From NCBI RefSeq assembly GCF_000615765.1, contig NZ_BAMI01000012.1, positions 4,009 through 44,008 of the forward strand: a DNA stretch of 40,000 nt, in the 5' to 3' direction. Within the stretch, counting starts at the first letter, position 1, and each line of letters opens with the position of its first letter. Of this stretch, positions 1 through 40,000 are shown piece by piece. This DNA is from Ligilactobacillus equi DSM 15833 = JCM 10991 (GTDB lineage: Bacteria; Bacillota; Bacilli; Lactobacillales; Lactobacillaceae). The notes beneath the pieces are model-generated. The model was given only the letters and a program-made list of their open reading frames with translations. It was not told the DNA's origin and searched no databases. The translations under genes and the position numbers were made by a program.

Positions 1-40
1 AAGAGAAGTTAGGATACCACTACTGGAGGGAAAATAAAAA

Positions 41-814
41 ATGCAAAATACCAAAGATTTTATTAATAATGTTGTTACAACCGATATTAAGCCTAACCAA
101 AAACATTGGATAGTAGATAAACAACGCTTTAATTTCGTGGTTGACAACATGTCAGAAGAAGAGTGGCAAGCAGAACACTTAACAGTGTATACTCTTCAAA
201 AAGTAAAGAAAGAAATTGATTTACATGGCTATGATTTGAAACTTAGTGTAGAAGAAATGGCAAATTCGCTTGTGGTAGATATTTGTTTTAGACCAAAAGA
301 AGAGGAATTAACTTTGCCACAATTAGTTGGTAAGCTTAAGGTTTGGGCGGAAGAACGTGGCTTATTGACAGCTAATCCTGAAGTTCAATTTACCAAGATT
401 TATGAAGAACTTGGTGAAACAGCTACCGCTATGAATAAGAATTGGCACGATGAATTAATTGATTCAATTGGTGATCTACAAGTTACAATTATTATCTTTG
501 CACACCAAATGAATATTGATTTACTACGTGAAATTGATAATGCTAAATTGGTAAAAGACAAGCCTTCCAATAGTAAGCACGAAGCATTTACTAAAATTGG
601 CATTGAATTAGGAAAAGTAGCTGAATATGCATTTGACGGACTATATAAGCCAGTCGAATATCATTTAGCCAAAGCCTTTTTAAAAGTTCAACATTTCTCG
701 TTGCGGTGCAACTTGGACGCTACTGACTGCTTAAATAAAGCTTATAATACGATTGCTAATCGTGGTGGCAAGACAATCAATGGTACATTCGTCAAAGAAG
801 AAGACTTGAGATAG
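41..814 (+). CDS. MazG-like nucleoside-triphosphate pyrophosphohydrolase domain protein (phage/plasmid type)
   Basis: 257-aa ORF with a GGAGGG RBS upstream. Residues ~95-257 show the all-alpha NTP-PPase pattern (EELGETATAM ... DELIDSIGDLQVTIIIFA ... NKAYNTIANRGGKTINGTFVKEEDL). The N-terminal ~95 aa are unassigned. Confidence 0.55.
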   Translation: MQNTKDFINNVVTTDIKPNQKHWIVDKQRFNFVVDNMSEEEWQAEHLTVYTLQKVKKEIDLHGYDLKLSVEEMANSLVVDICFRPKEEELTLPQLVGKLKVWAEERGLLTANPEVQFTKIYEELGETATAMNKNWHDELIDSIGDLQVTIIIFAHQMNIDLLREIDNAKLVKDKPSNSKHEAFTKIGIELGKVAEYAFDGLYKPVEYHLAKAFLKVQHFSLRCNLDATDCLNKAYNTIANRGGKTINGTFVKEEDLR

Positions 815-822
815 TAGGTTAG

Positions 823-1176
823 GTGGTAATTTTGGAAGAATCTGGTAAGAAAAATTTACAAAGTAGAGCGCTAATTATTTGGTTTACAGCATTAGAACTT
901 GCTATCGGTGCACTTGCTGTATATCTTTTGCACAGAGATGTTTTCTCAGCCGATGGATGGTTAAGTATAATTGGCGGTTTATTCTATTTAGCTTTTTCGC
1001 TCGGTTGTTATCATGGCAAACTTGAAGAAAAACACGAAAATATTAAGATATCTCTCGAAATAATCCTTTTTTGCGTTGTCGTTTTGGGAATTGTGTTGAT
1101 AATGGCATTATTCCATATGGGCATATTGCATTCTCAATTCTTAACAGGTGACACAGTAGTTGGCGTCCCATGGTAG
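823..1176 (+). CDS. hypothetical small membrane protein (about 3 TM segments)
   Basis: 117-aa ORF with a GTG start 9 nt after the previous stop. Hydrophobic stretches: ALIIWFTALELAIGALAVYLL, LSIIGGLFYLAFSLG, ILFCVVVLGIVLIMALF. Confidence 0.35.
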   Translation: MVILEESGKKNLQSRALIIWFTALELAIGALAVYLLHRDVFSADGWLSIIGGLFYLAFSLGCYHGKLEEKHENIKISLEIILFCVVVLGIVLIMALFHMGILHSQFLTGDTVVGVPW

Positions 1177-1290
1177 AAAAGTAGAAAAACAATCAGTGCA
1201 ATTAGTGATTGCAGTACAAGCATATAGGAGAAATTTAATGGATTTAATAAGGATGAATTTTATTCTGAGAAAGAAAGTAACAAAATTGAG

Positions 1291-1497
1291 ATGTTAGCTT
1301 CTTTGGCTAGTGGCTTTGAAAAAGGTGAGGTGTTTAGTAGTGCAGAAACACTACTAAACGCATTACAACTGGTATTTATCAATGCAGAGGTAGAACCAAG
1401 AGATGTAATGGACGTCCTGATTAGATTTTTCAAAGTCTACCAAAATAGTTATCAGAATTATTCTTTGAATTCTGATGGTGAATCAGAAGAATATTAG
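1291..1497 (+). CDS. hypothetical small acidic protein
   Basis: 68-aa ORF in the same orientation as its neighbours. RBS is weak and no motif was recognised. Confidence 0.3.
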   Translation: MLASLASGFEKGEVFSSAETLLNALQLVFINAEVEPRDVMDVLIRFFKVYQNSYQNYSLNSDGESEEY

Positions 1498-1518
1498 TAG
1501 AGAAAATAACAGAGAAAG

Positions 1519-1737
1519 TTGGTGGTAGTGATGAACAAAAATACCTTGTATTCATTTTTTTCAGTATTAATTTGGTTGAGTGTTTTAGCAATATGTGGGC
1601 TCTTAATCCTAGTACCAAAGTTATTGCTGCTATTGATTCCTGAAAGTATTTTCTATGCTTTTGCCATCCATGGCGCAATTAGTGAAGAAGAACTCCTTGG
1701 GGACAATTATGTGCATGAGAAAGCTAATTATCGCTAA
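1519..1737 (+). CDS. hypothetical small membrane protein
   Basis: 72-aa ORF. An internal ATG at 1531 preceded by GGTGG is the more likely start. One long hydrophobic region. Confidence 0.35.
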   Translation: MVVVMNKNTLYSFFSVLIWLSVLAICGLLILVPKLLLLLIPESIFYAFAIHGAISEEELLGDNYVHEKANYR

Positions 1738-1760
1738 AGTATGCGCAGTAGAGTAATGCT

Positions 1761-2279
1761 ATGGATCAAAAACAAGTTGAGGTGATTTGCGTGGTTGAGT
1801 GGAAAAAAATCAAACTAAAAGAAATATCTAAGGATGGACGTTATATTTGGGATGGTGAGGTACCACAGGATAAGGAAGAAGTTCTTGTTACTAATGGCGA
1901 TATTGTTGACACCGATGTCTGGATTGACGATAACGACTATTCAGGACTAGAATATTACAGTGATTGGAATCAAGCCAATTGGGATCAGTTACCTCTATCA
2001 CCAAAATCAGATACTAGTTCAGATGCTAGTGGGTGGATTAACTTCCAAACACGTCCAACGACGCAAGAAGAAAAAGGCTCTGGTTTAGATTATCCATCTA
2101 TATACGTTTGCAATCTTCCTGATGTTGGGGATGATATTTTGATAAGCGACGGTTACGTAGTCAAAAAAGACCTTTGGGCAGATTTTGAAGATGGAACTGT
2201 TGGCTTATACTATGCAAATGTAGATTATCAAGAATTATGGTGGATGCCAATGCCAAAAGCGCCAAAGAAAGAAGGATGA
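1761..2279 (+). CDS. DUF551-like phage/plasmid protein
   Basis: 172-aa ORF ending ELWWMPMPKAPKKEG, which matches the W-MPLP-PP C-terminal signature of DUF551-type proteins. Confidence 0.5.
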   Translation: MDQKQVEVICVVEWKKIKLKEISKDGRYIWDGEVPQDKEEVLVTNGDIVDTDVWIDDNDYSGLEYYSDWNQANWDQLPLSPKSDTSSDASGWINFQTRPTTQEEKGSGLDYPSIYVCNLPDVGDDILISDGYVVKKDLWADFEDGTVGLYYANVDYQELWWMPMPKAPKKEG

Positions 2280-2282
2280 AAC

Positions 2283-2522
2283 ATGCAATGGATTAAGGTC
2301 GAAGCTCAACCTAAAGAACAGGTAAGCTCACATAATACAGTATTTGATTATCTCAGTGAGATGCCCGAAGATGACCAAGAAATTTTGATGTCTGATGGTC
2401 ACGAAATTTGGATAGAATGTTATAGTTTTTATGATGATGAAACGTCATTTGACGATTATCTTAGCGAAGGCAAAAAAATTTGGTGGATGCCTTTGCCAGA
2501 ATTACCGATAAAATGGGTGTAG
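2283..2522 (+). CDS. DUF551-like protein, short paralog of the upstream gene
   Basis: 79-aa ORF starting 4 nt after the previous stop. C-terminus KIWWMPLPELPIKWV. Shares the ILxSDG ... WWMP(L/M)P layout with 1761-2279. Confidence 0.5.
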   Translation: MQWIKVEAQPKEQVSSHNTVFDYLSEMPEDDQEILMSDGHEIWIECYSFYDDETSFDDYLSEGKKIWWMPLPELPIKWV

Positions 2523-2550
2523 AACTAAAAGTGGTGAGGATGTACGATTA

Positions 2551-3068
2551 ATGAAGTATGGATATGTAATAAGTGGTGATGCAACGCTAGTAGAACAACA
2601 GAAAAGTGTAATGAGAAGTTATGGCATCAATGGGGATGCTTTAATTTTTGGAGCAGTGGGCCAAGTTTTAGATAAGCTTGAACCTAATGATGTCATTTAT
2701 TTCTCGTCTCTCACAGATATTTCTAGCAAGATTCGTGAGATTAATGAGATTGTAGAGCAACTGTGGGAAAAAGAAATTGACATTCAGATAATTTCTCCAG
2801 AGATTAGGCTATCAAGGATTTCTGAAGCCGGTAGTCTCCTGAAAGAATTAATGATAATTTCTCGTTCAGAAACAAGAGAGCGACTTACGCTGCTCGCCAG
2901 AACAAGAAATTAACTGATCCCAACTTCCATACAGGTCCATCCCCAAAAAGAGACGTGGGCCAAGTTGTTCAGTATCGCAAAAGTCATACCACTATCGATA
3001 CTGCTCGGCATTTTGAAATATCCATTTCAACTGTCAAGCGGTACTTACGTAATGCAAAAAACAACTAA
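2551..3068 (+). pseudogene. serine recombinase (resolvase/invertase family), frameshifted and with an atypical catalytic N-terminus
   Basis: The frame-1 ORF (2551-2913) has a resolvase-like N-terminal domain (MKYGYVISGDATLVEQQ ... DVIYFSSLTDISS). The C-terminal HTH (GPSPKRDVGQVVQYRKSHTTIDTARHFEISISTVKRYLRNAKNN*) reads in a different frame to the stop at 3066-3068. The shift lies near 2895-2915. Confidence 0.55.
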
Positions 3069-3086
3069 TAAACATTTATTGAATTG

Positions 3087-3131
3087 AGCGTAACTTTCTC
3101 TTTTTTTAATAAGGGTTACGCTTATTTTTTT
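3087..3131 (+). terminator. rho-independent terminator after the resolvase remnant
   Basis: 8-bp stem AGCGTAAC / GTTACGCT (3087-3094 / 3115-3122) followed by a T-run. Confidence 0.5.
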
Positions 3132-3297
3132 GCTCTGAAAATGCATTAAATTGGGATTCTAAGCTATTTATTTCGTATATTAAACGATAATTAATTTAAT
3201 ATTTTAGTGATTGTTATTGATAAAATACTTTGTTTTTTAAACGAATGTGTTATACTAGAAATGGATAAGCATTACTAACTTTCTAGAAAGAAAACGA

Positions 3298-4056
3298 ATG
3301 CTATTGTTTAGTAAAATCGCAAAAGAGAAAGTAGAGGACATTTTTATGAACGAATTAGAATCTATTGGATCAGAACGTGTCCAAGTGATTAATCACAAGA
3401 TGGATAAATTGATTGAAAAAGACCTTAGAAAAACTATTTTAGAAGTTTATTTGGCTTTCGAAATTTCGGAAGTCTACAGCGAATCAGCTTACCAGCTAAT
3501 TATTTATGGTAAGCGTAATGCTAATAACGAGAACACGTATAGATTTTTAATTGACAACTTAAATATTATGGATCTGTACACTTACGATTATTCAGAAAGA
3601 GATTTAGACGCCTTAAAAGACGATTTAGCCCAAACAGGTAAACGTAATGGTGTCTTACTTGATGTACGACGTATCGCTCAATTGTTAGACTTGAGTCAAT
3701 CGAATATTAGTCGTGCTGTTAAAATGCTAACTAAGACAACTTGTAGCATGTGCGAAGTTGCAGATTTAAACTTAGTGTCAAAAGACGGACTTATTAATAC
3801 TGTTACAAATACACCATATTTCTACCGTAAGATTACTAATAAGGTGATGCGAGCTTTAGCACATAATGGTAGAACTATTCTTACTCAAGAAGAATTAGCG
3901 GAAAGAACTGGTTTGGATTTAGAAAAAATCAAGCATCCCGAGTTATTTTGTCGTAATAAAGATGAATACTTTGATGCGTTGGCTAAAATTCAACAGGCAG
4001 TTGTTCCATACGATTTAGACTGGTTTGGAAAAAGAGGAACTCAAAGAAAGGGGTAG
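3298..4056 (+). CDS. hypothetical DNA-binding (HTH) protein; possible plasmid replication/maintenance protein
   Basis: 252-aa ORF. The ATG at 3346 after GTAGAGGA is the more likely start. HTH-like segment RRIAQLLDLSQSNISRAVKML. Preceded by a 230-bp AT-rich intergenic region. Confidence 0.4.
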   Translation: MLLFSKIAKEKVEDIFMNELESIGSERVQVINHKMDKLIEKDLRKTILEVYLAFEISEVYSESAYQLIIYGKRNANNENTYRFLIDNLNIMDLYTYDYSERDLDALKDDLAQTGKRNGVLLDVRRIAQLLDLSQSNISRAVKMLTKTTCSMCEVADLNLVSKDGLINTVTNTPYFYRKITNKVMRALAHNGRTILTQEELAERTGLDLEKIKHPELFCRNKDEYFDALAKIQQAVVPYDLDWFGKRGTQRKG

Positions 4057-4063
4057 TTGACGG

Positions 4064-4828
4064 ATGACCGATTCGCTCTATTCAACTGAAAAAGAAACTG
4101 AAATGTTTAAAAAACAAGTTAAAGAATTGAAAGAAATGAGTCCATTAGTTAATAATGCCTTTATTGCTAAAAAAATTGGTGTATCATTAGGCACTATAAC
4201 TCGTATTATGAATGACGTGCTATTAATTGCTCCAAAATATAGAGAACGGTGGGAATTTGCTTATCCCATTGTTTACCGTGAGGTTTCTGAAGTAAAAGAC
4301 TTATCTTTGGAAAAAGTCAAAGCTGTATTATTAGAAAAGTTTGAAGAAGATAAAGATGGTTTTTCTAGAACAGTTGGAAGGCAAAAGCGTAGTATTAAGC
4401 AATATATCAAAAAATTTGCAACACATAAAGCTTTGCTTGTGTGGTATTATCGTGTCTTCAATCTACCCGATACAGATACTTATACTTTATATCAACGCGA
4501 AAAAGAAAACCAAGGAAAAAATGTACTAAAAGATCTTTCTGAAATTGGTTTTAACAAACGTACAATTAAGTTGTGTGCAGGCAAGGTTCCAACAAAGCAG
4601 GAACAAAACGCTGTTGATCTGTATGAGTGTTATCAACTTGCTCAAAAGTGCTTGAATAAGTTTGGTTCATTAAAGGAAGTGTGTCAAAACGTTAAAATTA
4701 CACCTGCTAAAGTAAGTCACGTTAAAGATAAGTATGATTACGACAATGACGAGATGTTATTAGCGTTACTCTTGTTCGACAAATGGCGTTATGCTTATAA
4801 AGCAAAAGCATCAAACTTAGCAAGCTAA
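4064..4828 (+). CDS. hypothetical protein with N-terminal HTH
   Basis: 254-aa ORF starting 8 nt after the upstream stop. HTH-like AFIAKKIGVSLGTITRIMND. Confidence 0.4.
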   Translation: MTDSLYSTEKETEMFKKQVKELKEMSPLVNNAFIAKKIGVSLGTITRIMNDVLLIAPKYRERWEFAYPIVYREVSEVKDLSLEKVKAVLLEKFEEDKDGFSRTVGRQKRSIKQYIKKFATHKALLVWYYRVFNLPDTDTYTLYQREKENQGKNVLKDLSEIGFNKRTIKLCAGKVPTKQEQNAVDLYECYQLAQKCLNKFGSLKEVCQNVKITPAKVSHVKDKYDYDNDEMLLALLLFDKWRYAYKAKASNLAS

Positions 4829-4864
4829 ATATTGCTAACACATCAGGAAACGAGGTGCACTTAG

Positions 4865-5362
4865 ATGAGTTATTCTACTAAAACCACTTATGTACAAGGC
4901 AATTTTTCAGTTGTCCCTAAACAAGAAAAAGAGATGGCACTTTTTAACTTATATTATAAAGATACATTAATTGGTATCTTTGACAACGATGGTTATGTTC
5001 AAAAACTCAATACGACAGACTTTGATTTTTCAGCTGAGCAGACAGGAAAAATCTTAGAATTTGCAACAGAAGCCATTGACGACTATAATTCCAATTCGGA
5101 GCTAACGTATGACGGTTTTAAACGTTTAGCGGAAGAGTTAGGCTTTGAGTGTTATGGTGATGAGCGTATCTGTAGTTTAGCTAATGTTAATGGAAAAATA
5201 TGCATTATTAGCAAAATTACACCTTATGCATTTAGTACTATGCGCTTAGGATTTGAGTTGCTAACAAATGAGCAAAAAGAAAAAGTTATGGATTTAGCCC
5301 GAAAACTGGCACAAACTCCTTTAGAAAGAAGGTATGTTTTTGGAAAAGCTCAAGAAAATTAA
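4865..5362 (+). CDS. hypothetical protein
   Basis: 165-aa ORF with a GAGGTG RBS. No motif recognised. Confidence 0.4.
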   Translation: MSYSTKTTYVQGNFSVVPKQEKEMALFNLYYKDTLIGIFDNDGYVQKLNTTDFDFSAEQTGKILEFATEAIDDYNSNSELTYDGFKRLAEELGFECYGDERICSLANVNGKICIISKITPYAFSTMRLGFELLTNEQKEKVMDLARKLAQTPLERRYVFGKAQEN

Positions 5363-6089
5363 AGAGTTACTAAATGAAAAGCAGTTAATCGGATTGTTTT
5401 TGACTGGTTCAACGCTTTACAACGCAAAGTTAGATGATAACCAAGAAACTGACTACATTGCAGTAGTTGCAGATGTACCGCAAGACTTCTTAACTGGGAA
5501 ATTCGTTTCTGAACAGTTGATTGAAGGGGATGTAGACATTAAGATTTACTCTTTCAGGCAATTCGTACAATTAGTTCTCAAAGGTAATCCTAATATTTTA
5601 GAGTTGTTTGTTGATAAATCGTGCTTGTTGTATGCAACAGATCAGTTCAAAGGCTTTTATGATGAACTAATTGAGTTCGTCTTTGAAATGGCAAGAGGAA
5701 AGTTGTTAAAAGCTCTTTTAGGTATGACTTTTAGCAATTTAAAACGAATTAAAAATAGCCAAGATAAAACTGGTAAAGCTGTATTTAGTGTGTTGAAAAA
5801 TATTCAGTACATTAATCAAATTACAACTAACGGGAAAATCATTAGCGTTGATTTCTCAAATATCAAAAATGTTAAGCAAAAAGAAAAATGGACTGTTAAA
5901 GAAATTGATGACTTAGAAAAGCAGATTGAACAAGCTAAGCAGTCATGTAATTCAGCTATGGAAAAATTAGAATATAACTCTGATTTGGTAGATAAGTTCA
6001 ATATCATGAGCTTTAAGTTTCTGCAAACAGAAGTAGTACCTACTTTTTATGTGCAAATGAGAAGGCAATGTTGCAGCATTTTTATCTAA
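5334..6089 (+). CDS. hypothetical protein, weak similarity to predicted nucleotidyltransferases
   Basis: 251-aa ORF overlapping the upstream gene by 29 nt. The N-terminal LFLTGSTLYNAKLDDNQETDYIAVV resembles the G-S ... D-x-D minimal NTase fold motif. Assignment is tentative. Confidence 0.35.
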   Translation: MFLEKLKKIKELLNEKQLIGLFLTGSTLYNAKLDDNQETDYIAVVADVPQDFLTGKFVSEQLIEGDVDIKIYSFRQFVQLVLKGNPNILELFVDKSCLLYATDQFKGFYDELIEFVFEMARGKLLKALLGMTFSNLKRIKNSQDKTGKAVFSVLKNIQYINQITTNGKIISVDFSNIKNVKQKEKWTVKEIDDLEKQIEQAKQSCNSAMEKLEYNSDLVDKFNIMSFKFLQTEVVPTFYVQMRRQCCSIFI

Positions 6090-6186
6090 AGAAGACGCTT
6101 TAAAGTCTAGCGAAGAAACTAAGAAATTACTTAAAAGTAAGGACGATATTTCTGAATATCAAGTCAACGTTTACGAGTTTGATTCG

Positions 6187-6341
6187 TGATGTTCTGATGT
6201 ATTGGTGAGATGATGATTATCGGGATGCTTCCGGTGTTACCTACTATGTGCAGGCGTGACTTGTCTGTGTAGGTGTTGCTCTAGTGAAAACAACAGTGAT
6301 ACTTTTTCCTTTCTGTTTCCCTATGTATGTAGGGGGGTCTT
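6187..6341 (+). repeat. cluster of decayed type I-E CRISPR-repeat-like units upstream of cas8e
   Basis: Best unit is 6314-6341, TGTTTCCCTATGTATGTAGGGGGGTCTT, against consensus GTGTTCCCTACGTATGTAGGGGTAATCC. A second unit is 6234-6261 (GTGTTACCTACTATGTGCAGGCGTGACT). A third is ~6254-6281 (..CTTGTCTGTGTAGGTGTTGCTC), which resembles the decayed terminal repeat of array 1. A weak unit lies at ~6187-6214. The 32 nt between 6282 and 6313 are spacer-sized. Confidence 0.5.
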
Positions 6342-6371
6342 TGCAAAGTATTTAATACTTTTGGAGATGAT

Positions 6372-6503
6372 GTGAAAGAAAAGATTAAAGACTTGCCAAA
6401 ATTAACAATCGTTAAAATCAGATCATACAATTACTGCTCAAAAGTTGCAAAAAATGGAACTTTAGCACAACTAACCAAATTGCAAAATGCTGCTAAATAT
6501 TAG
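6372..6503 (+). CDS. 43-aa mini-ORF (VKEKIKDLPKLTIVKIRSYNYCSKVAKNGTLAQLTKLQNAAKY)
   Basis: GTG start 6 nt after a GGAG. It is followed by a terminator hairpin and lies between the decayed repeats and cas8e. Too short for the ORF track. Confidence 0.3.
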   Translation: MKEKIKDLPKLTIVKIRSYNYCSKVAKNGTLAQLTKLQNAAKY

Positions 6504-6524
6504 GCAGATTTTGCACTACAATAA

Positions 6525-6579
6525 ATACCCCCTTAACCTAATAATGGTGTACACATTACAGGTAAGGGGGTATTTTTTC
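6525..6579 (+). terminator. rho-independent terminator
   Basis: 11-bp stem ATACCCCCTTA / TAAGGGGGTAT (6525-6535 / 6563-6573) followed by TTTTTT. The loop is long, about 27 nt. Confidence 0.5.
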
Positions 6580-6865
6580 GCAATTTTACGGCTTAGTTTT
6601 ATTATACACGTTTCTCATATTTTAGTCAAAGACAGATGGCAGAGTATTCCTCGTTTATTTTTCACCTAAAACAATAAGTATATCGCTTATATCACTTGCT
6701 TTTTTATCAATAAATTCGACAGAAACAATCGTATAAAAAACGACAACTTTCCTTGGATTTTTCTGCTAATTTTTCTTGAAAAATATACAAAAAGGAGTTA
6801 TCATAATTACATAATTAATAAACGACGTAAACATCGTAAAAAATACGAAAATGAGGTGATGCATA

Positions 6866-8653
6866 GTGGACAAAACCTTTCAAAAGAAGTCTTTTAATCT
6901 AGTTACTGATAACTGGATAAATGTGTTAAATGGGGATTTCGAAATCGAAACAATTAGCTTAAAAGATTTTTTTACACACGCTAAGGATTATATTTCACTA
7001 GCAGGAGAATCAGAAGCACAAAATCTTTCAGTTTTACGTTTTCTGTTAGCTATCATGCACAAGACTTATTCTATCGAAAATGAAGTAAGCCCTACTGATA
7101 ACAAAGAACAAATTGAAAAAGCGGCTCTTAATAAATGGAAACAAATTTACAAGAACTATCGTGCTGATGAAGTGGTAGCTTATTTAGAAGAAAACCAAGC
7201 TAGTTTTGACTTGTTTGGAGATAAGCCTTTCTACCAAGTAACTAGAACTCAATACAATGAGTTAGTTCCAGATAACAAGCAAATCAATGCTAAGAAATTA
7301 AAAGATCTTAATAACAGAGCAAATGATAGTGTGGCTGTAACTGGGACAATTACGGTTAAGCAATTTAAACGTACTATTTCTGAAAGTAGTAATACTCCTA
7401 ATTTATTTGCTTTAGAAAGTGAACGCTACAAGAATAAAATTACATTTGATGAATTAGCTCGCTGGTTAATTAGTTTCCAAGGTTATACAGCCACGTCTGA
7501 CAAAACAGCCATTAAGAACAAAGAAAAATTTAGTAAGTCTCCGGGTTGGCTGTTTAAAATTAATCCTGTTTTTGCAGTAGGGGATGATATGTTTGACACA
7601 CTCATGCTTAATTTAAAACTTGATAGCCCTAATAAGCAAAAACCCGTTTGGGAATATGATAACCCACTAGCTTATATTGATAAGCTTAGAACGCTAGATA
7701 AGCCTAATAATATCACTGAATTATATACAAATTTATCTCGTGCGGTATGTATTGAATGGGATGATTTTGGACGTCCTGCAATCTTCTCAGCAGGGTTACC
7801 ACAATTTGATTCAGCTGATTATTACAACGTAGAGCCTATGACAAGCTGGCGTGTTCTTAAAAAAGATATTGTCTTACCAAATACCAAAAAGCCTGATGAA
7901 TTTACCACAGCCTTATGGCGAAGTATTGGAGAATTCATTCCATTACCACACGTTGAAATTCAAGACGGCACCAAAGACAATTCTAAAAAGAGAAAGTCTC
8001 CTAAAACTAAAAAACCATTACGAGAAACACCTAACGTTGGACTCATGGAGTGGTTAACTTTACTTCGAAATAACAGCATTACAGAGTCAATCTTGACAAA
8101 TAAAACATTGACTTTGAAGAATGTATTGCTACTTAAAAGCCAACAAGCAGACGGCTTGCCAGTAGATGATTTCAATGATTCTTTTGATTTCAATGCAGAC
8201 CTACTTGTCCCAACTGATTCTGACTCTAGTGATTTAGCACATGGTGATGTGAAGTTCTTAATTGCTGATGCTTTAGAACGAATCCGTTTAGTTCACAATG
8301 CTTTAGCGCTAGCAGCTAAAGATATTGCTGAACTACGCTATGGGGAAAAAGGGCAAAACAACTCGAAGTTTGTTAATGAGCAAGTTAAGAGTCTTTATAA
8401 CAAGTTAGATGATAGCTTTAATGAATGGTTTAGTTCCATTGACCCAACAGGTGATTTAGTAGAAAAATCTGACGAGTTAAATGAAGTCCTACGTAAAATT
8501 ACATACAACTTTAAGTCTAAGTTGTATGTAAGTGCTTCTAGCAAAGAAATCAATGGTACTACGGTTGAAACTAAAGCTGGAAAGACCGTCAACAAAAACA
8601 TTTATACTGTTCTTAATTCATTTGATTTTAAAATTAGAAATATTTTGAGGTGA
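6866..8653 (+). CDS. cas8e: Cas8e (Cse1/CasA), type I-E Cascade large subunit
   Basis: 595-aa ORF with a GTG start after a GAGGTGA RBS. The N-terminal FNLVTDNWINV matches the conserved Cse1 N-terminus (E. coli NLLIDNWIPV). First gene of a cas11-cas7-cas5-cas6e series. Confidence 0.88.
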   Translation: MDKTFQKKSFNLVTDNWINVLNGDFEIETISLKDFFTHAKDYISLAGESEAQNLSVLRFLLAIMHKTYSIENEVSPTDNKEQIEKAALNKWKQIYKNYRADEVVAYLEENQASFDLFGDKPFYQVTRTQYNELVPDNKQINAKKLKDLNNRANDSVAVTGTITVKQFKRTISESSNTPNLFALESERYKNKITFDELARWLISFQGYTATSDKTAIKNKEKFSKSPGWLFKINPVFAVGDDMFDTLMLNLKLDSPNKQKPVWEYDNPLAYIDKLRTLDKPNNITELYTNLSRAVCIEWDDFGRPAIFSAGLPQFDSADYYNVEPMTSWRVLKKDIVLPNTKKPDEFTTALWRSIGEFIPLPHVEIQDGTKDNSKKRKSPKTKKPLRETPNVGLMEWLTLLRNNSITESILTNKTLTLKNVLLLKSQQADGLPVDDFNDSFDFNADLLVPTDSDSSDLAHGDVKFLIADALERIRLVHNALALAAKDIAELRYGEKGQNNSKFVNEQVKSLYNKLDDSFNEWFSSIDPTGDLVEKSDELNEVLRKITYNFKSKLYVSASSKEINGTTVETKAGKTVNKNIYTVLNSFDFKIRNILR

Positions 8654-8658
8654 TTATT

Positions 8659-8883
8659 ATGCAGCCACGTAGTGTAAGAATTTACAGTATCGAACCAAAT
8701 GGAAATCGGAAACTACTTGCTACTGTTTTTCAAGCTATATATTATTCTGAAGGCTTTTCTTCTTCGTGGGAGCCAACTGACGCACTTTTAGATGAGATTA
8801 GTTCTCTGAGGAGTGATTTTGCTTATCGGGATTGCGTGCTTGAGGTAACGTCTGGTGATGGAGCCTTTGATGCTAGATACTAG
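8659..8883 (+). CDS. unknown 74-aa protein inserted between cas8e and cas11
   Basis: The ATG at 8659 sits 7 nt after GAGGTGA, which overlaps the cas8e stop, so translation looks coupled. The track ORF 8650-8883 uses an upstream GTG. No family recognised. Not part of canonical I-E operons. Confidence 0.5.
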   Translation: MQPRSVRIYSIEPNGNRKLLATVFQAIYYSEGFSSSWEPTDALLDEISSLRSDFAYRDCVLEVTSGDGAFDARY

Positions 8884-8913
8884 GACTTATGTTATTTCAA
8901 GTAACTTATTAAT

Positions 8914-8963
8914 GCGAGAAATACAGAAAATACGAGATGCGAGAGATATAAGAAACACGAGAG
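8914..8963 (+). repeat. imperfect 25-bp tandem duplication upstream of cas11
   Basis: Units are GCGAGAAATACAGAAAATACGAGAT (8914-8938) and GCGAGAGATATAAGAAACACGAGAG (8939-8963), matching at 19 of 25 positions. It contains four RCGAGA motifs and abuts the cas11 RBS. Confidence 0.6.
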
Positions 8964-8976
8964 GTGGGACGCTTCA

Positions 8977-9585
8977 ATGCCAACAAAAGAAGTCAAGTAC
9001 GCTACTTTAAGAGCGGTAGGTAGAATTTATCGTAATGGTGCAATGAATAAAGCTGTTTTAGCTGATTTTAGGAATGCAACATCTATCGATAAATTACGCT
9101 CACAGGACTCCTTAGAGGCTATTTTAAGTAGTTTAGAGGAAGAGGACCTAAGTGTAACTGGCAATCCTTCAAAGGGCGAAAAAGCCGCTTTTGGAGCCTT
9201 ACACTTATACGCTATTGCACAGCAAAGACAAATTGCTTCTGCTTTAACCTTAACCAAAAAAGAACATGATACATCATTATTTGCTGTCTTAGGTAAATTA
9301 CGGTATGTATCTGATGAATTACGCATTAGTTTAGACCGAGTTTTAAAGCCCGTTCTAACAAGACCTAATTATGAGATGGCTGTACGTGAATTATCACATG
9401 CGCTTAAAATTGCCAAGCAACATGTTCAAAATATGAATATTGATTTTGCTCAACTGGCAGGCGATTTGTACTATATGCAATACAGCTTACAAAGTGCTAG
9501 GAAAGTACAACTACTATGGGCCCAAAAATACTATCGTCCATACAATGTAGTTACTAGTGAAGAAAACAAGGAAAACGCAAAATAA
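8977..9585 (+). CDS. cas11: Cas11 (Cse2/CasB), type I-E small subunit
   Basis: 202-aa helical ORF between cas8e and cas7. Cse2-like segment KAAFGALHLYAIAQQ. Call rests on position and size. Confidence 0.78.
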   Translation: MPTKEVKYATLRAVGRIYRNGAMNKAVLADFRNATSIDKLRSQDSLEAILSSLEEEDLSVTGNPSKGEKAAFGALHLYAIAQQRQIASALTLTKKEHDTSLFAVLGKLRYVSDELRISLDRVLKPVLTRPNYEMAVRELSHALKIAKQHVQNMNIDFAQLAGDLYYMQYSLQSARKVQLLWAQKYYRPYNVVTSEENKENAK

Positions 9586-9600
9586 GAAAGGAATTTCCAA

Positions 9601-10641
9601 ATGACACTATATTTAGATTTATCTGTAATCCAAACTGTTCCATCTGCAAACATCAATCGGGATGAAGTAGGCGCTCCTAAGAAAGCATATTACGGTGGCG
9701 TTTTACGTTCACGTGTATCTTCTCAAGCATGGAAACACGCTATTAGAGAAGATTTTGCTAAAGCTAATGTTGATACCGCATATCGTACTAAGTTAGTTCC
9801 TAAAAAGTTAGCCAAGCTATTACAAGCTAAAAATGGTGATTTATCTGATGAAGAAGCTATGGAATTATCTGTTGCTACTTTAACAAAGGCTAAGATTTCA
9901 GTTACTAAAGACAATGAATTAAGTGCCTTAATGTTTATTAGCAAGGGCCAACTTGAAAAGCTTGCTGATTACGTTTTGGAAAACAAGGAATTAAATGAAG
10001 ATCAGTTAAAAGTGATTTTACAATCTAACAATTCTGCTGATTTAGCCTTATTTGGTCGTATGGTAGCAAGTGATCCTACGCTTTCTGTTGATGCATCTGT
10101 GCAAGTGGCCCACACGATTTCAACTCATGAAATTGTACCTGAATTTGACTACTACACCGCTTTAGATGACTTAAAGACAAGTGCAGGGGCGGCAATGGTA
10201 GGGACTACTGAATATAACTCTGCAACGCTTTTCCGCTATGCAAATATCAATTTAGATGAATTATTGCACAACTTAGGCGACAAGAACATTACTCTTGATT
10301 CAGCAACTCAATTTATCAAGTCATTTATTAGCTCAATGCCTACTGGATACCAAAATGCTTTTGCTAACAAGACTATCCCTGAATATGTAATGCTCACACT
10401 ACGTAATGATACTCCGGTTAACTTGGTATCTGCTTTTGAAGAACCTGTTCAATCAACTAGTGGTTTTTCTCGTAAATCAGTAGAGCAGCTTGAAAAAGAA
10501 TACAAGAATACACTTAAATTCTTAGATGAACCAGTAGCAAACTTTGTATTAAGCAAGTATGACTCATCGTTAGAAGAACAAGTAAATAATCTTGCTGACC
10601 TGTTAGATAAAGTAAAGGATTCCTTTGTAAAGTTGGTGTAA
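9601..10641 (+). CDS. cas7: Cas7e (Cse4/CasC), Cascade backbone subunit
   Basis: 346-aa ORF. N-terminal LSVIQTVPSANINRDEVGAPKKAYYGGVLRSRVSSQAWKHAIR matches the CasC hallmark (N-x-N-R-D ... G-x-P-K ... R-x-R-x-S-S-Q). Confidence 0.92.
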   Translation: MTLYLDLSVIQTVPSANINRDEVGAPKKAYYGGVLRSRVSSQAWKHAIREDFAKANVDTAYRTKLVPKKLAKLLQAKNGDLSDEEAMELSVATLTKAKISVTKDNELSALMFISKGQLEKLADYVLENKELNEDQLKVILQSNNSADLALFGRMVASDPTLSVDASVQVAHTISTHEIVPEFDYYTALDDLKTSAGAAMVGTTEYNSATLFRYANINLDELLHNLGDKNITLDSATQFIKSFISSMPTGYQNAFANKTIPEYVMLTLRNDTPVNLVSAFEEPVQSTSGFSRKSVEQLEKEYKNTLKFLDEPVANFVLSKYDSSLEEQVNNLADLLDKVKDSFVKLV

Positions 10642-10644
10642 GTT

Positions 10645-11400
10645 ATGCGGACATTAACAATTAGACTAACTGGTGTTTTTCAATCTTACGGTGGAGAAAC
10701 AAATTTTTCTAGGAGAGGAACTAAGCCTTATCCTACAAAAAGTTCAATCATTGGAATGATTGCCGCTTCTCTTGGCTACAGACGTGATGACGATGCACAA
10801 ATCAACGAATTAAATAAATTGAATTATGCTGTTCGAATCGAGCAACTTGGCGATGTAACAACTGATTTCCATATTGTTCATTATGAAGGATACATCACTG
10901 GTAATAGGGGCCAGGTTAGCGGTTCTAAAATCACTTATCGAGACTATTTGCAAGATACAGTATTTTTAGTTGCTATTAGCAGTGAAGATGATGAGTTAAT
11001 TAATACAATTCGTCATTCACTAGCTCATCCCAAATTTCAACTATTTCTCGGTCGACGAGCAAGTGCTCCGGCAGGCGTTTTAAAGACAAGTATTTTTCCA
11101 AATATGACACCAATTCAGGTCTTAGAAAATGAGTCTTGGCAAGCAGCAGATTGGTATAAAAAACGTTTGAGAAAGTCTGAAGTAGCCTTAAAAATAGTAG
11201 CTGATGTTCAACTACTAAAAGGGCAGAAATACAAAATTTCTAGAGATACAGTTATCTCATTTTCTGAAAAAAAGCGAAAACATGGTTATCGAGGAATTGC
11301 AACTAAAACTGTTAAAGTTGCTAATGATAAGTATGTTGCTACTTCAACAAAGCATGATCCGTTATCGTTTTTTGAAACTGAAGTAATCGCGACAAAGTGA
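10645..11400 (+). CDS. cas5: Cas5e (CasD)
   Basis: 251-aa ORF. N-terminal LTIRLTGVFQSYGGETNFSRRGTKPYPTKSSIIGMIAASLGYRRDD matches the CasD pattern (L-x-G-P-x-Q-S-W-G ... R-x-T ... P-T-K-S ... G-L-x-A-A-A-L-G). Confidence 0.9.
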   Translation: MRTLTIRLTGVFQSYGGETNFSRRGTKPYPTKSSIIGMIAASLGYRRDDDAQINELNKLNYAVRIEQLGDVTTDFHIVHYEGYITGNRGQVSGSKITYRDYLQDTVFLVAISSEDDELINTIRHSLAHPKFQLFLGRRASAPAGVLKTSIFPNMTPIQVLENESWQAADWYKKRLRKSEVALKIVADVQLLKGQKYKISRDTVISFSEKKRKHGYRGIATKTVKVANDKYVATSTKHDPLSFFETEVIATK

Positions 11401-11436
11401 TGACGAAAAACATTGATTTGACAATGTTTCTTTAGT
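11401..11436 (+). promoter_or_regulatory. short leader of CRISPR array 1
   Basis: Only 36 nt separate the cas5 stop from the first repeat. Shares TTGACAA and AATGTTTYTTTAG with the leader of array 2. Confidence 0.5.
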
Positions 11437-11908
11437 GCATTCCCTACGTATGTAGGGGTGAACCTCAAGGTCTAAGAAAAGACCGACGCTATAAAACGCA
11501 TTCCCTACGTATGTAGGGGTGATCCTGACAGTCATACTAAAAGTTATAGAAGGGAGGGGCATTCCCTACGTATGTAGGGGTAATCCTGCTGAGTACATTA
11601 TTGAACAAGTTGATGAAGGAAATTTCCTACGTATGTAGGGGTAATCCTATCACTCCTGCAGCGGTTCATAATTTCAAGGAGTAGTCCCCACGTATGTAGG
11701 GGTGATCCTGCTGTGTTAATACTGGGGGAAACTGCAGATTCAGTTGTTCCCTATGTATGTAGGTGTGGCTCTATCGGCTTTTTGCGTGTTTCTTAAATGA
11801 TGTTCCCTACTGTTATGGGTGTTTTCCTGTATGTGTCTTCCTGTGTTCAAGGGCGATATTAGCTTGTATATTTGAAAGTTGTTTCCTACTTTTATTGTAG
11901 GAGTTTTA
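11437..11908 (+). CRISPR. CRISPR array 1 (type I-E repeat), located between cas5 and cas6e
   Basis: Six 28-nt repeats start at 11437, 11498, 11559, 11620, 11681 and 11744 (GCATTCCCTACGTATGTAGGGGTGAWCC). Period is 61 nt and spacers are 33 nt, the last 35. Decayed repeat-like units follow at ~11799-11828 and 11881-11908. Palindromic core is CCCTAC-GTAT-GTAGGG. Orientation is the same as the E. coli I-E repeat. Confidence 0.9.
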
Positions 11909-11923
11909 TAGAAAGGAAAAATT

Positions 11924-12541
11924 ATGTATTATTTATCACGAGTAGAAATTAACAATAAGAATGCAAAAGAAATTAAAGAATTCAACCACTTAGGTGCTTA
12001 CCATAATTGGGTAGAGCAAATGTTTCCTGAAAATATTGAAAATGGTGTTCGCCCACGTCATTTATGGCGTATTGATATCTTAAATGGTGTAAAATATCTA
12101 TTAGTACTAAGTGAAGAAAAACCTGATTTGGATATTTTAGAAAGTCATGGTATAAAAGGAACTGGAATTATTAAGGAATATGATAAGTTGCTAGACACCA
12201 TTAAAATAGATTCAGTATTAAAGTTTCGCTTAACAGCCAATCCTGTACGCCAATTTAATGGAAAAGCATATCCTCACGTTACCGTAAAACAACAAAGAAA
12301 GTGGTTGTTAGATAGAGCTGAAGCTAACGGCTTTACGTTAGATGATAATTACTTTACAATCGTTAGTCGTGATTATGTTCCATTAAAACGGAAAAATAGC
12401 AGAGGTTGCAATTTAAGTCGGGTATCTTTTGAAGGTATTTTAAAGGTAACTGATGTTGATAGCTTTAAAGATATATTAGTTAATGGCTTAGGGAGAGAAA
12501 AGGCGTTTGGTATGGGACTCATGACTGTTGTCCCATTTTAG
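11924..12541 (+). CDS. cas6: Cas6e (CasE) crRNA endoribonuclease
   Basis: 205-aa ORF with a GAAAGGA RBS. N-terminal MYYLSRVEIN and C-terminal GLGREKAFGMGLMTVVPF match CasE hallmarks (M-Y-L-S-R ... G-I-G-R-A-K-A-F-G-C-G-L-L). Confidence 0.9.
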   Translation: MYYLSRVEINNKNAKEIKEFNHLGAYHNWVEQMFPENIENGVRPRHLWRIDILNGVKYLLVLSEEKPDLDILESHGIKGTGIIKEYDKLLDTIKIDSVLKFRLTANPVRQFNGKAYPHVTVKQQRKWLLDRAEANGFTLDDNYFTIVSRDYVPLKRKNSRGCNLSRVSFEGILKVTDVDSFKDILVNGLGREKAFGMGLMTVVPF

Positions 12542-12604
12542 CAAAGTAACTAAATTTTATCTAGATGTGTTAGCAAGATGTTGACAAATCAATGTTTTTT
12601 TAGA
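12542..12604 (+). promoter_or_regulatory. leader of CRISPR array 2
   Basis: 63 nt lie between the cas6e stop and the first repeat. Contains TTGACAA (12581) and AATGTTTTTTTAG, a paralogous copy of the array-1 leader end. Confidence 0.5.
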
Positions 12605-13364
12605 GTGTTCCCTACGTATGTAGGGGTAATCCCGTCCAAGCTTATCTTGAAATGCCTTAGCTGCTGTGTTCCCTACGTATGTAGGGGTAATCCCTCAAGC
12701 TGGTCTTCCTCGAGCGCCCTTTTTTCGTGTTCCCTACGTATGTAGGGGTAATCCTAAAAGTGGCCACGGAGGATTAGGCGGTAATAAGTGTTCCCTACGT
12801 ATGTAGGGGTGAACCTTCTCGTTTTGCTGGTGGGGCGGACATGGGTTCGTGTTCCCTACGTATGTAGGGGTGAACCTTAAAGGTTGGGAAGAAGAACTAA
12901 GGACGGGAAGTGTTCCCTACGTATGTGGGGGTGAACCTGCAAATGTCCCTGCTCGTCCAAAAGACGCCCAGTGTTCCCTACGTATGTAGGGGTAATCCTA
13001 TATATACATTCAAACCTTGATATTAGCAATTGTGTTCCCTACGTATGTAGGGGTAATCCTGGTGCAGCTGACAAGACTAACCAAGTTAAGACGTGTTCCC
13101 TATGTATGTAGGGGTGAGCCTGATTAGTAATGGTATCTTGGTTGCTCTTGATAGGTGTTCCCTACGTATATGGGGGGTGAGCCTATATGTTCAAACCTTG
13201 ATATAGCAAGTAGTGTTCCCCACGTACGTGGAGGTGATTCCGTAGGTGAGGGTAAACCTGTAACACCGGGGTGTACGTTTCTTATTCCCTATGCTTGTAG
13301 GTGTGAACCCATAGATACTATGGATACTATATTTTCTTGTTCCCTATTTATGTAGGTGTGAGTC
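12605..13364 (+). CRISPR. CRISPR array 2 (type I-E), 13 repeats / 12 spacers
   Basis: Repeats start at 12605, 12666, 12727, 12788, 12849, 12910, 12971, 13032, 13093, 13155, 13213, 13282 and 13337. Consensus is GTGTTCCCTACGTATGTAGGGGTAATCC. The first nine sit on an exact 61-nt period. The last four are decayed, and the last four spacers are irregular (34, 29, 41 and 27 nt). Confidence 0.95.
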
Positions 13365-13407
13365 TGTAGAAGTTATTGAGGTTATCCAAAATTAAATAAG
13401 TAGTGCA

Positions 13408-13448
13408 TTTCTTATGTACATTCGCATAAGAAACAAGAAACTTTTTTC
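13408..13448 (+). terminator. putative terminator after array 2
   Basis: 9-bp stem TTTCTTATG / CATAAGAAA (13408-13416 / 13425-13433) with a T-run a few nt downstream. Confidence 0.4.
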
Positions 13449-13496
13449 AATAATGATATTTTGTTCTTTTTTGGCTACAATAAAGATTGAAATTTA

Positions 13497-13524
13497 TTGA
13501 CATTTTATCATTTTGAATTATAAT
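13497..13524 (+). promoter_or_regulatory. near-consensus sigma-70 type promoter
   Basis: TTGACA (13497-13502), 16-nt spacer, TATAAT (13519-13524). Lies ~60 nt upstream of the 13581 ORF. Confidence 0.5.
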
Positions 13525-13580
13525 TAATTTTAAAGAACAAAAACTTATAATTTAAAACCACAAAAAAGAACAGGAAGTGA

Positions 13581-14282
13581 GTGGAATCAATGGTTGAAAC
13601 TACGTTAAAGTCAAATATTGGCTTATCCTTGTGCGCATGGCTTGATTATTTGATTAGCAAGGGGATGATTTCTCGCAACAATAGAGATTATTTATCTGAT
13701 GTGATTTTAGAAATGGTATCAATGATGGGTTTACAAAAAAAGCCTGATATGCCTGAAAAAACACATATTATCAAATATCAGTACACCGATGATGTTGCTA
13801 AGTATAATGAGCATCAAAGAGAAGAGTTTTTAGCAAGTCTTAATCAGATTGGTTTCAACAATCAGTGCCAAATAGCAGATAAACTCTTTGACCAAGAAGT
13901 CCTGTTAGAAAAAGAAGTAGTGAATCTTAGCGATTATGTTGAGGTAAACAACTTAGGTAGTGATAATCCAATGTATGCACTAATTACAGAGTGGAATCAT
14001 GTGGTTAGATTGCTAAATAACTATTTAACTAAACTAGCGAAAAATGGGAAATATTCTGAAAACACAGTATCTGAATTTAGTGGGTTCATTGAACAAATGA
14101 TTGTTCTTTCTGGAATAACACGTTCATACAGGAACGGTTATTTGTTTGAACATAATGTGTATCTAACAGATATGTTTGAATCTTTAGCTCATGACTTAAA
14201 GCTAATAGGCTTTGAATATTGGAACTCTGTGAATAGCGATGATGAAGAATACCTGACGATTGCATATCCCGTTGCAAAATAA
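13581..14282 (+). CDS. hypothetical protein with two-fold internal repeat
   Basis: 233-aa ORF. The ATG at 13590 after AGGAAGTGAG is the likely start. Two similar halves (YLISKGMISRNNRDYLSDVILEMVSMMG versus YLTKLAKNGKYSENTVSEFSGFIEQMIVLSG). No family recognised. Confidence 0.45.
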   Translation: MESMVETTLKSNIGLSLCAWLDYLISKGMISRNNRDYLSDVILEMVSMMGLQKKPDMPEKTHIIKYQYTDDVAKYNEHQREEFLASLNQIGFNNQCQIADKLFDQEVLLEKEVVNLSDYVEVNNLGSDNPMYALITEWNHVVRLLNNYLTKLAKNGKYSENTVSEFSGFIEQMIVLSGITRSYRNGYLFEHNVYLTDMFESLAHDLKLIGFEYWNSVNSDDEEYLTIAYPVAK

Positions 14283-14307
14283 TACATAAGAAGGTTGGTG
14301 TAGTGGT

Positions 14308-14508
14308 ATGTCAGACTTGAATACACAATATGAAAAAATAGGGAAAGAATTAGTTACTCAATTAGGATATGATCCAAGAGTACTTGAATTTGCTAATGAA
14401 GATAATGGTCTTAGTGATTGGTACTGGGGGAAGGTATCAGAAATATTAGAAAATCGATGGCTTTTGAACTGCGTTAAAGAGTACTATGAGTCTTGTGTTA
14501 ATTGCTAG
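14308..14508 (+). CDS. hypothetical small protein
   Basis: 66-aa ORF with an AAGGTTGGTG RBS region. No motif recognised. Confidence 0.35.
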   Translation: MSDLNTQYEKIGKELVTQLGYDPRVLEFANEDNGLSDWYWGKVSEILENRWLLNCVKEYYESCVNC

Positions 14509-14710
14509 AGTAATGAAAGATGGTGATATGGTGAAGCACTATGGTCGTCATAAGGATAATCATTATTACAAGGGAATTAAAAATATTTTCTACCGAAAGC
14601 AGCATAGTTCCTGCGAAACTAAAAAGATACAGTATGCGACTAAACTGGATGCACTTATCGATATATCAGCGATACAGTACCAGAAAAAGAAAAACCGATG
14701 TCAACAGTAA
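14486..14710 (+). pseudogene. 5' part of a small gene apparently interrupted by the IscB element
   Basis: 74-aa ORF (likely start MKDGDMVKHY at 14513) that stops exactly where the structured omega-RNA region begins. A start-less C-terminal fragment in the same orientation lies at 16455-16571. Confidence 0.3.
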
Positions 14711-15040
14711 CCCCTCTATTCACTGAAGTAAGGGGCTTGAAATGAAAGTTTTAAGTCTGCTCACTTTGATGAGGATTCTGGAGCAATTCAGAATTTGTTG
14801 TCTAGACTAAGCAATCAGCTTCGGCTGATTGGAAAACTACGTTATTTTAGTCATCATACCTTATGAATGATACCCTAGTTTTAAGCTCTATGGAGGATAG
14901 TAAACAAGGATAAGGTTAATGTCCTAGTCGGCCCCTCATAACAAGCTAAAATAACATTGTCGAAGGGTAACCACATGTAACTGTTAGTTCTCTGATAGTT
15001 GCGTGATAAGGTACATGCTACCTTATAAAAAATGAAAGGA
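14711..15040 (+). ncRNA. putative IscB omega-RNA scaffold (guide expected at or just upstream of the 5' edge)
   Basis: 340-nt ORF-free gap directly upstream of iscB on the same strand. Stable hairpins: CCCCT..AGGGG (14711-14735), ATTCTG..CAGAAT (14775-14794), CAATCAGC-TTCG-GCTGATTG with a UUCG tetraloop (14812-14831), and ATAAGGTA-CATGC-TACCTTAT (15006-15026) abutting the RBS. IscB omega-RNAs are known to be encoded in exactly this position. Confidence 0.6.
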
Positions 15041-15050
15041 GAAAATCAAA

Positions 15051-16391
15051 ATGCAAAATCGAGTTTTTGTCATTAATAAACATGGTGAAGCTTTAATGCC
15101 TTGCAAACCGAGAACTGCTAGAAAATTATTACAAAGTGGCAAGGCTAAGCCTATTAAGAAAGAACCATTCACCATTCAACTATTGTACGGTGCAAGTGGT
15201 TATAAGCAACCTATTAACTTAGGTGTTGATAGCGGGCAACGTCACATTGGGCTTGCGGTAACAAGTCAAGATAAAGTTTTATTTCAAAGCGAAGTCGAAT
15301 TGCGCCAAGACGTTAAGAAACTTCTTGAAAGAAGAAAAACTTATCGTCAAGGTAGACGGAACCGTAAGACACGTTACCGTCCAATGCGTTTTTTAAATCG
15401 CATCAAAAGTAGAAAAAATAACTGGTTGCCACCGTCGGTACAAAGTAAAGTTAATCACAACATTAATTGGATTAAACGCATGTTAACGGTGTTACCAAAC
15501 CCTGAATTACACATCGAAGTTGGTAAATTCGATATGCAAAAAATGAAAGACCCTGCCATTAAAGGTGAAGGTTATCAAAAAGGGGACTTGTACGGCTATC
15601 AAACGGTTAAGCAATACGTCTTAGCTCGTGACCAATATAAATGCCAAGTCTGCAAGAAAAAAGGCGGTAAGTATAAAGGAAAAATCGTTAAACTCAAAAT
15701 TCACCACATTATTTACCGCTCACAGGGTGGTACCAATGCCCCTGCTAACTTAATTACCGTTTGTGCTGATTGCCACACTTATCAAAATCATCAACCAGGT
15801 GGCATCTTATATGCCTGGTATCAGAAGAAAAAGAAAGTAACTAAGCCTTTGAAAGGCGCAACCTTTATGAATATTCTCCGTAGGAGATTATGGAATGCCT
15901 TTCCTGATGCCAAGTTCCAGTATGGGGCGCAAACCACTTTACAACGGGCAAATTTAGGCTTGGCAAAATCGCACTACAATGATGCCGTTACAATTAGTGG
16001 TATTGAACATATTAGTGAAAAGCCAACAAGTATCGTGATGTTTAAACAATTTCGCAAGAAAAAGCGTTTCTTACACGAAGCAACCGCACGCAAAGGATGT
16101 AAAGACAAGGAAGGGCACAGAAACAAGAATGTCACCAGTAAACGGAATGCCAAAAACACCAAAGAAGCAAACGGCTTTTGGCTTAATGATTATGTCAGAA
16201 TCAAGAACAGTAAACTTAAAGGCTACATTAGTGGCTTTACAGGGAGTTCCTGTTATATCAAGGATTGTCTTGGCAATTATCTGACTCTTAATACGTACAA
16301 GCAAACAAACTTGTCTAATGTTGAATTTATTAATCATAGAAATAATTGGTGTAATACCAGTATTTCCGAACAAAGATACGTTATGGAATAA
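15051..16391 (+). CDS. iscB: IscB, RNA-guided RuvC/HNH nuclease (Cas9 ancestor family)
   Basis: 446 aa. PLMP domain (KHGEALMPCKPRTARKLL). RuvC-I (LGVDSGQRHIGLAV). Arg-rich bridge helix (RRKTYRQGRRNRKTRYRPMRF). RuvC-II (ELHIEVGKFD). HNH (CQVCKKKG ... IHHIIYRSQGGTNAPANLITVCADCH). RuvC-III (KSHYNDAVTI). C-terminal TID-like domain. AAAGGAG RBS. Confidence 0.87.
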   Translation: MQNRVFVINKHGEALMPCKPRTARKLLQSGKAKPIKKEPFTIQLLYGASGYKQPINLGVDSGQRHIGLAVTSQDKVLFQSEVELRQDVKKLLERRKTYRQGRRNRKTRYRPMRFLNRIKSRKNNWLPPSVQSKVNHNINWIKRMLTVLPNPELHIEVGKFDMQKMKDPAIKGEGYQKGDLYGYQTVKQYVLARDQYKCQVCKKKGGKYKGKIVKLKIHHIIYRSQGGTNAPANLITVCADCHTYQNHQPGGILYAWYQKKKKVTKPLKGATFMNILRRRLWNAFPDAKFQYGAQTTLQRANLGLAKSHYNDAVTISGIEHISEKPTSIVMFKQFRKKKRFLHEATARKGCKDKEGHRNKNVTSKRNAKNTKEANGFWLNDYVRIKNSKLKGYISGFTGSSCYIKDCLGNYLTLNTYKQTNLSNVEFINHRNNWCNTSISEQRYVME

Positions 16392-16454
16392 AAGAAGAAA
16401 TAGAAAGGAGTCAGCTTTTCAAGCTGAGAGCTATCCATCCCACAACTAAAGTAA

Positions 16455-16571
16455 CGGGATTTCCGCTCAATTATCATTAAATCATTTTCGGATGTACCAC
16501 TTAGAGCATATCGGTGCAAATACTGTGGGCAGTGGCACATGACTCATTATCGTGATTATTATGATGAGTAA
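16455..16571 (+). pseudogene. start-less 3' fragment of a small zinc-ribbon-like gene
   Basis: Open frame from the stop at 16452-16454 to the TAA at 16569-16571: RDFRSIIIKSFSDVPLRAYRCKYCGQWHMTHYRDYYDE*. It has no start codon and a C-x2-C-x3-H tail. Confidence 0.3.
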
Positions 16572-16575
16572 AAAA

Positions 16576-16618
16576 GATAAATAACCGTTAACTGGTAACA
16601 GCTAACGGTTATTTTTGG
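16576..16618. terminator. bidirectional rho-independent terminator shared by the iscB side and the convergent helicase
   Basis: 10-bp stem ATAACCGTTA / TAACGGTTAT (16581-16590 / 16603-16612), with an A-run before it and a T-run after. Confidence 0.7.
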
Positions 16619-16645
16619 TTTGTATTCTGTATGATAAGAAATAAG

Positions 16646-19012
16646 CTAATTTTGAAAAGAGTTAGGATACTTAATTTCGTCCAGTAGCGGACTAGCTTTG
16701 CCAACGTAATAATCAATGTAAAGCTTCTTCTTAGCTCTAGTCATCCCCACGTAGAGAAGTCTGCGTTCGTCTTCAACGAATTTTGAATGAGCCATAATTT
16801 CTGCATAGAACATTCTCATAGCAGTTCTAAGTTGTGTATTTTCTTCTACCATTTTGCTAAGCATTCCTTCTGTACTTAAAGATTGAATAATCTTTAATCT
16901 ATCACTAGGTTGAAGGTCGTCCAACTTGTATACATCTTCAAAGTACATTTCACATGCATTAGGACTAATTCCTAGCAATGCACCTAGTACATAAGCCATT
17001 GAATCAAAACTACCATAGTCCATTAAATCTTCCAAATCTGAGTAATTAAACAAGGTATAAAACTCTTCAAAAGTGGTATCGGCAGGAAATGCTTTGGATA
17101 TTGCCATTAAATCATCAGTTAAATCACTATCAGTAAGCCCGTACAGGTAAACGTTGTCCCATTCAAGTCCCTTTGATCCATGTAGGGTATCAAGCTTAAT
17201 AGAGGGCTGTTTGGTATCTGTGAGGTTATTACCGTTATTAACTATGGCTGAAAGAAGTCTAAGATTTCTATCTTGAGATTCTTCTAATTCTTCAAATTCG
17301 CTAAATTTCTTCGTCAACTTATAGAGATAGTTTTTAATTGTTTCAACTCTTTCTGAAGAGTAGACATGGTATATCTTAGTCATGCGTTGAAAGTATAAAT
17401 TGGTTATAAGGTCAACTTCTCGCAAATACTTTGATAAGTCCTTTTCTTTCTTGTGTTTCATTTTTTCAAATTTTCTGTGACATCTAATTACTTCTAAATC
17501 ACTGTCATCAGCAACATCATCATCATTTGTGCCTATTACCCAGTTAACATAATTAGTAATGGTGTTGATTTTCCGATATCGAACAACGCTTTTTAGTTTT
17601 TTGGCATATTTTCCAAACCCAATTCTGTTTGCGTAATTTGCTAGTAAGATAAAATCGTCATAATAAAAGGCCTTTATTAATCCCATAAAAACGTCATATA
17701 CTTTGTCATTTTGCAAAATATTACTAGAACTACCTACATCAAGATAAACGTCCTTATACGCTAAAACATCGGCTATAACGGGCTTATCTTTATTGTATCT
17801 AACTAGAATAGCACTTGATTCATTGGGGCTATTCGCTAAGTTTTTGAGCATTTTCTCAAAGAACTCATCCCCATGATTTCCTTCTTTACTTTCAATCTTA
17901 TAGACTTTTCCACCTTTATTAAATGCTTTAAGGGACTTTTCTAGTCTTAGTGTATTTTTAGTGATTACTGGAATTACACTATCTAAAATATTCCCACCAG
18001 TACGATAGTTGGTAGATAAGTTAAAGGTGACAGAATAATTGACAAACGTTGAGAACTTTTGAATAAAGTCAGGGGATGATCCTCTAAAAGAGTAAATGGA
18101 TTGGTCATCATCCCCAATAACCATTAGCTGCTCAAAAGATTTTTCAGAGAAAATACGATTCATCAATGCCCATTGTAAAGCGTTAATATCTTGGAACTCA
18201 TCAATAACGATAACGTTCCACCTACGCATCATTACACCTTTTATCTTAGATTGTAATCTCTCGTCATTTAACGCAACATAGAGAAGCTTTTGCATGTCTT
18301 CAAAGTCAATCTGTTGGTTACGTTCTTTTAGCGAGCTATATTCTTTGAGAGCATAAATATAATTTTCAACCCATCCTTTGTTAAGATATTGATCAGAAAC
18401 TAAACTGATAAGTTCTTCAACGGATAATTCTTTCTTCTCAACCATGGCTAAATAGTCCTGAATTGCTGTTGAATTATAATTAGGGTCTAACCCGTTAGAA
18501 CTGAGCATTCGATTGACTAACTGGCTTTTAACTTCAAATATTTGTTTCAACGATTCAGAATTGGTTAATTCTTTGCTTTTATTGGGTAACTTAAAATAAG
18601 TAATGTAGTGTTTGTATTCACTAGGTAATACGCTAACAGTTTTATATTGGGGCATGTAGAACCTTAGCAACTTATAGAAGAAAGCGTGAAAAGTAAAGAA
18701 ACTAGGACTGCCCCAATCACTAATATTAATACCTAATATTTGAACACGCTTAATATATTCGTTATATCTTTCTCTCATGTCTAATTGAGCTTTCTTCGAG
18801 AACGTAATTCCTAACACATCATGTGGTCTGCTATTTCCAATAAGTGCATTATAGATGATTGTTAGCATAAAGATAGTCGTTTTACCTGAACCAGCGCATG
18901 CATTAACAAGAGTGGGGTGTGCGATTCCTTCTTTAAGAATATTTTTTTGTTCATTCGATAGTTTAAATTTACCGATTAATTCGATAATCTTAAGAGCTTC
19001 ATTTTGATCCAT
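16646..19012 (-). CDS. UvrD/PcrA/Rep-like SF1 DNA helicase
   Basis: 788 aa. Walker A CAGSGKTT. Motif II VIVIDEFQD. Motif III VIGDDDQSIYSFRGS. Motif IV NYRTGGNI. Motif V TLHGSKGLEWDNVYL. Motif VI LLYVGMTRAKKKLYI. GAGGAA RBS. Long insertion between motifs IV and V. Confidence 0.87.
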   Translation of the reverse strand: MDQNEALKIIELIGKFKLSNEQKNILKEGIAHPTLVNACAGSGKTTIFMLTIIYNALIGNSRPHDVLGITFSKKAQLDMRERYNEYIKRVQILGINISDWGSPSFFTFHAFFYKLLRFYMPQYKTVSVLPSEYKHYITYFKLPNKSKELTNSESLKQIFEVKSQLVNRMLSSNGLDPNYNSTAIQDYLAMVEKKELSVEELISLVSDQYLNKGWVENYIYALKEYSSLKERNQQIDFEDMQKLLYVALNDERLQSKIKGVMMRRWNVIVIDEFQDINALQWALMNRIFSEKSFEQLMVIGDDDQSIYSFRGSSPDFIQKFSTFVNYSVTFNLSTNYRTGGNILDSVIPVITKNTLRLEKSLKAFNKGGKVYKIESKEGNHGDEFFEKMLKNLANSPNESSAILVRYNKDKPVIADVLAYKDVYLDVGSSSNILQNDKVYDVFMGLIKAFYYDDFILLANYANRIGFGKYAKKLKSVVRYRKINTITNYVNWVIGTNDDDVADDSDLEVIRCHRKFEKMKHKKEKDLSKYLREVDLITNLYFQRMTKIYHVYSSERVETIKNYLYKLTKKFSEFEELEESQDRNLRLLSAIVNNGNNLTDTKQPSIKLDTLHGSKGLEWDNVYLYGLTDSDLTDDLMAISKAFPADTTFEEFYTLFNYSDLEDLMDYGSFDSMAYVLGALLGISPNACEMYFEDVYKLDDLQPSDRLKIIQSLSTEGMLSKMVEENTQLRTAMRMFYAEIMAHSKFVEDERRLLYVGMTRAKKKLYIDYYVGKASPLLDEIKYPNSFQN

Positions 19013-19279
19013 ATAACTCGTTCCTCGTGTTTATTTAGAGTGTTTTTCTAATGCATTAATGTCTATCTAACGTATGCAGTATGACGTTACACATTCTCGT
19101 CAACGTGAGTAGGTAGGACAGTTGAATATATAGGGGATGGTTTGTAGAGAGGCTTCTCCATTTTAACTGCTATATAAAATGTGTTCCTTTCTATCGTACT
19201 ATCATATTTTTAGAGGCGAGGGGGGAGTGTATCGCATAATGTACTGTATACCGCAAATTGTTACTTTTTAAACAATACC

Positions 19280-19308
19280 ATTTTATAACGTTTCGTTATA
19301 AAAATCAA
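19280..19308 (-). promoter_or_regulatory. promoter with palindromic operator in the spacer (copy 1, upstream of helicase)
   Basis: Minus strand reads TTGATT (19308-19303), 17 nt, TAAAAT (19285-19280). The spacer is filled by the palindrome TATAACGTTTCGTTATA (19284-19300). Confidence 0.6.
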
Positions 19309-19571
19309 TACATTTGCTAGAGTGCTTTAGGAATATAGCTTTATAAAAAAATTTGCGTAAATAAAAACCGCTCCAAACTCCCAATTTCAAGCGGTTAAGT
19401 TTACCTATAAACGTGCCGTCGACCGACAGCTAAGAAGGATGGGTATTAGCGTACCTGTCCTTTTTCATTTGCCATTATAAGCTATATAGTACTTGCAAGT
19501 CAACACTAATAACTTATAGCAGCGGATGAACTAATAACGTCATAATATGAGGGTAAAAAACAATATAAGGG

Positions 19572-19606
19572 GAGAAGAACAATTTTCGGTGCAAATTGTT
19601 CTTCTC
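19572..19606. other. perfect 13-bp stem hairpin
   Basis: GAGAAGAACAATT (19572-19584) pairs with AATTGTTCTTCTC (19594-19606) around a 9-nt loop. There is no adjacent U-run, so its role is unclear. Confidence 0.5.
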
Positions 19607-19747
19607 ATCTTTCTAAAATATATAGATTTTTCGGAAAGATATAATTGATAAAAAAGAAAATGACTGTTTCAAAACATCTTCTACCTAGTTTTTACGAAAT
19701 TCGTAATTCAGATTTTACAAAACAATCTTTTTGTGCTTTCGTTGTTC

Positions 19748-19921
19748 TTATTTATTTTTTAAATACTTTAGCACTTCTTTGTTTTGGGCCAAATTTTTTT
19801 CTAAAACTCTGTTGAAGTCATCATCTAATTTTGCTCTTTGGTTATCAAAATGTTTTTTCTTCATTGGATCTGATAATTGTTCTTCCAGATATTTGTCAAA
19901 GTTTATGTGTTTGCTGTTCAT
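19748..19921 (-). CDS. 57-aa ORF resembling the N-terminal extension of HTH antitoxin-like proteins
   Basis: MNSKHINFDKYLEEQLSDPMKKKHFDNQRAKLDDDFNRVLEKNLAQNKEVLKYLKNK. The FDxYLxEQLxDP motif recalls the N-termini of XRE-type antitoxins, but no HTH follows. RBS is weak. Below the ORF-track size cut-off. Confidence 0.3.
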   Translation of the reverse strand: MNSKHINFDKYLEEQLSDPMKKKHFDNQRAKLDDDFNRVLEKNLAQNKEVLKYLKNK

Positions 19922-19993
19922 TTGATTCGTTTCTTTCTTTTTAATTTTCTTGTGGATATGATTTTGCTAAATTACATCCCACATGCTGCTCTC

Positions 19994-20023
19994 TACTGAT
20001 TATTACTGACTATTACTGAATAA
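19994..20023 (+). repeat. three tandem 10-bp repeats TACTGAYTAT
   Basis: TACTGATTAT / TACTGACTAT / TACTGAATAA at 19994-20023. A fourth exact copy of TACTGACTAT lies at 20116-20125. Confidence 0.7.
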
Positions 20024-20270
20024 TACCATATTTTACTCTTTCTCTGAAATTATTGTGCTTGCATTGCTGATGGATAAGCTCTTTCTTGTTCTGTACTACT
20101 TATGTTATGATATGTTACTGACTATTCTAATTAGTTATAGCTGCAAGAAAATAAGATGTTACAACCGCTTAAAATTAGGCGAATACGGTACTGGCTAAAA
20201 TATACTATGATATAAGTAGGATATGTTTACATTGAGATGTAAATGTGCCTAAAACACCATTACACTAAAA

Positions 20271-20313
20271 GCCAAGCATCCCCACTTTTTACGTTTCAGT
20301 TAGTATGCTTGGC
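20271..20313. repeat. GCCAAGCAT-stem hairpin element, copy 1
   Basis: GCCAAGCAT (20271-20279) pairs with ATGCTTGGC (20305-20313). Preceded by AAAA. The same stem sequence recurs at ~24.1, 25.1 and 28.9 kb. Confidence 0.6.
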
Positions 20314-20403
20314 GTATTTGATAATTTATGGCAAAAGCTTCATCAAAATTTCGGGTTAGCTGTGCGATGTACGGCCTTGTTTGTTTTGGTTAATTCTTTT
20401 TTG

Positions 20404-20437
20404 GTATCATTTAAACGGTCGCTGCTTTAAATGATAC
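20404..20437 (+). promoter_or_regulatory. perfect 12-bp inverted repeat upstream of the C gene (candidate C-box operator or terminator)
   Basis: GTATCATTTAAA (20404-20415), 10 nt, TTTAAATGATAC (20426-20437). It ends 24 nt before the C-protein ATG. Confidence 0.45.
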
Positions 20438-20461
20438 TTTTAATCGGTTGATATAGGAAAA

Positions 20462-20737
20462 ATGTTGAAGAATAATGAACACATGGAAAATTCAGAGTTA
20501 ATAAAAAGAAATATGTATACAATAGGTCAAACTGTAAAAAAATTAAGAAGGCAGAAAAAATGGTCACAAGAATATTTAAGTTTTATGTCCGGTCTAGATC
20601 GAACATATATTGGTGGACTAGAAAGAGGAGAAAGAAACGCGACTATAGGAACATTAACTACTATTTCTAAAGCTTTGAATATAACTTTATTTCAATTAGT
20701 AGAGGAAGCGTCTAAATATGAATCAGGAAATCATTAA
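20462..20737 (+). CDS. R-M controller (C) protein, XRE-family HTH
   Basis: 91 aa. WSQEYLSFMSGLDRTYIGGLERGERNATIGTLTTISKAL matches the C-protein signature (SQE-LA ... RTY-x-x-x-ERG-x-RN). Overlaps the downstream endonuclease gene by 20 nt. Confidence 0.8.
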   Translation: MLKNNEHMENSELIKRNMYTIGQTVKKLRRQKKWSQEYLSFMSGLDRTYIGGLERGERNATIGTLTTISKALNITLFQLVEEASKYESGNH

Positions 20738-21764
20738 TAATGCTAAGCGTATCCGTAATAATATCGAAAAAAGTCAAAAGACGATTTATGAAAAGACAAC
20801 ACCAAAGGATAAAGATTTGTGGTTAGGAGATCAAGAGCTAGAGTATTTGTTAAGGTCTTCTTTACTCGGTAAATCTTATGAAGGTCAGGCAAATAGAACT
20901 CGATCAAAGTCTATAAATCAAGATATTTGCAAGGCTATGGGCTATCCTGTTCCTAAGTCGTTCAAGAAGACTCATCCTCGGTTTGTATGTCAGAACTTTG
21001 ATAAGTATGCTCAGCAATCTAATAATCTTCAAATTTGGAATGAAGAAATCACACCAACTAGACGTTATTGTTTAATAATGTTGAACGATAAAAATGTAGT
21101 AGTTAACGTATTAATCTTATCTGGAAATACCTTACAGGAATTTGATTCAACTGGGACATTAACAACAAAATATCAAGCAAGTTTAATTAAAGACTATAAT
21201 AAGTCGACACTTCTAAGTACTCATGATACTGATAATATTCAAAATGCATTTGGTGAATTTAATACTCTTGTAACACAAGATCCTGCTTCTTTCCCTACTG
21301 CTAAAAGTATTATGAGTATTAAAAGTATATTTAACCGCTTAAAGCTATTGGAAGGTAAGAACTTTAATATCACAGGTAAAGAGAGAACGGATGGTAACAT
21401 TTTACAAGGAATAGTCTATAAACAATTGGGATATACACAATATAGAGAAAATGGACAATTACCAGATTTGATGAACCAATTATTAGAAATTAAAAGGCAA
21501 ACTTCAAGAACGATTGATTTAGGATTGTTTAAACCAGATGATCAAGAAGAACTTAATATTCCAGCTATTAATGGCTATGTTCCTAAAGTTGAAGATTTAC
21601 GTTACGCAATATTTTATTGCAGTATTCATGATACTCAAATGACAATTGATAAAATATTCTTAGTAACTGGGAAGGATTTTTTTAAATATTTTCATCTTTT
21701 CAGCGGAAATAAGCAGAATAAAAAAATTCAGTTGTCTTTAAAAAAAGAATATTGGAATCTATAG
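20718..21764 (+). CDS. type II restriction endonuclease (PD-(D/E)XK candidate)
   Basis: 348-aa ORF translationally overlapped with the C gene and convergent with a methyltransferase. Candidate catalytic motif LPDLMNQLLEIKRQ (PD ... E-x-K). Confidence 0.6.
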   Translation: MNQEIINNAKRIRNNIEKSQKTIYEKTTPKDKDLWLGDQELEYLLRSSLLGKSYEGQANRTRSKSINQDICKAMGYPVPKSFKKTHPRFVCQNFDKYAQQSNNLQIWNEEITPTRRYCLIMLNDKNVVVNVLILSGNTLQEFDSTGTLTTKYQASLIKDYNKSTLLSTHDTDNIQNAFGEFNTLVTQDPASFPTAKSIMSIKSIFNRLKLLEGKNFNITGKERTDGNILQGIVYKQLGYTQYRENGQLPDLMNQLLEIKRQTSRTIDLGLFKPDDQEELNIPAINGYVPKVEDLRYAIFYCSIHDTQMTIDKIFLVTGKDFFKYFHLFSGNKQNKKIQLSLKKEYWNL

Positions 21765-21818
21765 TTCTTCTTTTATTATAGCAGTATGAAGACTCCTTAA
21801 CTTGGTTTAGGTTTACAC

Positions 21819-21858
21819 AAAAAATACCGAGAACGTTTTTTAGTTCTCGGTATTTTTC
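21819..21858. terminator. bidirectional terminator between the convergent R and M genes
   Basis: 11-bp stem ATACCGAGAAC / GTTCTCGGTAT (21824-21834 / 21843-21853), flanked by an A-run and a T-run. Confidence 0.75.
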
Positions 21859-21876
21859 TCGATGAAAAATATGATT

Positions 21877-23559
21877 TTATTGCATATTAAAAGCCAGTTG
21901 TACTTCACTATTAATACTTTTTTCTAATTTCTTAGTATCATTTGGATTTTTGCATATCATTTTAACGAGTTTAATAATCTTTTGTGAATGTTTATTGTTG
22001 ATGTCCGGAAGTAAATAGTTTTTTACATATTGTGTTAAATAGCGTTTTCTACCACTATACAATACATTTTGAAACTTAATATTGTAGTATTTCTCCATAA
22101 TACTTGAATTTGCTACACCGGTTGCTAATAGAAGATAATTATTTGAAACATCATTTTTAGTTGTTAGCCAATAGCAATTTCCATCAACATAATACCCCTT
22201 GTCATCATAAACAAATTTAGCTTGCTGACTAATGTCCGGGAATATGACTTTATTATTGGCTAATTGTTCGGGTTGTTGCGGAACCCATATTTCGTACCAT
22301 TTACGTTTTGCCTTTTTTATATAAGATCTACCAGCTAATTGTTGTTTATGTTCTAATAGGTAGTTATATGCATGGGGATATTTGTAAAAGTCAATTGGGA
22401 TTCTTTTACCATTTTTTATTGTATGAGTATATAAAATAGTATTTAAATTATCGGGATGAGTTTGCCATCTCTCAATGGTTTTTGATGAGACCAAAGGATG
22501 TAAAACTTCTTTTTCGGGTCTTATATTGGTATCTAAATCTTTCCAATTTTTCTTTATAAATACGTTATCCGCAGTAGTTTTAATTCCTACATGGACATCA
22601 AAAACATCACCGAATTTTTTATGAGCATTTTTTTCTAATTTGGTAACCCATTCTTTTTCGGCAAAAGTTGCCATATTCCAAGGAGTATCTGAAACAGAAG
22701 CATCTAATAAGCCAGATGTTACCTTAAAAGAATGTCCTTTATATGAATGTATTCCATTTTTCTCTTTTAGTAGTGTCGATAATTTGTCTATAGAATCTGT
22801 AGACTTTGCACTTGAGGCTGATTCATATACCCTAGTAAATGGAACGCTACTGTTATCACTATGTTTTTTCTTTTTCCCAATAAAAATTGCAGGTAATACG
22901 GCTGCGGAAAATGGTTTAGTGTCACCTAAATCAATAATATTTAAAATCTTAAAGTTATCACTTAAGAAGTCTCGTATGTTTTTACCACTTTTATTCGTTA
23001 GATACTTATTAGAAGTTATAACGCATAAAATGCCGTTATCCTTTAAAGTGTTGGTCATAGCCTTAAGAAAGACATGATACATATCAACCTTTCCAGATAA
23101 ATTAAATAATTTTGCTAAGTGTTGAGACCTTTCAGCACCTAGAATTGATGTTCGAATATATGGAGGATTTGCGATTATTAAATCAATATTATTTATTTCA
23201 TTGTTGAGACTGTTAGGTTGATTGAATAAATTAACATTTTCAACATTTTCGATTAAAGAGAGGTAGTCGGCAGAGAAAAGTTTAAAATTGTTGTGATTTA
23301 GTTTCCCTTCTGCAATATGAATAGCTTTTTGGTCTATGTCAATACCATATCCTTGATAATCAATATCTTTAAAAACATTTTGAACAGCTAGAAGAAGATT
23401 ACCATCTCCACATGCTGGATCCAGTAATTTTAGCTTTTGGTTGCTGACACTGTCGGAGTTTTCTCTTAAAAAATAATATTTAAGCTGTTGTGCTATAAAT
23501 AAAGAAAGATCGTCAGGGGTATATTGAATACCATTTTTCTTTTCTTGAGTTAAAATCAT
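21877..23559 (-). CDS. N6-adenine DNA methyltransferase (gamma class, Eco57I/TaqI-like with C-terminal target-recognition domain)
   Basis: 560 aa. SAM-binding motif I LLDPACGDGNLL. Catalytic motif IV IIANPPY. Long C-terminal TRD. Confidence 0.85.
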   Translation of the reverse strand: MILTQEKKNGIQYTPDDLSLFIAQQLKYYFLRENSDSVSNQKLKLLDPACGDGNLLLAVQNVFKDIDYQGYGIDIDQKAIHIAEGKLNHNNFKLFSADYLSLIENVENVNLFNQPNSLNNEINNIDLIIANPPYIRTSILGAERSQHLAKLFNLSGKVDMYHVFLKAMTNTLKDNGILCVITSNKYLTNKSGKNIRDFLSDNFKILNIIDLGDTKPFSAAVLPAIFIGKKKKHSDNSSVPFTRVYESASSAKSTDSIDKLSTLLKEKNGIHSYKGHSFKVTSGLLDASVSDTPWNMATFAEKEWVTKLEKNAHKKFGDVFDVHVGIKTTADNVFIKKNWKDLDTNIRPEKEVLHPLVSSKTIERWQTHPDNLNTILYTHTIKNGKRIPIDFYKYPHAYNYLLEHKQQLAGRSYIKKAKRKWYEIWVPQQPEQLANNKVIFPDISQQAKFVYDDKGYYVDGNCYWLTTKNDVSNNYLLLATGVANSSIMEKYYNIKFQNVLYSGRKRYLTQYVKNYLLPDINNKHSQKIIKLVKMICKNPNDTKKLEKSINSEVQLAFNMQ

Positions 23560-23563
23560 AACT

Positions 23564-23793
23564 TCACTTCTTTCCGTTGAAATACATTGTTTTTTGTTGC
23601 TCTAATAAATGATTTAACGTGTCTAAATCATCAATATAATCATCCAGTTTGCCTGTATTGCCCGTTCTGCTTTTGTTCCAGGCTTGGGATGAACAAAGTT
23701 AAATGTGGCTCTTCTTAAAGCTAGGTATGATGTACGTTCTGGGTTACGTTTTTCCCAAGCACGAGATGCGTGTTTTTGAGATTCTTTAACCAA
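23564..23793 (-). pseudogene. small leader gene of the methyltransferase operon, apparently frameshifted
   Basis: TTG start at 23793, 6 nt after GGAGGG. It encodes (M)VKESQKHASRAWEKRNPERTSYLALRRATFNFVHPKPGTKAERAIQ... and stops at 23623. A second frame continues ...GKLDDYIDDLDTLNHLLEQQKTMYFNGKK* and ends at 23564, 4 nt before the MTase ATG. Confidence 0.35.
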
Positions 23794-23849
23794 ATGGAGC
23801 CCTCCTTTTTTAGAGTTTTTAGAGAATTATTAATTATCATTACATAATC

Positions 23850-23878
23850 ATTTTATAACGTTTCGTTATAAATGTCAA
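23850..23878 (-). promoter_or_regulatory. promoter with palindromic operator in the spacer (copy 2, upstream of MTase operon)
   Basis: Minus strand reads TTGACA (23878-23873), 17 nt, TAAAAT (23855-23850). The spacer holds TATAACGTTTCGTTATA (23854-23870). Confidence 0.65.
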
Positions 23879-24096
23879 TAGCTAAAAAGCGTGATAGTCC
23901 CTTATTTTTGGACATATCACGAATTAACAGCTGCTATACTCTAAACTGACGGCTTATCTATGCTCACATTATTAGTTATATAGGATTTTGCTAATAATTA
24001 CTCGAGTAGTTCAGAAGGTGATAGCAACTGTTACAACGATAGTAACATGATTGCTGTTATAGAGCAAGCATGCTACTATCGCATTTCTAATATTGC

Positions 24097-24138
24097 AAAA
24101 AGCCAAGCATCCCCTGTTTTGAGATATGCTTGGCTTTG
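24097..24138. repeat. GCCAAGCAT-stem hairpin element, copy 2 (terminator-like)
   Basis: AAAGCCAAGCAT (24099-24110) pairs with ATGCTTGGCTTT (24126-24137). Confidence 0.6.
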
Positions 24139-24457
24139 CGCTTGTATGCTTTTCTTGCATTGCTAACTTACATCGACAATCGCAACAAAAAGTAAGCAAA
24201 AAGACTCTTAATAACTTTGGCGTGATCTCATTGTACCGCTTGTAGTTGGTAATTACAAAGTTATACGTAAGTGCGTTGGAATAAGTATTACAGCTTAGGA
24301 AAACGTACAAAAGTTTGGGTGTCTTCTAAATTGGGCTGTGGTTTGGCTTCAACAGGTGTGGAAGTTGTAACGTTAGGTAAATCTGAATTCCGCCAAGAAA
24401 CATAAATAATGTAACTAGTGAAATCTTCAGATAGTTTAGTCTTATAACCGGCTCCAA

Positions 24458-24787
24458 TTAAGGAGCATTAAGCCCTTGCATGTAAGTCTTGATGGCCATA
24501 TCAATAGAAGGGGTAATCTTCTTGGTAGTCATGCCGTGTAAGACATCTAGTCCTTGGGAAGCTTCGTTATCGTCTTTAATCGTGGGTAAGCTTTTGAAAA
24601 AGTCAAAAATATTAATACGACAGTGGTGTTTGGCTTCTAGTTCCACAGATAGAACCAAGCGGCGATTAAAATATTCTTCAAATAATTCATGGTTATGAAT
24701 GAGGTAGCGTAAAGTAGCTTGAATTTTCGTATAATTTTCTAATTCAAAATCTTTTTGTAGTTGACGGATTTCGTCGGCAGTAAGCAT
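24458..24787 (-). CDS. hypothetical protein, possibly the 5' part of a frameshifted gene
   Basis: 109-aa ORF. After its stop, another frame stays open to 24288 (IGAGYKTKLSEDFTSYIIYVSWRNSDLPNVTTSTPVEAKPQPNLEDTQTFVRFPKL*). No family recognised. The 13-bp tandem repeats lie ~120 nt upstream. Confidence 0.35.
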   Translation of the reverse strand: MLTADEIRQLQKDFELENYTKIQATLRYLIHNHELFEEYFNRRLVLSVELEAKHHCRINIFDFFKSLPTIKDDNEASQGLDVLHGMTTKKITPSIDMAIKTYMQGLNAP

Positions 24788-24903
24788 ATTTTTCTTCCTT
24801 TCTAAGTCCTAAGTAGTCTTAATCTAATTAATCTAATTTTTAATAATAATTATAACTTTTGGCACGGAAAAAAGCACGTAAGAAAATATTGCTCAATGCT
24901 AAG

Positions 24904-24981
24904 TTACTTAATTTTGTTACTTAATTTTGTTACTTAATTTTGTTACTTAATTTTGTTACTTAATTTTGTTACTTAATTTTG
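24904..24981 (+). repeat. six perfect tandem copies of the 13-bp unit TTACTTAATTTTG (iteron or centromere-like)
   Basis: Exact copies at 24904, 24917, 24930, 24943, 24956 and 24969. Confidence 0.95.
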
Positions 24982-25041
24982 GTGGATAATGCCTCGAACT
25001 GTACTACTGGAACACTTCTACTCTGTCACTCTGACTAACTT

Positions 25042-25124
25042 AGCAAACCCAAACATCCCGATCACCAAGCAAATAATCAATATGTTTGAGTGCTTAAATG
25101 GATGGGATGCTTGGCTTATTTGCT
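25042..25124. repeat. GCCAAGCAT-family hairpin element, copy 3 (left arm degenerate)
   Basis: Right arm GGGATGCTTGGCTTATTTGCT (25104-25124) is identical over 21 nt to 28916-28936. The imperfect inverted copy AGCAAACCCAAACATCCC lies at 25042-25059. The element abuts the stop codon of the PTS gene. Confidence 0.55.
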
Positions 25125-26843
25125 ATTTTTGTGCATGAGGAATGGAAAAACCGTCAGTCATTCCAGTTGTTGATTCTTGTTCACGTTTTAAATACGCGTT
25201 GTAAACTTTTTCGCTGTCAGTAGCTAATCCCTGTTCTTTAGCCATTTCAGCTAAGAATTGTAATGCTTCATTTCTTGAATTAACTTTTACTCCTACTTTG
25301 ATATTTTGTTCTTCTAAAATATCAGCTGGGTTGAGCTTATTTGAAACGATATTTTCTTTTGCGTTACTTGTTTCTTTGTCATCCTCTTCAATAACTTCCC
25401 CTGTAAAGATGTCAACTCTTGGGCCATTTGCTCGAGCTTTTTTTACATCTGAGCCTGCGATTAAGGCAAGAAGTATCCCAGATGCTATTGCACCAATTAA
25501 AATGTAGATAACCCACATTAATGGGTGGTTAACTAACGGTAAGATAATAAAGCCACCATGAGGAGCTGGAACTTGAACTTTACCTACGTAAGATAGAGCT
25601 GCGGCGATTGCTGAACCTACCATAAATGCCGGAATATTCTTAATAGGATTCTTAGCTGCGAATGGAATAGCACCTTCAGTAATATGCGTTGATCCTAATA
25701 AAGCATTGACATAACCTGCTGAACGTTCAGACTTTGAGTATGCTTTTGGCTTGAGTAAAACTGCAACTGTTGTTGCCAAAGGAGGTGCAATACATGCTGC
25801 TGAAACCCCTGCCATAAAGTAGTAATTACCTTGTGCTAATAATGCTGTACCTGTTAAATAAGCTGCTTTATTGACTGGGCCACCAAAGTCAAAGGCACAC
25901 ATAGCGCCAACAATAATACCTAATAAGATAGGGCTTACATTTTGAACTGTTTTTAGCCAGTCCATTAAGCCTGTATTTAAAGCTGCCATTGGTGTATTAA
26001 TTAATGTCATCACCACTCCAGATAGTAATACAGAAAATACTGGAGTTAAGAAAATTGACTTCAAGCCCCTAAATTGCTTGTCAGGCAACCAAGTAAAGCA
26101 CATTTCTACAAGCTTTACGATGTAGGCTGCGATAAAACCACCAACTAATGCTCCTAAAAAGCCCGTACCGCCATTAAGTGCAATCATACCTGTAACTAGA
26201 CCCGCAACTAATCCGGCACGCTTAGATAACGATTCAGCAATAAATGCTGCGAATACAGGAGCCATTAAATTAATGGAAACACCACCGATTGATTTCAAGG
26301 TAGCTGCGATAAGGTTGTATTGGGCACTTTTTGGGTCATACGAGTAAATTCCCCAGAAAAATGAAATTGCTGTTAAAACACCACCTGCTACAACAAAAGG
26401 TAGCATGTGTGATACACCGTTATATGTGATACACCGTTCATCAAAGCTGTATACCATTGTTGACCAATGCTATCAGAGCTTTGATTTTTTGTGATGTTAG
26501 AGTTAGACTTTCCAACTAATTCTGGTTTCCAAATAGGTGCTGTAAAGGACTTATTAATTAGTCCTTCTGCATCTTTGATTGCTTTTGCAACTGGAACCTT
26601 AATTACATGTTTTCCTGCAAAACGATCTGGGTCTACGTCAATATCTGATGCAATAACAACTGCTTTTGCTTCCTTAATTTCTTCTTCTGTTAGAACGTGT
26701 TCAGTACCTGATTGACCGTGTGTTTCAATCTTTATTGTGTACCCTAATTTTTTTGCTGCTTCTTCTAGAGCTTCTTGTGCCATAAATGTGTGTGCTATAC
26801 CGGTAGCACAACCTGTTGCTCCAATAATGTCGTATTTTTGCAT
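25123..26843 (-). pseudogene. fruA: fructose-family PTS EIIB-EIIC-(EIIA) gene, frameshifted and 3'-truncated
   Basis: EIIB motif GATGCATGIAHTFMAQEAL. EIIC is a multi-TM region (LPFVVAGGVLTAISF...). A 17-bp tandem duplication (26405-26421 / 26422-26438) splits EIIB from EIIC; removing one copy restores ...ALMNGVSHMLPFVVAGG. The EIIA domain stops 3 residues after its active-site His (...GFSIPHAQK*). Confidence 0.8.
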
Positions 26844-26895
26844 ATTAATCGCCCTTTCTTTTAAAATGATTATTGCCAATAATCTTGTCTTCTGA

Positions 26896-27834
26896 TTACT
26901 TTGAGTAACAAGTGATTTTTACCTGTTTTTCAAGTTCTGAAACTGTTTTAAAATCAGTTAATCCTGTTGATTGAGCTGTATCGGAACCAGCCGCAATAGA
27001 ACGTTTAAAGGCTTCAAGTGTTGGCACTTTATTAATTATTTCCCCCATAAAAGTTCCTAACATTGTATCACCTGATCCCGCTGAATTTTGTAATTTGATT
27101 TTTGGAGCATTGCTTACATATACGTTGGTATTAGTGATTAAACAAGCACCTTTATCACCTAATGATAACAATACATTTCTTGCTCCTCTTTCTATCAAAT
27201 TTTGCCCATACTCGATAAGTATATCTAGATTCATATCATCCCTGTTTTTATCGTCGAACCATTCTAATAGTTCTTCTTCATTTGGCTTTATTAAGTAAGG
27301 ATTGTATTTCAGAATATCTAACACTTCTTTATAGGAGCTATCGATTACTAACCCACAATTAACTTCCCTACTTATTTTTGCTATATCTTCTAAATAACTA
27401 GGAGATATACCTTTTGAAAATGAACCTGAAACAATAATCCAATCATCACAAGTAACATGTTTTTTTAAATATGTTAGCAATTTTTCTTGTAAGTTTTTAG
27501 GGATAGTTGGCCCAGGGTTAACCTCTTTAAATTCTTCCCCTGTTGAAACGACTTTCGTGAATACGTTGATTCTTGTTGGTTGTTCTACACGCCAGAATTT
27601 GTTAGTAATTCCTTTTGATTTTAAACTGTCTGAAATAAAATCTAGTGTGAATCCACCGCCAATGCCTAAAGCAATATTATCAACATTTAGTTTTTTTAAA
27701 ATAATAGAAACATTTACTCCTTTTCCATTGGGTTGAATATCGCAAAAATTAGTTCTATTTACCACTCCATTCCTCAAAGTCTCTGTTTCGATTGCCAAAT
27801 CTATCGCAGGGTTAAGCGTTATGGTGTAAATCAT
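26896..27834 (-). CDS. fruK: 1-phosphofructokinase-like sugar kinase (PfkB family)
   Basis: 313 aa from the ATG at 27834 after an AAGGAGG RBS. The track ORF is extended upstream by 84 spurious codons. N-terminal MIYTITLNPAIDL and GKGVNVS, C-terminal NSAGSGDTMLG, which are PfkB/FruK signatures. Confidence 0.8.
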   Translation of the reverse strand: MIYTITLNPAIDLAIETETLRNGVVNRTNFCDIQPNGKGVNVSIILKKLNVDNIALGIGGGFTLDFISDSLKSKGITNKFWRVEQPTRINVFTKVVSTGEEFKEVNPGPTIPKNLQEKLLTYLKKHVTCDDWIIVSGSFSKGISPSYLEDIAKISREVNCGLVIDSSYKEVLDILKYNPYLIKPNEEELLEWFDDKNRDDMNLDILIEYGQNLIERGARNVLLSLGDKGACLITNTNVYVSNAPKIKLQNSAGSGDTMLGTFMGEIINKVPTLEAFKRSIAAGSDTAQSTGLTDFKTVSELEKQVKITCYSK

Positions 27835-27991
27835 GAGGACCCCTCCTTTTCTTCGTTTTAAATACAAACAAAACCAATCGTTTTTATTTACGCTTTTATT
27901 ATAATGAATTATAATAGATTTAGGTTTTCTAAATGCTAATAAAATTCGAAAAATATTTTCTGAATTTCCATTCAAAAATCGGGGTCTTATC

Positions 27992-28754
27992 ATGGGAAAA
28001 ATCAAAAATAAATTAACAGAAACAGAGAAATATCTTTGGCACTTAATTAGTGATAATCCGACAGAAATAATTAAAATGTCTATCACTCAACTTAGTGAGT
28101 ATAGTAACGTTTCTCCGGCTACTATTGTGAGGACTTTAAAGAAAAAAGGCTATTCGGGATATACCTCTTATCGGGAAAAATTAAGAACAGAATGTAGCGA
28201 AAATTATCGTAATTTTAGGGTACTTGAGGAAGCGGATAAAAGTATTCAAAATGTGATTAGAAAAAAACGAAATTGAGCTTACGAATACTCTTAAAAATTT
28301 GAATTATGCTGATATTGAAGATGGTATTAAATTGTTACAAAATGCAGATAGAGCTTATATTTTCTCTAGAGGTATGTCTGAACTTACAGCAAGAAGTCTA
28401 ACAACAAAACTACAATTGGCAGGTAAATATACCGAATCATATTCAGATCCTAATATCATAACTGAGTTATCGAAGAATATTACTTTAGATGCAGTTGTTA
28501 TATTTATTTCTCTTAACGGTGAAACAAGTGAGTTAGTCGAAGCTTCTTGTATTTTGGAAGAAAAAAACATCCCCACTATTATATTTACTACTAATGAAAA
28601 TTCTTTACTTATACCCGCAAGTACAGTTAGTTTTATTGGCTATCAGTCGATAGATGACTTCTTTAGCAATTACGAAGTTAAGTCAAGACTACCTTTGGAT
28701 ATTATGACCAGAATATTTGCTGATTCTTATCTCGTTAGAAATAACAATCATTAA
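27992..28754 (+). pseudogene. RpiR-family regulator (HTH_6 + SIS domains) split by a frameshift
   Basis: The N-terminal HTH (ITQLSEYSNVSPATIVRTLKKKGYSGY) ends at the stop at 28274-28276. The SIS domain continues in another frame (ORF 28299-28754). The frames meet at an A7 run (28261-28267). Deleting one A gives ...QNVIRKNEIELTNTLKNLNYADIEDG... Confidence 0.75.
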
Positions 28755-28891
28755 GAAAAATTATGTTACAATCAGTAATTTTAAATTAAAGATAACTATG
28801 GATATCTGAATTCAAGCTATGGTTATTAATAAGAAAAAGTCTTGCAATAATCATAATAATTGTAATTATTGCAATCTGCCAAACATATAAA

Positions 28892-28936
28892 AAGCCAAGC
28901 ATATACTTAAAATTAGGGATGCTTGGCTTATTTGCT
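28892..28936. repeat. GCCAAGCAT-stem hairpin element, copy 4 (bidirectional terminator-like)
   Basis: AAGCCAAGCAT (28892-28902) pairs with ATGCTTGGCTT (28919-28929). The 21-mer at 28916-28936 is identical to 25104-25124. Confidence 0.6.
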
Positions 28937-29172
28937 TATAATTTATTTTTCTTTAATTCTCGTATCTGCTTATCAAACTTTAGATGATGTTTCATTGTAC
29001 TATTTATTCAAAAATTGTGCCAAAAAGGTGCAAAATGGCACGATTTTAGGGCTATATAATAAATATACGTTAAAAATTACTAAACGCAGCGACTTGTAAA
29101 GAACCTAAAAAAGTCATGGTTGCAAGCGCAACCATGACCAGATGGATAGTTTAAGACGGTAATAAAATTGGT

Positions 29173-30162
29173 TCAACTTAATTGTGGCAATGGGTCTCTT
29201 CTTTGCCATTCTTGGGGAAAACCAAGTTCACTTAGAATTTTATCAAGTGATACTGAGTGTACTTTATTTTCTAAATTGCGAAAGCGTTTTCTCACAGTGT
29301 TATTTAATATTGCAAATTCATTATTACTAATAAAACATTCTAAAATAATCATTGCACAATAAACAGTTCTTCTTGTTTTATCATCATCCCTTATAATCGA
29401 ATCATGAATATCATGTAAATAAGGATAATAAATAGCAGTTTTTATACTATTAAAATTGAGTAGTACGTCGTCGTGTGCACATGCATTTCGAAGATCTTTT
29501 AATACTTCAATAAACGAAATCATTATATTGGGCGAAAATTGCCCATGTTCAGAATCTTTGTTCTCTCTTTTTATAAAGTTATAGCAATCATGAGCTATTT
29601 TGTTTTGTAAATCTGTTGGCAATACCTTAATTAACGTTAGTATGTCGCCAAATTCTAAAAATTCAACCATTACCCACAATGGTACAAAATTATATTTTTC
29701 TCGGTAGTGATTTATTGCGTTATTCTTATACCTTGATTTATTTGTTATGGTTCTTGAAATTTTTGTTATGATGTAAGATATATCTAAACTTTTTTCATGA
29801 TTAAACGAACTGACATCAAGGTATGCTTCTTTTTTCCCTTGATAATATTCCTCAAAGCGATAGGCTAAAATGGATTTCAAATGATGTTCAGCAAGTAGCA
29901 AAGAGTCCAAGAGTGTTTTTCGCAGTTCTCTGTTAAAAAAATATAAACTAATAATTTCGTCAAATGTTGCTCCACTAATGTATTTATCACTATCGGAATC
30001 CATAAAAATTTTACTATATCCATTTATAATACTGTAATAATTATTCGTTAGCAGATAAGCTTGTGCTTTGGCTTTATCTGAAAATTTTAACCCTCGAGAT
30101 TCTAATAATTTAATTTGTTCTTCTACACTTTTAAATACTTTATTCAAAAAAAATACCTCCAT
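29173..30162 (-). CDS. AbiD/AbiF-type abortive infection protein (Abi_2 family, HEPN RNase motif)
   Basis: 329 aa. N-terminal KSVEEQIKLLESRGLKFSDKAKAQAYLLTNNYYSIINGY matches the Abi_2 N-terminal signature. HEPN R-x4-H motif in KDLRNACAHDDVLL. GAGG RBS. Confidence 0.8.
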   Translation of the reverse strand: MEVFFLNKVFKSVEEQIKLLESRGLKFSDKAKAQAYLLTNNYYSIINGYSKIFMDSDSDKYISGATFDEIISLYFFNRELRKTLLDSLLLAEHHLKSILAYRFEEYYQGKKEAYLDVSSFNHEKSLDISYIITKISRTITNKSRYKNNAINHYREKYNFVPLWVMVEFLEFGDILTLIKVLPTDLQNKIAHDCYNFIKRENKDSEHGQFSPNIMISFIEVLKDLRNACAHDDVLLNFNSIKTAIYYPYLHDIHDSIIRDDDKTRRTVYCAMIILECFISNNEFAILNNTVRKRFRNLENKVHSVSLDKILSELGFPQEWQRRDPLPQLS

Positions 30163-30242
30163 CCGTACCTCAAAGTGAAGCAGAATGAAAGTATTTTTCC
30201 GCGGCAGGCTCCGTAGAGTAACTACCCCTCCTATTTATTTTC

Positions 30243-30272
30243 ATTCTACTTAAAAAATATTTTTTTGTCAAC
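30243..30272 (-). promoter_or_regulatory. putative promoter of the abi gene
   Basis: Minus strand reads TTGACA (30272-30267), 18 nt, TAGAAT (30248-30243). The 9-bp inverted repeat AGAATGAAA / TTTCATTCT (30182-30190 / 30239-30247) brackets a GC-rich leader. Confidence 0.4.
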
Positions 30273-30569
30273 TATTTTTTACTTTTTTACTTTTATTAAT
30301 CTCTATCGTAATAATACTTGCTTTATAATACTATTGCAAGACGCTAAAGCTAGATGTTTATCTATTCTTTGTTTTTGTAAAATAAGTGTCGATATCTAAT
30401 TTGTGAATATCTATTTGTGATTTTTTCATGATTGGAATTCTAGGATCAACATATTCATTGCTATCAAATTTTCTATAAGTCATTCCATATAGATAACTAT
30501 TTACCAAATCATTATGAATTTTCTCTTCTTGAAGAGAATACCCTAATTCTCTGATTAATAATTTTATAA

Positions 30570-30974
30570 TTAATGTATTGATTTATATTCTGTTGTTTTT
30601 TTTTCAGCATATTCCTCTGCTTTTTTATATGCATCCTCTTCCCAATTACTTATATCATTTTGATAAAATAAGTCTATTGCTTCTCCTGGATATATATACC
30701 CCTCTTCTTCTTGTCTTTTTAACGAATTAAATATTTCGTCTTCATCTTTTTTTATCATCTCTTTTAACGTTTCTTTTTTACTTTTGTTATTGTTAATCTT
30801 TTCTTTGATAATACTAATTACTGTATCGTAATCATATTTTGATGGTCTTGATATTCCATTTGAAGGTTGAATATCTTTAAACCATTCTCTTAGTGTTCTA
30901 ACTTTTTTAGGATAATTAATTTCAGATAACCACTTTGAAATTTCTTCTAAAGTGTATTCTTTCTTTATTTCCAT
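30570..30974 (-). CDS. hypothetical protein
   Basis: 134-aa ORF, very AT-rich and lysine/glutamate-rich. No motif recognised. Confidence 0.4.
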   Translation of the reverse strand: MEIKKEYTLEEISKWLSEINYPKKVRTLREWFKDIQPSNGISRPSKYDYDTVISIIKEKINNNKSKKETLKEMIKKDEDEIFNSLKRQEEEGYIYPGEAIDLFYQNDISNWEEDAYKKAEEYAEKKTTEYKSIH

Positions 30975-31179
30975 TACTTTTCTCCCATTTTACATTTTTT
31001 ACTTTGCTAATTCATTTAATGATATATCATAAGTATAATTTCATTTTATACCAAAATAACACTAAATTCAAATGTATAGGGATCTAAATTTAAAATTGAC
31101 ACAGCAAAAAAATGTACTATAATTAATTACATAATATATTCAGTATCTTACATCTTTAAAAATAAAAGGAGTAGATAAA

Positions 31180-32019
31180 ATGGATAAATTAAAATCCATC
31201 TACAAACAATTAAAGAAATATCTTCAAAAAAATCTAGGTATCAATTATTTCGAAGTAGTTTTCTTATTCGAAATAATTAGTATAGCGCTGAATTGTATTG
31301 ATGGTAAAAATAAAAAATTAATATTTATATCTGAAGAACCTCCACTTTTTTTGAAAACATTCATATCTATTTTGGATAATTTTTTTGCTTTCAATATCAT
31401 TGTTATGATTGCAGTTATTTTACTATTTTTACTTCTCATTTTCTTCCTTATAAGTAGATATATACCTGGAACTGGTAAAAAAACATATACTGATGATGGG
31501 AAAATCATAGCATATAATCCTTTTGCTGCTATGAAGTGCATTAAAAAACTTACAGTGTTTATTTTTCAAAAATTATGGATTACTTATTTCAGTATTCTTT
31601 TTTTATACGGTGAAGTTTCGTTTTCATTTGCAAATATTATTCTCGTCTCATTAAATTCTCTTATTTTAATTATTAAAATCTTTTACAATGTTTTTCACTC
31701 TAAAACTTCAGTTTTATCAAATTTAGATTTTCCTAACGTTGAGGAGATTAGATTTAATTCTTTAATCTTAGATACTAAAAATGATCAACCTGAATATATG
31801 AAACAATATTTAGTGTTAGCTGTATCAGAGAAAAAATTAGGCCCAAAGTATTATTTAATTAGAGATATGAGTATTAGACATAAGGCTTACTATTATATTG
31901 TTAAATCTAAAATCAATGATAAAGACAAGGAAGAAAATACTATACTAGTATGGTCTGATAAATTTGAAGACATTAAATATGCTTTTGAAAATAACTTAAA
32001 AAATAATTCTTCTGTATAA
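31180..32019 (+). CDS. hypothetical membrane protein (N-terminal multi-TM region + C-terminal soluble domain)
   Basis: 279-aa ORF with an AAAGGAG RBS. Hydrophobic segments (FEVVFLFEIISIAL, NIIVMIAVILLFLLLIFFLI, ITYFSILFLYGEVSF, IILVSLNSLILIIKIF). Followed by the hairpin AAGAAATT..AATTTCTT (32049-32076). Confidence 0.45.
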   Translation: MDKLKSIYKQLKKYLQKNLGINYFEVVFLFEIISIALNCIDGKNKKLIFISEEPPLFLKTFISILDNFFAFNIIVMIAVILLFLLLIFFLISRYIPGTGKKTYTDDGKIIAYNPFAAMKCIKKLTVFIFQKLWITYFSILFLYGEVSFSFANIILVSLNSLILIIKIFYNVFHSKTSVLSNLDFPNVEEIRFNSLILDTKNDQPEYMKQYLVLAVSEKKLGPKYYLIRDMSIRHKAYYYIVKSKINDKDKEENTILVWSDKFEDIKYAFENNLKNNSSV

Positions 32020-32086
32020 TGGAAAAAGTATAAACATTGAAAGCCTTAAGAAATTGTTAAAAGTAGTAATTTCTTGAGGTTTTTTC

Positions 32087-32706
32087 TTATTGACTTATTG
32101 ATTTAAAACTTATTTTTGTTGTCACATCATTTAGGGAATACGTGACAGTTGGTCTAGCAGGTATATTATCAATTCTTACAGAATAATCACCATAATCCCA
32201 AATTGGAGTTTGAGTAGCTCCAATAGTAGGTTCACCACTTCTCCATCTATCAGCTGTTTTTAAAAGGACAAAGTTACCTTCTGAATTTCTTTTAACTGTA
32301 TACGGACTGTTTAGCGCATTACTATTTATTAAATTTGAATACGTACTATCCCTGTATCTTTAACTGTTACAAATAAATAATCTGATGGATTTGATTGAAT
32401 AATATCATCCGTTAATTTTTTTGAGCCTTCATTATTTTGCAATTCAATTATATCTCTATGATTACTATCTTCACCATAAATATAAGTTTGCGTGTAAACG
32501 TTAGGAAGAGGTGCATCAGGTTTCATATAAACGACGGTATCATGAAAACCGTATTCAAAATTTGGGTCTTGGTATTCTGGAGGAAGGTTATTACACGATA
32601 ATTCCATCTTTTTTACAGTAACTGTGTCGTTAGACACATTATAATGCCAATAAATTTTTGTATTAACAGTAGTATTTAAATATCCACCATTTGTGAAACG
32701 GCGTCA
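32087..32706 (-). pseudogene. remnant of a secreted/surface protein gene (no start, frameshifted)
   Basis: The track ORF 32329-32637 is open further upstream to ~32706 without a start codon. Downstream, another frame continues (NSNALNSPYTVKRNSEGNFVLLKTADRWRSGEPTIGATQTPIWDYGDYSVRIDNIPARPTVTYSLNDVTTKISFKSISQ*) to 32087. Confidence 0.3.
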
Positions 32707-33047
32707 TTAAAATTGTTAGAAGGATATGCTTTTGGTTTTTACCTTTTTAAGAAATCGGCGCTTGGGATGGTATATGGTATAGTTAGTAATAAGGAAGAAT
32801 AGTAGCAAGAATGCTTTTGCAGCTACATTTTAAGCTTTTTAACAACTATTTTTTTCAGAATGGATTTTAAAATGAAATATAAATTTTGTTTTGTTTTTTA
32901 AATTCAATTCCTACTGTTAATTAACGTACAACAACATTGTTAAAAATTTATATATATTTACATTGACATATTGCTATTTAATTGAGATTATTGTATTGAT
33001 AAGTTTTTATAACAAAAAGCATACTATTACTATTGTGAGGTGATTTT

Positions 33048-33899
33048 TTGGACTACCCTTATCAAAACCAGTATCTTCAATACATGAATACTATTCAAGA
33101 AAAAAATAAAATAACGATCAAAAATAATGATTATCATCTAAAATCATTCTTCTATTACGAATCATTGTATAATCGTTCTTTTATTGAATCAGGTTATCAC
33201 GTAGATTCAATTGTTGAAAGTGATATAAGAGAGTTCCTAGTATATATAGGTGATTTACGTAATTTAACAATTGGATCAACTAATCAGTACTTATATTCTA
33301 TCGCGGGATATTATAAATATTTATTTAGAACCGAAAAAACCAAGGTTCTTCCTACTTTGGATGTAATTGGACTTCCAACAGTTGGATCGTATAAAGTTAC
33401 GATTTATGATGTTGGATGGATCGATAGTTTGCAAGATTTATTAGAAAATGAACGTATTGACTACTATACCCGTTTTTTCCTATTGTTTACTGCAAGGTTC
33501 TATAAACTAAAAGAAATTCTAGCAGAAGATTTTTATAAAATTGCTAACAAAGAGATGAAAAATGCTCCTGAATATCAGCAAATATTTTTTTACAAATTTA
33601 GGAACAGAATACGTCCCCTTCAACAAAAATATAAAACGAAGGCATTATTAATTCAGCGTAGATCTCAAAGCAAAGATAATTACTTGATTTCGACAAACCA
33701 ACAATTATCAAGATACTTGCAGCGTGATAAAAAATGGTTTCCTTTTATTACAAAAACACGGGAATTATATCGTACAAATATTATTTATTATTTGGAAACT
33801 CATCCTGATATTAGTGAAGCTGTTCTTAAAGAAACTTTGCACATGAACCAACAAACTCTTGATTGGTATCGTAGGTTAGCTAAAAGATACTTTAAATGA
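33048..33899 (+). CDS. tyrosine-recombinase-like protein with degenerate catalytic region
   Basis: 283 aa, TTG start after GAGGTGA. The N-terminal SAM-like core-binding pattern (SIVESDIREFLVYIGDLRNLTIGSTNQYLYSIAGYYKYLF) resembles Xer/integrase N-domains. The C-terminal half retains only weak R ... R ... Y spacing. Confidence 0.4.
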   Translation: MDYPYQNQYLQYMNTIQEKNKITIKNNDYHLKSFFYYESLYNRSFIESGYHVDSIVESDIREFLVYIGDLRNLTIGSTNQYLYSIAGYYKYLFRTEKTKVLPTLDVIGLPTVGSYKVTIYDVGWIDSLQDLLENERIDYYTRFFLLFTARFYKLKEILAEDFYKIANKEMKNAPEYQQIFFYKFRNRIRPLQQKYKTKALLIQRRSQSKDNYLISTNQQLSRYLQRDKKWFPFITKTRELYRTNIIYYLETHPDISEAVLKETLHMNQQTLDWYRRLAKRYFK

Positions 33900-34184
33900 T
33901 GTTAATCCCTTTATTTGCGGGTTTTTTTGTATTATTGGTTTTGTTTGCTACGTTTTAGTAAACCAATATAAACACATAAAAATATACAAAAATTTACAAA
34001 TAAAAACAGTAATTTATTAAGAAATAAAAAAGTAAAAATACTTCCAAAAAAAAACGAAAATAAAAATCATTGTGTTTTTTACGTTGTTACGTTATAATGT
34101 AATTAAGGCTAAGGGATAAATACCTGCCAAAAATATCGTAATTTAAATACTAGTAGAAAATTTATTTTAGAAAACGAAAGGAAG

Positions 34185-34550
34185 TTGAACTCAATAATGA
34201 CTGAAAAAAATGACATATTAGACCAAAAAGCTATTGAAGAAAAAGTAGCTAAAAAAACATCAAATAAGGTTTTCAGAGATGGATTTGATGACATTCAAAA
34301 GAAAGCTCTTAAAATCGACAAAAAAAGAAAGGATATGTTGAAAAAAAGGTATGAATTTATCGGTAAAACGGTAGCTAAAGAATTAGGCTATAATACCAGT
34401 GGTATTAATTCACCTAACTTTGATATTTTACTAGCCGCTGTTATCATGGGAGCTGAAGCATATAAAGAAAAATATCCCAATAATGTTAAGGAAGATATCA
34501 ATAAAAAACGCCGAGAAGCATATTTGATTATAAATGACGACGAGAAATAA
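34185..34550 (+). CDS. hypothetical lysine-rich protein
   Basis: 121-aa ORF. No motif recognised. Confidence 0.35.
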   Translation: MNSIMTEKNDILDQKAIEEKVAKKTSNKVFRDGFDDIQKKALKIDKKRKDMLKKRYEFIGKTVAKELGYNTSGINSPNFDILLAAVIMGAEAYKEKYPNNVKEDINKKRREAYLIINDDEK

Positions 34551-34832
34551 TTTCTCTAAGCAAAAAGTACTAGGACCATGTATAATGATTGGTTTCTAGT
34601 ACTTTTATTTTGGTTTAAGTTAGTAATTTACTAAAGTTGAACTGTTTAATTTTACTTTGTTTATCTTCATTTTTTACATCTCTTTGGTCTTTTGCCAATC
34701 GATTAGCGTTATATTTCGCAAACATAATTCTGTGCTATTGGGTATATTAGACACTGCTCTTTGCTTTACTGGTGGGAACATAAGAATTATGCTGAGCACT
34801 AACTTTACCATCAAAGCCTTTATGAATAAGAT

Positions 34833-34870
34833 AAAAAGGCGAGGTCTATTTCATGACCTCACCTTTTATT
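34833..34870. terminator. terminator downstream of the LPXTG gene
   Basis: Stem AAAGGCGAGGTC / GACCTCACCTTT (34835-34846 / 34855-34866, one mismatch), flanked by an A-run and a T-run. Confidence 0.65.
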
Positions 34871-34879
34871 TTTGGTATA

Positions 34880-37800
34880 TTAGTCTCTCTTACGACGACC
34901 AGTCCAAGCAAGACCAATCATAGAACTTAAGGCAACTAAACTAGCACCTAAAGTTACACCAAAGCTGTCTTTTTCACCAGTTTGTGGTAAAGCACGTTGG
35001 CTACGGTTAGTGTTATCGCTAACTGTCTTCATGTTTACTTGCTTGCCTGTTGTGGCAGAGATAATTGCACCTGTCTTAGGATCGACCTTAACACCTTTAA
35101 CTACTTTGGCATTTTGATCGTATACAACACCATCTTTAGCAAACCAGTTGCTGATGATTGTTCCATCTTCGTTCTTAACAAAGTTTCCTTCGACGTGTAA
35201 CCCACTCTTCTTAGCAAGTTCCTTAGCTTGTTCAGCTTGCTTTTTAGCTAATTCTTGAGCTTTAGCTTCTTCTTCAGCTTTTTGAATTGCTAATAAGCTA
35301 TCAAGGACACGTTGTGCCTTAGTTAATTGGTCCTTAGCATTGTCTAAAGCCTTCTTCTTTTCATCAAGAGTTTCCTTTGAATTATCAAAGGCTTGTTGTG
35401 CTTCAGTCACATTTGTTTGTGCTTGTTCTAATGCCTTTTGAGCATCTGCAAGCAATTGTGGAGCATTCTTTAAGTCAGAAAGCTTTGCTTGTAAGTCTTT
35501 CAACTTAGCTTGTTCGTCTGCCAATACCTTTTGAGCTTTAGTTACTTCACCTTGCTTGTTATCAAGGTTCTTTTGAGCTTGATCTAACGCTTGTTGAGCT
35601 TTCACTTGTTCGGCTTTTAAGTTTTCTAATGTAGCCTTGTCGTCTGCTAACTTAGTCTTAGCTTCGTTTAAGGCTTGTACCTTTTGTTTTGCTACATCTC
35701 CTGCGTTATCTAATGCTTTTTGTGCCTTAGATACTTCTTCTTTGTCCTTAGCTACATCAGTTGTAAGACTCGCTACCTTACCGCTTAATTCAGATAACTT
35801 AGTCTTGTTGTTTGCTAATTCTTTTTGTGCATCTTCTAAGTTTGTCTTAGCTTGGCTAAGTTCCTTTTGTGCTTTATTTAAGCTATCTTGTGCCATATCA
35901 CTTGCAACATTCTTTGCGCTTTGATCTTGGTACAACTTAGTTAATTCGCTTTGAGCATCTGATAATGCTTTTTGTGCATTTTCTAAGTTCTTTGCCTTTT
36001 CTTGTGCATTAGCCGTAAATGAATTTAATGTATCAGTAGCTTGCTTCAAGGTATCGTTAGCTTTATTCAAGGAGTCTTGTGCATCCTTTTCTGCAGCTGT
36101 AGCAGTAGCTAAGTTAGTTGATGCTACAGCTGCGTTATTCTTAGCTGTGTCATTTGCACTCTTTGCTGAATCGTATGCAGCTTGTGCATCCTTTTGAGTT
36201 TGAGACGCTTGGTTTGCTTTTGTTTGAGCATTAGTCAAGTCTGACTTTTGTTGTCCTAAAGTAGTAGACAAGTCTTGCTTTTGTTGTAACAACTTATCGT
36301 TGGAGTTACTGTTACTGTATGGAGTTGTATTGTATTTTGAAAGTTTACTTTCATTTACATCCAATGTTGGTGCGTTGTATTTTACATCATCATAAACATA
36401 TGCAGTGTTAAAATGCAAAGTTCCATCACTAGTCATAGTAACAGCAAATTGTTGTGGATTAGAATAAGTACCTGCAAACACGGCATTTGGTCCCACTGTA
36501 CGAGAACCAGTAATATCTGATGTATGTCCATATTTTGATTCTGCATCGTTGAATAACATCATGGTGATACCGTCGTATACACCTTTTTTCAAGTTATCTA
36601 ATGTTGTTGTATACTCTTTGTTCCTATCCATTGGATGATCATTAACATCATAAACATATCCGTAAACAAGATCTTCACCTATAGTAATTCCATATTCATT
36701 TCCAACCTTAACTAAGGCTTTTTTATCATGTCCAAACATAAGTCCGTCATCGATAACCATCCCATCATCCATATATGCTTGATCCACAGCTTTACCAAAA
36801 AGAATGCTTGCATCTGATGTTACTAAATCGTATGCTCCGACTTGGCGACGAATTGGGTTCAACAATGAAGCGGCGAATAAAGATAACTCCTTAATCGTTT
36901 CATTATCTAGTAAACCATTTTTAGCAATGTGAACGATTTTTGCTTGGTCAGCTTTGTTAGACTTAAATGTATTAAGACCATTGGATTCTTGCCAAGTTGA
37001 TGAAAGGTATCCTTTAGAAATTTGATCTAATTTGTCAAAATTTGATAGCCGTTGTTCACCTAAATGCTTTTTCAATTCATCAATGTAACCATTAGGTAAA
37101 ACAATAGTATTAACGTTGCCTAAAGTGTCGTTAACGTTGTCCAGTTCTTTTTGCGTGTTAGCAACTGCATCCTTAGCATTTTGTAATTCACGTTGAGCTT
37201 GTGAACTAGCATTTACTGCATTGTCTAAGGTTTTCTTTACGCTATCTAATTGCTTAGTTGTATCTGTCAATGCTTGTTGAGCTTTGTCATTTGCTACCTT
37301 AGCGCTAGATAAGTTTGCCTTAGCTACGTTTAAAGCATTATTCTTAGATGTTACATCATTTTTAGCATCTGCAACTGCTTTTTGCGCATCCGCAATGCCA
37401 GTATTATTAACAGCATTTTGAGCATCTGTCACGGCTTGCTTTGCGTTAGATACAACATTTTCTTGGGCTTTGGCAGCGTTATCAGCTTGTGCCTTTTCTG
37501 ACTTGGCTGTGTCCGCTTTGGCTTGTAAGGAGTCTGCCTTAGCTTGTGCATTAGAAACACTCTTTTGCGCATCGTTGACCTTTGTTTGAGTAGAATCAAC
37601 TTTCTTTTGAGTTTCAGTTACAGATTGTTCAGTAGAAGCCAATTCCCTTTCGTCAGAGACTTGCTTATTTTTAGCGTTTTCTAAGTTTTGTTGTGCTTTA
37701 GTAACACCGGCGTTGTCTACTTCCTTTTGAGCAGAGTCAACTGTACTTTGGTCTTTAGACACAACATTTTCTTGCGCTTTAACGTTATCTGTGGCTTTAG

Positions 37801-38272
37801 CAAGAGATACCTGTGCATCTTCTACGCCTTTTTGTGCGTGAACAACATTATCTTGAGCCTGATTAACTTGTGCTTTTGCAGAATCAACTACTTTTTCTTG
37901 ATTTTCAATCGCACTTTCTTGCTTAGTAAGATTTTCAGGAGTAGCTTCCTTTGCATTATCTTGAGCGGAAGTTAAATTGTTCTTTGCGTCATTTAAGGAA
38001 TTTGTTGCTTGGTTAAGCGTAGTAGCGTCTTTGTCATTTACGACTTGAGCTTGGTTAACCTGTGTTTGAACATCGCTAACATTCTTTTGAGCACTGTTAA
38101 CATTTACTTGTGCTTGTTCAACTGTTTCAGCTGAAGTAACTTGAGTAGTTTTGTTTTGATTATTTGTAGGGACGGAAGTTACTTCATCAGCTTGTGCCGT
38201 TGTGGCAACCCCTGCACCTACGGTAGCTAATGCTACTGCAACAGTAGCGGTCTTTTTAGAAACTTTATTCAT
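34880..38272 (-). CDS. LPXTG-anchored coiled-coil surface protein with central globular domain (PrgA/Sec10 surface-exclusion-like architecture)
   Basis: 1130 aa. Signal peptide MNKVSKKTATVAVALATVGAGVATTAQA. Long Q/A/K/N-rich coiled-coil arms on both sides of a ~250-aa globular insert (aa ~395-650). C-terminal LPQTGE + hydrophobic segment + RRKRD sortase signal. Confidence 0.85.
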   Translation of the reverse strand: MNKVSKKTATVAVALATVGAGVATTAQADEVTSVPTNNQNKTTQVTSAETVEQAQVNVNSAQKNVSDVQTQVNQAQVVNDKDATTLNQATNSLNDAKNNLTSAQDNAKEATPENLTKQESAIENQEKVVDSAKAQVNQAQDNVVHAQKGVEDAQVSLAKATDNVKAQENVVSKDQSTVDSAQKEVDNAGVTKAQQNLENAKNKQVSDERELASTEQSVTETQKKVDSTQTKVNDAQKSVSNAQAKADSLQAKADTAKSEKAQADNAAKAQENVVSNAKQAVTDAQNAVNNTGIADAQKAVADAKNDVTSKNNALNVAKANLSSAKVANDKAQQALTDTTKQLDSVKKTLDNAVNASSQAQRELQNAKDAVANTQKELDNVNDTLGNVNTIVLPNGYIDELKKHLGEQRLSNFDKLDQISKGYLSSTWQESNGLNTFKSNKADQAKIVHIAKNGLLDNETIKELSLFAASLLNPIRRQVGAYDLVTSDASILFGKAVDQAYMDDGMVIDDGLMFGHDKKALVKVGNEYGITIGEDLVYGYVYDVNDHPMDRNKEYTTTLDNLKKGVYDGITMMLFNDAESKYGHTSDITGSRTVGPNAVFAGTYSNPQQFAVTMTSDGTLHFNTAYVYDDVKYNAPTLDVNESKLSKYNTTPYSNSNSNDKLLQQKQDLSTTLGQQKSDLTNAQTKANQASQTQKDAQAAYDSAKSANDTAKNNAAVASTNLATATAAEKDAQDSLNKANDTLKQATDTLNSFTANAQEKAKNLENAQKALSDAQSELTKLYQDQSAKNVASDMAQDSLNKAQKELSQAKTNLEDAQKELANNKTKLSELSGKVASLTTDVAKDKEEVSKAQKALDNAGDVAKQKVQALNEAKTKLADDKATLENLKAEQVKAQQALDQAQKNLDNKQGEVTKAQKVLADEQAKLKDLQAKLSDLKNAPQLLADAQKALEQAQTNVTEAQQAFDNSKETLDEKKKALDNAKDQLTKAQRVLDSLLAIQKAEEEAKAQELAKKQAEQAKELAKKSGLHVEGNFVKNEDGTIISNWFAKDGVVYDQNAKVVKGVKVDPKTGAIISATTGKQVNMKTVSDNTNRSQRALPQTGEKDSFGVTLGASLVALSSMIGLAWTGRRKRD

Positions 38273-38477
38273 AAAAGCATCCTCCTATAAGATATAATTT
38301 ACTTTCTTTATTTTTATTTACAAGTTAATTGTAGCTCAATTTCCGCTACAAGTCAAGGATTTTAAAAAGGAATTCAAAATAAAATTTAGATTACATTTCA
38401 AAATTCTATTTAAGACAAACTTGCGAGAAGATTCTATGTTTTTTTGCGTTAGGAAAAATCATTTTTCCTACACTTAT

Positions 38478-38506
38478 ATTATATAACGTTTCGTTATATA
38501 GAACAA
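38478..38506 (-). promoter_or_regulatory. promoter with palindromic operator in the spacer (copy 3, upstream of the surface protein gene)
   Basis: Minus strand reads TTGTTC (38506-38501), 17 nt, TATAAT (38483-38478). The spacer holds TATAACGTTTCGTTATA (38482-38498). Confidence 0.6.
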
Positions 38507-38533
38507 GTGTTTTTTACTTAAAACCAAATAAAA

Positions 38534-38562
38534 AAGCAAGTGGTTCAAACACTCGCTTATCA
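38534..38562 (-). terminator. terminator of the AbrB-domain gene
   Basis: The minus strand reads AAGCGAGTG-tttgaac-CACTTGCTT followed by TTTTTATTT. There is one mismatch in the stem. Confidence 0.6.
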
Positions 38563-38573
38563 TTACGATTGTT

Positions 38574-39491
38574 TCAGAATTTTACCTTTACAAGATAGTC
38601 CCGAACTTCTTTGTCCGTTAGAAAAAGAATATCTAGCAGATGCATAAATTTGATGTTTTTTCTTGTAAATTTTTCTTTCCCGGGACTTTGTTCTCCTAAA
38701 CTACTTCTGATTTGGATATTTAGACTACTATCAACGTTACTACGAACAGTCCATTTATTTCTTCCAAGTAGAAAATCTCGATTCATAAGTTTTAGGTCAT
38801 CAAAAATTTCTTGCATTTTGGCTTGGATTTCCTGTTCCTTTTTTTCTTTGTATCGTTTTAATCCTGCTTGTTTTTCAACATGTGTAGCTAAAAAATCATC
38901 ATTTAAAGATGTTGTACTAAAATCGCAAAAGATGATGATACCAACCTCAGGAATTGTAGCTGTTTCAGAATAATACATAAATGCTTGCCCGTCTAAAATT
39001 TCAACATTCGCAAGATGTGAAATCATATTATGCTCACCTGCATACCGAATACGGGCGTTAAAACCATCAATTTTAAATCTCCCTTGTAGATTTGTCCCCT
39101 TTTGTTTGATAAGGGAATTTCTGAAAATGGAAGTTTTATCTTTAGCATTGATTATCTTATTATCTAGCAAAATGATAGAAATGTTCTGATCTAATGCCCC
39201 GTAAAATGTTTTAAAGATTATATCGTCTTTTGCATCATCAACTGGCTTAAAGTGAAAATTAAATCCGTCAAGACCTGATTCGAAGTAGAAGTATGGTTCC
39301 ATTTCTGAAATCAATGGGTATTGGCTCGTTATCTTTTGTACAAAAATACCACCGTCAAGTTCAGAAAACTGAATAACATCGGATAGCTTAATACCAACTT
39401 GTTGTGCAATTTTCATAGGTATTCTGATACCTAATGAGGAGCCCCATTTTGATACGTTGCTAAGTATACTTTGAGGTTCATTATTCTCCAT
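38574..39491 (-). CDS. AbrB/MazE/SpoVT-domain protein fused to a ~250-aa unknown C-terminal domain
   Basis: The ATG at 39491 after AAAGGAGAG is the preferred start; the track ORF begins 18 nt further upstream. N-terminal SKWGSSLGIRIPMKIAQQVGIKLSDVIQFSELDGGIFVQKI is a SpoVT-AbrB swapped-hairpin motif. The rest is unassigned. Confidence 0.55.
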   Translation of the reverse strand: MENNEPQSILSNVSKWGSSLGIRIPMKIAQQVGIKLSDVIQFSELDGGIFVQKITSQYPLISEMEPYFYFESGLDGFNFHFKPVDDAKDDIIFKTFYGALDQNISIILLDNKIINAKDKTSIFRNSLIKQKGTNLQGRFKIDGFNARIRYAGEHNMISHLANVEILDGQAFMYYSETATIPEVGIIIFCDFSTTSLNDDFLATHVEKQAGLKRYKEKKEQEIQAKMQEIFDDLKLMNRDFLLGRNKWTVRSNVDSSLNIQIRSSLGEQSPGKEKFTRKNIKFMHLLDILFLTDKEVRDYLVKVKF

Positions 39492-39883
39492 AAAAACTCT
39501 CCTTTTCATTCGTTTATTACACTACTAATAATTGTTTAAATTAAAAGTAAAGTAAATCAAATTTATACGTTTATTATACAACTTATTTTTTTACTTTCCA
39601 ATAAATAGTGATTTTTTAGGTTATTATTGTTCAGTTTAACTGATATACAATACGAATAGTTTCAATTAAAAATACAAGTATATATATATTATGTTTTGTC
39701 GTAAAATATACGACATTTATTCTTGATTATATCACTGATATTGTGTTACTTTTAATTTATGAAAAATGCGAATGTTGTTACCTAAAAATTACGTGCTCCT
39801 TCTTTTGGGATAGTCGTTAACTTTTAATTTTAGTGCTACATCTGTGTTTTTTAATAACTTATTGAAAGGGAGAATAAAATTTT

Positions 39884-40000
39884 ATGAAGAATAAAATTGT
39901 TAAAAAGAAGCGTACTTTAAAGCTTAATAGGGCGTACAAAGGCGTTGCCACAGGTGCAGCCGTTGCTTTAGGTACTTTCTTTGTTTCCGTTAAAGCTAAT
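39884..40000 (+). CDS. 5' end of a secreted/surface protein gene (partial, runs off the window)
   Basis: ATG at 39884 after GAAAGGGAG. MKNKIVKKKRTLKLNRAYKGVATGAAVALGTFFVSVKAN is a signal-peptide-like N-terminus. Confidence 0.5.
   Translation, partial: MKNKIVKKKRTLKLNRAYKGVATGAAVALGTFFVSVKAN

Follow-up and report, generated by a model that had tools for sequence, protein, structure and literature searches.

Within the 40,000-nucleotide stretch of Ligilactobacillus equi type-strain DNA analyzed here (the window), we found a type I-E CRISPR-Cas locus whose components are arranged in the order cas8e-orf74-cas11-cas7-cas5e-array 1-cas6e-array 2 (Table 1). All five Cascade ORFs are intact, as claimed in a preliminary description of this DNA, and each gave Pfam, NCBIfam or PADLOC matches to the expected family, with Pfam/NCBIfam-type matches exceeding the curated cut-offs. 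The locus thus encodes both I-E signature subunits, Cas8e (Cse1) and Cas11e (Cse2), along with Cas7e, Cas5e and Cas6e, for which the TIGR01869, TIGR01868 and TIGR01907 scores all surpass their cut-offs; the score for TIGR02547 (51.9 vs a cut-off of 70) is sub-threshold because of the divergence of Cas8e described below. The position of array 1 between cas5e and cas6e and the presence of an ORFan between cas8e and cas11 had not been mentioned in the preliminary description.

Table 1. Features of the L. equi type I-E locus and its surroundings (window positions)
Feature	Position	Strand	Remarks
Degenerate solitary repeat	6314..6341	+	2 mismatches in 20-nt repeat core
Candidate sigma-70-type operon promoter	6776..6804	+	TTGAAA-17-TATCAT; consensus scan only
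cas8e (cse1)	6866..8653	+	595 aa, large Cascade subunit; PF09481 193.7 bits; PADLOC Cas8e 187 bits
orf74	8659..8883	+	74 aa, ORFan between cas8e and cas11
cas11e (cse2)	8977..9585	+	202 aa, small subunit; PF09485 58.6 bits; TIGR02548; PADLOC Cas11e 180 bits
cas7e	9601..10641	+	346 aa, backbone subunit; PF09344 360 bits; TIGR01869 251 bits
cas5e	10645..11400	+	251 aa; TIGR01868 117.9 bits
Array 1 leader	11372..11436	+	diverged Lactobacillaceae I-E leader; weight matrix rank 1
CRISPR array 1	11437..11771	+	within operon; 6 repeats, 5 spacers
cas6e	11924..12541	+	205 aa, crRNA endoribonuclease; PF08798 177.9 bits; TIGR01907 74.3 bits
Array 2 leader	12542..12604	+	63 nt; weight matrix rank 2
CRISPR array 2	12605..13364	+	13 repeats, 12 spacers
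HEARO RNA of IscB	14703-14974		downstream of array 2
IscB	15051-16391		downstream of array 2

The 19 repeats, for which the chance expectation is 0, all lie on the + strand, in agreement with the earlier count; however, not all of them are well formed, as had been stated, since this applies to about 14, while the last four to five repeats of array 2 are degenerate. Nine or more of the array 2 repeats are well formed. The repeats are of the I-E kind in length (28–29 nt), in the spacing of the units (~61 nt) and in their hairpin (7-bp stem, 4-nt loop). Array 1 repeats vary among themselves, and two additional decayed repeats extend this array to ~11905, where they abut the cas6e ribosome-binding site. 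Each array retains a diverged version of the leader conserved in Lactobacillaceae I-E systems. When a weight matrix trained on 87 canonical leaders was applied to the window, the two array leaders ranked first and second of 79,870 positions. The leader-repeat junction is kept in both arrays, and the array 1 leader, aligned by eye, ends in TTTAGT at this junction. The 3' end of cas5e, which exceeds its relatives by 14–18 aa, enters leader-like sequence. A protospacer search, which the preliminary description had proposed, was carried out for every spacer and returned no protospacer for any of them.

The signature gene of type I systems is cas3, which encodes an HD nuclease and SF2 helicase. Neither Pfam searches of the large ORFs nor tblastn with the Cas3, Cas1 and Cas2 proteins of relatives revealed any of these three genes. 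Profile HMMs built from 69–82 relatives (Cas3: 69 sequences) were run against 1229 six-frame segments covering the entire 46-kb contig, and the best E-value was 0.048, which is noise (Cas1, at least 0.6; Cas2, at least 1.6); as a positive control, a canonical locus scored 447–1480 bits with the same profiles (Cas3, 1480). The absence noted in the preliminary description is therefore upheld, and the cognate cas3-cas1-cas2 block just outside the window that it had named as a possible refutation was not found anywhere in the 46-kb contig. Likewise, no remnant of cas3, cas1 or cas2 was detected in any frame of ~33 kb of the matching contig of L. equi strain DPC 6820. Jointly, the contigs span ~33 kb upstream and ~26 kb downstream without these genes. 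In the window and in the assemblies of all three strain sources, including the JCM-derived one, cas6e is followed directly by leader and array, with the array 2 leader occupying the canonical cas1-cas2 position immediately 3' of the cas6e stop codon. Compared with a complete type I-E system, the locus thus lacks both cas3 and cas1-cas2.

The designation effector-only, previously given to this system, is accurate for the locus and the whole contig in two strains, but not for the entire type-strain genome. A survey (Crawley 2018, PMC6070500, supplementary file 2) lists cas1, cas2 and cas3, and 11 Cas proteins in total, for DSM 15833, so the type strain is not effector-only genome-wide, the source for a second cas locus being this single published table. 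Conversely, the same survey lists only five non-V-U Cas proteins for DPC 6820, with cas1, cas2 and cas3 unlisted, and this strain appears to be effector-only at the genome level. The placement of the locus on a plasmid or ICE did not find support: megablast against PLSDB gave no match, and neither a rep nor a relaxase gene could be recognised. The IscB element reported downstream of the locus is indeed present, with its HEARO RNA. Nearby pseudogenes include a split RpiR and truncated PTS genes, and RecD-like and UvrD-like helicase genes lie outside the operon, 6–7 kb upstream (before the start of the window) and ~3 kb downstream of array 2.

Strain DPC 6820 shares the stripped architecture, with ~98% identity and the same junctions. 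This identity agrees with a published genome-wide ANI of more than 98% (PMC8952416), which fits vertical inheritance of an already stripped architecture. Within the Cascade genes, the strains differ by 30 synonymous and 15 non-synonymous substitutions (pN/pS 0.14; binomial test against neutrality, p = 8e-11), with dN/dS values of 0.14 for cas8e and 0.09 for cas6e, demonstrating purifying selection.

In both arrays, the two strains have the spacers of the trailer end in common, and each has its own at the leader end. Among the newest repeats, those of type-strain array 2 (R1–R3; R0–R3 in the assembly of DSM 15833) match one another exactly, as do those of DPC 6820 array 1 (R1 = R2), whereas the first two repeats of DPC 6820 array 2 differ, which argues against very recent acquisition there. 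At the leader-proximal end of array 2, the DSM 15833 assembly contains one spacer that is missing from the window and the JCM-derived contig, although a deletion or an assembly difference on the side of the other assembly would explain this just as well. Furthermore, type-strain array 2 and DPC 6820 array 1 have one 33-nt spacer in common, which is bordered at both flanks by the repeat variant of the array that contains it (GCATT in array 1, GTGTT in array 2). The array differences could also have arisen if blocks were lost differentially from a larger array of greater age, in which case about two deletions per array would replace ~14 acquisitions.

The Cascade subunits have not diverged evenly. 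Cas8e is at most 35.6% identical to its counterparts at 84 related loci and 31–39% identical to those of 74 canonical systems. At matched Cas7 divergence, its identities (mean 36.0%, maximum 39.3%) fall below every canonical pair (mean 47.3%, minimum 39.9%), while those of Cas6e are normal (54.3% vs 55.6% for canonical pairs); Cas8e is therefore excess-diverged relative to the Cas7-based expectation, and Cas6e is not. Cas8e retains 73 of 103 near-invariant columns (30 of 103 are lost), compared with 104 of 119 in Cas7 and 47 of 50 in Cas6e; in Cas11, 5 of 15 near-invariant residues are lost. These losses in Cas8e and Cas11 could represent a partial loss of function instead of a functional shift. 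The Cas6e motifs HLGAYHNW, RHLWR and GREKAxGMG are intact. The closest relative of Cas7 is 58% identical, and the lineage of this locus has been found in a single species. For Cas5e, Cas5 models were the sole matches and an HNH domain was not found; for Cas11, Cse2 models span residues 3–193 and no fused nuclease domain was found.

The ORFan orf74, which would encode 77 aa from an alternative GTG start at 8650 that overlaps the cas8e stop, is identical between the type strain and DPC 6820. Among 1.84 billion representatives it matched only itself; it had no match in Pfam, NCBIfam, PADLOC or PHROG and is missing at all 84 related loci examined. Its AF2 model (pLDDT 68.7) gave no fold match.

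By sequence, the L. equi proteins are closest to those of canonical Lactobacillaceae I-E systems (cas3-cas8e-cas11-cas7-cas5e-cas6e-cas1-cas2/DnaQ). Like the locus, these systems have all five Cascade families, a 28-nt hairpin repeat with a period of 61 nt and a homologous leader that ends in TTTAGT. The locus differs from them in the lack of cas3, cas1 and cas2, in the array that intervenes between cas5e and cas6e, and in the cas8e/cas11 ORFan. This configuration had been thought uncharacterised on a Lactobacillaceae mobile element, but two precedents exist. Minimal I-E variants of Streptomyces without cas1, cas2 and cas3 are mentioned in a passage of PMC12231136 that summarises Shmakov 2018 and Makarova 2020, and the L. 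equi locus, also I-E-derived, has lost the same three genes. According to that passage, the Streptomyces variants have STAND NTPases as neighbours, together with small membrane proteins, and a role in signalling has been proposed for them; the scanned ORFs of the window and its upstream flank yielded no STAND/NB-ARC-type match. In an identity ranking, which is not a tree, Cas7 is 53–58% identical to Lactobacillaceae proteins vs 42–45% to those of Streptomyces plasmids, a result that does not indicate common descent with the Streptomyces variant and points to a probably independent origin. The other precedent is plasmid pLS1 of Fructilactobacillus sanfranciscensis (NC_015979), a mobile element that carries an I-E locus. 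The gene of an RNA-guided nuclease of the IS200/605 family, TnpB, lies just after cas6e there, and cas1 and cas2 are unlisted in an incomplete PLSDB gene table (annotation only). Its Cas7 is 57% identical to that of L. equi, but, unlike the L. equi locus, pLS1 retains cas3.

Type IV-A3 systems resemble the L. equi locus in having a Cascade-like effector without an adaptation module or effector nuclease. According to PMC12669027, these plasmid systems take spacers in trans (citing Benz 2024) and are thought to bind or silence their targets, using host I-E Cas1-Cas2. However, type IV-A3 uses Csf proteins and DinG, whereas L. equi uses Cas8e, Cas11, Cas7e, Cas5e and Cas6e with no operon-linked helicase partner; as its effectors are of I-E families, the locus is not a type IV system, and the resemblance is functional only. 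Two I-E variants acquired a substitute nuclease as a fusion to a Cascade subunit, namely I-E2 (Cas5-HNH, typically without cas3) and I-E3 (a Cas11-PD-(D/E)xK nuclease fusion) (PMC12669027, PMC10910872), while L. equi Cas5e and Cas11 carry their own domains only. With no HNH domain in Cas5e, the locus is not of the I-E2 (HNH-Cascade) kind, the sole HNH domain in the vicinity being that of the separate IscB; the 202-aa Cas11 is without PD-(D/E)xK, which distinguishes it from I-E3. Nor does it correspond to the CRISPR-associated transposons (I-F3, I-B, I-E5), since transposition genes of their kind, such as tnsA/B/C or tniQ, were not found among the scanned ORFs of the window and the upstream 6 kb.

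We consider it somewhat better than an even bet that the locus is a functional minimal type I-E module of Cascade and two arrays, maintained by selection, from which cas3 and cas1-cas2 were lost before the two L. equi lineages split. Purifying selection, the intact Cas6e motifs and the repeat hairpin are indirect indications that Cascade may be functional. For expression, crRNA processing, adaptation and interference, we infer the following scheme. The genes and arrays from cas8e to array 2 would be transcribed as an operon, Cas6e would cut the repeat hairpins to release 61-nt crRNAs, and crRNA-loaded Cascade would form PAM-dependent R-loops at matching DNA. Spacers would be inserted at the two retained leaders by Cas1-Cas2 acting in trans from a co-resident canonical I-E system, a candidate donor being the system listed for the type strain in the survey; turnover at the leader ends and the retention of both leaders lend positive support to adaptation in trans. 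Plasmid-borne systems are mostly without adaptation modules (PMC9071438). Lacking a nuclease, Cascade would interfere mainly by binding the target element so tightly that its transcription or replication is blocked, comparable to E. coli Cascade without Cas3 and to type IV-A, and target degradation would occur only with a compatible Cas3 in the cell. The silencing of genes by a Cas3-free Cascade has a precedent in the literature (PMC4288158). The two alternatives offered in the preliminary description, a Cascade that only binds and one that borrows Cas3 and Cas1-2 in trans, were in our judgment the right ones. A more far-reaching proposal, which we advance tentatively and at less than even confidence, is that of a nuclease-free, binding-only I-E Cascade, independent of both type IV and the Streptomyces variant, which may silence or exclude competing mobile elements in a member of the Lactobacillaceae living in the gut; its arrays would be refreshed by any co-resident canonical I-E adaptation machinery, its Cas8e would no longer dock Cas3, and the in-operon array and possibly orf74 would be adaptive.

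The mode of interference would be different if the locus were part of a split but otherwise conventional I-E system, in which Cascade recruits a Cas3 encoded elsewhere, targets are degraded, and primed adaptation takes place in trans; this is a realistic possibility, albeit one to which we give less than even probability. Any Cas1-Cas2 available in trans probably came with the Cas3 of the same operon, and the survey does list all three genes for the type-strain genome. However, DPC 6820 is listed without them, yet its genes are equally constrained. Also in keeping with a split system is the occurrence of the same spacer in different arrays of the two strains' lineages, as is typical when adaptation is primed. 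Primed adaptation requires Cas3, and in characterised I-E systems Cas3 docks on Cas8e. It is precisely this subunit, and no other, that shows clear excess divergence, and, as the nearest known Cas8e is only ~35% identical, recognition by a canonical Cas3 is uncertain. The module may instead be functional but have gained no spacers since the loss of cas1-cas2, the strain differences being due to block deletions or inter-array recombination. Although two block deletions per array are fewer events than the acquisitions they would replace, blockwise repeat variants (GTAATCC, GTGAACC, GTAATCC) suggest recombination, and the differing first repeats of DPC 6820 array 2 agree with this account, we regard it as rather unlikely: separate integrations explain the own-array repeat variants around the common spacer better than transfer by recombination does, the leader-proximal unit differs between two type-strain assemblies, and the leader-repeat junction is retained in both arrays.

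A decaying remnant, that is, a canonical I-E system deleted for cas3 and cas1-cas2 and otherwise drifting toward pseudogenes, is disfavoured and, in our estimation, very improbable. Such decay might account for the many degenerate repeats, the mutually different repeats of array 1, the conserved residues lost from Cas8e and Cas11 and the neighbouring pseudogenes, and plasmids carry incomplete loci more often than chromosomes do (PMC9071438). It is difficult to reconcile, however, with five ORFs that have stayed intact over 4.8 kb in two strains under purifying selection that accrued after the loss of cas3, cas1 and cas2, with the intact Cas6e motifs and the well-formed repeats of array 2, or with the polar differences between the strains at the array ends, as expected for active arrays. 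That contig breaks separated cas3 and cas1-cas2 from the locus has a negligible probability, even though the available L. equi genomes are all drafts and the survey places other cas genes on other type-strain contigs. Two independent assemblies have the same gene order and unbroken sequence across the expected positions of cas3, cas1 and cas2, which refutes an artefact at the locus itself, and the flanking sequence described above is likewise free of these genes.

For natural type I systems without Cas3, the usual explanation is that another nuclease or a partner (HNH, transposase, STAND NTPase) was gained in its place; otherwise they are dismissed as decay. The L. equi locus has no visible replacement for Cas3, yet exhibits clear purifying selection and polar array differences. 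Were it to act by binding only, it would constitute a CRISPRi-type I-E system found in nature, in a bacterial family that is associated with food and the gut and whose I-E systems already serve as genome-editing tools. Adaptation in trans, if true, would be a second independent case for an effector without its own adaptation genes, beside type IV-A3. As cas1, cas2 and cas3 are reported elsewhere in the genome of one strain and reported absent from the other, this pair makes the question directly testable.

Upstream of cas8e, the decayed repeat cluster of the preliminary description amounts to one clear degenerate repeat (Table 1) and one or two much weaker ones at ~6187 and ~6244. No complementarity was found between the region of the solitary repeat and the cas8e promoter. 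The ~195-bp segment that holds this repeat (about 6210–6405) is an indel polymorphism between the strains; DPC 6820 instead carries ~430 bp of unrelated sequence here, including a 127-aa ORF. Further downstream, at ~6527–6580, a hairpin with a trailing T run was spotted by eye upstream of the candidate promoter.

The preliminary description had claimed five Cascade genes and 19 repeats, and all were recovered, the genes by the sources named in the table and the repeats by a count of the consensus GTGTTCCCTACGTATGTAGGGGTGAACC, which occurs 19 times on the + strand (none expected by chance) and can form a hairpin (7-bp stem, 4-nt loop). Array 1 has an unusual position between cas5e and cas6e, and only 63 nt separate cas6e from array 2. 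In the DSM 15833 assembly GCA_001435735.1, contig AZFH01000155.1 (46,352 bp) is equivalent to the window except for a few indels and one spacer, and extends beyond it by approximately 6.2 kb on the left and 0.1 kb on the right. Matches to the window also come from the Logan contigs of runs ERR387509 and DRR003290, and its Cas7 is identical to a protein recorded under Ligilactobacillus equi.

Features of the type I-E locus and its downstream neighbourhood (window positions)
Feature	Position	Strand	Remarks
cas8e	6866-8653		Pfam, NCBIfam, PADLOC
orf74	8659-8883		74-aa ORF between cas8e and cas11
cas11	8977-9585		Pfam, NCBIfam, PADLOC
cas7	9601-10641		Pfam, NCBIfam, PADLOC
cas5e	10645-11400		Pfam, NCBIfam, PADLOC
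array 1	11437-11771	+	6 repeats, 5 spacers, then two further decayed units
cas6e	11924-12541		Pfam, NCBIfam, PADLOC
array 2	12605-13364	+	13 repeats, 12 spacers
IscB element	14700-16477		HEARO/omega RNA 14703-14974; IscB ORF 15051-16391
UvrD/GajB-like helicase	16646-19012	-	GajA partner absent
type II R-M system	20462-23559		with controller protein
R-M controller HTH	20462-20737
R-M REase	20718-21764
Eco57I/TaqI-type methylase	21877-23559	-
Abi_2 gene	29173-30162	-

Cas3, Cas1 and Cas2 were not found by Pfam in any large ORF, and tblastn with the corresponding proteins of close relatives gave no match. Profile HMMs for the three proteins, built from 69–82 Lactobacillaceae sequences and run against 1229 six-frame segments from the whole type-strain contig, returned only noise (best E = 0.048); as a positive control, the same profiles scored 447–1480 bits on a control locus. 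Since none of these three approaches gave anything above noise, we consider remnants of cas3, cas1 and cas2 to be absent from the contig. The absence previously claimed for the 40 kb thus holds over the whole 46-kb contig, and a cas3-cas1-cas2 block just outside the window, named as counter-evidence in the preliminary description, was not found on the rest of it.

A published survey lists four CRISPR arrays and 11 Cas proteins for DSM 15833 (Crawley et al. 2018, PMC6070500, supplementary file 2), the types being cse2, cas1, cas2, cas3, cas5, cas6, cas7 and cas8e (PMC6070500); that the type strain has Cas3 and adaptation genes elsewhere in its genome is known only from this one table (PMC6070500). 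A repeat-core scan of genome contigs for a second L. equi locus gave 0 matches, the source region perhaps being masked; no L. equi protein was among the best 80 of 310 relatives in a Cas1 profile scan, or among the top 120 in protein searches with a metagenome-contig Cas1 and the L. agilis Cas3. For a second strain, DPC 6820, the survey gives three arrays and, outside type V-U, five proteins under the labels cas10, cas5, cas6 and cas7; cas1, cas2 and cas3 are not among the entries (PMC6070500). These five are most simply the five Cascade proteins of the present locus; the odd 'cas10' label may stem from Cas8e, which is annotated in that assembly as a truncated protein of 532 aa without the conserved N-terminus. 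The DPC 6820 genome is apparently without cas3, cas1 and cas2.

Among 5.8 billion proteins in one collection, the nearest Cas7 has 58% identity. Every one of the closest relatives has a canonical locus (cas3-cas8e-cas11-cas7-cas5-cas6e-cas1-cas2(DnaQ)-array), and a second array lies upstream of cas3 in several of the related loci. Compared with 74–84 canonical loci, the L. equi Cascade proteins form an outlying lineage. Near-invariant columns, defined as at least 95% conserved among relatives, are kept at 47 of 50 positions in Cas6e, 45/51 in Cas5, 104/119 in Cas7, 73/103 in Cas8e and 10/15 in Cas11. When canonical pairs were chosen at an L. equi-like Cas7 identity (52–57%), their Cas8e identity averaged 47.3% (minimum 39.9%), as against a mean of 36.0% (maximum 39.3%) between L. 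equi Cas8e and canonical systems; Cas6e identity was normal (54.3% for L. equi, 55.6% for canonical pairs at matched Cas7). Because Cas8e falls below the canonical range at matched Cas7 while Cas6e does not deviate, the large subunit is disproportionately diverged. In characterised I-E systems, it is this subunit that recognises the PAM and provides the docking site for Cas3.

In 87 canonical arrays, the first repeat is preceded by a conserved leader of approximately 65 nt (consensus ...AAACTaAT.aAAAA.GG...AATTTaAgAATGccG...TTTAGT, directly followed by the repeat). The leaders of both L. equi arrays are diverged copies of it, ranking first and second of 79,870 window positions with a canonical-leader weight matrix, at scores on the low edge of the canonical range. 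The final codons of cas5e extend into leader-like sequence, and Cas5e therefore has 14–18 extra residues.

An exact-sequence cluster look-up identified Cas7, Cas8e and Cas6e in DPC 6820, each differing slightly from the type-strain copy. Its contig AWWH01000158.1 has the same gene order, including orf74, the internal array and a 63-nt leader after cas6e, and cas3, cas1 and cas2 were not found in approximately 33 kb of it. Nucleotide identity of the operon between the strains is about 98%, consistent with the genome-wide ANI of above 98% published for L. equi strains (PMC8952416); as two strains share the architecture at an identity in line with ANI, the stripped form most likely existed before the two lineages separated. 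Comparison of the five Cascade genes between strains gives 30 synonymous and 15 non-synonymous changes (pN/pS 0.14; binomial test against neutrality, p = 8e-11), with dN/dS values of 0.14 for cas8e, 0.28 for cas7 and 0.09 for cas6e, and zero non-synonymous changes in cas5. Purifying constraint has operated after cas3, cas1 and cas2 were already gone from the locus, which argues strongly against the view that the Cascade locus is a drifting remnant.

The two strains have the trailer-end spacers of both arrays in common, and the leader-end spacers are strain-specific. Array 1 has two common spacers and two own leader-end spacers per strain; array 2 has three common spacers, with 9–10 of its own in the type strain and 5 in DPC 6820. 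The DSM 15833 assembly contains one additional leader-proximal spacer, missing from the window and the DRR003290 contig. These patterns are those expected of polarised acquisition. A 33-nt spacer, TTAAAGGTTGGGAAGAAGAACTAAGGACGGGAA, is shared between the type strain's array 2 and DPC 6820's array 1, and since it is flanked in each strain by the host array's own repeat variant, separate integrations fit better than recombinational transfer. Spacers were likely acquired after the loss of cas1-cas2; we do not grade this higher because differential block deletion is a real alternative explanation for the strain-to-strain differences and requires fewer events than acquisition. No credible protospacers were found for 23 distinct spacers in phage and plasmid collections, or for three in IMG/VR, the sole matches being at chance level and all to one low-complexity spacer; nor do any spacers target the contig itself.

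Taken from sequence, the best-supported reading is that the locus would be a working minimal I-E module. Both arrays would be processed by Cas6e, whose motifs are intact, and Cascade would assemble and then bind matching DNA, while a co-resident I-E Cas1-Cas2 might supply spacers by acting on the retained leaders. A parallel for such a supply has been reported for plasmid type IV-A3 systems, according to work cited in PMC12669027, and supply in trans fits the general lack of adaptation modules in plasmid systems (PMC9071438). Interference could proceed by binding alone or with Cas3 acting in trans. Binding alone is favoured by two points: Cas8e is diverged in excess, and constraint has persisted in DPC 6820, a lineage reported to be without cas3. 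A trans-acting Cas3 may still take part, given that one spacer was apparently acquired by both strains and that the survey lists cas3 for the type strain.

Judged by all effector and repeat criteria, the locus is a derivative of type I-E, but it lacks the cas3 and cas1-cas2 of a complete system. It is distinct from the Streptomyces minimal I-E variant, as it has no STAND NTPase and is closest in sequence to systems of Lactobacillaceae. I-E2 and I-E3 do not apply either, since neither Cas5 nor Cas11 carries a fused nuclease, and the locus belongs to neither CAST nor type IV. A partial precedent is F. sanfranciscensis plasmid pLS1 (NC_015979.1, 3902-13030), a plasmid-borne I-E system running from cas3 to cas6e, followed by a TnpB gene. 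Unlike the L. equi locus, pLS1 has kept cas3; its available gene table contains no cas1-cas2, and the TnpB gene after cas6e parallels the RNA-guided IS nuclease 3' of the L. equi arrays. JGI metagenome contigs (Ga0307379/Ga0307377) have an array repeat, CTTTTCCCTACGTATGTAGGGGTGAACC, that agrees with that of L. equi at 26 of 28 positions; the arrays adjoin cas6e, a Cas1 that is unusually short (265 aa) and a Cas2 (92 aa). This I-E lineage, which has very few relatives, was rejected as the cognate complete system, being unrelated and having the short Cas1. Viral Cascade-only relatives were likewise discarded, the single IMG/VR match carrying a canonical locus.

The alternative GTG start of orf74 overlaps the cas8e stop codon, and the ORF does not differ between the strains. 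A homologue was found neither among 1.84 billion representative proteins nor, as a counterpart, in 84 related loci; its structure model (beta-beta-alpha-beta-beta, moderate confidence) has no fold match. A known anti-CRISPR or Cas subunit was rejected, as neither sequence nor fold matched; orf74 may encode a new accessory subunit, or the stretch may be a non-coding insertion. A CRISPR-derived regulatory RNA was rejected for the solitary upstream repeat, which is not complementary to the cas promoter region or any other relevant site and whose segment is missing in DPC 6820. This segment (6210-6405, with the decayed repeat) is replaced there by an unrelated stretch of approximately 430 bp (L099, a DPC 6820 sequence stretch, 6370-6801) encoding a 127-aa ORF, and the adjacent RlaP-like nucleotidyltransferase has 251 aa in the type strain and 294 aa in DPC 6820.

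The surroundings resemble an island of defence genes and mobile elements. Upstream genes (NinI-like phosphatase, RecD/Dda-like helicase, MazG-like protein, nucleotidyltransferase) are phage- or plasmid-like, none being diagnostic. Downstream, the IscB, R-M and Abi neighbours of the preliminary description were recovered as the IscB element, a type II R-M system with controller protein and an Abi_2 gene, together with a UvrD/GajB-like helicase. The RecD2-like and UvrD-like helicases have no support as Cas3 substitutes, both lying outside the operon and having no HD domain, and the latter resembling GajB. The IscB element is cleanly missing from DPC 6820, in which AAAAACCGAT and TTAAATCATTTTCGG are contiguous (L099 14805/14806); the pair of filled and empty sites marks both ends of the element and implies recent mobility. 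No TnpA gene adjoins it. Further upstream, DPC 6820 has another IscB and a TnpB (sequence stretch L100, 2256-3563 and 8600-9784).

No rep, relaxase or integrase genes were recognised in the neighbourhood, and no plasmid in PLSDB matched at the nucleotide level. At 24890-24993, the 13-nt unit GTTACTTAATTTT is repeated approximately eight times in tandem and has an iteron-like look, with no replication or partition gene recognised nearby. The palindrome TTTTATAACGTTTCGTTATAAA occurs in three intergenic regions (19272-19310, 23842-23880 and 38470-38508) and may be a shared operator of one regulator. The sugar-utilisation genes at 25123-28754 look degraded: the RpiR regulator is in two pieces, one with the HTH (27992-28276) and one with the SIS domain (28299-28754), and the PTS EIIC/EIIA and EIIB ORFs appear truncated or overlapping.

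Follow-up and report, generated by a model that had tools for sequence, protein, structure and literature searches.

A degenerate repeat cluster upstream of a Cas3-less type I-E Cascade operon in Ligilactobacillus equi is probably a fragment of a decayed CRISPR array

Results

Organization of the locus

Does a cluster of degenerate CRISPR repeats located upstream of a type I-E Cascade operon in Ligilactobacillus equi DSM 15833 encode a guide RNA for that Cascade, or is it what remains of a former array? Stand-alone repeats and mini-arrays upstream of cas8e have already been described and are common, with regulatory mini-arrays present at this position in ~19% of bacterial I-E loci (PMC10120712). 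The original prediction for the cluster proposed a CreTA-like addiction or autoregulatory module, and named as alternatives an RNA anti-CRISPR and the fossil of a deleted array or cas3 region.

The window that we analyzed is a stretch of 40,000 nucleotides (contig C147:4009-44008) from an assembly of 158 contigs and 2.24 Mb that is 89% complete. This stretch is identical across three independent type-strain assemblies, including GCA_001435735.1 (AZFH01000155) and two independent read sets, and this agreement indicates that the repeat cluster is not an assembly artefact. The relevant features are listed below in window coordinates, except for array A.

C147:1-480, array A, at the start of the contig
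5334-6189, + strand, RlaP-like nucleotidyltransferase gene (Pfam PF10127), broken in the type strain
6205-6401, no strand assigned, strain-specific segment that is unalignable with strain DPC 6820 and has flanks that are 94-99% identical
6234-6261, + strand, repeat-like unit 1, an almost complete repeat that lacks 1 nt and whose stem has decayed
6262-6282, + strand, repeat-like unit 2, corresponding to the 3′ two-thirds of a repeat and terminating with the 5′-handle-like GTTGCTCT
6283-6313, + strand, pseudo-spacer, 31 nt if the repeat is taken as 29 nt, or 32 nt from 6282
6314-6341, + strand, repeat-like unit 3 (psiR2), TGTTTCCCTATGTATGTAGGGGGGTCTT, with an exact 17-nt repeat core
6372-6503, + strand, 43-codon frame with a GTG start and GGAG 5 nt upstream of it
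6402-6431, + strand, promoter-like TTAACA-18-TACAAT inside the 43-codon frame (TTACCA-18-TACAAT in DPC 6820)
6523-6578, + strand, intrinsic terminator, a long hairpin (6523-6575) followed by a T-run
6776-6804, + strand, best Cascade promoter candidate, TTGAAA-17-TATCAT, where the pseudo-spacer has no match
6866-8653, + strand, cse1 (Pfam PF09481, E = 9e-57)
between cse1 and cse2, small ORF of 74-77 aa
8977-9585, cse2
9601-10641, cas7
10645-11400, cas5
11437-11830, array B
11924-12541, cas6e
12605-13370, array C

The type I-E Cascade of this element is encoded without cas3, cas1 or cas2, and tblastn searches with the chromosomal Cas3, Cas1 and Cas2 as queries gave no trace of any of the three genes on contig C147. 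We therefore rejected a fossil of cas3, so that of the proposed "fossil of a deleted array or cas3 region" only the array tail is retained. The assembly has only one cas3, which is part of another, complete I-E locus on contig C117; the repeat of that locus (GTGTTCCCCGTGTGTACGGGGGTGATCC) is different, with a stem unlike that of the element's own repeat. This chromosomal locus spans C117:106-9426, from cas3 to cas2, and its cas7 is split into two ORFs of 168 and 189 aa, such that the chromosomal I-E system may be broken. The window also contains, at 14703-16391, an IscB gene (NF040563, E = 8e-110) that is immediately preceded by a HEARO/omega RNA (Rfam RF02033, 91 bits).

The three units resemble the repeats of the neighboring arrays

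The consensus repeat of arrays B and C, GTGTTCCCTACGTATGTAGGG/GTGAACCT, is 29 nt long and separates spacers of 32 nt. If the enzyme acts as E. coli Cas6e does, such a repeat would be cut after G21, giving a 5′ handle of 8 nt and a 3′ hairpin of 21 nt. Judged by their sequences, all three units of the cluster are derived from this repeat. The 5′ part of unit 1 (6234-6244, GTGTTACCTAC) is identical to the 5′ end of the repeat at 10 of 11 positions, where 0.26 such matches are expected per window, and nucleotides 6268-6282 (TGTAGGTGTTGCTCT) agree with the penultimate repeat of array B at 14 of 15 positions (0.02 expected per window). The 17-nt core of unit 3 is found genome-wide in the arrays, in unit 3 itself, at one solitary site on contig C140 and nowhere else, with a count of 0 for the reversed-pattern control. 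Moreover, the units share one strand, the repeat family of the locus and the register of an array, and their trailer-type degeneration matches that of the long, irregular stretches in which arrays A to C end, with the G21-to-T variant and the GGCTCT-type ends in common.

These comparisons bear out the predicted repeat origin of the units, which had been placed at 6234-6261, ~6254-6281 and 6314-6341, and correct their layout. Units 1 and 2 adjoin without an intervening spacer or, alternatively, represent a single repeat in which the loop is enlarged from 4 to 24 nt. Indeed, the fused units (psiR1) fold as a single hairpin with the basal stem ACCUAC/GUAGGU, in which pairing is kept via an A-U pair. 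Since the psiR1 stem-loop is either disrupted or expanded to a 24-nt loop, 5′ processing at this site is uncertain. The Cas6e hairpin of psiR2 is intact and folds like a canonical repeat (6319-6324 pairs with 6329-6334), and the sequence 3′ of the expected cleavage site is decayed. The segment between the last two units, which had been described as spacer-sized, measures 31-32 nt. Positions 6254 and 6314 are 60-61 nt apart, and between the end of unit 2 and psiR2 a register of 61 nt has been maintained. The best-preserved parts of this psi-unit are those that a mature crRNA would keep, namely the first 21 nt of psiR2, in which the hairpin lies, and the 8-nt handle GTTGCTCT, which is identical at 7 of 8 positions to GTGGCTCT, the handle of a mid-array repeat.

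The psi-unit has no leader or promoter of its own

The sequence upstream of 6234 does not contain TTGNCAAATCAATGTTTNTTTAG, the leader motif common to arrays A, B and C, as is expected for a tail fragment, and this absence indicates that the psi-unit is not an active array. No + strand promoter-like site was found within 6100-6340 and no terminator between the upstream genes and the psi-unit, so that transcription, if it occurs, would be read-through from the upstream + strand genes. A search of 6000-7000 against Rfam revealed no known RNA family. The psi-unit is situated ~525 bp before cse1, on the 5′ side of the terminator that lies between it and the Cascade promoter. As originally predicted, this terminator is strong, consisting of a hairpin and T-run at 6523-6578; it ends the upstream transcription unit before the Cascade promoter, whose candidate at 6776-6804 sits on its 3′ side.

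The pseudo-spacer lacks a PAM-flanked target near the Cascade operon

The target preference of the element's Cascade could be read from its arrays. Five spacers of arrays A to C have perfect or near-perfect matches on other contigs of the same genome, and the 5′ flanks of these protospacers are AAC, AAT, AAG, AAT and AAT (n = 5), which defines the PAM as AA-N. An AA-N PAM agrees with other Lactobacillales I-E systems. The protospacers are located on contigs C127, C124 and C106, and two of them (C127:1645-1677 and C127:1953-1984) lie inside a RepA_N/Bac_RepA_C replication-initiator gene. Sequence matches of this kind suggest that the cas3-less Cascade is used for nuclease-free silencing between plasmids, which would explain why matches to the same genome are tolerated.

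For the pseudo-spacer, no AA-flanked seed of at least 8 nt is present in 6342-6900 with any guide start from 6255 to 6300, nor anywhere on contig C147. The seed alignment against 6340-6870 and the rest of the replicon that had been suggested with the original prediction thus yielded no AA-flanked seed of this length. When the PAM was ignored, the best local partial match was no better than chance, being reached by 63% of shuffled spacers. The hexamer GTGAAA common to the pseudo-spacer and the start of the 43-codon frame, which had been called weak evidence from the outset, is likewise at chance level. Genome-wide, a single AA-flanked seed was found (AAT followed by 11 nt, inside atpB on contig C91), and matches of this type are at chance, with 0.96-1.4 expected and 51-66% of shuffles producing one.

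No full or near-full protospacer of the pseudo-spacer is present in the genome or in the phage and plasmid collections, and no target is present in locus L049 of the sister strain DPC 6820. The pseudo-spacer also has no kin among the 41 real spacers (similarity p = 0.155, where the repeat core alone aligns). On this ground, we rejected the possibility that the unit is a recent copy of another array tail.

The sister strain carries a near-identical Cascade operon but no psi-unit

Strain DPC 6820 (AWWH01000158, locus L049) provided the only relative across the collections searched. Searches for further close relatives of Cse1 were negative in viral and genome contigs, in 400 genomes from the family (best match, 41% identity) and among 5.8 billion proteins (best, 36%), and exact-pattern scans of metagenome and genome contigs gave no hit. 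The Cse1 proteins of the two strains are 99.0% identical (590/595 aa), and the promoter region corresponding to 6402-6865 is 95.7% identical. DPC 6820 has no repeat unit upstream of cse1. In this comparison of two strains, DPC 6820 carries, in place of 6205-6401, ~380 unrelated bp with an intact DUF4325/STAS-like gene (127 aa, Pfam E = 5e-5). The Cascade operon thus occurs in near-identical form in a strain that has no psi-unit.

The upstream RlaP-like gene also differs between the strains. A 29-bp deletion after 6058 causes a frameshift in the type strain, where the match is split over two frames. The DPC 6820 gene is intact (294 aa) and is followed by the DUF4325/STAS-like gene. The two genes may form a module that is decaying in the type strain.

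The arrays of the element differ as well. The spacer TAAAGGTTGGGAAGAAGAACTAAGGACGGGAA is part of array C here (12878-12909) and of array B in DPC 6820 (L049:14662-14693), which shows that arrays on the element recombine. The leader-proximal spacers differ between the two strains and, together with the swapped spacer, this indicates that the arrays still turn over without cas1-cas2 nearby.

The 43-codon frame is probably not a gene

The GGAG-GTG frame of 43 codons to which the original prediction pointed does exist, but its candidacy as a toxin gene does not hold up in DPC 6820, where the frame is open and no ATG, GTG or TTG occurs before the last few codons. In the type strain, the first 10 codons lie inside the strain-specific segment. 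The encoded peptide is Lys-rich and not hydrophobic, has no match in Pfam or NCBIfam, and is specified without a tandem rare-codon motif of the CreT kind. We conclude that the frame is probably not a gene. Tentatively, it can be regarded as a leftover of the DUF4325 gene region: the two share a look-alike region around the ribosome binding site (22/27 nt) and the peptide segments KEKIKD/QEEIKG, where the alignment is not significant (p = 0.15-0.27).

RNA encoded by 6436-6582 is predicted to fold with -49.3 kcal/mol (z = -7). Two sets of signals in this region may, on sequence grounds, correspond to unannotated small RNAs. One is 6402-6582, where the conserved promoter-like TTAACA-18-TACAAT is followed by ~140 structured nt (three hairpins, z = -7) that end at the terminator. 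The other is a near-consensus TTGACT-17-TATAAT on the minus strand (6629-6601), which is directed into the same terminator hairpin.

Discussion

A decayed array fragment as the favored explanation

The most likely explanation, in our assessment, is that 6234-6341 is a decayed, leaderless fragment of a type I-E array of the element's own repeat family. Such a fragment would comprise two degenerate repeats joined to each other, a single old spacer and a terminal repeat. It would be lodged in the strain-specific stretch that is bounded on one side by the frameshifted RlaP-like gene and on the other by what is left of the 3′ region of a lost DUF4325 gene, and recombination or deletion would have brought it there. 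The decayed trailers of arrays A to C offer a close comparison: they share with the psi-unit the repeat family, GTAGGT and GGCTCT ends, stem-loop indels and irregular spacer lengths (26-40 nt in those tails). Unlike these trailers, the fragment is detached from any array or leader, and its spacer and flanks are unrelated to theirs. Presumed read-through from the upstream + strand genes would be its only source of transcription; Cas6e could still cut the psiR2 hairpin in such an RNA, and the resulting orphan guide-like RNA would regulate nothing in particular. The 43-codon frame would then be an accidental or remnant ORF rather than a toxin gene. There are observations that sit less easily with a relic: the parts retained in a crRNA are the best preserved, the 61-nt register is kept, the psiR1 basal stem still pairs, and the position upstream of cas8e is one at which ~19% of bacterial I-E loci have regulatory mini-arrays.

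Alternative functions for the psi-unit

The same preserved parts are a reason to consider a working guide. In this scenario, Cas6e would process read-through RNA at two sites, the fused psiR1 and psiR2, to give a one-spacer crRNA-like guide, which would load into the nuclease-free Cascade and silence a target outside the available sequences, such as an unsampled plasmid or phage or a short-seed host site. The handle and hairpin are preserved in register, the assembly is 89% complete, and the Cascade carries guides against co-resident replicons, including the RepA_N gene, which makes repression-type targeting plausible. The preservation of the crRNA-retained parts, together with the evident tolerance and use of guides against co-resident replicons, keeps a functional reading alive. 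We nevertheless consider it unlikely, given that no full or near-full protospacer exists in the genome, phages or plasmids, that the sole AA-flanked 11-nt seed is the atpB site matched by 51-66% of shuffles, that the psiR1 stem-loop is disrupted or expanded, and that the unit is absent from DPC 6820. A particular form of this scenario, in which a guide of a plasmid-borne, repression-only Cascade is released from the 3′ UTR of the upstream operon and acts through a short PAM-flanked seed on a host or co-resident gene, for example atpB on contig C91, appears highly improbable. If true, the psi-unit would be an element-encoded crRNA-like regulator of host physiology.

The anatomy of the psi-unit and its position upstream of cas8e match those of published I-E regulatory mini-arrays (10.1101/2023.03.10.532045; PMC10120712), which raises the possibility of a CreR-type unit that steers Cascade to its own promoter for autorepression. 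Like the mini-arrays surveyed by Shmakov et al., 2023 (PMC10120712), the cluster has two to three repeat-like units and one spacer-sized segment, lies outside the arrays with a long gap before cas8e, lacks a leader, and is sporadic rather than conserved among close relatives. The psiR1-psiS-psiR2 layout upstream of casA/cas8e is also that of the S. enterica CreR described by Liu et al. (10.1101/2023.03.10.532045), in which the best-preserved parts are the 8-nt handle of psiR1 and the 3′-handle hairpin of psiR2; here the psiR2 hairpin is intact and the psiR1 handle is identical at 7 of 8 positions, with a psiR1 stem-loop that is disrupted or expanded. The I-E mini-arrays of the survey have PAM-flanked seed matches in the cas8 promoter (PMC10120712), and the S. 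enterica CreR shares 15 consecutive nt with an AAG-flanked site ~140 bp upstream of casA (10.1101/2023.03.10.532045), whereas here no AA-flanked seed of at least 8 nt occurs anywhere in the upstream region. We rejected a self-target of the CreR kind after seed scans in both registers and from guide starts 6255-6300, with and without the PAM, gave nothing above shuffles. In addition, no target of any kind was found, cas3 is wholly absent from the locus, and the downstream rather than the upstream repeat is the better kept, in contrast to the I-E cases of the survey (PMC10120712). A strong terminator separates the unit from the Cascade promoter, and DPC 6820 has the same operon, with its 95.7%-identical promoter region, without the unit. 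Autorepression by the psi-unit is therefore very unlikely.

Addiction of the CreTA kind fares worst among the functions considered. CreTA is a CRISPR-repressed toxin-antitoxin RNA pair, classed as type VIII toxin-antitoxin. Applied to this locus, the guide and Cascade would repress a toxin of 6342-6579, either the 43-aa ORF or an RNA. As in the type I-B CreTA of Haloarcula hispanica, a degenerate mini-CRISPR adjoins a small cassette with a Shine-Dalgarno sequence, here a mini-array beside a small ORF that has an SD-like GGAG and is followed by a terminator, and RNA from 6436-6582 is predicted to be strongly structured. Unlike in H. hispanica, the pseudo-spacer is not complementary to the cassette promoter and matches 6342-6579 only in the chance hexamer GTGAAA, CreT-like features are missing, and the candidate ORF has no counterpart ORF in the sister strain, where the start codon is missing. 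The peptide, being Lys-rich and non-hydrophobic, with no family match and no CreT-type tandem rare codons, does not resemble such a toxin. DPC 6820 keeps the 3′ two-thirds of the cassette with neither the guide nor a translatable ORF, which means that this strain tolerates the cassette unrepressed. Repression of a local toxin is thus scarcely credible. The CreTA-like or autoregulatory module of the original prediction, which the anatomy resembles, consequently lacks its defining functional features, as the unit has no PAM-flanked target and is not conserved, and the ORF lacks a start in DPC 6820; the fossil reading fits better than the CreTA/CreR-type reading.

A further alternative is that the cluster is a decoy, or Racr-like sponge, that titrates Cas6e or Cascade subunits. 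Solitary repeats on mobile elements are reported to be able to serve as RNA anti-CRISPRs (PMC10651486), and psiR2 is a near-perfect Cas6e hairpin without a usable downstream handle. However, the repeat that it mimics is the element's own rather than that of the chromosomal I-E system (GTGTTCCCCGTGTGTACGGGGGTGATCC), the search for a promoter of the unit gave none, and the sister strain lacks the unit. Because its own system's repeat is mimicked and no promoter-like site lies upstream, the anti-CRISPR suggestion was set aside, and we regard a decoy as exceedingly improbable.

Significance of the cluster and its context

Type III mini-arrays that are not conserved and have no target have been read as degraded, non-functional repeats (PMC10120712). 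As a decayed array fragment, the psi-unit alone matters little, being one more sporadic decayed repeat cluster at a cas locus. It can nevertheless serve as a negative control for CreR and CreTA calls, because it has the right anatomy and position and yet has no target and is not conserved. The greater value lies in its context, a Cas3-less Cascade whose arrays have perfect PAM-flanked matches to a replication-initiator gene on a co-resident, plasmid-like contig.

The solitary repeat of the same family on contig C140 (TTATTCCCTACGTATGTAGGTGG, C140:33140-33170, locus L014) has a promoter-like TTGCAC-16-TATACA upstream and a hairpin with a T-run downstream. With these signals, it is a candidate gene for a small RNA, of either the Racr or the crRNA-like type.

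What the first reader, a model, noticed from the sequence alone, without database searches (positions are those of the whole stretch)
8650..8976. Unassigned 74-77 aa ORF translationally coupled to cas8e and wedged before cas11, followed by a 25-bp tandem repeat
Seen: the ATG at 8659 lies 7 nt after a GAGGTGA that overlaps the cas8e stop. The product (MQPRSVRIYSIEPNGNRKLLATVFQAIYYSEGFSSSWEPTDALLDEISSLRSDFAYRDCVLEVTSGDGAFDARY) matches nothing I recognise. Its codons look more G+C-rich than the flanking cas genes. Canonical I-E operons have cas11 directly after cas8e. Here there is also a 93-nt gap containing two imperfect 25-bp repeats (8914-8963) with four RCGAGA motifs abutting the cas11 RBS. 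Inference: it could be a novel Cascade accessory subunit, a regulator or anti-CRISPR-like modulator of its own system, or an inserted passenger gene.
Basis: partly seen in the sequence, partly recalled or inferred. Interest (0 to 1): 0.6.

Follow-up and report, generated by a model that had tools for sequence, protein, structure and literature searches.

The report
Orphan small gene inserted before cas11
A 318-bp species-specific insertion between two genes of a stripped-down CRISPR operon in Ligilactobacillus equi carries a 74-codon reading frame that now sits on the start signal the next gene (cas11) normally uses; it is probably translated, but it has no relatives anywhere and nothing shows that it works with the CRISPR complex.

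Summary
An intact 74-codon ORF (8659-8883) starts 5 nt after an 8-nt Shine-Dalgarno match (GAGGTGAT, 8647-8654) that overlaps the cas8e stop. A 93-nt gap follows, with a real 25-bp tandem duplication (8912-8961), then cas11 (8977).

In 29 Lactobacillaceae type I-E loci, and in this genome's own second I-E locus, cas11 starts 0-29 nt after cas8e. Many of them use the same layout, with the SD inside the cas8e stop. So the ORF occupies the ancestral cas11 initiation site, and the 318 bp are an insertion.

Two measures favour a true coding frame:
- ORF length: P about 0.004-0.02 in shuffles.
- Codon-position GC pattern: GC1-GC3 = 0.24, like the flanking cas genes; P = 0.004 against random open frames.

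Codon usage and AlphaFold confidence do not discriminate; a spurious antisense ORF scored about the same.

The protein is acidic (pI 4.5) and a complete orphan. It has no homologue in protein, genome, metagenome, phage or plasmid searches, and no family or fold match. There is no CRISPR-like repeat or spacer match, so it is not a CreTA/CrePA-type module, and it shows no similarity to Cas11.

Most likely it is a young or captured passenger ORF, translated by inherited signals. A role with Cascade remains untested. Interest is low to moderate.

The parts
6866..8653 (+). cas8e (Cse1), 595 aa, full length
   Evidence: Pfam PF09481 E 8.9e-57 covering profile positions 1-446 of 450. It aligns to relatives up to residues 586-595, so the downstream ORF is not a displaced C-terminus.
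8647..8654 (+). Shine-Dalgarno GAGGTGAT overlapping the cas8e TGA stop; in relatives this is the cas11 ribosome-binding site
   Evidence: Sequence read. In relatives cas8e ends ...AAAGGGTGA or ...GAGGGGTGA and the cas11 ATG follows 0-29 nt later.
8659..8883 (+). 74-codon orphan ORF (P0001), acidic 8.4-kDa product, stop TAG 8881-8883
   Evidence: Length P 0.004-0.02. GC1/2/3 = 0.51/0.46/0.27; GC1-GC3 P = 0.004 against random open frames and 0.057 against alternative-frame ORFs. pI 4.5. No homologues.
8884..8976 (+). 93-nt untranslated gap between the ORF stop and cas11
   Evidence: RNA fold is no better than shuffles, z = 0.34. No terminator-like site.
8912..8961 (+). Two tandem 25-bp units (20 of 25 identical), each with two RCGAGA motifs; found only here in the genome
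   Evidence: 4 such loci in the window against 0.07 in shuffles. The only other genomic 20/25 match is a lone chance-level one on C128.
8961..8967 (+). Second SD (GAGGTGG) serving cas11, 9 nt before its ATG, directly after the tandem repeat
   Evidence: Sequence read.
8977..9585 (+). cas11 (Cse2), 202 aa, N-terminus MPTKEV homologous to relatives (MPKT, MAKT, MTKT)
   Evidence: NCBIfam TIGR02548 E 1.8e-18. tblastn aligns it from residues 1-17 in relatives. Junction sequences.

Best explanation
A 318-bp, lineage-specific insertion (8659-8976) sits in the few bases that normally separate the cas11 ribosome-binding site from the cas11 ATG. That site lies inside the cas8e stop codon. The locus is a Cas3-, Cas1- and Cas2-less type I-E Cascade operon on a defence or mobile island of Ligilactobacillus equi.

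Shown:
- The insertion is absent from every comparable locus.
- Its first codon lies where cas11 starts in relatives.
- ATGC occurs at both edges (8659-8662 and 8977-8980).
- cas11 keeps its homologous N-terminus and has a second SD at the 3' end of the insert.

Inferred:
- Ribosomes that finish cas8e re-initiate on the 74-codon ORF and make an acidic 8.4-kDa protein.
- cas11 translation is no longer coupled to cas8e and depends on the new SD beside a 25-bp slippage duplication.
- The length of the frame and its codon-position composition say it is, or recently was, a real coding sequence. It is either a small gene captured together with its downstream intergenic region, or a young gene.
- With no relatives and no link to any Cas protein, its most likely status is a passenger expressed by inherited signals, not a Cascade subunit.
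For: - Junction anatomy in 29 relatives: the SD overlaps the cas8e TGA, and the cas11 ATG lies -11 to 29 nt away. The host's own second I-E locus is likewise adjacent.
- The window has the same SD-in-stop layout, but it leads into the ORF.
- Cas8e and Cas11 are both full length.
- ORF length: P 0.004 (ATG, + strand) and 0.023 (any start, either strand).
- GC1-GC3 = 0.243, against 0.209 +/- 0.077 for 74-codon pieces of the local cas genes, 0.021 +/- 0.083 for random open frames (P 0.004) and -0.012 +/- 0.156 for alternative-frame ORFs (P 0.057).
- The stretch is unique in the genome.
- The exact protein seems to be present in a second isolate, L. equi DPC 6820. It has no variant cluster member, and its source pattern matches that of the invariant Cas5.
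Against: - There is no homologue at all, so no conservation or selection signal is available.
- The two strains differ by only 0.9% in Cas proteins, so an identical 74-aa ORF is expected by chance (P 0.52).
- Codon usage lies between genes and spurious ORFs: 3.7th percentile of true gene pieces and 96th percentile of spurious ORFs. It falls below the 5th percentile of local cas pieces on synonymous usage.
- The AlphaFold2 single-sequence model is mediocre (pLDDT 67, pTM 0.51). A spurious antisense ORF scores about the same (pLDDT 65.5, pTM 0.36).
- The strong SD is inherited from cas11, so it is not independent evidence that the ORF is a selected gene.
- No donor sequence for the insert was found.
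- Expression was not measured.
Confidence: 0.5

Rival explanations
1. Chance or decaying frame. The insert is non-functional DNA. The ORF is open by luck or as a fragment of a former gene, is read only because it landed on the cas11 start signals, and its product has no role.
For: - It is an orphan in about 5.8 and 1.8 billion-protein libraries and in six-frame scans.
- Codon usage is intermediate.
- The AlphaFold score is no better than that of a spurious control ORF.
- The locus shows much other decay and rearrangement, including an array inside the operon and no cas3, cas1 or cas2.
Against: - Open length: P 0.004-0.02.
- GC1 > GC2 > GC3 pattern typical of local genes: P 0.004 against random open frames.
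- The frame is apparently intact in two isolates.
Confidence: 0.28
2. Cascade-linked factor. The small acidic protein binds Cascade (Cas8e or Cas11) or a partner. It acts as a lineage-specific accessory subunit, a modulator of this nuclease-less complex, or an anti-CRISPR-like inhibitor, for instance of the host's complete I-E system on contig C117.
For: - It is embedded in and translationally coupled to the Cascade operon.
- It is small and acidic, pI 4.5, as many anti-CRISPRs are (the comparison rests on general knowledge).
- The operon lacks Cas3, so an unusual mode of action is plausible.
- The same genome holds a second I-E locus, whose Cascade genes match the window's by tblastn, plus one Cas1-family hit on the same contig.
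Against: - It is not present in any other I-E locus examined.
- It has no similarity to Cas proteins, to solved structures including deposited anti-CRISPRs, or to PADLOC or PHROG families.
- Known anti-CRISPR genes lie in anti-defence clusters beside aca genes, not inside cas operons (general knowledge; PMC7648647 title and abstract).
- No interaction could be modelled with the tools at hand.
Confidence: 0.15
3. CreTA/CrePA-like guard. The ORF, or a mini-ORF in the repeat region (ATG CGA GAG ATA TAA at 8937), is a toxin kept silent by Cascade through a degenerate repeat-derived guide. This would make the cell addicted to the Cascade genes.
For: - Small genes captured between cas genes are known. 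One example is the 103-aa CreP toxin in the cas3-csy1 intergenic region of Acinetobacter I-F (bioRxiv 10.1101/2024.01.05.574328).
- The rare codons CGA and ATA (5.0 and 5.8 per thousand) occur in the repeat units.
Against: - No repeat-like element lies in 8400-9100: the best match to the 28-nt repeat is 14 of 28, which is background.
- No array spacer, and no flank of the solitary upstream repeat, matches 8400-9100 at 62% or more.
- There is no separate promoter above chance.
- The mini-ORFs have no SD.
Confidence: 0.02
4. Fragment of a BNR/Asp-box beta-propeller gene. The ORF is about one and a half degenerate blades of a Sortilin/BNR-type repeat protein, cut out of a larger gene.
For: The exhaustive phmmer search gave five weak hits (E 9e-6 to 5e-4). 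Three of them are Sortilin/BNR repeat proteins, each matched in 4-5 stretches. The pairwise alignment lines up ...AIYYSEGFSSSWEP... with the ...YRSDDGGTSWRP... units.
Against: - The scores are sums over many copies of one repeat. The best single stretch has a pairwise E of only 0.006.
- The Asp-box D and G are missing.
- No Pfam BNR-type model matches even at E 10.
- The predicted fold contains a helix and gives no propeller match.
Confidence: 0.05

Closest known systems
Canonical Lactobacillaceae type I-E operon junction (cas8e stop overlapping the cas11 Shine-Dalgarno site, cas11 ATG a few bases later)
   Same: The window has the same SD-in-stop layout at the end of cas8e. Cas8e, Cas11, Cas7, Cas5 and Cas6e are full length and in the usual order.
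   Different: Here the site starts a 74-codon orphan ORF. cas11 lies 318 bp further on with a second SD. The operon also lacks cas3, cas1 and cas2 and has an array between cas5 and cas6e.
CrePA/CreTA modules: small toxin genes captured in intergenic regions of cas operons and repressed by Cascade through a repeat-derived CreA guide (bioRxiv 10.1101/2024.01.05.574328; PMC8501985; PMC9458426)
   Same: A small extra gene sits between genes of a type I effector operon. In the CreP case it was judged to be captured from a mobile element.
   Different: There is no creA-like degenerate repeat pair, no pseudo-spacer match and no own promoter. The ORF has no KilAC or other domain. Toxicity was not tested.
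Anti-CRISPR proteins of type I-E (AcrIE families)
   Same: It is small, acidic, an orphan, and lies on a mobile or defence island.
   Different: It is located inside and co-translated with a cas operon, not in an acr-aca cluster. It has no sequence match to any PDB chain, including deposited Acr structures. Activity was not tested.
Internally translated or fused Cas11 variants (types I-B, I-C, I-D; PMC11899642)
   Same: They concern how the small subunit is expressed relative to the large subunit gene.
   Different: Here Cas11 is a separate, complete gene, and the extra ORF shows no similarity to it.

Membership tests
Type I-E Cascade subunits (Cas8e, Cas11, Cas7, Cas5e, Cas6e) | Sequence match to a Cas family profile, or similarity to a Cas protein of the same locus | tested here: not met
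   There are no NCBIfam or Pfam hits for P0001. BLASTP against Cas11 gives E 7.7. Local alignment scores against Cas8e, Cas11, Cas7, Cas5 and Cas6e fall within the shuffle distribution.
Type I-E Cascade subunits (Cas8e, Cas11, Cas7, Cas5e, Cas6e) | Conserved presence at this position in I-E loci | tested here: not met
   It is absent from 29 of 29 related loci and from the genome's own second I-E locus.
Type I-E Cascade subunits (Cas8e, Cas11, Cas7, Cas5e, Cas6e) | Physical assembly into the crRNA-guided complex | not testable with these tools
   No multimer prediction or biochemistry is available here.
CreTA / CrePA (CRISPR-repressed toxin-antitoxin) | Adjacent creA: one or two degenerate CRISPR repeats flanking a pseudo-spacer | tested here: not met
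   The best match to the 28-nt repeat in 8400-9100 is 14 of 28 on either strand, which is background. No repeat family member lies there.
CreTA / CrePA (CRISPR-repressed toxin-antitoxin) | Guide partially complementary to the toxin promoter | tested here: not met
   None of the 15 array spacers or the two flanks of the solitary repeat at 6314 matches 8400-9100 at 62% or more.
CreTA / CrePA (CRISPR-repressed toxin-antitoxin) | Toxicity of the product when derepressed | not testable with these tools
   This needs an expression assay.
Anti-CRISPR (AcrIE) | Homology to a known Acr family | tested here: inconclusive
   There is no match to PDB chains, PHROGs or phage records. No dedicated Acr library was on hand.
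Anti-CRISPR (AcrIE) | Location in an acr-aca operon of a mobile element | tested here: not met
The ORF lies between cas8e and cas11 and is coupled to cas8e.
Anti-CRISPR (AcrIE) | Inhibition of a CRISPR-Cas system | not testable with these tools
   This needs an interference assay.
BNR / Asp-box (Sortilin-Vps10 type) beta-propeller repeat | Match to a curated BNR-type profile | tested here: not met
   There is no Pfam family even at E 10.
BNR / Asp-box (Sortilin-Vps10 type) beta-propeller repeat | Asp-box S-x-D-x-G-x-T-W | tested here: not met
   The ORF has S-E-G-F-S-S-S-W. S1, S7 and W8 are kept; D3 and G5 are lost.
BNR / Asp-box (Sortilin-Vps10 type) beta-propeller repeat | Four-stranded blade fold | tested here: inconclusive
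   The low-confidence model has strands 5-11, 17-24, 59-64 and 70-73 and a helix at 41-51. No propeller appears among the fold matches.

The most novel reading that the evidence does not exclude
The 74-aa acidic protein is a new, lineage-specific partner of a nuclease-less type I-E Cascade. It could be an adaptor or a brake that sets what the Cas3-free complex does after target binding. It could also be an inhibitor that spares the island's own Cascade while blocking the host's complete I-E system. In either case it would be produced in fixed ratio with Cas8e through translational coupling.
Probability: 0.12. Interest if true: 0.65.

Novelty: new variant of a known kind. Interest (0 to 1): 0.27.

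Why it matters
If the ORF is only a passenger, the value is modest. It would be a clean example of an insertion taking over a translationally coupled start site inside a cas operon, with the displaced gene (cas11) rescued by a second ribosome-binding site. It would also warn annotators not to read every small ORF in a cas operon as an accessory subunit.

If the protein does bind Cascade, it would be one of very few extra components known for type I-E. It would also give a handle on what Cas3-less Cascades on mobile elements do. That question is open, and it could be tested with a simple deletion and pull-down in L. equi or a surrogate Lactobacillus host.

Tried and rejected
Homologue searches, all empty apart from the query itself:
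- Word-indexed search of 5.8 billion proteins.
- 400 genomes of the family and 32 other genomes of the genus, by DNA.
- Viral, metagenome and species-representative genome contigs.
- Plasmid and phage records by tblastn and blastn. The only DNA hit was a 34-nt match at E 0.08.
- The exhaustive phmmer search gave only repeat-inflated weak hits.

Family and structure searches, also empty:
- Pfam, NCBIfam, PHROGs, PADLOC and PDB sequences.
- ESM Atlas features: no usable hit. Its structure neighbours are unnamed phage proteins at TM 0.5-0.65, which means little for 74 aa.
- Foldseek against PDB and BFVD found nothing at E 0.001 or better. VIA-align best Z was 5.1, below the tool's own noise guide of about 8.

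Hypotheses rejected:
- The ORF as a diverged duplicate of the cas11 5' end. This was suggested by a shared AGAATTTA(C/T) word and rejected because alignments are no better than shuffles.
- Structured RNA in the gap or at the junction: z = 0.34 and -0.48. Rfam finds only the HEARO RNA elsewhere.
- An internal promoter or terminator: site counts do not exceed shuffles.
- A CreTA-like guard.

Steps that gave nothing usable:
- A class-wide survey of cas8e-cas11 spacing yielded too few I-E loci.
The DNA of the second isolate could therefore not be read, and its ORF status is inferred from cluster records only.
- AlphaFold confidence was tested against a spurious antisense ORF and did not discriminate.
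Full report
**What is there.** The window carries a type I-E effector operon:

| Feature | Coordinates |
|---|---|
| cas8e | 6866-8653 |
| cas11 | 8977-9585 |
| cas7 | 9601-10641 |
| cas5e | 10645-11400 |
| CRISPR array | 11437-11780 |
| cas6e | 11924-12541 |
| second CRISPR array | 12605-13373 |

None of the ORFs I scanned in the window matches Cas3, Cas1 or Cas2. Downstream lie a HEARO/omega RNA with an IscB-type RRXRR-HNH protein, a UvrD-like helicase, a DNA methylase, an Abi_2 protein and a MazE-like protein. This is a defence or mobile island.

The genome is a 2.24-Mb, 158-contig assembly, 89% complete. Names attached to near-identical proteins say Ligilactobacillus equi. The same genome has a second I-E locus on contig C117. 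Its Cascade genes match the window's by tblastn, and the contig also holds one Cas1-family hit.

**The observation.**
- cas8e ends ATT TTG AGG TGA.
- GAGGTGAT (8647-8654) is an 8-nt match to the anti-Shine-Dalgarno sequence and contains the stop codon.
- The ATG follows at 8659, 5 nt after GAGGTGA.
- The ORF stops at 8883.
- A 93-nt gap follows, with two 25-bp tandem units (8912-8961, 20 of 25 identical).
- A second SD, GAGGTGG (8961-8967), precedes the cas11 ATG at 8977.
- Adjacent duplications of this quality are rare by chance: 4 loci in the window against 0.07 per shuffled window. The four RCGAGA motifs are two motifs doubled by that duplication.
GC3 is 0.27, the same as the flanking cas genes.

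**It is an insertion on the cas11 start site.** I fetched 29 type I-E loci from the same family. In all of them cas11 begins -11 to 29 nt after the cas8e stop. In many, cas8e ends ...AAAGGGTGA or ...GAGGGGTGA, so the cas11 SD overlaps the TGA stop and the cas11 ATG follows 5-10 nt later. The genome's own C117 locus is also adjacent.

The window has exactly that layout, TTGAGGTGA-TTATT-ATG, but the ATG opens the orphan ORF. cas11 keeps an N-terminus (MPTKEV) homologous to relatives (MPKT, MAKT, MTKT) and lies 318 bp further on. Cas8e and Cas11 are both full length, so the ORF is not a split-off piece of either. ATGC occurs at both edges (8659-8662 and 8977-8980). This fits an ATG-to-ATG insertion by short-homology recombination, but that is inference. 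One consequence follows: the strong SD is inherited from cas11, so it cannot count as independent evidence that the ORF was selected as a gene.

**Is the frame a real coding sequence?**

For:
- An ATG ORF of at least 74 codons on this strand arises in 0.4% of dinucleotide shuffles of the region. Any ORF on either strand arises in 2.3%.
- The codon-position GC pattern is 0.51/0.46/0.27, so GC1-GC3 = 0.243. Pieces of the local cas genes give 0.209 +/- 0.077. Random stop-free frames of the same composition give 0.021 +/- 0.083 (P 0.004). Alternative-frame ORFs of genuine genes give -0.012 +/- 0.156 (P 0.057).

Neutral:
- Codon-usage log-odds sit between the two classes, at the 3.7th percentile of gene pieces and the 96th of spurious ORFs. 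Synonymous usage is similar.
- The AlphaFold2 single-sequence model (pLDDT 67, pTM 0.51, beta-beta-alpha-beta-beta) is matched by a spurious antisense ORF inside cas8e used as a control (pLDDT 65.5, pTM 0.36).

I put the chance that the frame is, or recently was, truly coding at about 70%.

**Relatives.** There are none. The searches cover:
- a 5.8-billion-protein word index;
- an exhaustive phmmer of 1.8 billion cluster representatives;
- 400 family genomes and 32 other genus genomes;
- viral, metagenome and genome contig collections;
- plasmids and phages.

All returned only the query. The five weak phmmer hits (E 9e-6 to 5e-4) are multi-stretch matches to repeat proteins. Three are Sortilin/BNR propeller proteins, and the ORF's ...YYSEGFSSSWEP... 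lines up with their Asp-box units. Those scores are sums over many copies of one repeat, the Asp-box D and G are missing, and no Pfam BNR model matches even at E 10. I treat this as a weak lead only. No fold match rises above noise, and no PDB sequence matches.

The whole Cascade is itself an outlier. The nearest Cas8e anywhere is 34-41% identical.

**Second isolate.** Cluster records show near-identical Cas proteins on a 45,735-bp contig of L. equi DPC 6820:

| Protein | Differences between isolates |
|---|---|
| Cas8e | 6 of 595 |
| Cas11 | 2 of 202 |
| Cas7 | 3 of 346 |
| Cas6e | 3 of 205 |
| Cas5 | 0 of 251 (no variant on record) |

The differences were counted. The ORF, like Cas5, has no variant member and carries the same extra source label. 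It is therefore probably present and identical in that isolate. At 0.9% divergence, identity over 74 residues is expected half the time (P 0.52), so this says nothing about selection.

**Function: what was tested.**
- A diverged duplicate of cas11, or of any other Cas gene: rejected.
- A CreTA/CrePA-type guard (bioRxiv 10.1101/2024.01.05.574328): rejected. There is no repeat-like element, best 14 of 28, no spacer complementarity and no promoter above chance.
- Structured RNA in the gap: not supported.
- Anti-CRISPR: the protein is small and acidic (pI 4.5) and sits on a mobile island. However, it lies inside a cas operon and matches no known Acr. This remains untested.
- Cascade accessory: it is absent from all other I-E loci, and no interaction test was possible.

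**Verdict.** This is a real, unusual but local feature. A species-specific insertion has placed an orphan, probably translated, small ORF on the ancestral cas11 initiation site of a Cas3-less I-E operon. cas11 is served by a new SD beside a slippage duplication.

| Reading | Probability |
|---|---|
| Passenger or young gene expressed by inherited signals | 0.5 |
| Non-functional chance frame | 0.28 |
| Cascade-linked factor | 0.15 |
| BNR-gene fragment | 0.05 |
| Cre-type guard | 0.02 |

Interest is low to moderate until expression and interaction are tested.

Noticed in passing
window 6866-12541: The Cascade proteins of this Cas3-less locus stand alone. The nearest Cas8e in a 5.8-billion-protein search is 34-36% identical by BLASTP, and at most 41% (47% over partial-length matches) in family genomes. 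The word-indexed Cas11 search found only the second-isolate copy.
   Followed up: partly
G000 contig C117, about 4400-6650 (L042): The same genome holds a second type I-E locus with the canonical adjacent cas8e-cas11 junction. Its Cascade proteins are 31-54% identical to the window's. The island's nuclease-less Cascade therefore coexists with a second I-E Cascade locus; the same contig also gives a Cas1-family hit.
   Followed up: partly
window 24903-24981: Six perfect tandem copies of the 13-nt unit GTTACTTAATTTT (TRF score 158) lie in the intergenic region upstream of a PTS EIIC/EIIA gene (25123-26457, minus strand).
   Followed up: no
window 14703-16391: A HEARO (omega) RNA, Rfam RF02033 at 91 bits, is followed by a 446-aa RRXRR + HNH (IscB-type) protein, 1.3 kb from the second array.
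   Followed up: no
window 11422-11464 and 12590-12632: The sequence just upstream of the first repeat of each array is 86% identical over 43 nt. The leader plus first repeat seems to have been duplicated on either side of cas6e.
   Followed up: no
window 3298-6089: Where cas3 would be expected there are four ORFs of 165-254 aa. They give only weak winged-helix/HTH hits and one RlaP-type nucleotidyltransferase match (5334-6089). The exact product of that last ORF is 251 aa here, while other L. equi records list 292-294 aa forms, so its start or integrity may differ between isolates.
   Followed up: no
protein P0122 (weak phmmer hit): The best weak hit to the ORF is a 1439-aa protein that joins BNR/Sortilin repeats to a STAND-type NTPase. 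This is probably a coincidence. I mention it only because, from my own recollection and unchecked here, STAND NTPases have been linked to Cas3-less I-E variants in Streptomyces.
   Followed up: no

Follow-up and report, generated by a model that had tools for sequence, protein, structure and literature searches.

Canonical type I-E loci of the Lactobacillaceae, here a complete locus of Ligilactobacillus equi (L068) and 60 related loci, are the closest known counterparts of the locus described below. Features shared with them include the five Cascade protein families and their gene order, the orientation of the arrays, a repeat of 28 nt that has identical ends and folds into a stem of 6 bp and a loop of 4 nt, 33-nt spacers whose first position is T-rich, and the motif at the leader-repeat junction. 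In 62 related loci the arrays lie after cas2 and often also before cas3. The L. equi locus differs from the canonical systems in that it lacks cas3, cas1 and cas2, has an extra small ORF between cse1 and cse2, and carries an array with a leader between cas5 and cas6e. Lentilactobacillus raoultii contains, beside a complete locus (L035), a secondary I-E locus (L039) that is without cas1-cas2 and has an array with a leader directly after cas6e; its repeat, GTATTCCCCACGTATGTAGGGGTGATCC, is the closest to that of the L. equi Cascade-only locus, although L039 retains cas3 and lacks an array ahead of cas6e. In Loigolactobacillus bifermentans, a lone cas6e followed directly by a leader and array (L020), devoid of Cascade genes and of cas1-cas2, is found beside a complete locus (L007).

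Effectors that likewise lack a nuclease-helicase and an adaptation module, and that are located on or near mobile DNA, are known from plasmid type IV-A systems and from the Cas3-less type I modules of CAST elements, and type IV-A systems can use the host I-E adaptation machinery in trans (reviewed in PMC11656645). In comparison with type IV-A, the L. equi proteins belong to ordinary I-E families and DinG was not found; the CAST families TnsA/B/C and TniQ were absent from the ORFs of the 40-kb stretch of L. equi DSM 15833 DNA analyzed here (the window) and of the 6 kb upstream of it. A further point of comparison is provided by CreR-type mini-arrays, which consist of degenerate repeats in or beside cas operons. 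Regulatory mini-arrays of I-E systems lie between cas3 and cas8e (PMC10120712; bioRxiv 10.1101/2023.03.10.532045), typically upstream of cas8e, as does a repeat remnant at 6234-6341 of the window. Array 1 of the L. equi locus is different, in that a mini-array is a two-repeat unit, whereas array 1 has multiple spacers, a leader and spacer turnover, and is positioned before cas6e.

The five Cascade genes of the window, cas8e (cse1), cse2, cas7, cas5 and cas6e, form one operon in canonical order (Table 1), and cas6e is flanked on both sides by arrays that share the orientation of each other and of the cas genes. The gene calls of the original prediction proved correct, with Cse1, Cse2, Cas7, Cas5 and Cas6e each exceeding the Pfam gathering cut-offs, and every coordinate that it gave could be reproduced on the sequence. 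The window contains 19 copies of the repeat core, where 0.01 would be expected. No Pfam or tblastn match to cas3, cas1 or cas2 was detected anywhere on the 46-kb contig; the locus possesses the Cascade gene set, the repeat and spacer dimensions and the Cas6e histidine of type I-E, but not the cas3 and cas1-cas2 genes. All six ORFs of the operon are intact in both DSM 15833 and a second strain, L. equi DPC 6820, and a pN/pS of 0.14 over these six ORFs shows purifying selection on the cas genes. The catalytic histidine of Cas6e is retained (His27, aligned with the T. thermophilus Cse3 residue His26), as is the glycine-rich loop. DPC 6820 has an identical copy of the small ORF between cse1 and cse2, for which tblastn gave no match in the 62 canonical loci. 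Phage-like genes surround the operon. Genes for UvrD-like and RecD2-like helicases were also noted nearby, with no visible tie to the locus.

Table 1. Features of the L. equi Cascade-only locus, in window coordinates.
Feature	Position	Strand	Remarks
Third repeat locus	6234..6341	+	Upstream of cse1; from alignments and an exact core match
Remnant, decayed unit A	6234-6261		
Remnant, truncated repeat	6262-6281		
Remnant, spacer-like segment	6282-6313		32 nt
Remnant, unit B	6314-6341	+	Well kept; core TTCCCTATGTATGTAGGGG
cse1/cas8e	6866..8653	+	595 aa; Pfam CRISPR_Cse1 E = 9e-57; PADLOC Cas8e (CAS-I-E)
Small ORF between cse1 and cse2	8650..8883	+	74-77 aa; no known family matched
cse2/cas11	8977..9585	+	Pfam CRISPR_Cse2 E = 1e-15
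cas7	9601..10641	+	Pfam Cas_CT1975 E = 2e-107
cas5	10645..11400	+	Pfam Cas_Cas5d E = 7e-30
Leader 1	11401..11436	+	36 nt; ends TTGACAATGTTTCTTTAGT, in exact register with the family-wide leader-repeat junction
Array 1, intact part	11437..11771	+	6 repeats and 5 spacers; begins 36 nt past the cas5 stop; leader-proximal repeats begin GCATT; clear 28-nt repeats start at 11437, 11498, 11559, 11620, 11681 and 11744 (period 61-63 nt)
Decayed repeat unit 7	11800..11827	+	Weak fold, -3.0 kcal/mol
Decayed repeat unit 8	11881..11908	+	Hairpin 11883-11903, 7 bp with 7-nt loop, then TTTTAT; flagged as terminator-like
cas6e	11924..12541	+	205 aa; Pfam CRISPR_assoc E = 5e-52; Shine-Dalgarno AAAGGA at 11912-11917
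Leader 2	12542..12604	+	63 nt; ends TTGACAAATCAATGTTTTTTTAGA; junction motif with 4-nt insertion
Array 2	12605..13364	+	13 repeats and 12 spacers; begins 63 nt past the cas6e stop; repeats begin GTGTT; distal end decays

That an array inside a I-E operon is non-canonical, as had been proposed, is borne out by comparison with relatives: cas5 and cas6e are separated by 523 nt here, whereas the distance in 55 related loci never exceeds 82 nt (median 21 nt), and repeats were found between the two genes in none of 62 related Lactobacillaceae I-E loci. The two closest Cas6e relatives examined are situated within canonical loci, and a search for the same layout elsewhere, using Cas6e against species-representative genomes, returned 63 loci, all canonical. 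Neither Cas6e in viral contigs nor the whole region in phages and plasmids (megablast) yielded a match, and the repeat core retrieved from JGI metagenomes only an unrelated I-E system whose Cas6e is 35% identical. Among 5.8 billion proteins, only L. equi sequences exceeded 57% identity to Cas6e or 36% identity to Cse1; the best Cas6e match outside L. equi stands at 57% and the nearest Cse1 at 34-36%. A literature search likewise found no description of the L. equi Cascade-only locus, which is, across these collections, known from one species. On a different contig, the same L. equi genome carries the complete cas3-to-cas2 I-E locus mentioned above, with ∼36 repeats. Its proteins are 31-53% identical to those of the Cascade-only operon (31% for Cse1) and the repeat stem differs in sequence, while the spacer signature is common to both, namely a length of 33-34 nt and T as the first nucleotide (28 of 32 spacers versus 18 of 22), which makes position 29 T-rich in both.

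Both arrays begin at the distances from the preceding stop codons that the original prediction had stated. Intact repeats, whose hairpin loop is 4 nt long, have folding energies of -10 to -10.6 kcal/mol and are separated by spacers of 33-35 nt. Array 1 does decay toward cas6e, with units 7 and 8 both degenerate; their scores against the repeat consensus were reached by 0 and 3 of 4000 random windows, respectively. Unit 8 ends 15 nt ahead of the cas6e ATG (11924), and its CCTAC/GTAGG stem folds in silico. The difference in repeat 5′ ends, GCATT in array 1 versus GTGTT in array 2, was confirmed and is also seen in DPC 6820. Within array 1, only the repeats nearest the leader carry the GCATT variant, a distribution that is expected when each insertion copies the first repeat. 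Homology between the array-1 tail and the array-2 trailer was considered and rejected, as only the repeats align (R6 versus the last array-2 repeat, 25/28).

The two leaders had been regarded as duplicates of one another, a likeness that is reinterpreted here. Both contain TTGACAA and a block, CAATGTTTYTTTAG, in which 13 of 14 positions match, a score equalled in 31 of 5000 shuffles. The motif TGAC-N5-TTTNTTTAGT adjoining the first repeat is, however, common to ∼50 Lactobacillaceae I-E leaders, and the likeness is that of a family-wide leader end occurring in two copies and not of a private duplication. Two traits of functional leaders are seen in both segments, namely the conserved family junction and, in a comparison of three assemblies, differences restricted to the leader end. 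A profile of the full 90-nt canonical leaders was not significant by itself, its match being confined to the final 30 nt of leader 1 (4.7 bits, E ∼1). The possibility that the pre-leader sequences are remnants of a cas2 3′ end was suggestive by eye and was set aside in view of that same profile score. Each leader contains TTGACA without a -10 box at 16-18 nt, and a promoter scan reported no site.

The cas5-array-cas6e order is not peculiar to a single sequence, because it recurs in DPC 6820, which is 96-98% identical to the window in nucleotide sequence across the locus, with different spacer content. The DSM 15833 entry of Cas6e matches the protein of the window at every residue, and that of DPC 6820 is 99% identical. 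Each strain has two spacers of its own at the leader end of array 1, while the distal ones are common to both; in array 2, the last three spacers are shared and the private ones, nine in the window and five in DPC 6820, are all leader-proximal. Since the leader-end spacers differ between strains while the distal ones are shared, both arrays look live. A 33-nt spacer of array 2 in the window recurs unchanged in array 1 of DPC 6820, and at each site the flanking repeats are of the variant proper to that array. A second type-strain assembly, GCA_001435735.1, has one extra leader-proximal unit in array 2, a difference between assemblies of the same strain that could be an assembly artefact.

The favored explanation, to which a probability of roughly 0.7 is assigned, is that this is a real variant I-E locus composed of a Cascade-only operon, a leader-bearing array between cas5 and cas6e and a second array after cas6e, probably with read-through transcription and adaptation in trans. 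New spacers would be inserted at both leaders by Cas1-Cas2 from the complete locus resident in the genome, which probably supplies the arrays in trans. The complete locus (Cas6e and Cas1) is on record for the type strain, whereas no cas1-cas2 of at least 90% identity was detected in the draft genome of DPC 6820, so that supply in trans may be absent or historical in that strain. A single transcript, initiated at a promoter upstream of cse1, would cross array 1 and cas6e and continue into array 2; Cas6e would then cut every intact repeat, freeing the crRNAs of both arrays, with the side effect that the cas6e message is parted from the cse1-cas5 message. Unit 8 would at most terminate transcription weakly or form a 5′ stem, and would not be a Cas6e operator.

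Transcription of cas6e through array 1 is plausible, and a scan of the region between cas5 and cas6e found no convincing promoter serving cas6e and one weak terminator-like site. That site, at 11883-11910, coincides with unit 8, which appears to be simply the final repeat of array 1 and the one most decayed; its hairpin (11883-11903) has a predicted energy of -8.1 kcal/mol and a z-score of -3.9. The hairpin and its U-run may conceivably constitute a leaky intrinsic terminator, or a 5′ stem that protects from exonucleases a transcript started at TG-TATATT (11865-11872), a sequence that could be a weak cas6e promoter. The 7-bp stem followed by TTTTAT is what attracts the terminator-like flag in a simple scan, and the TG-preceded TATATT, 9 nt upstream of unit 8, is identical in both strains. 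Such a role is nonetheless doubtful, as the stem contains only three G-C pairs and is weaker still in DPC 6820, the U-run is interrupted, the candidate -35 matches at 3 of 6 positions, and the site failed the promoter scan.

The original prediction envisaged instead that the hairpin sits on the cas6e ribosome binding site and that Cas6e binds it, thereby repressing its own translation. The structure is a real, repeat-derived hairpin, and the 7-nt gap between it and the Shine-Dalgarno sequence lies within reach of the ribosome footprint. The stem, however, ends 7 nt upstream of the Shine-Dalgarno sequence, which is therefore not covered. The geometry of a cognate repeat has also been lost, with a loop of 7 nt in place of the 4 nt found in every working repeat, one altered stem position and no repeat 3′ flank. 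Nor is the element conserved: in DPC 6820 a G-to-T change abolishes the CCUAC/GUAGG pairing and leaves a shifted 5-bp stem of -4.1 kcal/mol, and the array tail and 5′ UTR have diverged between the strains at approximately the synonymous rate of 0.028, with three substitutions and two indels in the 152-nt tail. A Cas6e operator at this position is accordingly improbable, and a regulatory role of the unit-8 hairpin is unsupported.

Equally improbable is that the whole locus has lost its function and is decaying, or was rearranged recently, and that its arrays are inert. The missing cas3, cas1 and cas2 genes, the decayed array tails, the scrambled remnant upstream, the restriction to one species and the failure to find spacer targets are all in keeping with such a history. 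This reading sits poorly, however, with six ORFs that have stayed intact in two strains at the low pN/pS given above, with the retained catalytic histidine of Cas6e, with leader-end spacer content that differs in both arrays, and with a layout common to two diverged strains. Protospacer searches for 22 unique spacers in phage and plasmid collections produced low-complexity matches only (E ∼1), two spacer cores and the repeat core, scanned for exact occurrences in IMG/VR, yielded no match or only chance matches of 16-21 nt, and no self-targets of spacers were present in the window or the fetched related loci.

The repeat remnant upstream of cse1 is missing from DPC 6820, where other DNA takes its place. 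One of the 19 core copies, at 6317-6335, belongs to it and was absent from the original prediction, which had also overlooked this third repeat locus as such, the lack of cas3, cas1 and cas2, the complete I-E locus elsewhere and the spacer turnover at both leaders. Self-regulation of the CreR type was rejected for the cse1 promoter region (6090-6870), in which no spacer, tail or remnant segment has a meaningful seed match (at least 12 of its first 14 nt). The remnant does, at 6299-6314, show antisense complementarity at 15 of 16 nt to the start region of cas6e (11910-11925), the sole such match in the window (0.26 expected anywhere). It is very unlikely that a crRNA-like RNA, made up of 6282-6313 and the hairpin at 6314-6341 and bound by Cas6e, pairs with the cas6e translation start and represses it, for although the predicted duplex of -18.2 kcal/mol is reached by only 0.1% of random 32-mers and the neighboring repeat core is perfectly retained, the match emerged after many other comparisons, falls in a purine/pyrimidine-rich low-complexity stretch that mimics an anti-Shine-Dalgarno sequence, is replaced in DPC 6820 together with its surroundings, and has no identified promoter, while the truncation of the upstream repeat means that the 5′ end of the RNA could not come from Cas6e. 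Within the spacer-like segment the match occupies the 3′ end, outside the seed, so that the cas6e start region would be no DNA target for Cascade either.

A more elaborate and rather unlikely version of the favored explanation would place the Cascade-only module on a mobile island, borrowing Cas1-Cas2 and perhaps Cas3 from the host for its two private arrays, with cleavage by Cas6e of its own message limiting the dose and antisense RNA from the remnant possibly adding to this control. The practical value of the locus is modest, because it has been met in a single species and its targets are not known. Should the arrays truly gain spacers by means of Cas1-Cas2 encoded elsewhere, the L. equi locus would be a I-E counterpart of plasmid type IV-A systems (PMC11656645). 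With cas6e located behind an array that is cut by Cas6e itself, the locus would also offer a simple example of a processing enzyme wired to the substrate on which it acts.

Purifying selection on the Cascade operon is evident from a comparison with the second L. equi strain, DPC 6820 (GCA_000504525.1), in which 30 synonymous and 15 non-synonymous changes separate the six ORFs of the operon from those of the window (pN/pS 0.14). Cas6e retains a histidine aligned with the catalytic His26 of T. thermophilus Cse3, together with the glycine-rich loop, and on these grounds the locus looks functional. Cas6e has a 100% match in a further type-strain assembly, GCA_001435735.1 (DSM 15833 = JCM 10991), and 99% identity in DPC 6820; outside L. 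equi, the best Cas6e and Cse1 matches in a search of 5.8 billion proteins reached 57 and 36% identity, respectively. No cas3, cas1, or cas2 was matched by Pfam among the ORFs neighbouring the Cascade operon, and the Cas3, Cas1, and Cas2 queries of a related locus gave no tblastn match in the window or in the other 6 kb of the contig. The small ORF between cse1 and cse2 does not differ between the two L. equi strains; the 62 canonical I-E loci, in which cse1 directly adjoins cse2, have no counterpart of it.

Repeat loci and genes of the Cas3-less type I-E operon
Feature	Position in window	Strand	Remarks
Third repeat locus	6234-6341		~520 nt upstream of cse1; decayed unit, truncated repeat, 32-nt spacer-like segment, well-kept unit
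cse1/cas8e	6866-8653	+	Pfam cut-off passed
Small ORF (74-77 aa)	8650-8883	+	between cse1 and cse2; no family match
cse2	8977-9585	+	Pfam cut-off passed
cas7	9601-10641	+	Pfam cut-off passed
cas5	10645-11400	+	Pfam cut-off passed
Array 1, intact part	11437 to 11744	+	six 28-nt repeats, period 61-63 nt
Array 1, decayed units	11800 and 11881	+	resemble repeat consensus
cas6e	11924-12541	+	Pfam cut-off passed
Array 2	12605 to 13337	+	13 repeats; distal end decayed

In the 62 related Lactobacillaceae I-E loci, arrays are found ~1.9 kb 3′ of cas6e, behind cas1-cas2, often with a second array in the same orientation 300-500 nt 5′ of cas3. None of them (0/62) has repeats between cas5 and cas6e, in keeping with the original prediction that an array inside the I-E operon is non-canonical, and the distance between these two genes (median 21 nt, maximum 82 nt; 55 loci) compares with 523 nt in the window. 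The two closest Cas6e relatives with contigs in the analysis likewise lie in canonical loci, and no further relatives were found in viral contigs or JGI metagenomes. The cas5-array-cas6e order, the conservation of which had been proposed as a check, is also present in DPC 6820, where cas5, leader, array, cas6e, leader, and array follow one another in that order at 96-98% nucleotide identity; the arrangement is thus not unique to one sequence, which had been named as grounds for rejecting the prediction. By sequence comparison, a single species conserves the layout, and no example is known from any other. In Loigolactobacillus bifermentans, a cas6e stands alone with a 2.2-kb array that starts ~270 nt past it (L020, contig NODE_140, 7702-10853); this 13.7-kb contig holds no other cas gene, and the same genome carries a complete I-E locus (L007).

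Re-reading of the sequence bore out the coordinates of the original prediction: array 1 starts 36 nt past the cas5 stop and decays toward cas6e, ending in two decayed units with consensus scores that were reached by 0/4000 and 3/4000 random windows, respectively, and array 2 starts 63 nt past the cas6e stop. Both arrays are co-oriented with the cas genes, with repeats in the type I-E sense orientation. As predicted, the repeat 5′ ends differ, GTGTT in array 2 and GCATT in array 1; the GCATT start is found only in the leader-proximal repeats of array 1, a confinement that duplication of a repeat at each insertion would yield. The GCAUU start of array-1 repeats (11437-11464) is predicted to pair with G-U-G 3′ of the stem, prolonging the helix over the expected Cas6e cut site, a pairing that the GUGUU form (12788-12815) does not have.

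Spacer turnover was assessed by comparing the window, DPC 6820, and GCA_001435735.1. The window and DPC 6820 have different spacers at the two leader-proximal positions of array 1 and the older ones in common, DPC 6820 having lost one unit; in array 2, nine leader-proximal spacers are private to the window and five to DPC 6820, and the last three are common. In both arrays this is the classic pattern of polarised turnover. GCA_001435735.1 is otherwise almost identical to the window, and its array 2 carries one additional unit at the leader end (spacer TGTTAAATTCGACAATTTAGGTACTCAGCCAAG, L065 10710-10742, vs window 12605), a unit that may have been gained or lost recently or may be an artefact of assembly. 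One 33-nt spacer is common to array 2 of the window (12877-12909) and array 1 of DPC 6820 (L064 9652-9684) and is flanked in each by that array's own repeat variant, which fits independent capture of one protospacer at two leaders better than exchange between arrays. On the sequence evidence, the internal array 1 looks live. The array-2 spacers at 12999-13031 and 13183-13212 are variants of each other (…TTCAAACCTTGATAT…), as if a target present in variant forms had been captured more than once; a search for their protospacer found none.

The two leaders share TTGACAA and CAATGTTTYTTTAG, as had been noticed, with 13/14 identity, a score equalled by 31/5000 shuffles. Their description as duplicated, in the sense of a private duplication, does not hold, since TGAC-N5-TTTNTTTAGT forms the end of ~50 Lactobacillaceae I-E leaders at the first repeat (for example tatgacaatgtttttttagt, directly 5′ of the first repeat in the I-E locus L002). 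This family motif is matched in exact register by leader 1 and with a 4-nt insertion by leader 2; most simply, both leader ends would be working. No −10 box is suitably spaced from the leader TTGACA, and a promoter scan reports no site there.

The predicted residual repeat hairpin upstream of cas6e is present: the last decayed unit (11881-11908) folds into a 7-bp hairpin (−8.1 kcal/mol, z = −3.9) that ends 15 nt 5′ of the ATG. It had been placed on the cas6e ribosome binding site, which is correct as to proximity, the hairpin ending 7 nt 5′ of the Shine-Dalgarno sequence AAAGGA, and incorrect as to coverage of that sequence. Its loop is 7 nt, compared with 4 nt in every working repeat, and it has lost the repeat's 3′ flank. 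The CCUAC/GUAGG stem is disrupted in DPC 6820 by a G-to-T change, giving a shifted 5-bp stem of −4.1 kcal/mol, and a 12-nt insertion separates the two decayed units in that strain. The 152 nt from unit 6 to the ATG differ between the strains by three substitutions and two indels, a divergence close to that at synonymous sites in the cas genes (0.028). Because of the loop, the flank, the broken stem, and this near-synonymous divergence, the region shows no sign of constraint, and a repeat in its final stage of decay is the best explanation of the hairpin. The same features, together with the uncovered Shine-Dalgarno sequence, leave no support for the proposal that Cas6e binds the hairpin as an operator and autoregulates its own translation. 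The hairpin and its TTTTAT tail were flagged as terminator-like by a scan, but weak, and TG-TATATT at 11865-11872 could act as a weak promoter with a poor −35.

Upstream of cse1 are a candidate promoter (TTGAAA-17-TATCAT, 6776-6804) and, preceding it, a strong terminator-like hairpin (6520-6580). A single transcript from this promoter would cross array 1 and cas6e and continue into array 2, since nothing convincing stops or restarts it. Cas6e would cut every intact repeat and, as a by-product, detach the cas6e message from that of cse1-cas5; in Firmicutes RNA decay, the resulting 5′-OH end would be open to RNase J.

In the repeat remnant upstream of cse1, the core of the well-kept unit matches the array repeats exactly. 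Positions 6299-6314 cover the final 15 nt of the spacer-like segment plus one nucleotide of the unit that follows and are complementary, in antisense, to the cas6e Shine-Dalgarno/start region (11910-11925) at 15/16 positions, the sole such match in the window (0.26 expected anywhere), with a predicted RNA duplex of −18.2 kcal/mol that 0.1% of random 32-mers reach. The match surfaced after many comparisons, is of low complexity, resembles an anti-Shine-Dalgarno sequence, and lies at the wrong end of the segment for Cascade targeting; the remnant is absent from DPC 6820, which has other DNA in its place. The match is treated as a lead only. The position of the remnant fits that of a mini-array, as I-E mini-arrays sit between cas3 and cas8e (PMC10120712); it is as likely to be what remained of an upstream array upon loss of cas3.

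Leftward of the locus, the genes are phage-like (MazG-like pyrophosphatase, DUF551, HTH proteins, nucleotidyltransferase); rightward are a family-less 233-aa ORF, an IscB element, and a UvrD-like helicase. Between array 2 and a perfect sigma-70 consensus (TTGACA-16-TATAAT, 13497-13524) right after it is a 9-bp inverted repeat (13409-13434), and the 233-aa ORF that follows (13581-14282) is kept in both strains. The IscB element (14703-16391) comprises a HEARO/omega RNA (14703-14974; Rfam RF02033, 91 bits vs gathering score 83) and, 3′ of it, a 446-aa RRXRR+HNH protein (15051-16391); the block (~14700-16476, ~1.8 kb) is missing from DPC 6820, where the flanks are joined directly, indicating a strain-specific insertion just 3′ of array 2. 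Two SF1 helicases flank the Cas3-less locus, the UvrD-like protein downstream on the opposite strand (16646-19012, −; 788 aa; generic GajB-like PADLOC matches) and a RecD2-like protein of 1036 aa ~7 kb upstream, beyond the phage-like genes (3139-6249 of L075, a stretch of the contig). Defence genes at 20718-23559 and 29173-30162 include a type II restriction enzyme (PADLOC REase_II, E = 3e-107) adjoining an Eco57I/N6-type methylase, with an Abi_2 protein also nearby, and the right half of the window carries a fructose-type PTS/PfkB operon.

The locus is a type I-E system in gene families, repeats, and spacers and behaves like the effector-only modules of type IV-A plasmids and CASTs, membership of which is ruled out by its ordinary I-E proteins and the absence of Tn7 genes. 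A CreR-type mini-array is likewise ruled out, array 1 being a multi-spacer array with a leader and the spacers, array tail, and remnant segments having no seed that matches the promoter region of cse1. The locus is a type I-E operon of one species, Cas3-less and adaptation-less, with an internal, apparently live array. A complete I-E locus, cas3 through cas2, is present on another contig of the type-strain genome, with an array of ~36 repeats (GTGTTCCCCGTGTGTACGGGGGTGATCC) starting 29 nt past the cas2 stop; in the database, this locus is on record only for the type strain, none being recorded for DPC 6820. The Cascade proteins of the two loci share 31-53% identity. Spacers of both loci are 33-34 nt long and favour T at the first position (18/22 in the window locus, 28/32 in the complete locus). 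In type I-E systems, the array takes in the final nucleotide of the PAM, so that this common signature fits, without proving, one adaptation machinery for both loci. Spacers would then be added in trans by Cas1-Cas2 of the complete locus. Such behaviour is described for plasmid type IV-A systems that use host I-E machinery (PMC11656645). The Cas3-less complex, in turn, could recruit the Cas3 of the complete locus, or only bind DNA.

Follow-up and report, generated by a model that had tools for sequence, protein, structure and literature searches.

The closest described relatives of the locus reported here are the non-autonomous IS605-family elements of Geobacillus stearothermophilus, such as ISGst5 which encodes GstIscB (bioRxiv 10.1101/2023.03.14.532601). 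In these elements, iscB is preceded by a HEARO-type omega-RNA whose boundary is the transposon right end (RE), the flanking DNA is used as guide and an AT-rich pentanucleotide TAM is found 5' of the left end (LE); co-resident tnpA/tnpB elements have the same ends, and the orientation of the element is that of the gene upstream. The general model of Meers et al. (same preprint) places the omega-RNA of IscB elements at RE and the TAM 5' of LE, with rare linkage to tnpA and an orientation bias towards the upstream gene. Architecture, homing logic and the sharing of a transposase with TnpB elements have all been shown experimentally in Geobacillus. The second reference system is the OgeuIscB-omega-RNA complex (PDB 7utn, 7xht, 8csz). 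Finally, proteins named "RNA-guided endonuclease IscB" by RefSeq are encoded by L. salivarius megaplasmids and by chromosomes of L. equi, L. agilis and Limosilactobacillus mucosae, at 71-87% identity, while a scan of GTDB genomes with the IscB protein returned only relatives at 44-55% identity.

The window analysed here is a stretch of 40,000 nt from the genome of Ligilactobacillus equi DSM 15833, a bacterium of the horse gut. By its identity and architecture, the segment 14700-16476 (Table 1) is very probably a non-autonomous IS200/IS605-family IscB element whose sole cargo is the nuclease and its omega-RNA (HEARO), and its architecture matches the model outlined above. It shares all the listed features with ISGst5 but differs in its TAM (TTTAA/TTCAA versus TTCAT in Geobacillus) and terminal motif (TTGAC versus TTCAC), in its mesophilic, AT-rich lactobacillus host, and in having few, diverged copies (ca. 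82% identity). The initial annotation of this DNA, an intact IscB with its omega-RNA and no tnpA in cis in a member of the Lactobacillaceae, is borne out by Pfam, Rfam HEARO, RefSeq and structure matches. Since the protein already bears the IscB label in RefSeq, one more IscB/omega-RNA element adds little as such. It is of modest practical value: concrete coordinates are now available for the guide, the scaffold, the two ends of the transposon and a TAM (TTRAA), the clade is one where small endogenous editors are wanted, and the genome also contains a tnpA as likely mobiliser as well as a second copy that is truncated at its end.

The ends of the element were drawn from comparison with eight related loci. 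Similarity to L008, L009, L018, L020, L029, L103 and L098 begins at 14700 and stops at the TTRAA motif 16477-16481, and these limits are set by eight independent insertions with different flanks. As no empty site was found, this comparison is the sole basis for where cleavage falls exactly and for a TAM of 5 nt. An insertion had been recognised here initially, with a right-hand limit at ca. 16454; the insertion stands while the limit has to be moved to 16476, as positions 16455-16481, then taken for flanking-gene sequence, are the terminal block of the element followed by the TAM. Second copies or solo ends were searched for within the window allowing up to 3-6 mismatches and none was detected.

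Table 1. Features of the IscB element and its immediate surroundings (window coordinates; iscB is read on the + strand, and the - strand corresponds to the IS "top strand", which runs from LE to RE)
Feature	Position	Strand	Evidence or remark
Sigma-70 promoter, perfect consensus (TTGACA-16-TATAAT)	13497..13524	+	Consensus match only
Left flank, ORF B	14486..14699	+	Maybe 5' part of an interrupted orphan gene
Predicted guide AAAAAGAAAAACCGAT, 16 nt	14684..14699	+	Flanking DNA just beyond transposon right end
Whole IscB element (1777 bp)	14700..16476	+ (iscB strand)	Similarity to related loci
Transposon right end (RE)	14700..14745	-	Likeness to RE of L098
Omega-RNA scaffold	14700..15050	+	Rfam RF02033, fold, covariation
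iscB (446 aa)	15051..16391	+	Pfam, RefSeq, structure comparison
Spacer, extra 39 nt after iscB stop	16392..16430	+	Comparison with relatives
Transposon left end (LE), conserved ca. 46-nt block	16431..16476	-	Identity to tnpA-adjoining blocks
Inferred TAM TTAAA	16477..16481	+	Terminal pentamer comparison
Right flank, open frame SFSDVPLRAYRCKYCGQWHMTHYRDYYDE ending at a stop	16482..16571	+	Sequence reading

The iscB gene has an ATG start and a ribosome binding site (AAAGGAG, 15035-15041), and the identical protein is listed in RefSeq as "RNA-guided endonuclease IscB [Ligilactobacillus equi]". The full Pfam RRXRR profile (PLMP/N-terminal IscB domain; PF14239) is matched at aa 5-178 (E = 1.5e-61) together with an HNH domain (6.5e-12). 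The domain order, PLMP/RRXRR, RuvC-I, Arg-rich bridge helix, RuvC-II, HNH and RuvC-III, is that of OgeuIscB, and a beta-rich C-terminal domain follows. Solved IscB structures were matched by phmmer at E = 1e-32 to 1e-35 with their catalytic residues aligned, OgeuIscB itself scoring E = 9e-32 by phmmer and E = 2e-22 by Foldseek. In the alignment to 7xht, the RuvC residues D60, E156, H308 and D311 correspond to D61, E193, H340 and D343 of OgeuIscB and the HNH residue H219 to H247; a search for catalytic substitutions therefore found every RuvC and HNH catalytic residue in place, those of RuvC being invariant among 35 homologs. The CxxC pairs C198/C201 and C238/C241 are also kept and invariant among homologs. 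The bridge helix RRKTYRQGRRNRKTRYR (aa 94-110) aligns to the corresponding region of OgeuIscB and, in the AF2 model (pLDDT 78.7), is helical at 89-103 with a low pLDDT, as expected without RNA. The initial view that the ORF carries every IscB hallmark thus holds for the N-terminal PLMP/RRXRR domain, the split RuvC, the bridge helix and the HNH, with the PLMP motif itself reading ALMP (aa 14-17).

With the AF2 model as query in Foldseek, the top 10 PDB matches are all IscB or IsrB complexes (8csz_D, E = 2.4e-22), full-length alignments to IscB structures extend over about 520 columns, and Cas9 structures are distant matches only. The L. equi protein is 50 aa shorter than OgeuIscB and, when the structures are aligned, only about 21% identical to it. 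Its C-terminal, presumably TAM-interacting part does not align to OgeuIscB by sequence: aa 372-446 form a beta-rich domain in the model (pLDDT 85-92) for which the phmmer comparison gave no sequence alignment with solved IscBs. Its relatives have 433-435 aa; the 13 additional residues of the window copy come from two in-frame insertions that no other copy has, KYKGKIV (aa 207-213) in an HNH loop whose length varies among IscBs, and CKDKEG (aa 350-355) in the basic linker that follows RuvC-III. The copy further carries S340F, a substitution at a nearly invariant position, and a total of 4 substitutions at columns conserved at 90% or more, for a family range of 0-11. The protein is a candidate for RNA-guided, TAM-dependent cleavage of dsDNA.

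Old annotations of this protein as "HNH endonuclease" or "paclitaxel/taxanoid biosynthesis susceptibility protein TS1", the occurrence of several relatives amid small same-strand, prophage-like genes, and the CRISPR array correctly noticed 1.3 kb away could suggest a homing or phage-packaging HNH endonuclease acting alone, or else a proto-Cas9, CRISPR-associated, using the neighbouring array, instead of a transposon-borne OMEGA nuclease. We regard this as highly improbable, since the protein combines a split RuvC with the RRXRR/PLMP domain and lacks a REC lobe, a HEARO RNA lies directly upstream and the element ends match those of tnpA-carrying IS605 elements. The array (12605-13364), which ends 1.34 kb from the element, is of type I-E with 28-nt repeats beside cse1-cse2-cas7-cas5-cas6e, and the element is unrelated to any of its repeats or spacers; comparison of the spacers with the element, the window and every fetched IscB locus gave nothing beyond chance matches of 12-14 nt. 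The array is unrelated to the element, and no functional link between the two was seen. Membership of a type II CRISPR-Cas9 system was likewise rejected because the array is of type I-E with Cascade genes and the 446-aa protein has no REC lobe. The window copy was also considered as prophage cargo and this was discarded, its neighbours being defence genes (Cascade, a GajB-like helicase, a type II restriction-modification system and AbiD) and not phage genes; the element sits inside a defence-gene island. A distant BLAST search of the element against phages gave no match.

Upstream of iscB, the 340-nt region initially described as rich in hairpins, including a UUCG tetraloop stem, proved to be structured as proposed: the fold of 14711-15050 is far better than that of shuffled sequences (z = -4.7) and the UUCG stem-loop is found at 14812-14831. 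The covariance-model search suggested at the outset returned a full-length match to the Rfam HEARO family (RF02033), to which the OgeuIscB omega-RNA also belongs, at 14703-14974 with 91.3 bits versus a gathering score of 83 (E = 1.9e-17), and two 3' hairpins lie beyond the HEARO core (about 14978-15004 and 15005-15030). RNAalifold with 9 relatives predicts 80 pairs, 24 of them with compensatory changes. When 15 relatives were scanned, HEARO was present upstream in 14, the exception being L019 for which only 147 nt were available upstream of iscB. Among 15 copies scored, values range from 86 to 126 bits, so the window copy (91 bits) stands at the low end, with only L003 (87.0) and L038 (85.8) below it. 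Unlike the OgeuIscB RNA, that of L. equi has two lineage-specific insertions, at ca. 14748-14790 and at the UUCG hairpin, which are common to L. equi copies only.

The predicted guide lies immediately 5' of this scaffold. Related loci all become similar from G14700 on, while the 16-20 nt located 5' of the conserved GTCAACAG start are different in 7/7 compared loci; the length of 16 nt is proposed by analogy with characterised IscB omega-RNAs. The guide had previously been placed at ca. 14695-14711, a position that has to be shifted as 14700-14711 already belongs to the scaffold. The "left junction" was rightly taken as the guide and omega-RNA side, although in IS200/IS605 terms it represents the transposon right end. 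No second match to the guide was found within the window. The Ligilactobacillus and Limosilactobacillus mucosae relatives have the same omega-RNA and end motifs as the window copy whereas their insertion sites and guides are all different.

Both ends of the element point to the IS605 family. At RE, the terminal motif TTGAC (the reverse complement of 14700-14704) is accompanied by a subterminal hairpin with CCCCT/AGGGG arms (14711-14737; DNA fold of -4.8 kcal/mol), and the whole resembles the RE of an L. salivarius tnpA-tnpB element (L098, 480-512). At LE, a conserved GCTATCC box is followed by a hairpin (ATCCC/GGGAT arms) and by the GGATTTCCGC box; this block is 85% identical to that found after tnpA in L. 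salivarius pIBB3154_1 (L098) and is present in 12 other plasmids without iscB. The IS605 tnpA-tnpB elements L098 and L100 display the same LE order, from the GCTATCC box through the hairpin and the GGATTTCCGC box to TTRAA, and the same RE ending in ...GGGG(N)TTGAC; they differ in that tnpA and a TnpB (Cas12-like) nuclease are found in place of IscB, with the guide RNA at the tnpB 3' end. Between the iscB stop and LE, the 39-nt spacer contains a hairpin (GTCAGCTTTTCAAGCTGAG, 16411-16429) extending into its 3' edge; the spacer is missing in L008 and L009, similar in L029 and partial in L103.

In 7 of 8 loci (the window, L098, L009, L008, L029, L018 and L100), the element is followed by the pentamer TTAAA or TTGAA, which the IS top strand shows as TTTAA/TTCAA, the deviant locus being L019 with AAGAA, and flanks diverge directly beyond it. 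TTAAA located 3' of the target on the iscB strand is equivalent to TTTAA 5' of LE on the IS top strand. The predicted TAM, TTRAA, is unlike the motif of OgeuIscB, which is NWRRNA. The flanks, ...CCGAT and TCATT..., are not repeats, and no target-site duplication is present.

The absence of tnpA reported initially was confirmed, since none of the window ORFs with at least 120 aa contains a Y1_Tnp domain, and on this basis the element is considered non-autonomous. A tnpA-tnpB IS605 element with a related LE does occur on another contig of the same genome (L100), where tnpA is adjoined by the same LE architecture, although its LE hairpin sequence is unlike that of the window element; the L. equi TnpA is encoded on contig AZFH01000161. 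Because the LE block is common to tnpA+tnpB IS605 elements, one of which resides in the same genome, mobilisation by TnpA in trans is plausible.

Taken together with the literature, these features suggest the following scheme. The promoter in Table 1 lies upstream of the co-oriented unit ORF230-ORF A-ORF B and is the likely source of read-through, which would probably generate an RNA with the guide fused to the scaffold (14700 to ca. 15030). This RNA would be bound by IscB, whose RuvC and HNH catalytic residues are all present. The Y1 transposase TnpA, supplied in trans by the tnpA present in the genome, could excise the element, after which the re-joined donor site would by analogy read AAAAAGAAAAACCGAT-TTAAA (predicted joint, ...CCGAT followed by TTAAATCATT...). 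Because this site would combine a guide match with a TAM, IscB would be expected to cut there, and the element would then be regained through homologous repair with a sister copy. At the occupied site, the guide match precedes scaffold DNA (GTCAA) in place of a TAM, so that the element would spare itself.

Whether this scheme operates today in L. equi depends on the state of the window copy. Its full form, an active compact IscB (446 aa) with an enlarged omega-RNA bearing two L. equi-specific insertions, a TTRAA TAM, read-through from a defence operon and mobilisation in trans by the resident IS605 TnpA, is put forward tentatively and is rather doubtful as a whole; that TnpA belongs to the tnpA-tnpB element and would also serve the latter. 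If true, Lactobacillaceae would have a programmable nuclease of their own, and a single transposase would for the second time be seen in nature to serve Cas9-like as well as Cas12-like ancestors. Alternatively, the element may be a stranded fossil, still recognisable but immobile and possibly no longer cutting, which persists as neutral DNA in the defence island. The two unique insertions and S340F are in line with this, as is the LE hairpin, whose inner stem is lost: only 5-6 bp are left (-2.8 kcal/mol), no better than shuffled sequences (z = -0.5), when homologous LEs have stems of 7-10 bp with compensatory changes and that of the autonomous element folds at -6.8 kcal/mol. In addition, L103, the second iscB copy in this genome, has entirely lost its LE block, which shows that such elements are decaying in this strain, and copies within the genome are only about 82% identical, which speaks against a recent burst. 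Against such decay, the ORF is open across 446 codons with all catalytic and zinc-binding residues kept and a normal count of substitutions at conserved positions, the omega-RNA still exceeds the Rfam gathering score, the terminal motifs at the two ends and the conserved LE boxes have been preserved, and a related tnpA is present in the genome; a fossil is thus possible without being the expected state. Overall, we give present-day nuclease activity of this IscB about an even chance, and present-day mobility a lower one.

The last point concerns the DNA in which the element resides, which had been interpreted as two halves of one zinc-ribbon gene. ORF B encodes 74 aa, its final three codons and stop being supplied by the element, and on the right side the frame of the start-less fragment (fragment C) is indeed open from 16455 to a stop at 16569-16571, but its first part, 16455-16481, is not flanking-gene sequence. 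As for a split gene, the predicted excision join (14699, TTAAA, 16482) keeps the reading frame of ORF B, but no homolog of the resulting protein is known from the searches made, the empty site was not found and the codon score of ORF B is intermediate; a split zinc-ribbon gene is therefore only compatible with the data. Searching for an uninterrupted homolog, as had been advised, failed: the reconstructed A+B+C protein has none among 5.8 billion proteins, and ORF B has none in Pfam, PADLOC or databases. The exact left-flank/gap/right-flank pattern of an empty site gave 0 matches in metagenome contigs, the same approach for empty sites of two relatives gave 0 matches in viral contigs, and phage genomes compared by megablast to the L009 locus gave no match; absence from these collections is no evidence against insertion. 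A single frameshifted zinc-ribbon gene made of ORF A and ORF B was considered and not retained, there being no homolog and the CxxC pairs lying ca. 85 residues apart.

It may equally be that no gene was split and that the element entered non-coding DNA beside TTTAA, ORF B and fragment C then being frames left open by chance where the 3' region of an operon is AT-rich; we hold this to be an evenly balanced matter. The lack of any homolog for the fused protein and of any Pfam or PADLOC match favours chance frames, as do the codon scores (ORF B, 0.08; fragment C, -0.04) when real genes score 0.40 +/- 0.17. An in-frame join is expected by chance in one case out of three, and the two CxxC motifs noticed initially would stand about 85 residues from each other, and this only if a further frameshift linked ORF A to ORF B. 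Conversely, the score of ORF B is well over that of off-frame sequence (-0.66 +/- 0.23) and public annotations call it a gene. The join at independently derived boundaries is in frame and yields a 102-aa ORF, which stops 8 nt before a strong bidirectional terminator (16579-16614).

The 446-aa ORF that the initial annotation had read as IscB was confirmed as such by Pfam (RRXRR, E = 1.5e-61; HNH, E = 6.5e-12), and an identical protein (WP_025020664.1 / KRL78238.1) already carries the name 'RNA-guided endonuclease IscB [Ligilactobacillus equi]'. A phmmer search against solved structures returned only IscB, IsrB and early Cas9 proteins (TbaIscB, 1e-35; OgeuIscB, 9e-32), and the best PDB matches of an AlphaFold model (pLDDT 78.7) were IscB-omega-RNA complexes (8csz_D, E = 2.4e-22). 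In the phmmer alignment, D61, E193, H247, H340 and D343 of OgeuIscB are all matched, by D60, E156, H219, H308 and D311 respectively, and the catalytic residues and four zinc cysteines are unchanged across 35 homologs. When compared to all 34 aligned relatives, the protein is unique in two in-frame insertions and one substitution (see table); otherwise it carries four substitutions at columns conserved at >=90%, which falls inside the family range of 0-11, so that "intact" is a fair description.

The Rfam model HEARO (RF02033), now known to be the IscB omega-RNA, was matched over its full length at 14703-14974 with 91.3 bits (E = 1.9e-17), above its gathering score of 83, and folding of the 370-nt region against shuffles gave z = -4.7. 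Among 15 related loci scanned, 14 also have HEARO preceding iscB (86-126 bits); the sole locus without it, L019, has just 147 nt of sequence upstream of iscB. The consensus fold of nine relatives contains 80 pairs, 24 of which show compensatory changes, and adds two 3' hairpins, to ca. 15030, beyond the coverage of the Rfam model. The UUCG hairpin noticed initially is present and is one of two lineage-specific omega-RNA insertions that occur in the window and in the other L. equi copies.

The element ends were located by comparison of independent insertions, namely L008 (L. equi DPC 6820), L009 (a metagenome), L018, L020 and L029 (IMG/VR), L103 (a further copy within this genome) and L098 (the tnpA-tnpB element of L. 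salivarius plasmid pIBB3154_1). At the omega-RNA end the loci become alike from G14700 (GTCAACAGTAACC...), and the 16-20 nt before it are different in every locus; this variable stretch is the putative guide, predicted at 14684-14699 with a 16-nt length borrowed from characterised IscBs. The guide had been placed at ca. 14695-14711, which overlaps this stretch but runs into the scaffold. In the window, the iscB stop codon is followed by an extra 39-nt segment with a small hairpin and then by a conserved block (GCTATCC-hairpin-GGATTTCCGC-(~10 nt)-TTAAA), past which (16481) the flanks diverge. This comparison moved the right boundary from that first noted to 16476, and the element would span 14700-16476 (1777 bp) with a TAM at 16477-16481; no empty site was found from which these limits could be fixed to the base. 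On the IS top strand, the window, L098 and L009 carry the pentamer TTTAA beside the left end (LE), L008, L029, L018 and L100 (a tnpA-tnpB element in L. equi DSM 15833) carry TTCAA, and L019, the single exception, carries TTCTT; on the iscB strand the predicted TAM is TTRAA, 3' of the target. The RE terminal motif is TTGAC.

BLAST searches against plasmids detected an annotated iscB in three L. salivarius plasmids and just the 53-62-nt terminal block in twelve more. In pIBB3154_1 this block directly follows a tnpA of the IS200/IS605 family, which diverges from a tnpB, and the block is therefore an IS605-type LE. The opposite end of the pIBB3154_1 element (TCAACTCACCCCAG...GGGGCTTG) is similar to window 14701-14740. 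The window is near-identical to contig AZFH01000155 of GenBank assembly GCA_001435735.1, with no difference over 12605-19555, and contig AZFH01000161 of the same assembly encodes, beside a tnpB, a TnpA (P0125) having 84% identity to that of L. salivarius in a protein search. The LE of this L. equi element has the same architecture, with a terminal TTGAA. Our end assignment is consistent with the account of Meers et al. (bioRxiv 10.1101/2023.03.14.532601), who placed the TAM 5' of the LE in IscB elements, found tnpA near only ~1.5% of iscB genes and described a tendency toward co-orientation with the upstream gene. As single-stranded DNA, the window LE hairpin is weak (-2.8 kcal/mol, z = -0.5) when compared to that of the autonomous L. 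salivarius element (-6.8 kcal/mol, z = -3.2), so that present mobility is uncertain. Overall, the data support the initial reading as an intact, non-autonomous IscB-omega-RNA element. It belongs to a well-described kind, with a protein already annotated, and its use is limited to one defined candidate (guide, scaffold and TTRAA TAM, all predicted) for testing in lactobacilli.

The second IscB-HEARO copy (L103; GCA_001435735.1 contig AZFH01000052, 2190-3843) is 81.6% identical and shares the post-stop segment as far as GTCAGCTTTT; the LE block is lost, with divergence after the equivalent of 16419, and L103 appears truncated at this end and immobilised. Because of this second copy, Logan assemblies of DSM 15833 break within the element, at 14786 and 16363. 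In L020 (IMGVR_UViG_2529292852_000001), iscB is cut to 318 aa by a stop, with unrelated sequence downstream, and a full copy, L018, lies on the same UViG; L020 is a further example of decay among these elements.

The flanking ORFs had looked like two halves of one zinc-ribbon-like gene. Joining 14699, TTAAA and 16482 places ORF B, left of the element, in frame with the fragment on its right (fragment C, ...SFSDVPLRAYRCKYCGQWHMTHYRDYYDE*), for which the prior is one in three, and the resulting 102-aa ORF stops 8 nt short of a strong bidirectional terminator. The remaining evidence is negative or equivocal. Whether or not ORF A is included, a search of 5.8 billion proteins gave no homolog of the reconstructed product, and Pfam and PADLOC gave no match. 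In codon usage, ORF B (0.08) and fragment C (-0.04) score between real genes (0.40 +/- 0.17) and off-frame sequence (-0.66 +/- 0.23). The zinc-ribbon label relied on two CxxC motifs: fragment C supplies one, and ORF A, which is in another frame, has the other at its end. Gene interruption by the element is possible.

Features of the IscB element and its neighbourhood
Feature	Position	Strand	Remark
iscB, 446 aa	15051-16391	+	Pfam RRXRR + HNH
Insertion KYKGKIV	aa 207-213		HNH loop, first CxxC to catalytic HH
Insertion CKDKEG	aa 350-355		basic linker
Substitution S340F	aa 340		window IscB vs 34 aligned relatives
cse1-cse2-cas7-cas5-cas6e	6866-12541		upstream of element
Type I-E CRISPR array, 13 repeats	12605-13364		upstream of element
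GajB-like UvrD helicase	16646-19012	-	downstream of element
Type II restriction enzyme, methyltransferase, AbiD			beyond UvrD helicase

The DNA immediately preceding the guide has no promoter-like site. At 13497-13524, a perfect TTGACA-16-TATAAT, a consensus match only, precedes the co-oriented unit ORF230-ORF A-ORF B, which would fit read-through transcription of the kind put forward for IscB elements. ORF230 and ORF A (66 aa), at 13581-14508 behind this consensus promoter, have coding-like codon usage. Neither has a homolog in Pfam, PADLOC or the databases, and the two form an orphan pair located between array and element.

The element sits within a defence island. The 788-aa helicase has its best PADLOC match to GajB (6.8e-41); a GajA-like partner is absent beside it, and its upstream neighbours are limited to small ORFs and an HTH gene. 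Array and cas genes both belong to type I-E. None of the spacers matches the element or any of the relatives fetched, and no functional tie between array and element was seen. The type I-E operon (6866-13364) lacks cas3 on its upstream side and cas1-cas2 in the interval from cas6e to the array, and an unexplained 524-nt gap separates cas5 (end 11400) from cas6e (start 11924). Single-base indels and one 13-nt indel distinguish the window from the same-strain GenBank assembly (19555, 23644, 24465, 11863 and 24903-24915), all outside the element, and could reflect assembly errors, homopolymer errors or genuine differences. That assembly also has an extra leader-proximal spacer, TGTTAAATTCGACAATTTAGGTACTCAGCCAAG (reverse-complement coordinate 1927 of contig L001 vs window 12605), absent from the window, the other 12/12 spacers being identical; this indicates that a spacer was recently gained or lost between two isolates or assemblies that were sequenced. 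In the array, the final four repeats are degenerate. Finally, the spacers at 12999-13031 and 13183-13212 are near-duplicates (...ATACATTCAAACCTTGATATTAGCAA... and ...ATGTTCAAACCTTGATATAGCAAG...), suggesting either an internal array duplication or one target acquired from repeatedly.

What the first reader, a model, noticed from the sequence alone, without database searches (positions are those of the whole stretch)
19280..38506. Three unrelated operons share one promoter design with the identical palindrome TATAACGTTTCGTTATA in the 17-nt spacer
Seen on the minus strand: TTGATT-17-TAAAAT (19308-19280) lies ~260 nt upstream of the helicase. TTGACA-17-TAAAAT (23878-23850) lies upstream of the small ORF-methyltransferase operon. 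TTGTTC-17-TATAAT (38506-38478) lies ~200 nt upstream of the LPXTG surface-protein gene. In all three the 17-bp palindrome (ATAACG-N3-CGTTAT core) starts at the fifth base of the plus-strand -10 hexamer, so the geometry is identical (19284-19300, 23854-23870, 38482-38498). Flanking sequence is otherwise unrelated, so this is not a simple segmental duplication. Inference: one dimeric repressor occludes RNA polymerase at all three promoters. That would define an element-wide regulon coupling a helicase, DNA methylation and a surface or exclusion protein, as in plasmid transfer or establishment control circuits. Candidate regulators in the window are the AbrB-domain protein next to copy 3 and the HTH proteins at 3298-4828.
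Basis: partly seen in the sequence, partly recalled or inferred. Interest (0 to 1): 0.7.

Follow-up and report, generated by a model that had tools for sequence, protein, structure and literature searches.

The report
Aca13-like repressor operator at three promoters
Three separate promoters on a Ligilactobacillus equi mobile element carry the same 17-bp palindrome, and its most likely binder is a small repressor encoded just downstream of one of them, a relative of the anti-CRISPR-associated regulator Aca13, which here appears to control a DNA methylase, a helicase and a surface-exclusion protein rather than anti-CRISPR genes.

Summary
TATAACGAAACGTTATA occurs exactly three times, in the same orientation and the same register inside TTGnnn-17-TAnAAT promoters. 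It is far above chance. It is not a common genomic motif.

One dimeric repressor occluding RNA polymerase is well supported.

The best candidate is the small ORF directly after copy 2. It is 76 aa in three other assemblies of the strain. In the window a 1-nt deletion splits it. Its family is homologous to Aca13, the non-HTH C-terminal domain of AcrIIA32. Aca13 has been shown experimentally to bind inverted repeats between -35 and -10 of acr promoters.

Family members in Lactobacillaceae prophages and plasmids sit next to the same promoter cassette. The arms TATAAC(G)/(C)GTTATA are conserved and the centres vary. One L. salivarius linear plasmid carries at least 14 such promoters.

The most likely mechanism is an autorepressed burst-then-shut-off circuit acting on entry into a new cell. 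It would control the methylase of a C-protein-regulated restriction-modification (R-M) system, a UvrD-like helicase and a PrgA-type surface-exclusion protein.

This is a new variant of a known kind. Binding itself is inferred, not shown.

The parts
19284..19300 (-). Operator copy 1 (TATAACGAAACGTTATA), about -27 to -11 of the helicase promoter
19280..19308 (-). Promoter 1: TTGATT-17-TAAAAT
16646..19012 (-). UvrD/PcrA-like SF1 helicase (788 aa, GajB-like), 268-nt leader with no convincing small ORF
23854..23870 (-). Operator copy 2, in the promoter of the aca13-like/MTase operon (the autoregulatory site)
23850..23878 (-). Promoter 2: TTGACA-17-TAAAAT (11 of 12 consensus matches)
23564..23793 (-). 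Aca13-family small protein gene, the proposed repressor. It is 76 aa in GCA_001435735.1 and in two Logan assemblies. In the window a 1-nt deletion (GGG to GG near 23645) truncates it to the 56-aa ORF at 23623-23793.
21877..23559 (-). Type II N6-adenine DNA methyltransferase (560 aa). It starts 4 nt after the aca13-like stop codon.
20462..21764 (+). Convergent C-protein (HTH_3, 20462-20737) and type II restriction endonuclease (20718-21764). They complete the R-M system. The C gene has its own, different inverted repeat at 20404-20437.
38482..38498 (-). Operator copy 3. Here the dyad extends to TATATAACG-AAA-CGTTATATA.
38478..38506 (-). Promoter 3: TTGTTC-17-TATAAT. The -10 hexamer plus downstream sequence, TATAATATAAGTGTA, is shared with the L. 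salivarius and S. uberis acr-aca13 promoters.
34880..38272 (-). SEC10/PgrA-type surface-exclusion protein (1130 aa, LPQTG sorting signal)
38534..38558 (-). Intrinsic terminator ending the upstream AbrB-domain gene. It insulates promoter 3 from that gene.

Best explanation
The 17-bp palindrome is the operator of a small, all-helical, non-HTH dimeric repressor of the Aca13 family. The repressor is encoded as the first gene of the operon behind copy 2 (window 23564-23793, minus strand). The operator spans roughly -27 to -11, filling the spacer and overlapping the -10 hexamer. A bound dimer should therefore exclude sigma-A RNA polymerase from three otherwise strong promoters. When the element enters a naive cell no repressor is present and all three promoters fire. 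The methylase is made early and protects the incoming DNA, before the C-protein-delayed endonuclease appears. The helicase and the surface-exclusion protein are made at the same time. The repressor then accumulates, represses its own promoter and the other two, and expression falls to maintenance level. What is shown: the sites, their geometry, the homology, and the gene-operator co-occurrence. What is inferred: binding, repression and the timing.
For: (1) Homology. A profile of the small-protein family hits PDB 8ye6_B (AcrIIA32) at residues 90-141, its Aca13 domain, with E 1.1e-4. hhalign against a stand-alone Aca13-like protein of S. thermophilus phage P5641 gives 96.9% probability, E 1.6e-10. 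The AF2 model has four helices, pLDDT 93, and no HTH.

(2) Experimental precedent. PMC12282945 shows that Aca13 lacks an HTH. It binds an inverted repeat between -35 and -10 of acr promoters, shown by EMSA, reporter assays and mutants. It represses promoters both upstream and downstream of its own gene.

(3) Homologous promoter. The S. uberis acr-aca13 promoters read TTGACT-17-TATAAT-ATAAGTGTA. They share the -10 hexamer and downstream block with copy 3 and with the L. salivarius cassettes.

(4) Co-occurrence. The family gene lies in or next to an operon driven by a promoter with TATAAC(G)-N3-6-(C)GTTATA in its spacer in the following places:
- phage phiPYB5 and five IMG/VR relatives;
- the L. 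salivarius linear plasmid;
- an L. reuteri plasmid;
- L. mucosae;
- an ardA island, L090-092;
- two further prophages.
As a control, 120 metagenome loci carry the palindrome plus WAAT. Only 3 of them have TTG at the -35 position. Two of those 3 carry the family ORF, and 0 of the other 117 do.

(5) Signature of a dimer site. The arms are conserved while the centre varies (AAA, GGG, ATT, GGGGT, ACGTC). The -35 hexamers vary while the 17-mer does not. The motif also occurs outside promoter context, at the RBS.

(6) Covariation. The divergent AKDNYEK...KATYWNRKS subfamily goes with 6-nt-centre operators. Streptococcal Aca13 goes with a spacer whose only sizeable palindrome is GTACATGTAC.
Against: - There is no direct binding or expression data for this protein or these promoters.
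- Homology to Aca13 is remote: about 26% identity, with a 14-residue insertion.
- Of the four residues found critical in AcrIIA32 (K92, W99, R107, S111), only W99 is conserved. That fits a changed specificity, but it is not proof.
- No known anti-CRISPR gene is under these promoters, so the 'Aca' label is functional by analogy only.
- In the window sequence itself the gene is frameshifted. If that deletion is real in that culture, the regulon would be derepressed.
- One paralogue in the same genome (L087) has only a half-site upstream.
- The rest of the L. equi genome could not be scanned. Other copies, or another regulator, may exist there.
Confidence: 0.75

Rival explanations
1. A different element-encoded regulator binds the palindrome: the AbrB-domain protein next to copy 3, or the wHTH proteins at 3298-4828.
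For: The AbrB/MazE domain is present and the gene lies directly upstream of copy 3. The 252-aa wHTH protein has a 27%-identical homologue on the L. salivarius plasmid.
Against: The AbrB gene ends in its own terminator. It has no homologue on the L. salivarius plasmid and none of relevance in PLSDB. The wHTH protein has no homologue in any phage record, although phiPYB5-type prophages carry the same operator. Neither gene sits behind an operator-bearing promoter.
Confidence: 0.06
2. A host chromosomal transcription factor conserved in Lactobacillaceae binds the site, and mobile elements have plugged into a host regulon.
For: Closely related operators occur in elements of Ligilactobacillus and Limosilactobacillus. 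No element-independent test was possible.
Against: The exact 17-mer is absent from every Lactobacillaceae representative genome. The arms, the centre length and the centre sequence differ between elements in step with the linked small-protein subfamily. The motif matches no regulator motif I can recall for lactobacilli; that is my own knowledge, not a test.
Confidence: 0.08
3. The C-protein of the adjacent R-M system binds the palindrome at the M promoter, as C.Esp1396I does at its M operator. The other two copies would then be co-opted.
For: A C-protein is present and the M and C-R genes are convergent. C-protein repression of M promoters is known; this is from my own knowledge of Esp1396I.
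Against: The C gene is preceded by a different 12-bp-arm inverted repeat, and nothing resembling the 17-mer lies there. phiPYB5, L. salivarius and the other elements with this operator have no C-protein or R-M system beside it.
Confidence: 0.04
4. No regulator is involved. The identity reflects the spread of a strong promoter cassette by recombination, or a methylation-sensitive site, since AACGTT lies inside the 17-mer.
For: The -10 hexamer and downstream block are shared across genera, so the cassette does move. The 17-mer contains AACGTT, and an adenine methylase is encoded in the regulon.
Against: The -35 hexamers and flanks have diverged while the 17-mer is invariant. Dyad arms are conserved with free centres. 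The phiPYB5 operator lacks AACGTT. Copies also occur at ribosome-binding sites, outside any promoter.
Confidence: 0.05

Closest known systems
Aca13, the C-terminal domain of AcrIIA32, and stand-alone Aca13 of Streptococcus prophages (PMC12282945; PDB 8YE6)
   Same: The protein is homologous, with a non-HTH helical fold. The operator is an inverted repeat placed in the 17-bp spacer against the -10 hexamer. One repressor serves several promoters. The promoter -10 hexamer and downstream block are shared. The prophage location is the same, between the lysin and integrase genes.
   Different: Identity is about 26%, with a 14-residue insertion (an extra helix) that the streptococcal proteins lack. 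Three of the four critical residues are not conserved. The gene is first in its operon rather than downstream of, or fused to, an acr gene. The targets are a methylase, a helicase and a surface-exclusion protein spread over 19 kb of a plasmid-like element. Aca13 had been described only in Streptococcus.
HTH-type Aca repressors (Aca1, Aca2 and others) of acr operons
   Same: The logic is the same: a strong early promoter with a palindromic operator and negative autoregulation, giving a burst followed by shut-off. The second operator copy at the RBS in the L. salivarius and phiPYB5 cassettes recalls the dual DNA/RNA control reported for Aca2 (cited in PMC12282945).
   Different: The fold is unrelated. 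RNA binding is not tested here. The L. equi sites have no second copy.
Global plasmid repressors: KorA/KorB of RK2, ArdK of IncN/IncW plasmids, omega of pSM19035 (from my own knowledge)
   Same: One small dimeric repressor has identical operators at several dispersed promoters and so coordinates establishment, anti-restriction and maintenance genes.
   Different: There is no sequence or fold relationship. The operator types differ: omega uses heptad repeats and KorB acts at a distance.
R-M establishment control by C-proteins and by self-repressing methylases of the SsoII/EcoRII type (from my own knowledge)
   Same: The methylase promoter is autorepressed, so the methylase is made early and then throttled, while a C-protein delays the endonuclease.
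   Different: Here the repressor is a separate Aca13-like protein co-transcribed with M, not an N-terminal HTH of M or the C-protein. It also controls two genes unrelated to R-M.

Membership tests
Aca13 (anti-CRISPR-associated protein family 13) | Sequence homology to Aca13 / the AcrIIA32 C-terminal domain | tested here: met
   Profile against PDB 8ye6_B residues 90-141, E 1.1e-4. hhalign against phage P5641 gp29, 96.9% probability, E 1.6e-10.
Aca13 (anti-CRISPR-associated protein family 13) | Small all-helical DNA-binding protein without a canonical HTH | tested here: met
   AF2 model with helices at 4-16, 18-34, 41-48 and 50-73, pLDDT 93. No Pfam or NCBIfam HTH hit. This is a prediction only. 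Foldseek against the PDB found no match.
Aca13 (anti-CRISPR-associated protein family 13) | [quoted passage not shown] | tested here: met
   All three window sites, and the sites in phiPYB5, L. salivarius, L095, L096 and L090-092.
Aca13 (anti-CRISPR-associated protein family 13) | Autoregulation: the gene lies in an operon driven by an operator-bearing promoter | tested here: met
   Copy 2 lies about 57 nt upstream of the gene. This shows the arrangement only; repression was not measured.
Aca13 (anti-CRISPR-associated protein family 13) | Residues critical for DNA binding in AcrIIA32 (K92, W99, R107, S111) are conserved | tested here: not met
   In the alignment only W99 (W13 here) is conserved. 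K92, R107 and S111 align with Q6, T21 and A25. The operator sequence also differs, so a change in specificity is expected.
Aca13 (anti-CRISPR-associated protein family 13) | Genetic association with an anti-CRISPR gene in the same locus | tested here: inconclusive
   The genes under the three promoters are a type II methylase, a UvrD-like helicase and a PgrA surface-exclusion protein. There are no plausible small ORFs in the leaders. No Acr library was available, and unknown Acrs cannot be excluded.
Aca13 (anti-CRISPR-associated protein family 13) | Sequence-specific binding to the inverted repeat and repression of transcription | not testable with these tools
   This needs EMSA, footprinting or reporter assays.
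C-protein-controlled type II R-M system | An HTH_3 controller gene overlapping or preceding the endonuclease gene, a separate methylase, and a palindromic C-box upstream of the controller gene | tested here: met
   PADLOC hits: Control_protein 7.7e-17, REase_II 3e-107, MTase_II 2e-180. Inverted repeat at 20404-20437. This applies to the R-M module, not to the 17-mer.

The most novel reading that the evidence does not exclude
Aca13-family repressors would be more than anti-CRISPR controllers. They would be master 'entry-burst' regulators of whole establishment and anti-defence regulons on Lactobacillaceae plasmids and prophages. In L. equi one such repressor would couple R-M methylation, a UvrD-like helicase and surface exclusion. 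In an L. salivarius linear megaplasmid it would command at least 14 promoters of unknown genes near both telomeres, through a dual operator (one in the promoter, one at the RBS) that may act on both DNA and RNA. On this reading the operator marks a large set of undiscovered counter-defence genes, possibly including the helicase.
Probability: 0.35. Interest if true: 0.75.

Novelty: new variant of a known kind. Interest (0 to 1): 0.55.

Why it matters
Aca13 has so far been described only in Streptococcus phages and only as a controller of anti-CRISPR genes. If this reading holds, three things follow.

1. It would show how a mobile element uses one tiny repressor to time a methylase against its C-protein-delayed endonuclease, together with a helicase and entry exclusion.

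2. It would extend the Aca13 family to Lactobacillaceae plasmids and prophages, with a defined and different operator: TATAAC(G)-N3-6-(C)GTTATA against the -10 hexamer.

3. It would supply a sequence tag for finding early or anti-defence genes in food and probiotic lactobacilli. Dozens of hypothetical genes on the L. salivarius linear plasmid and an ardA island already carry the tag.

The compact promoter-operator-repressor set could also serve as a genetic tool in lactobacilli.

Tried and rejected
- Near-identity search of 17-40 kb against PLSDB: no match. The element itself is not in the plasmid collection.
- Exact 17-mer in GTDB representatives and in IMG/VR: only chance-level single hits. 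The source genome is not the species representative, so the rest of the L. equi genome could not be scanned.
- AbrB-domain protein as regulator: no co-occurrence with the operator.
- wHTH 252-aa protein as regulator: absent from all phage records.
- C-protein as regulator: it has its own, different inverted repeat.
- phiPYB5 CI/Cro switch region: no related motif, so the phage repressor is not the binder.
- Second operator copies or degenerate sites in the window: none.
- Small ORFs (candidate Acrs) in the 268-nt and 206-nt leaders: nothing convincing.
- Rfam scan of the window: only the HEARO RNA of IscB.
- Pfam, NCBIfam and PADLOC searches for the small protein: no family. PHROGs gave only a weak phrog_2277 hit of unknown function.
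- Foldseek of the AF2 model against the PDB: no significant match. Sequence-profile search was what revealed Aca13.
- Aca13 inverted-repeat sequences: they are not in the paper's text and no supplements are held. I read the S. uberis 700P1 locus directly instead.
- L076 (an 84%-identical homologue): the contig ends 81 nt upstream of the gene, so its promoter is not visible.

Full report
**1. Observation**

The 17-mer occurs exactly at 19284-19300, 23854-23870 and 38482-38498. No other site in the window comes within three mismatches. The chance expectation is 0.41, and 0 of 100 shuffles reached the observed count.

On the minus strand all three read TATAACGAAACGTTATA. Each begins five bases after a TTG and overlaps the first two bases of a TAAAAT or TATAAT hexamer, leaving a 17-nt spacer.

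Outside TTG, the 17-mer and the -10 hexamer, the three regions do not align. Flexible searches find no weaker copies.

The exact 17-mer is not a common motif. It gives 55 single hits in unrelated taxa across 596 Gb of representative genomes, none in Lactobacillaceae. It gives eight single hits in IMG/VR.

**2. Source and sequence quality**

The window belongs to Ligilactobacillus equi DSM 15833 = JCM 10991, contig AZFH01000155.1, 46 kb.

The window differs from that assembly only by single-base homopolymer indels. These split several ORFs. I therefore read the ORFs from the NCBI copy as well (L001, L002, L067).

**3. Gene content around the three sites**

- Copy 1 drives a UvrD/PcrA-like helicase that also matches GajB models.
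- Copy 2 drives a small ORF followed, 4 nt later, by a type II adenine methylase. A C-protein gene and a type II endonuclease gene converge on it, so this is a complete C-R-M system.
- Copy 3 drives a 1130-aa SEC10/PgrA surface-exclusion protein with an LPQTG signal. An intrinsic terminator upstream insulates it from the AbrB-domain gene.

**4. The lead**

In three other assemblies of the strain the small ORF after copy 2 encodes 76 aa. The window carries a 1-nt deletion in it.

tblastn found homologues on an L. salivarius plasmid, on L. reuteri plasmids and in phage phiPYB5. Reading upstream of those homologues showed the same promoter:

- phiPYB5 has TTGCAT-ta-TATAACGGGGCGTTATA-TAAT in the region between the endolysin and integrase genes. 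The arms are identical to the window's and the centre is GGG. A second copy lies just before the homologue's RBS.
- Five IMG/VR prophages repeat this arrangement. In one of them the promoter directly precedes the small gene.
- The L. salivarius ZSA5 linear plasmid (166.6 kb) has at least 14 promoters reading TTGnnn-ta-TATAGAGTAACGTTATA-TAAT. All lie in the terminal ~22 kb of both ends. The -35 hexamers and flanks vary while the spacer motif is invariant. Ten of these promoters have a second motif copy 69-77 bp downstream, at the RBS, outside any promoter.
- An ardA-bearing island (L090-092) has the small gene preceded by TATAACTATAAAGTTATA. It is followed by five copies of TATAACCACACAGTTATA, four of them inside TTGAC(T/A)-17/18-TATAAT promoters.
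- Further variants are TATAACggggtGTTATA, ATATAACacgtcGTTATAT and TGTAACGGGGCGTTATA.

Conserved arms, free centres, variable -35 hexamers and occurrence outside promoters are the signature of a dimeric protein-binding site.

**5. Control**

Only three have TTG at the -35 position. Two of those three carry a family ORF downstream on the same strand. None of the other 117 does.

So the palindrome in promoter geometry and the small gene travel together.

**6. Identity of the small protein**

Pfam, NCBIfam and PADLOC give nothing. PHROGs gives only a weak hit of unknown function.

A profile of 49 family members hits PDB 8ye6 chain B (AcrIIA32) over residues 90-141, with E 1.1e-4. hhalign against a stand-alone homologue from S. 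thermophilus phage P5641 gives 96.9% probability and E 1.6e-10.

PMC12282945 (Nucleic Acids Res 2025) identifies that region as the Aca13 domain. It reports the following:
- the domain lacks an HTH;
- the domain was modelled (AlphaFold 3) as a dimer on the IR DNA, and EMSA showed the domain binds one of two inverted repeats lying between -35 and -10 of acr promoters;
- it represses promoters on both sides of its own gene;
- binding depends on K92, W99, R107 and S111.

The AF2 model of the L. equi protein is four helices with pLDDT 93.

I read the S. uberis 700P1 copy of the AcrIIA32 locus directly. Both promoters are GTGTTGACT-ttttaacgtacatgtac-TATAAT-ATAAGTGTA. The -10 hexamer and the following nine bases are the same as in window copy 3 and in the L. 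salivarius cassettes. The whole promoter cassette is therefore homologous. Only the operator differs.

**7. Differences from Aca13**

- Identity is about 26%.
- The Lactobacillaceae proteins carry a 14-residue insertion, which forms helix 3.
- Only W99 of the four critical residues is conserved.
- The operator sequence is different.
- The regulated genes are not known anti-CRISPRs.

The family is modest in size: 175 representatives at 50% identity with E at or below 1e-3, out of 1.84 billion proteins. Some are fusions.

**8. Mechanism**

Shown: the site geometry, the homology and the co-occurrence.

Inferred:
- A dimer bound at about -27 to -11 excludes RNA polymerase.
- The gene behind copy 2 makes the circuit autoregulatory.
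- On entry into a naive cell the three promoters fire and are then shut down.

For the R-M system this would give early methylase while the C-protein delays the endonuclease. Why a helicase and a surface-exclusion protein share the circuit is unknown. An 'early establishment' role is my inference from the behaviour of Aca systems.

**9. Rivals**

- The AbrB-domain protein and the wHTH proteins do not co-occur with the operator.
- The C-protein has its own inverted repeat at 20404-20437.
- The phiPYB5 CI/Cro region lacks the motif.
- A host factor is not excluded. It is disfavoured because the operator varies with the linked protein subfamily, and because the motif is absent from representative Lactobacillaceae genomes.
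- A regulator-free promoter cassette is disfavoured by the conservation pattern and by the RBS-proximal copies.

**10. Verdict**

The system is a divergent, previously undescribed branch of the Aca13 repressor-operator family. It acts on a three-promoter regulon of a plasmid-like element. This is a new variant of a known kind.

Confidence that the Aca13-like protein is the binder is about 0.75. Interest is 0.55.

Noticed in passing
window 6866-13370 (+): A type I-E Cascade operon (cse1, cse2, cas7, cas5, cas6e) is followed by a 13-repeat CRISPR array at 12602-13370 (repeat GTGTTCCCTACGTATGTAGGGGTAATCC). There is no cas3, cas1 or cas2 anywhere on the 46-kb contig. The same genome has a complete chromosomal I-E locus with a different repeat (L087). 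The element-borne Cascade may be an interference-only system that borrows the host Cas3.
   Followed up: partly
window 14703-16391 (+): An IscB (RRXRR + HNH, 446 aa) is preceded by its HEARO/omega RNA (Rfam RF02033, 91 bits). It is 72% identical to an IscB on the L. salivarius linear plasmid.
   Followed up: partly
window 20404-20437: A 12-bp-arm inverted repeat, GTATCATTTAAA-N10-TTTAAATGATAC, lies just upstream of the C-protein gene. It is probably the C-box of the R-M system and is unrelated to the 17-mer.
   Followed up: no
window about 23645 and elsewhere (for example 28299-28754, 30570-30974, 32329-32637, 24011-24787): The window differs from GCA_001435735.1 and from two Logan assemblies of the same strain by single-base homopolymer indels that split ORFs. 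The split ORFs include the proposed repressor gene, an RpiR regulator and several hypothetical genes. These are probably sequencing errors in the window's source assembly.
   Followed up: yes
L072-L075 (NZ_CP123973.1, L. salivarius ZSA5 linear plasmid), 8.6-21.8 kb and 150-166 kb: At least 14 near-identical promoter cassettes lie in the terminal ~22 kb of both ends of the plasmid, on the minus strand at the left end and the plus strand at the right end. Ten of them have a second operator copy 69-77 bp downstream at the RBS, with a short GC hairpin plus a T-run in between. All the genes they drive are annotated as hypothetical.
   Followed up: partly
L090 4250-4700 (also L091, L092): Four tandem operator-bearing promoters within about 450 bp lie between an Aca13-family gene and an ardA anti-restriction gene cluster. 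This looks like a leading-region island.
   Followed up: no
L087 9700-10000 (L. equi AZFH01000198.1): A second Aca13-family paralogue (P0031) lies beside a prophage integrase. It abuts the last repeat of the chromosomal type I-E CRISPR array and has only a TATAAC half-site upstream.
   Followed up: no
window 24900-28760: An RpiR-family regulator, a PfkB kinase and PTS IIB/IIC/IIA sugar genes sit between the R-M module and an AbiD gene (29173-30162). The element therefore mixes metabolic cargo with defence genes.
   Followed up: no
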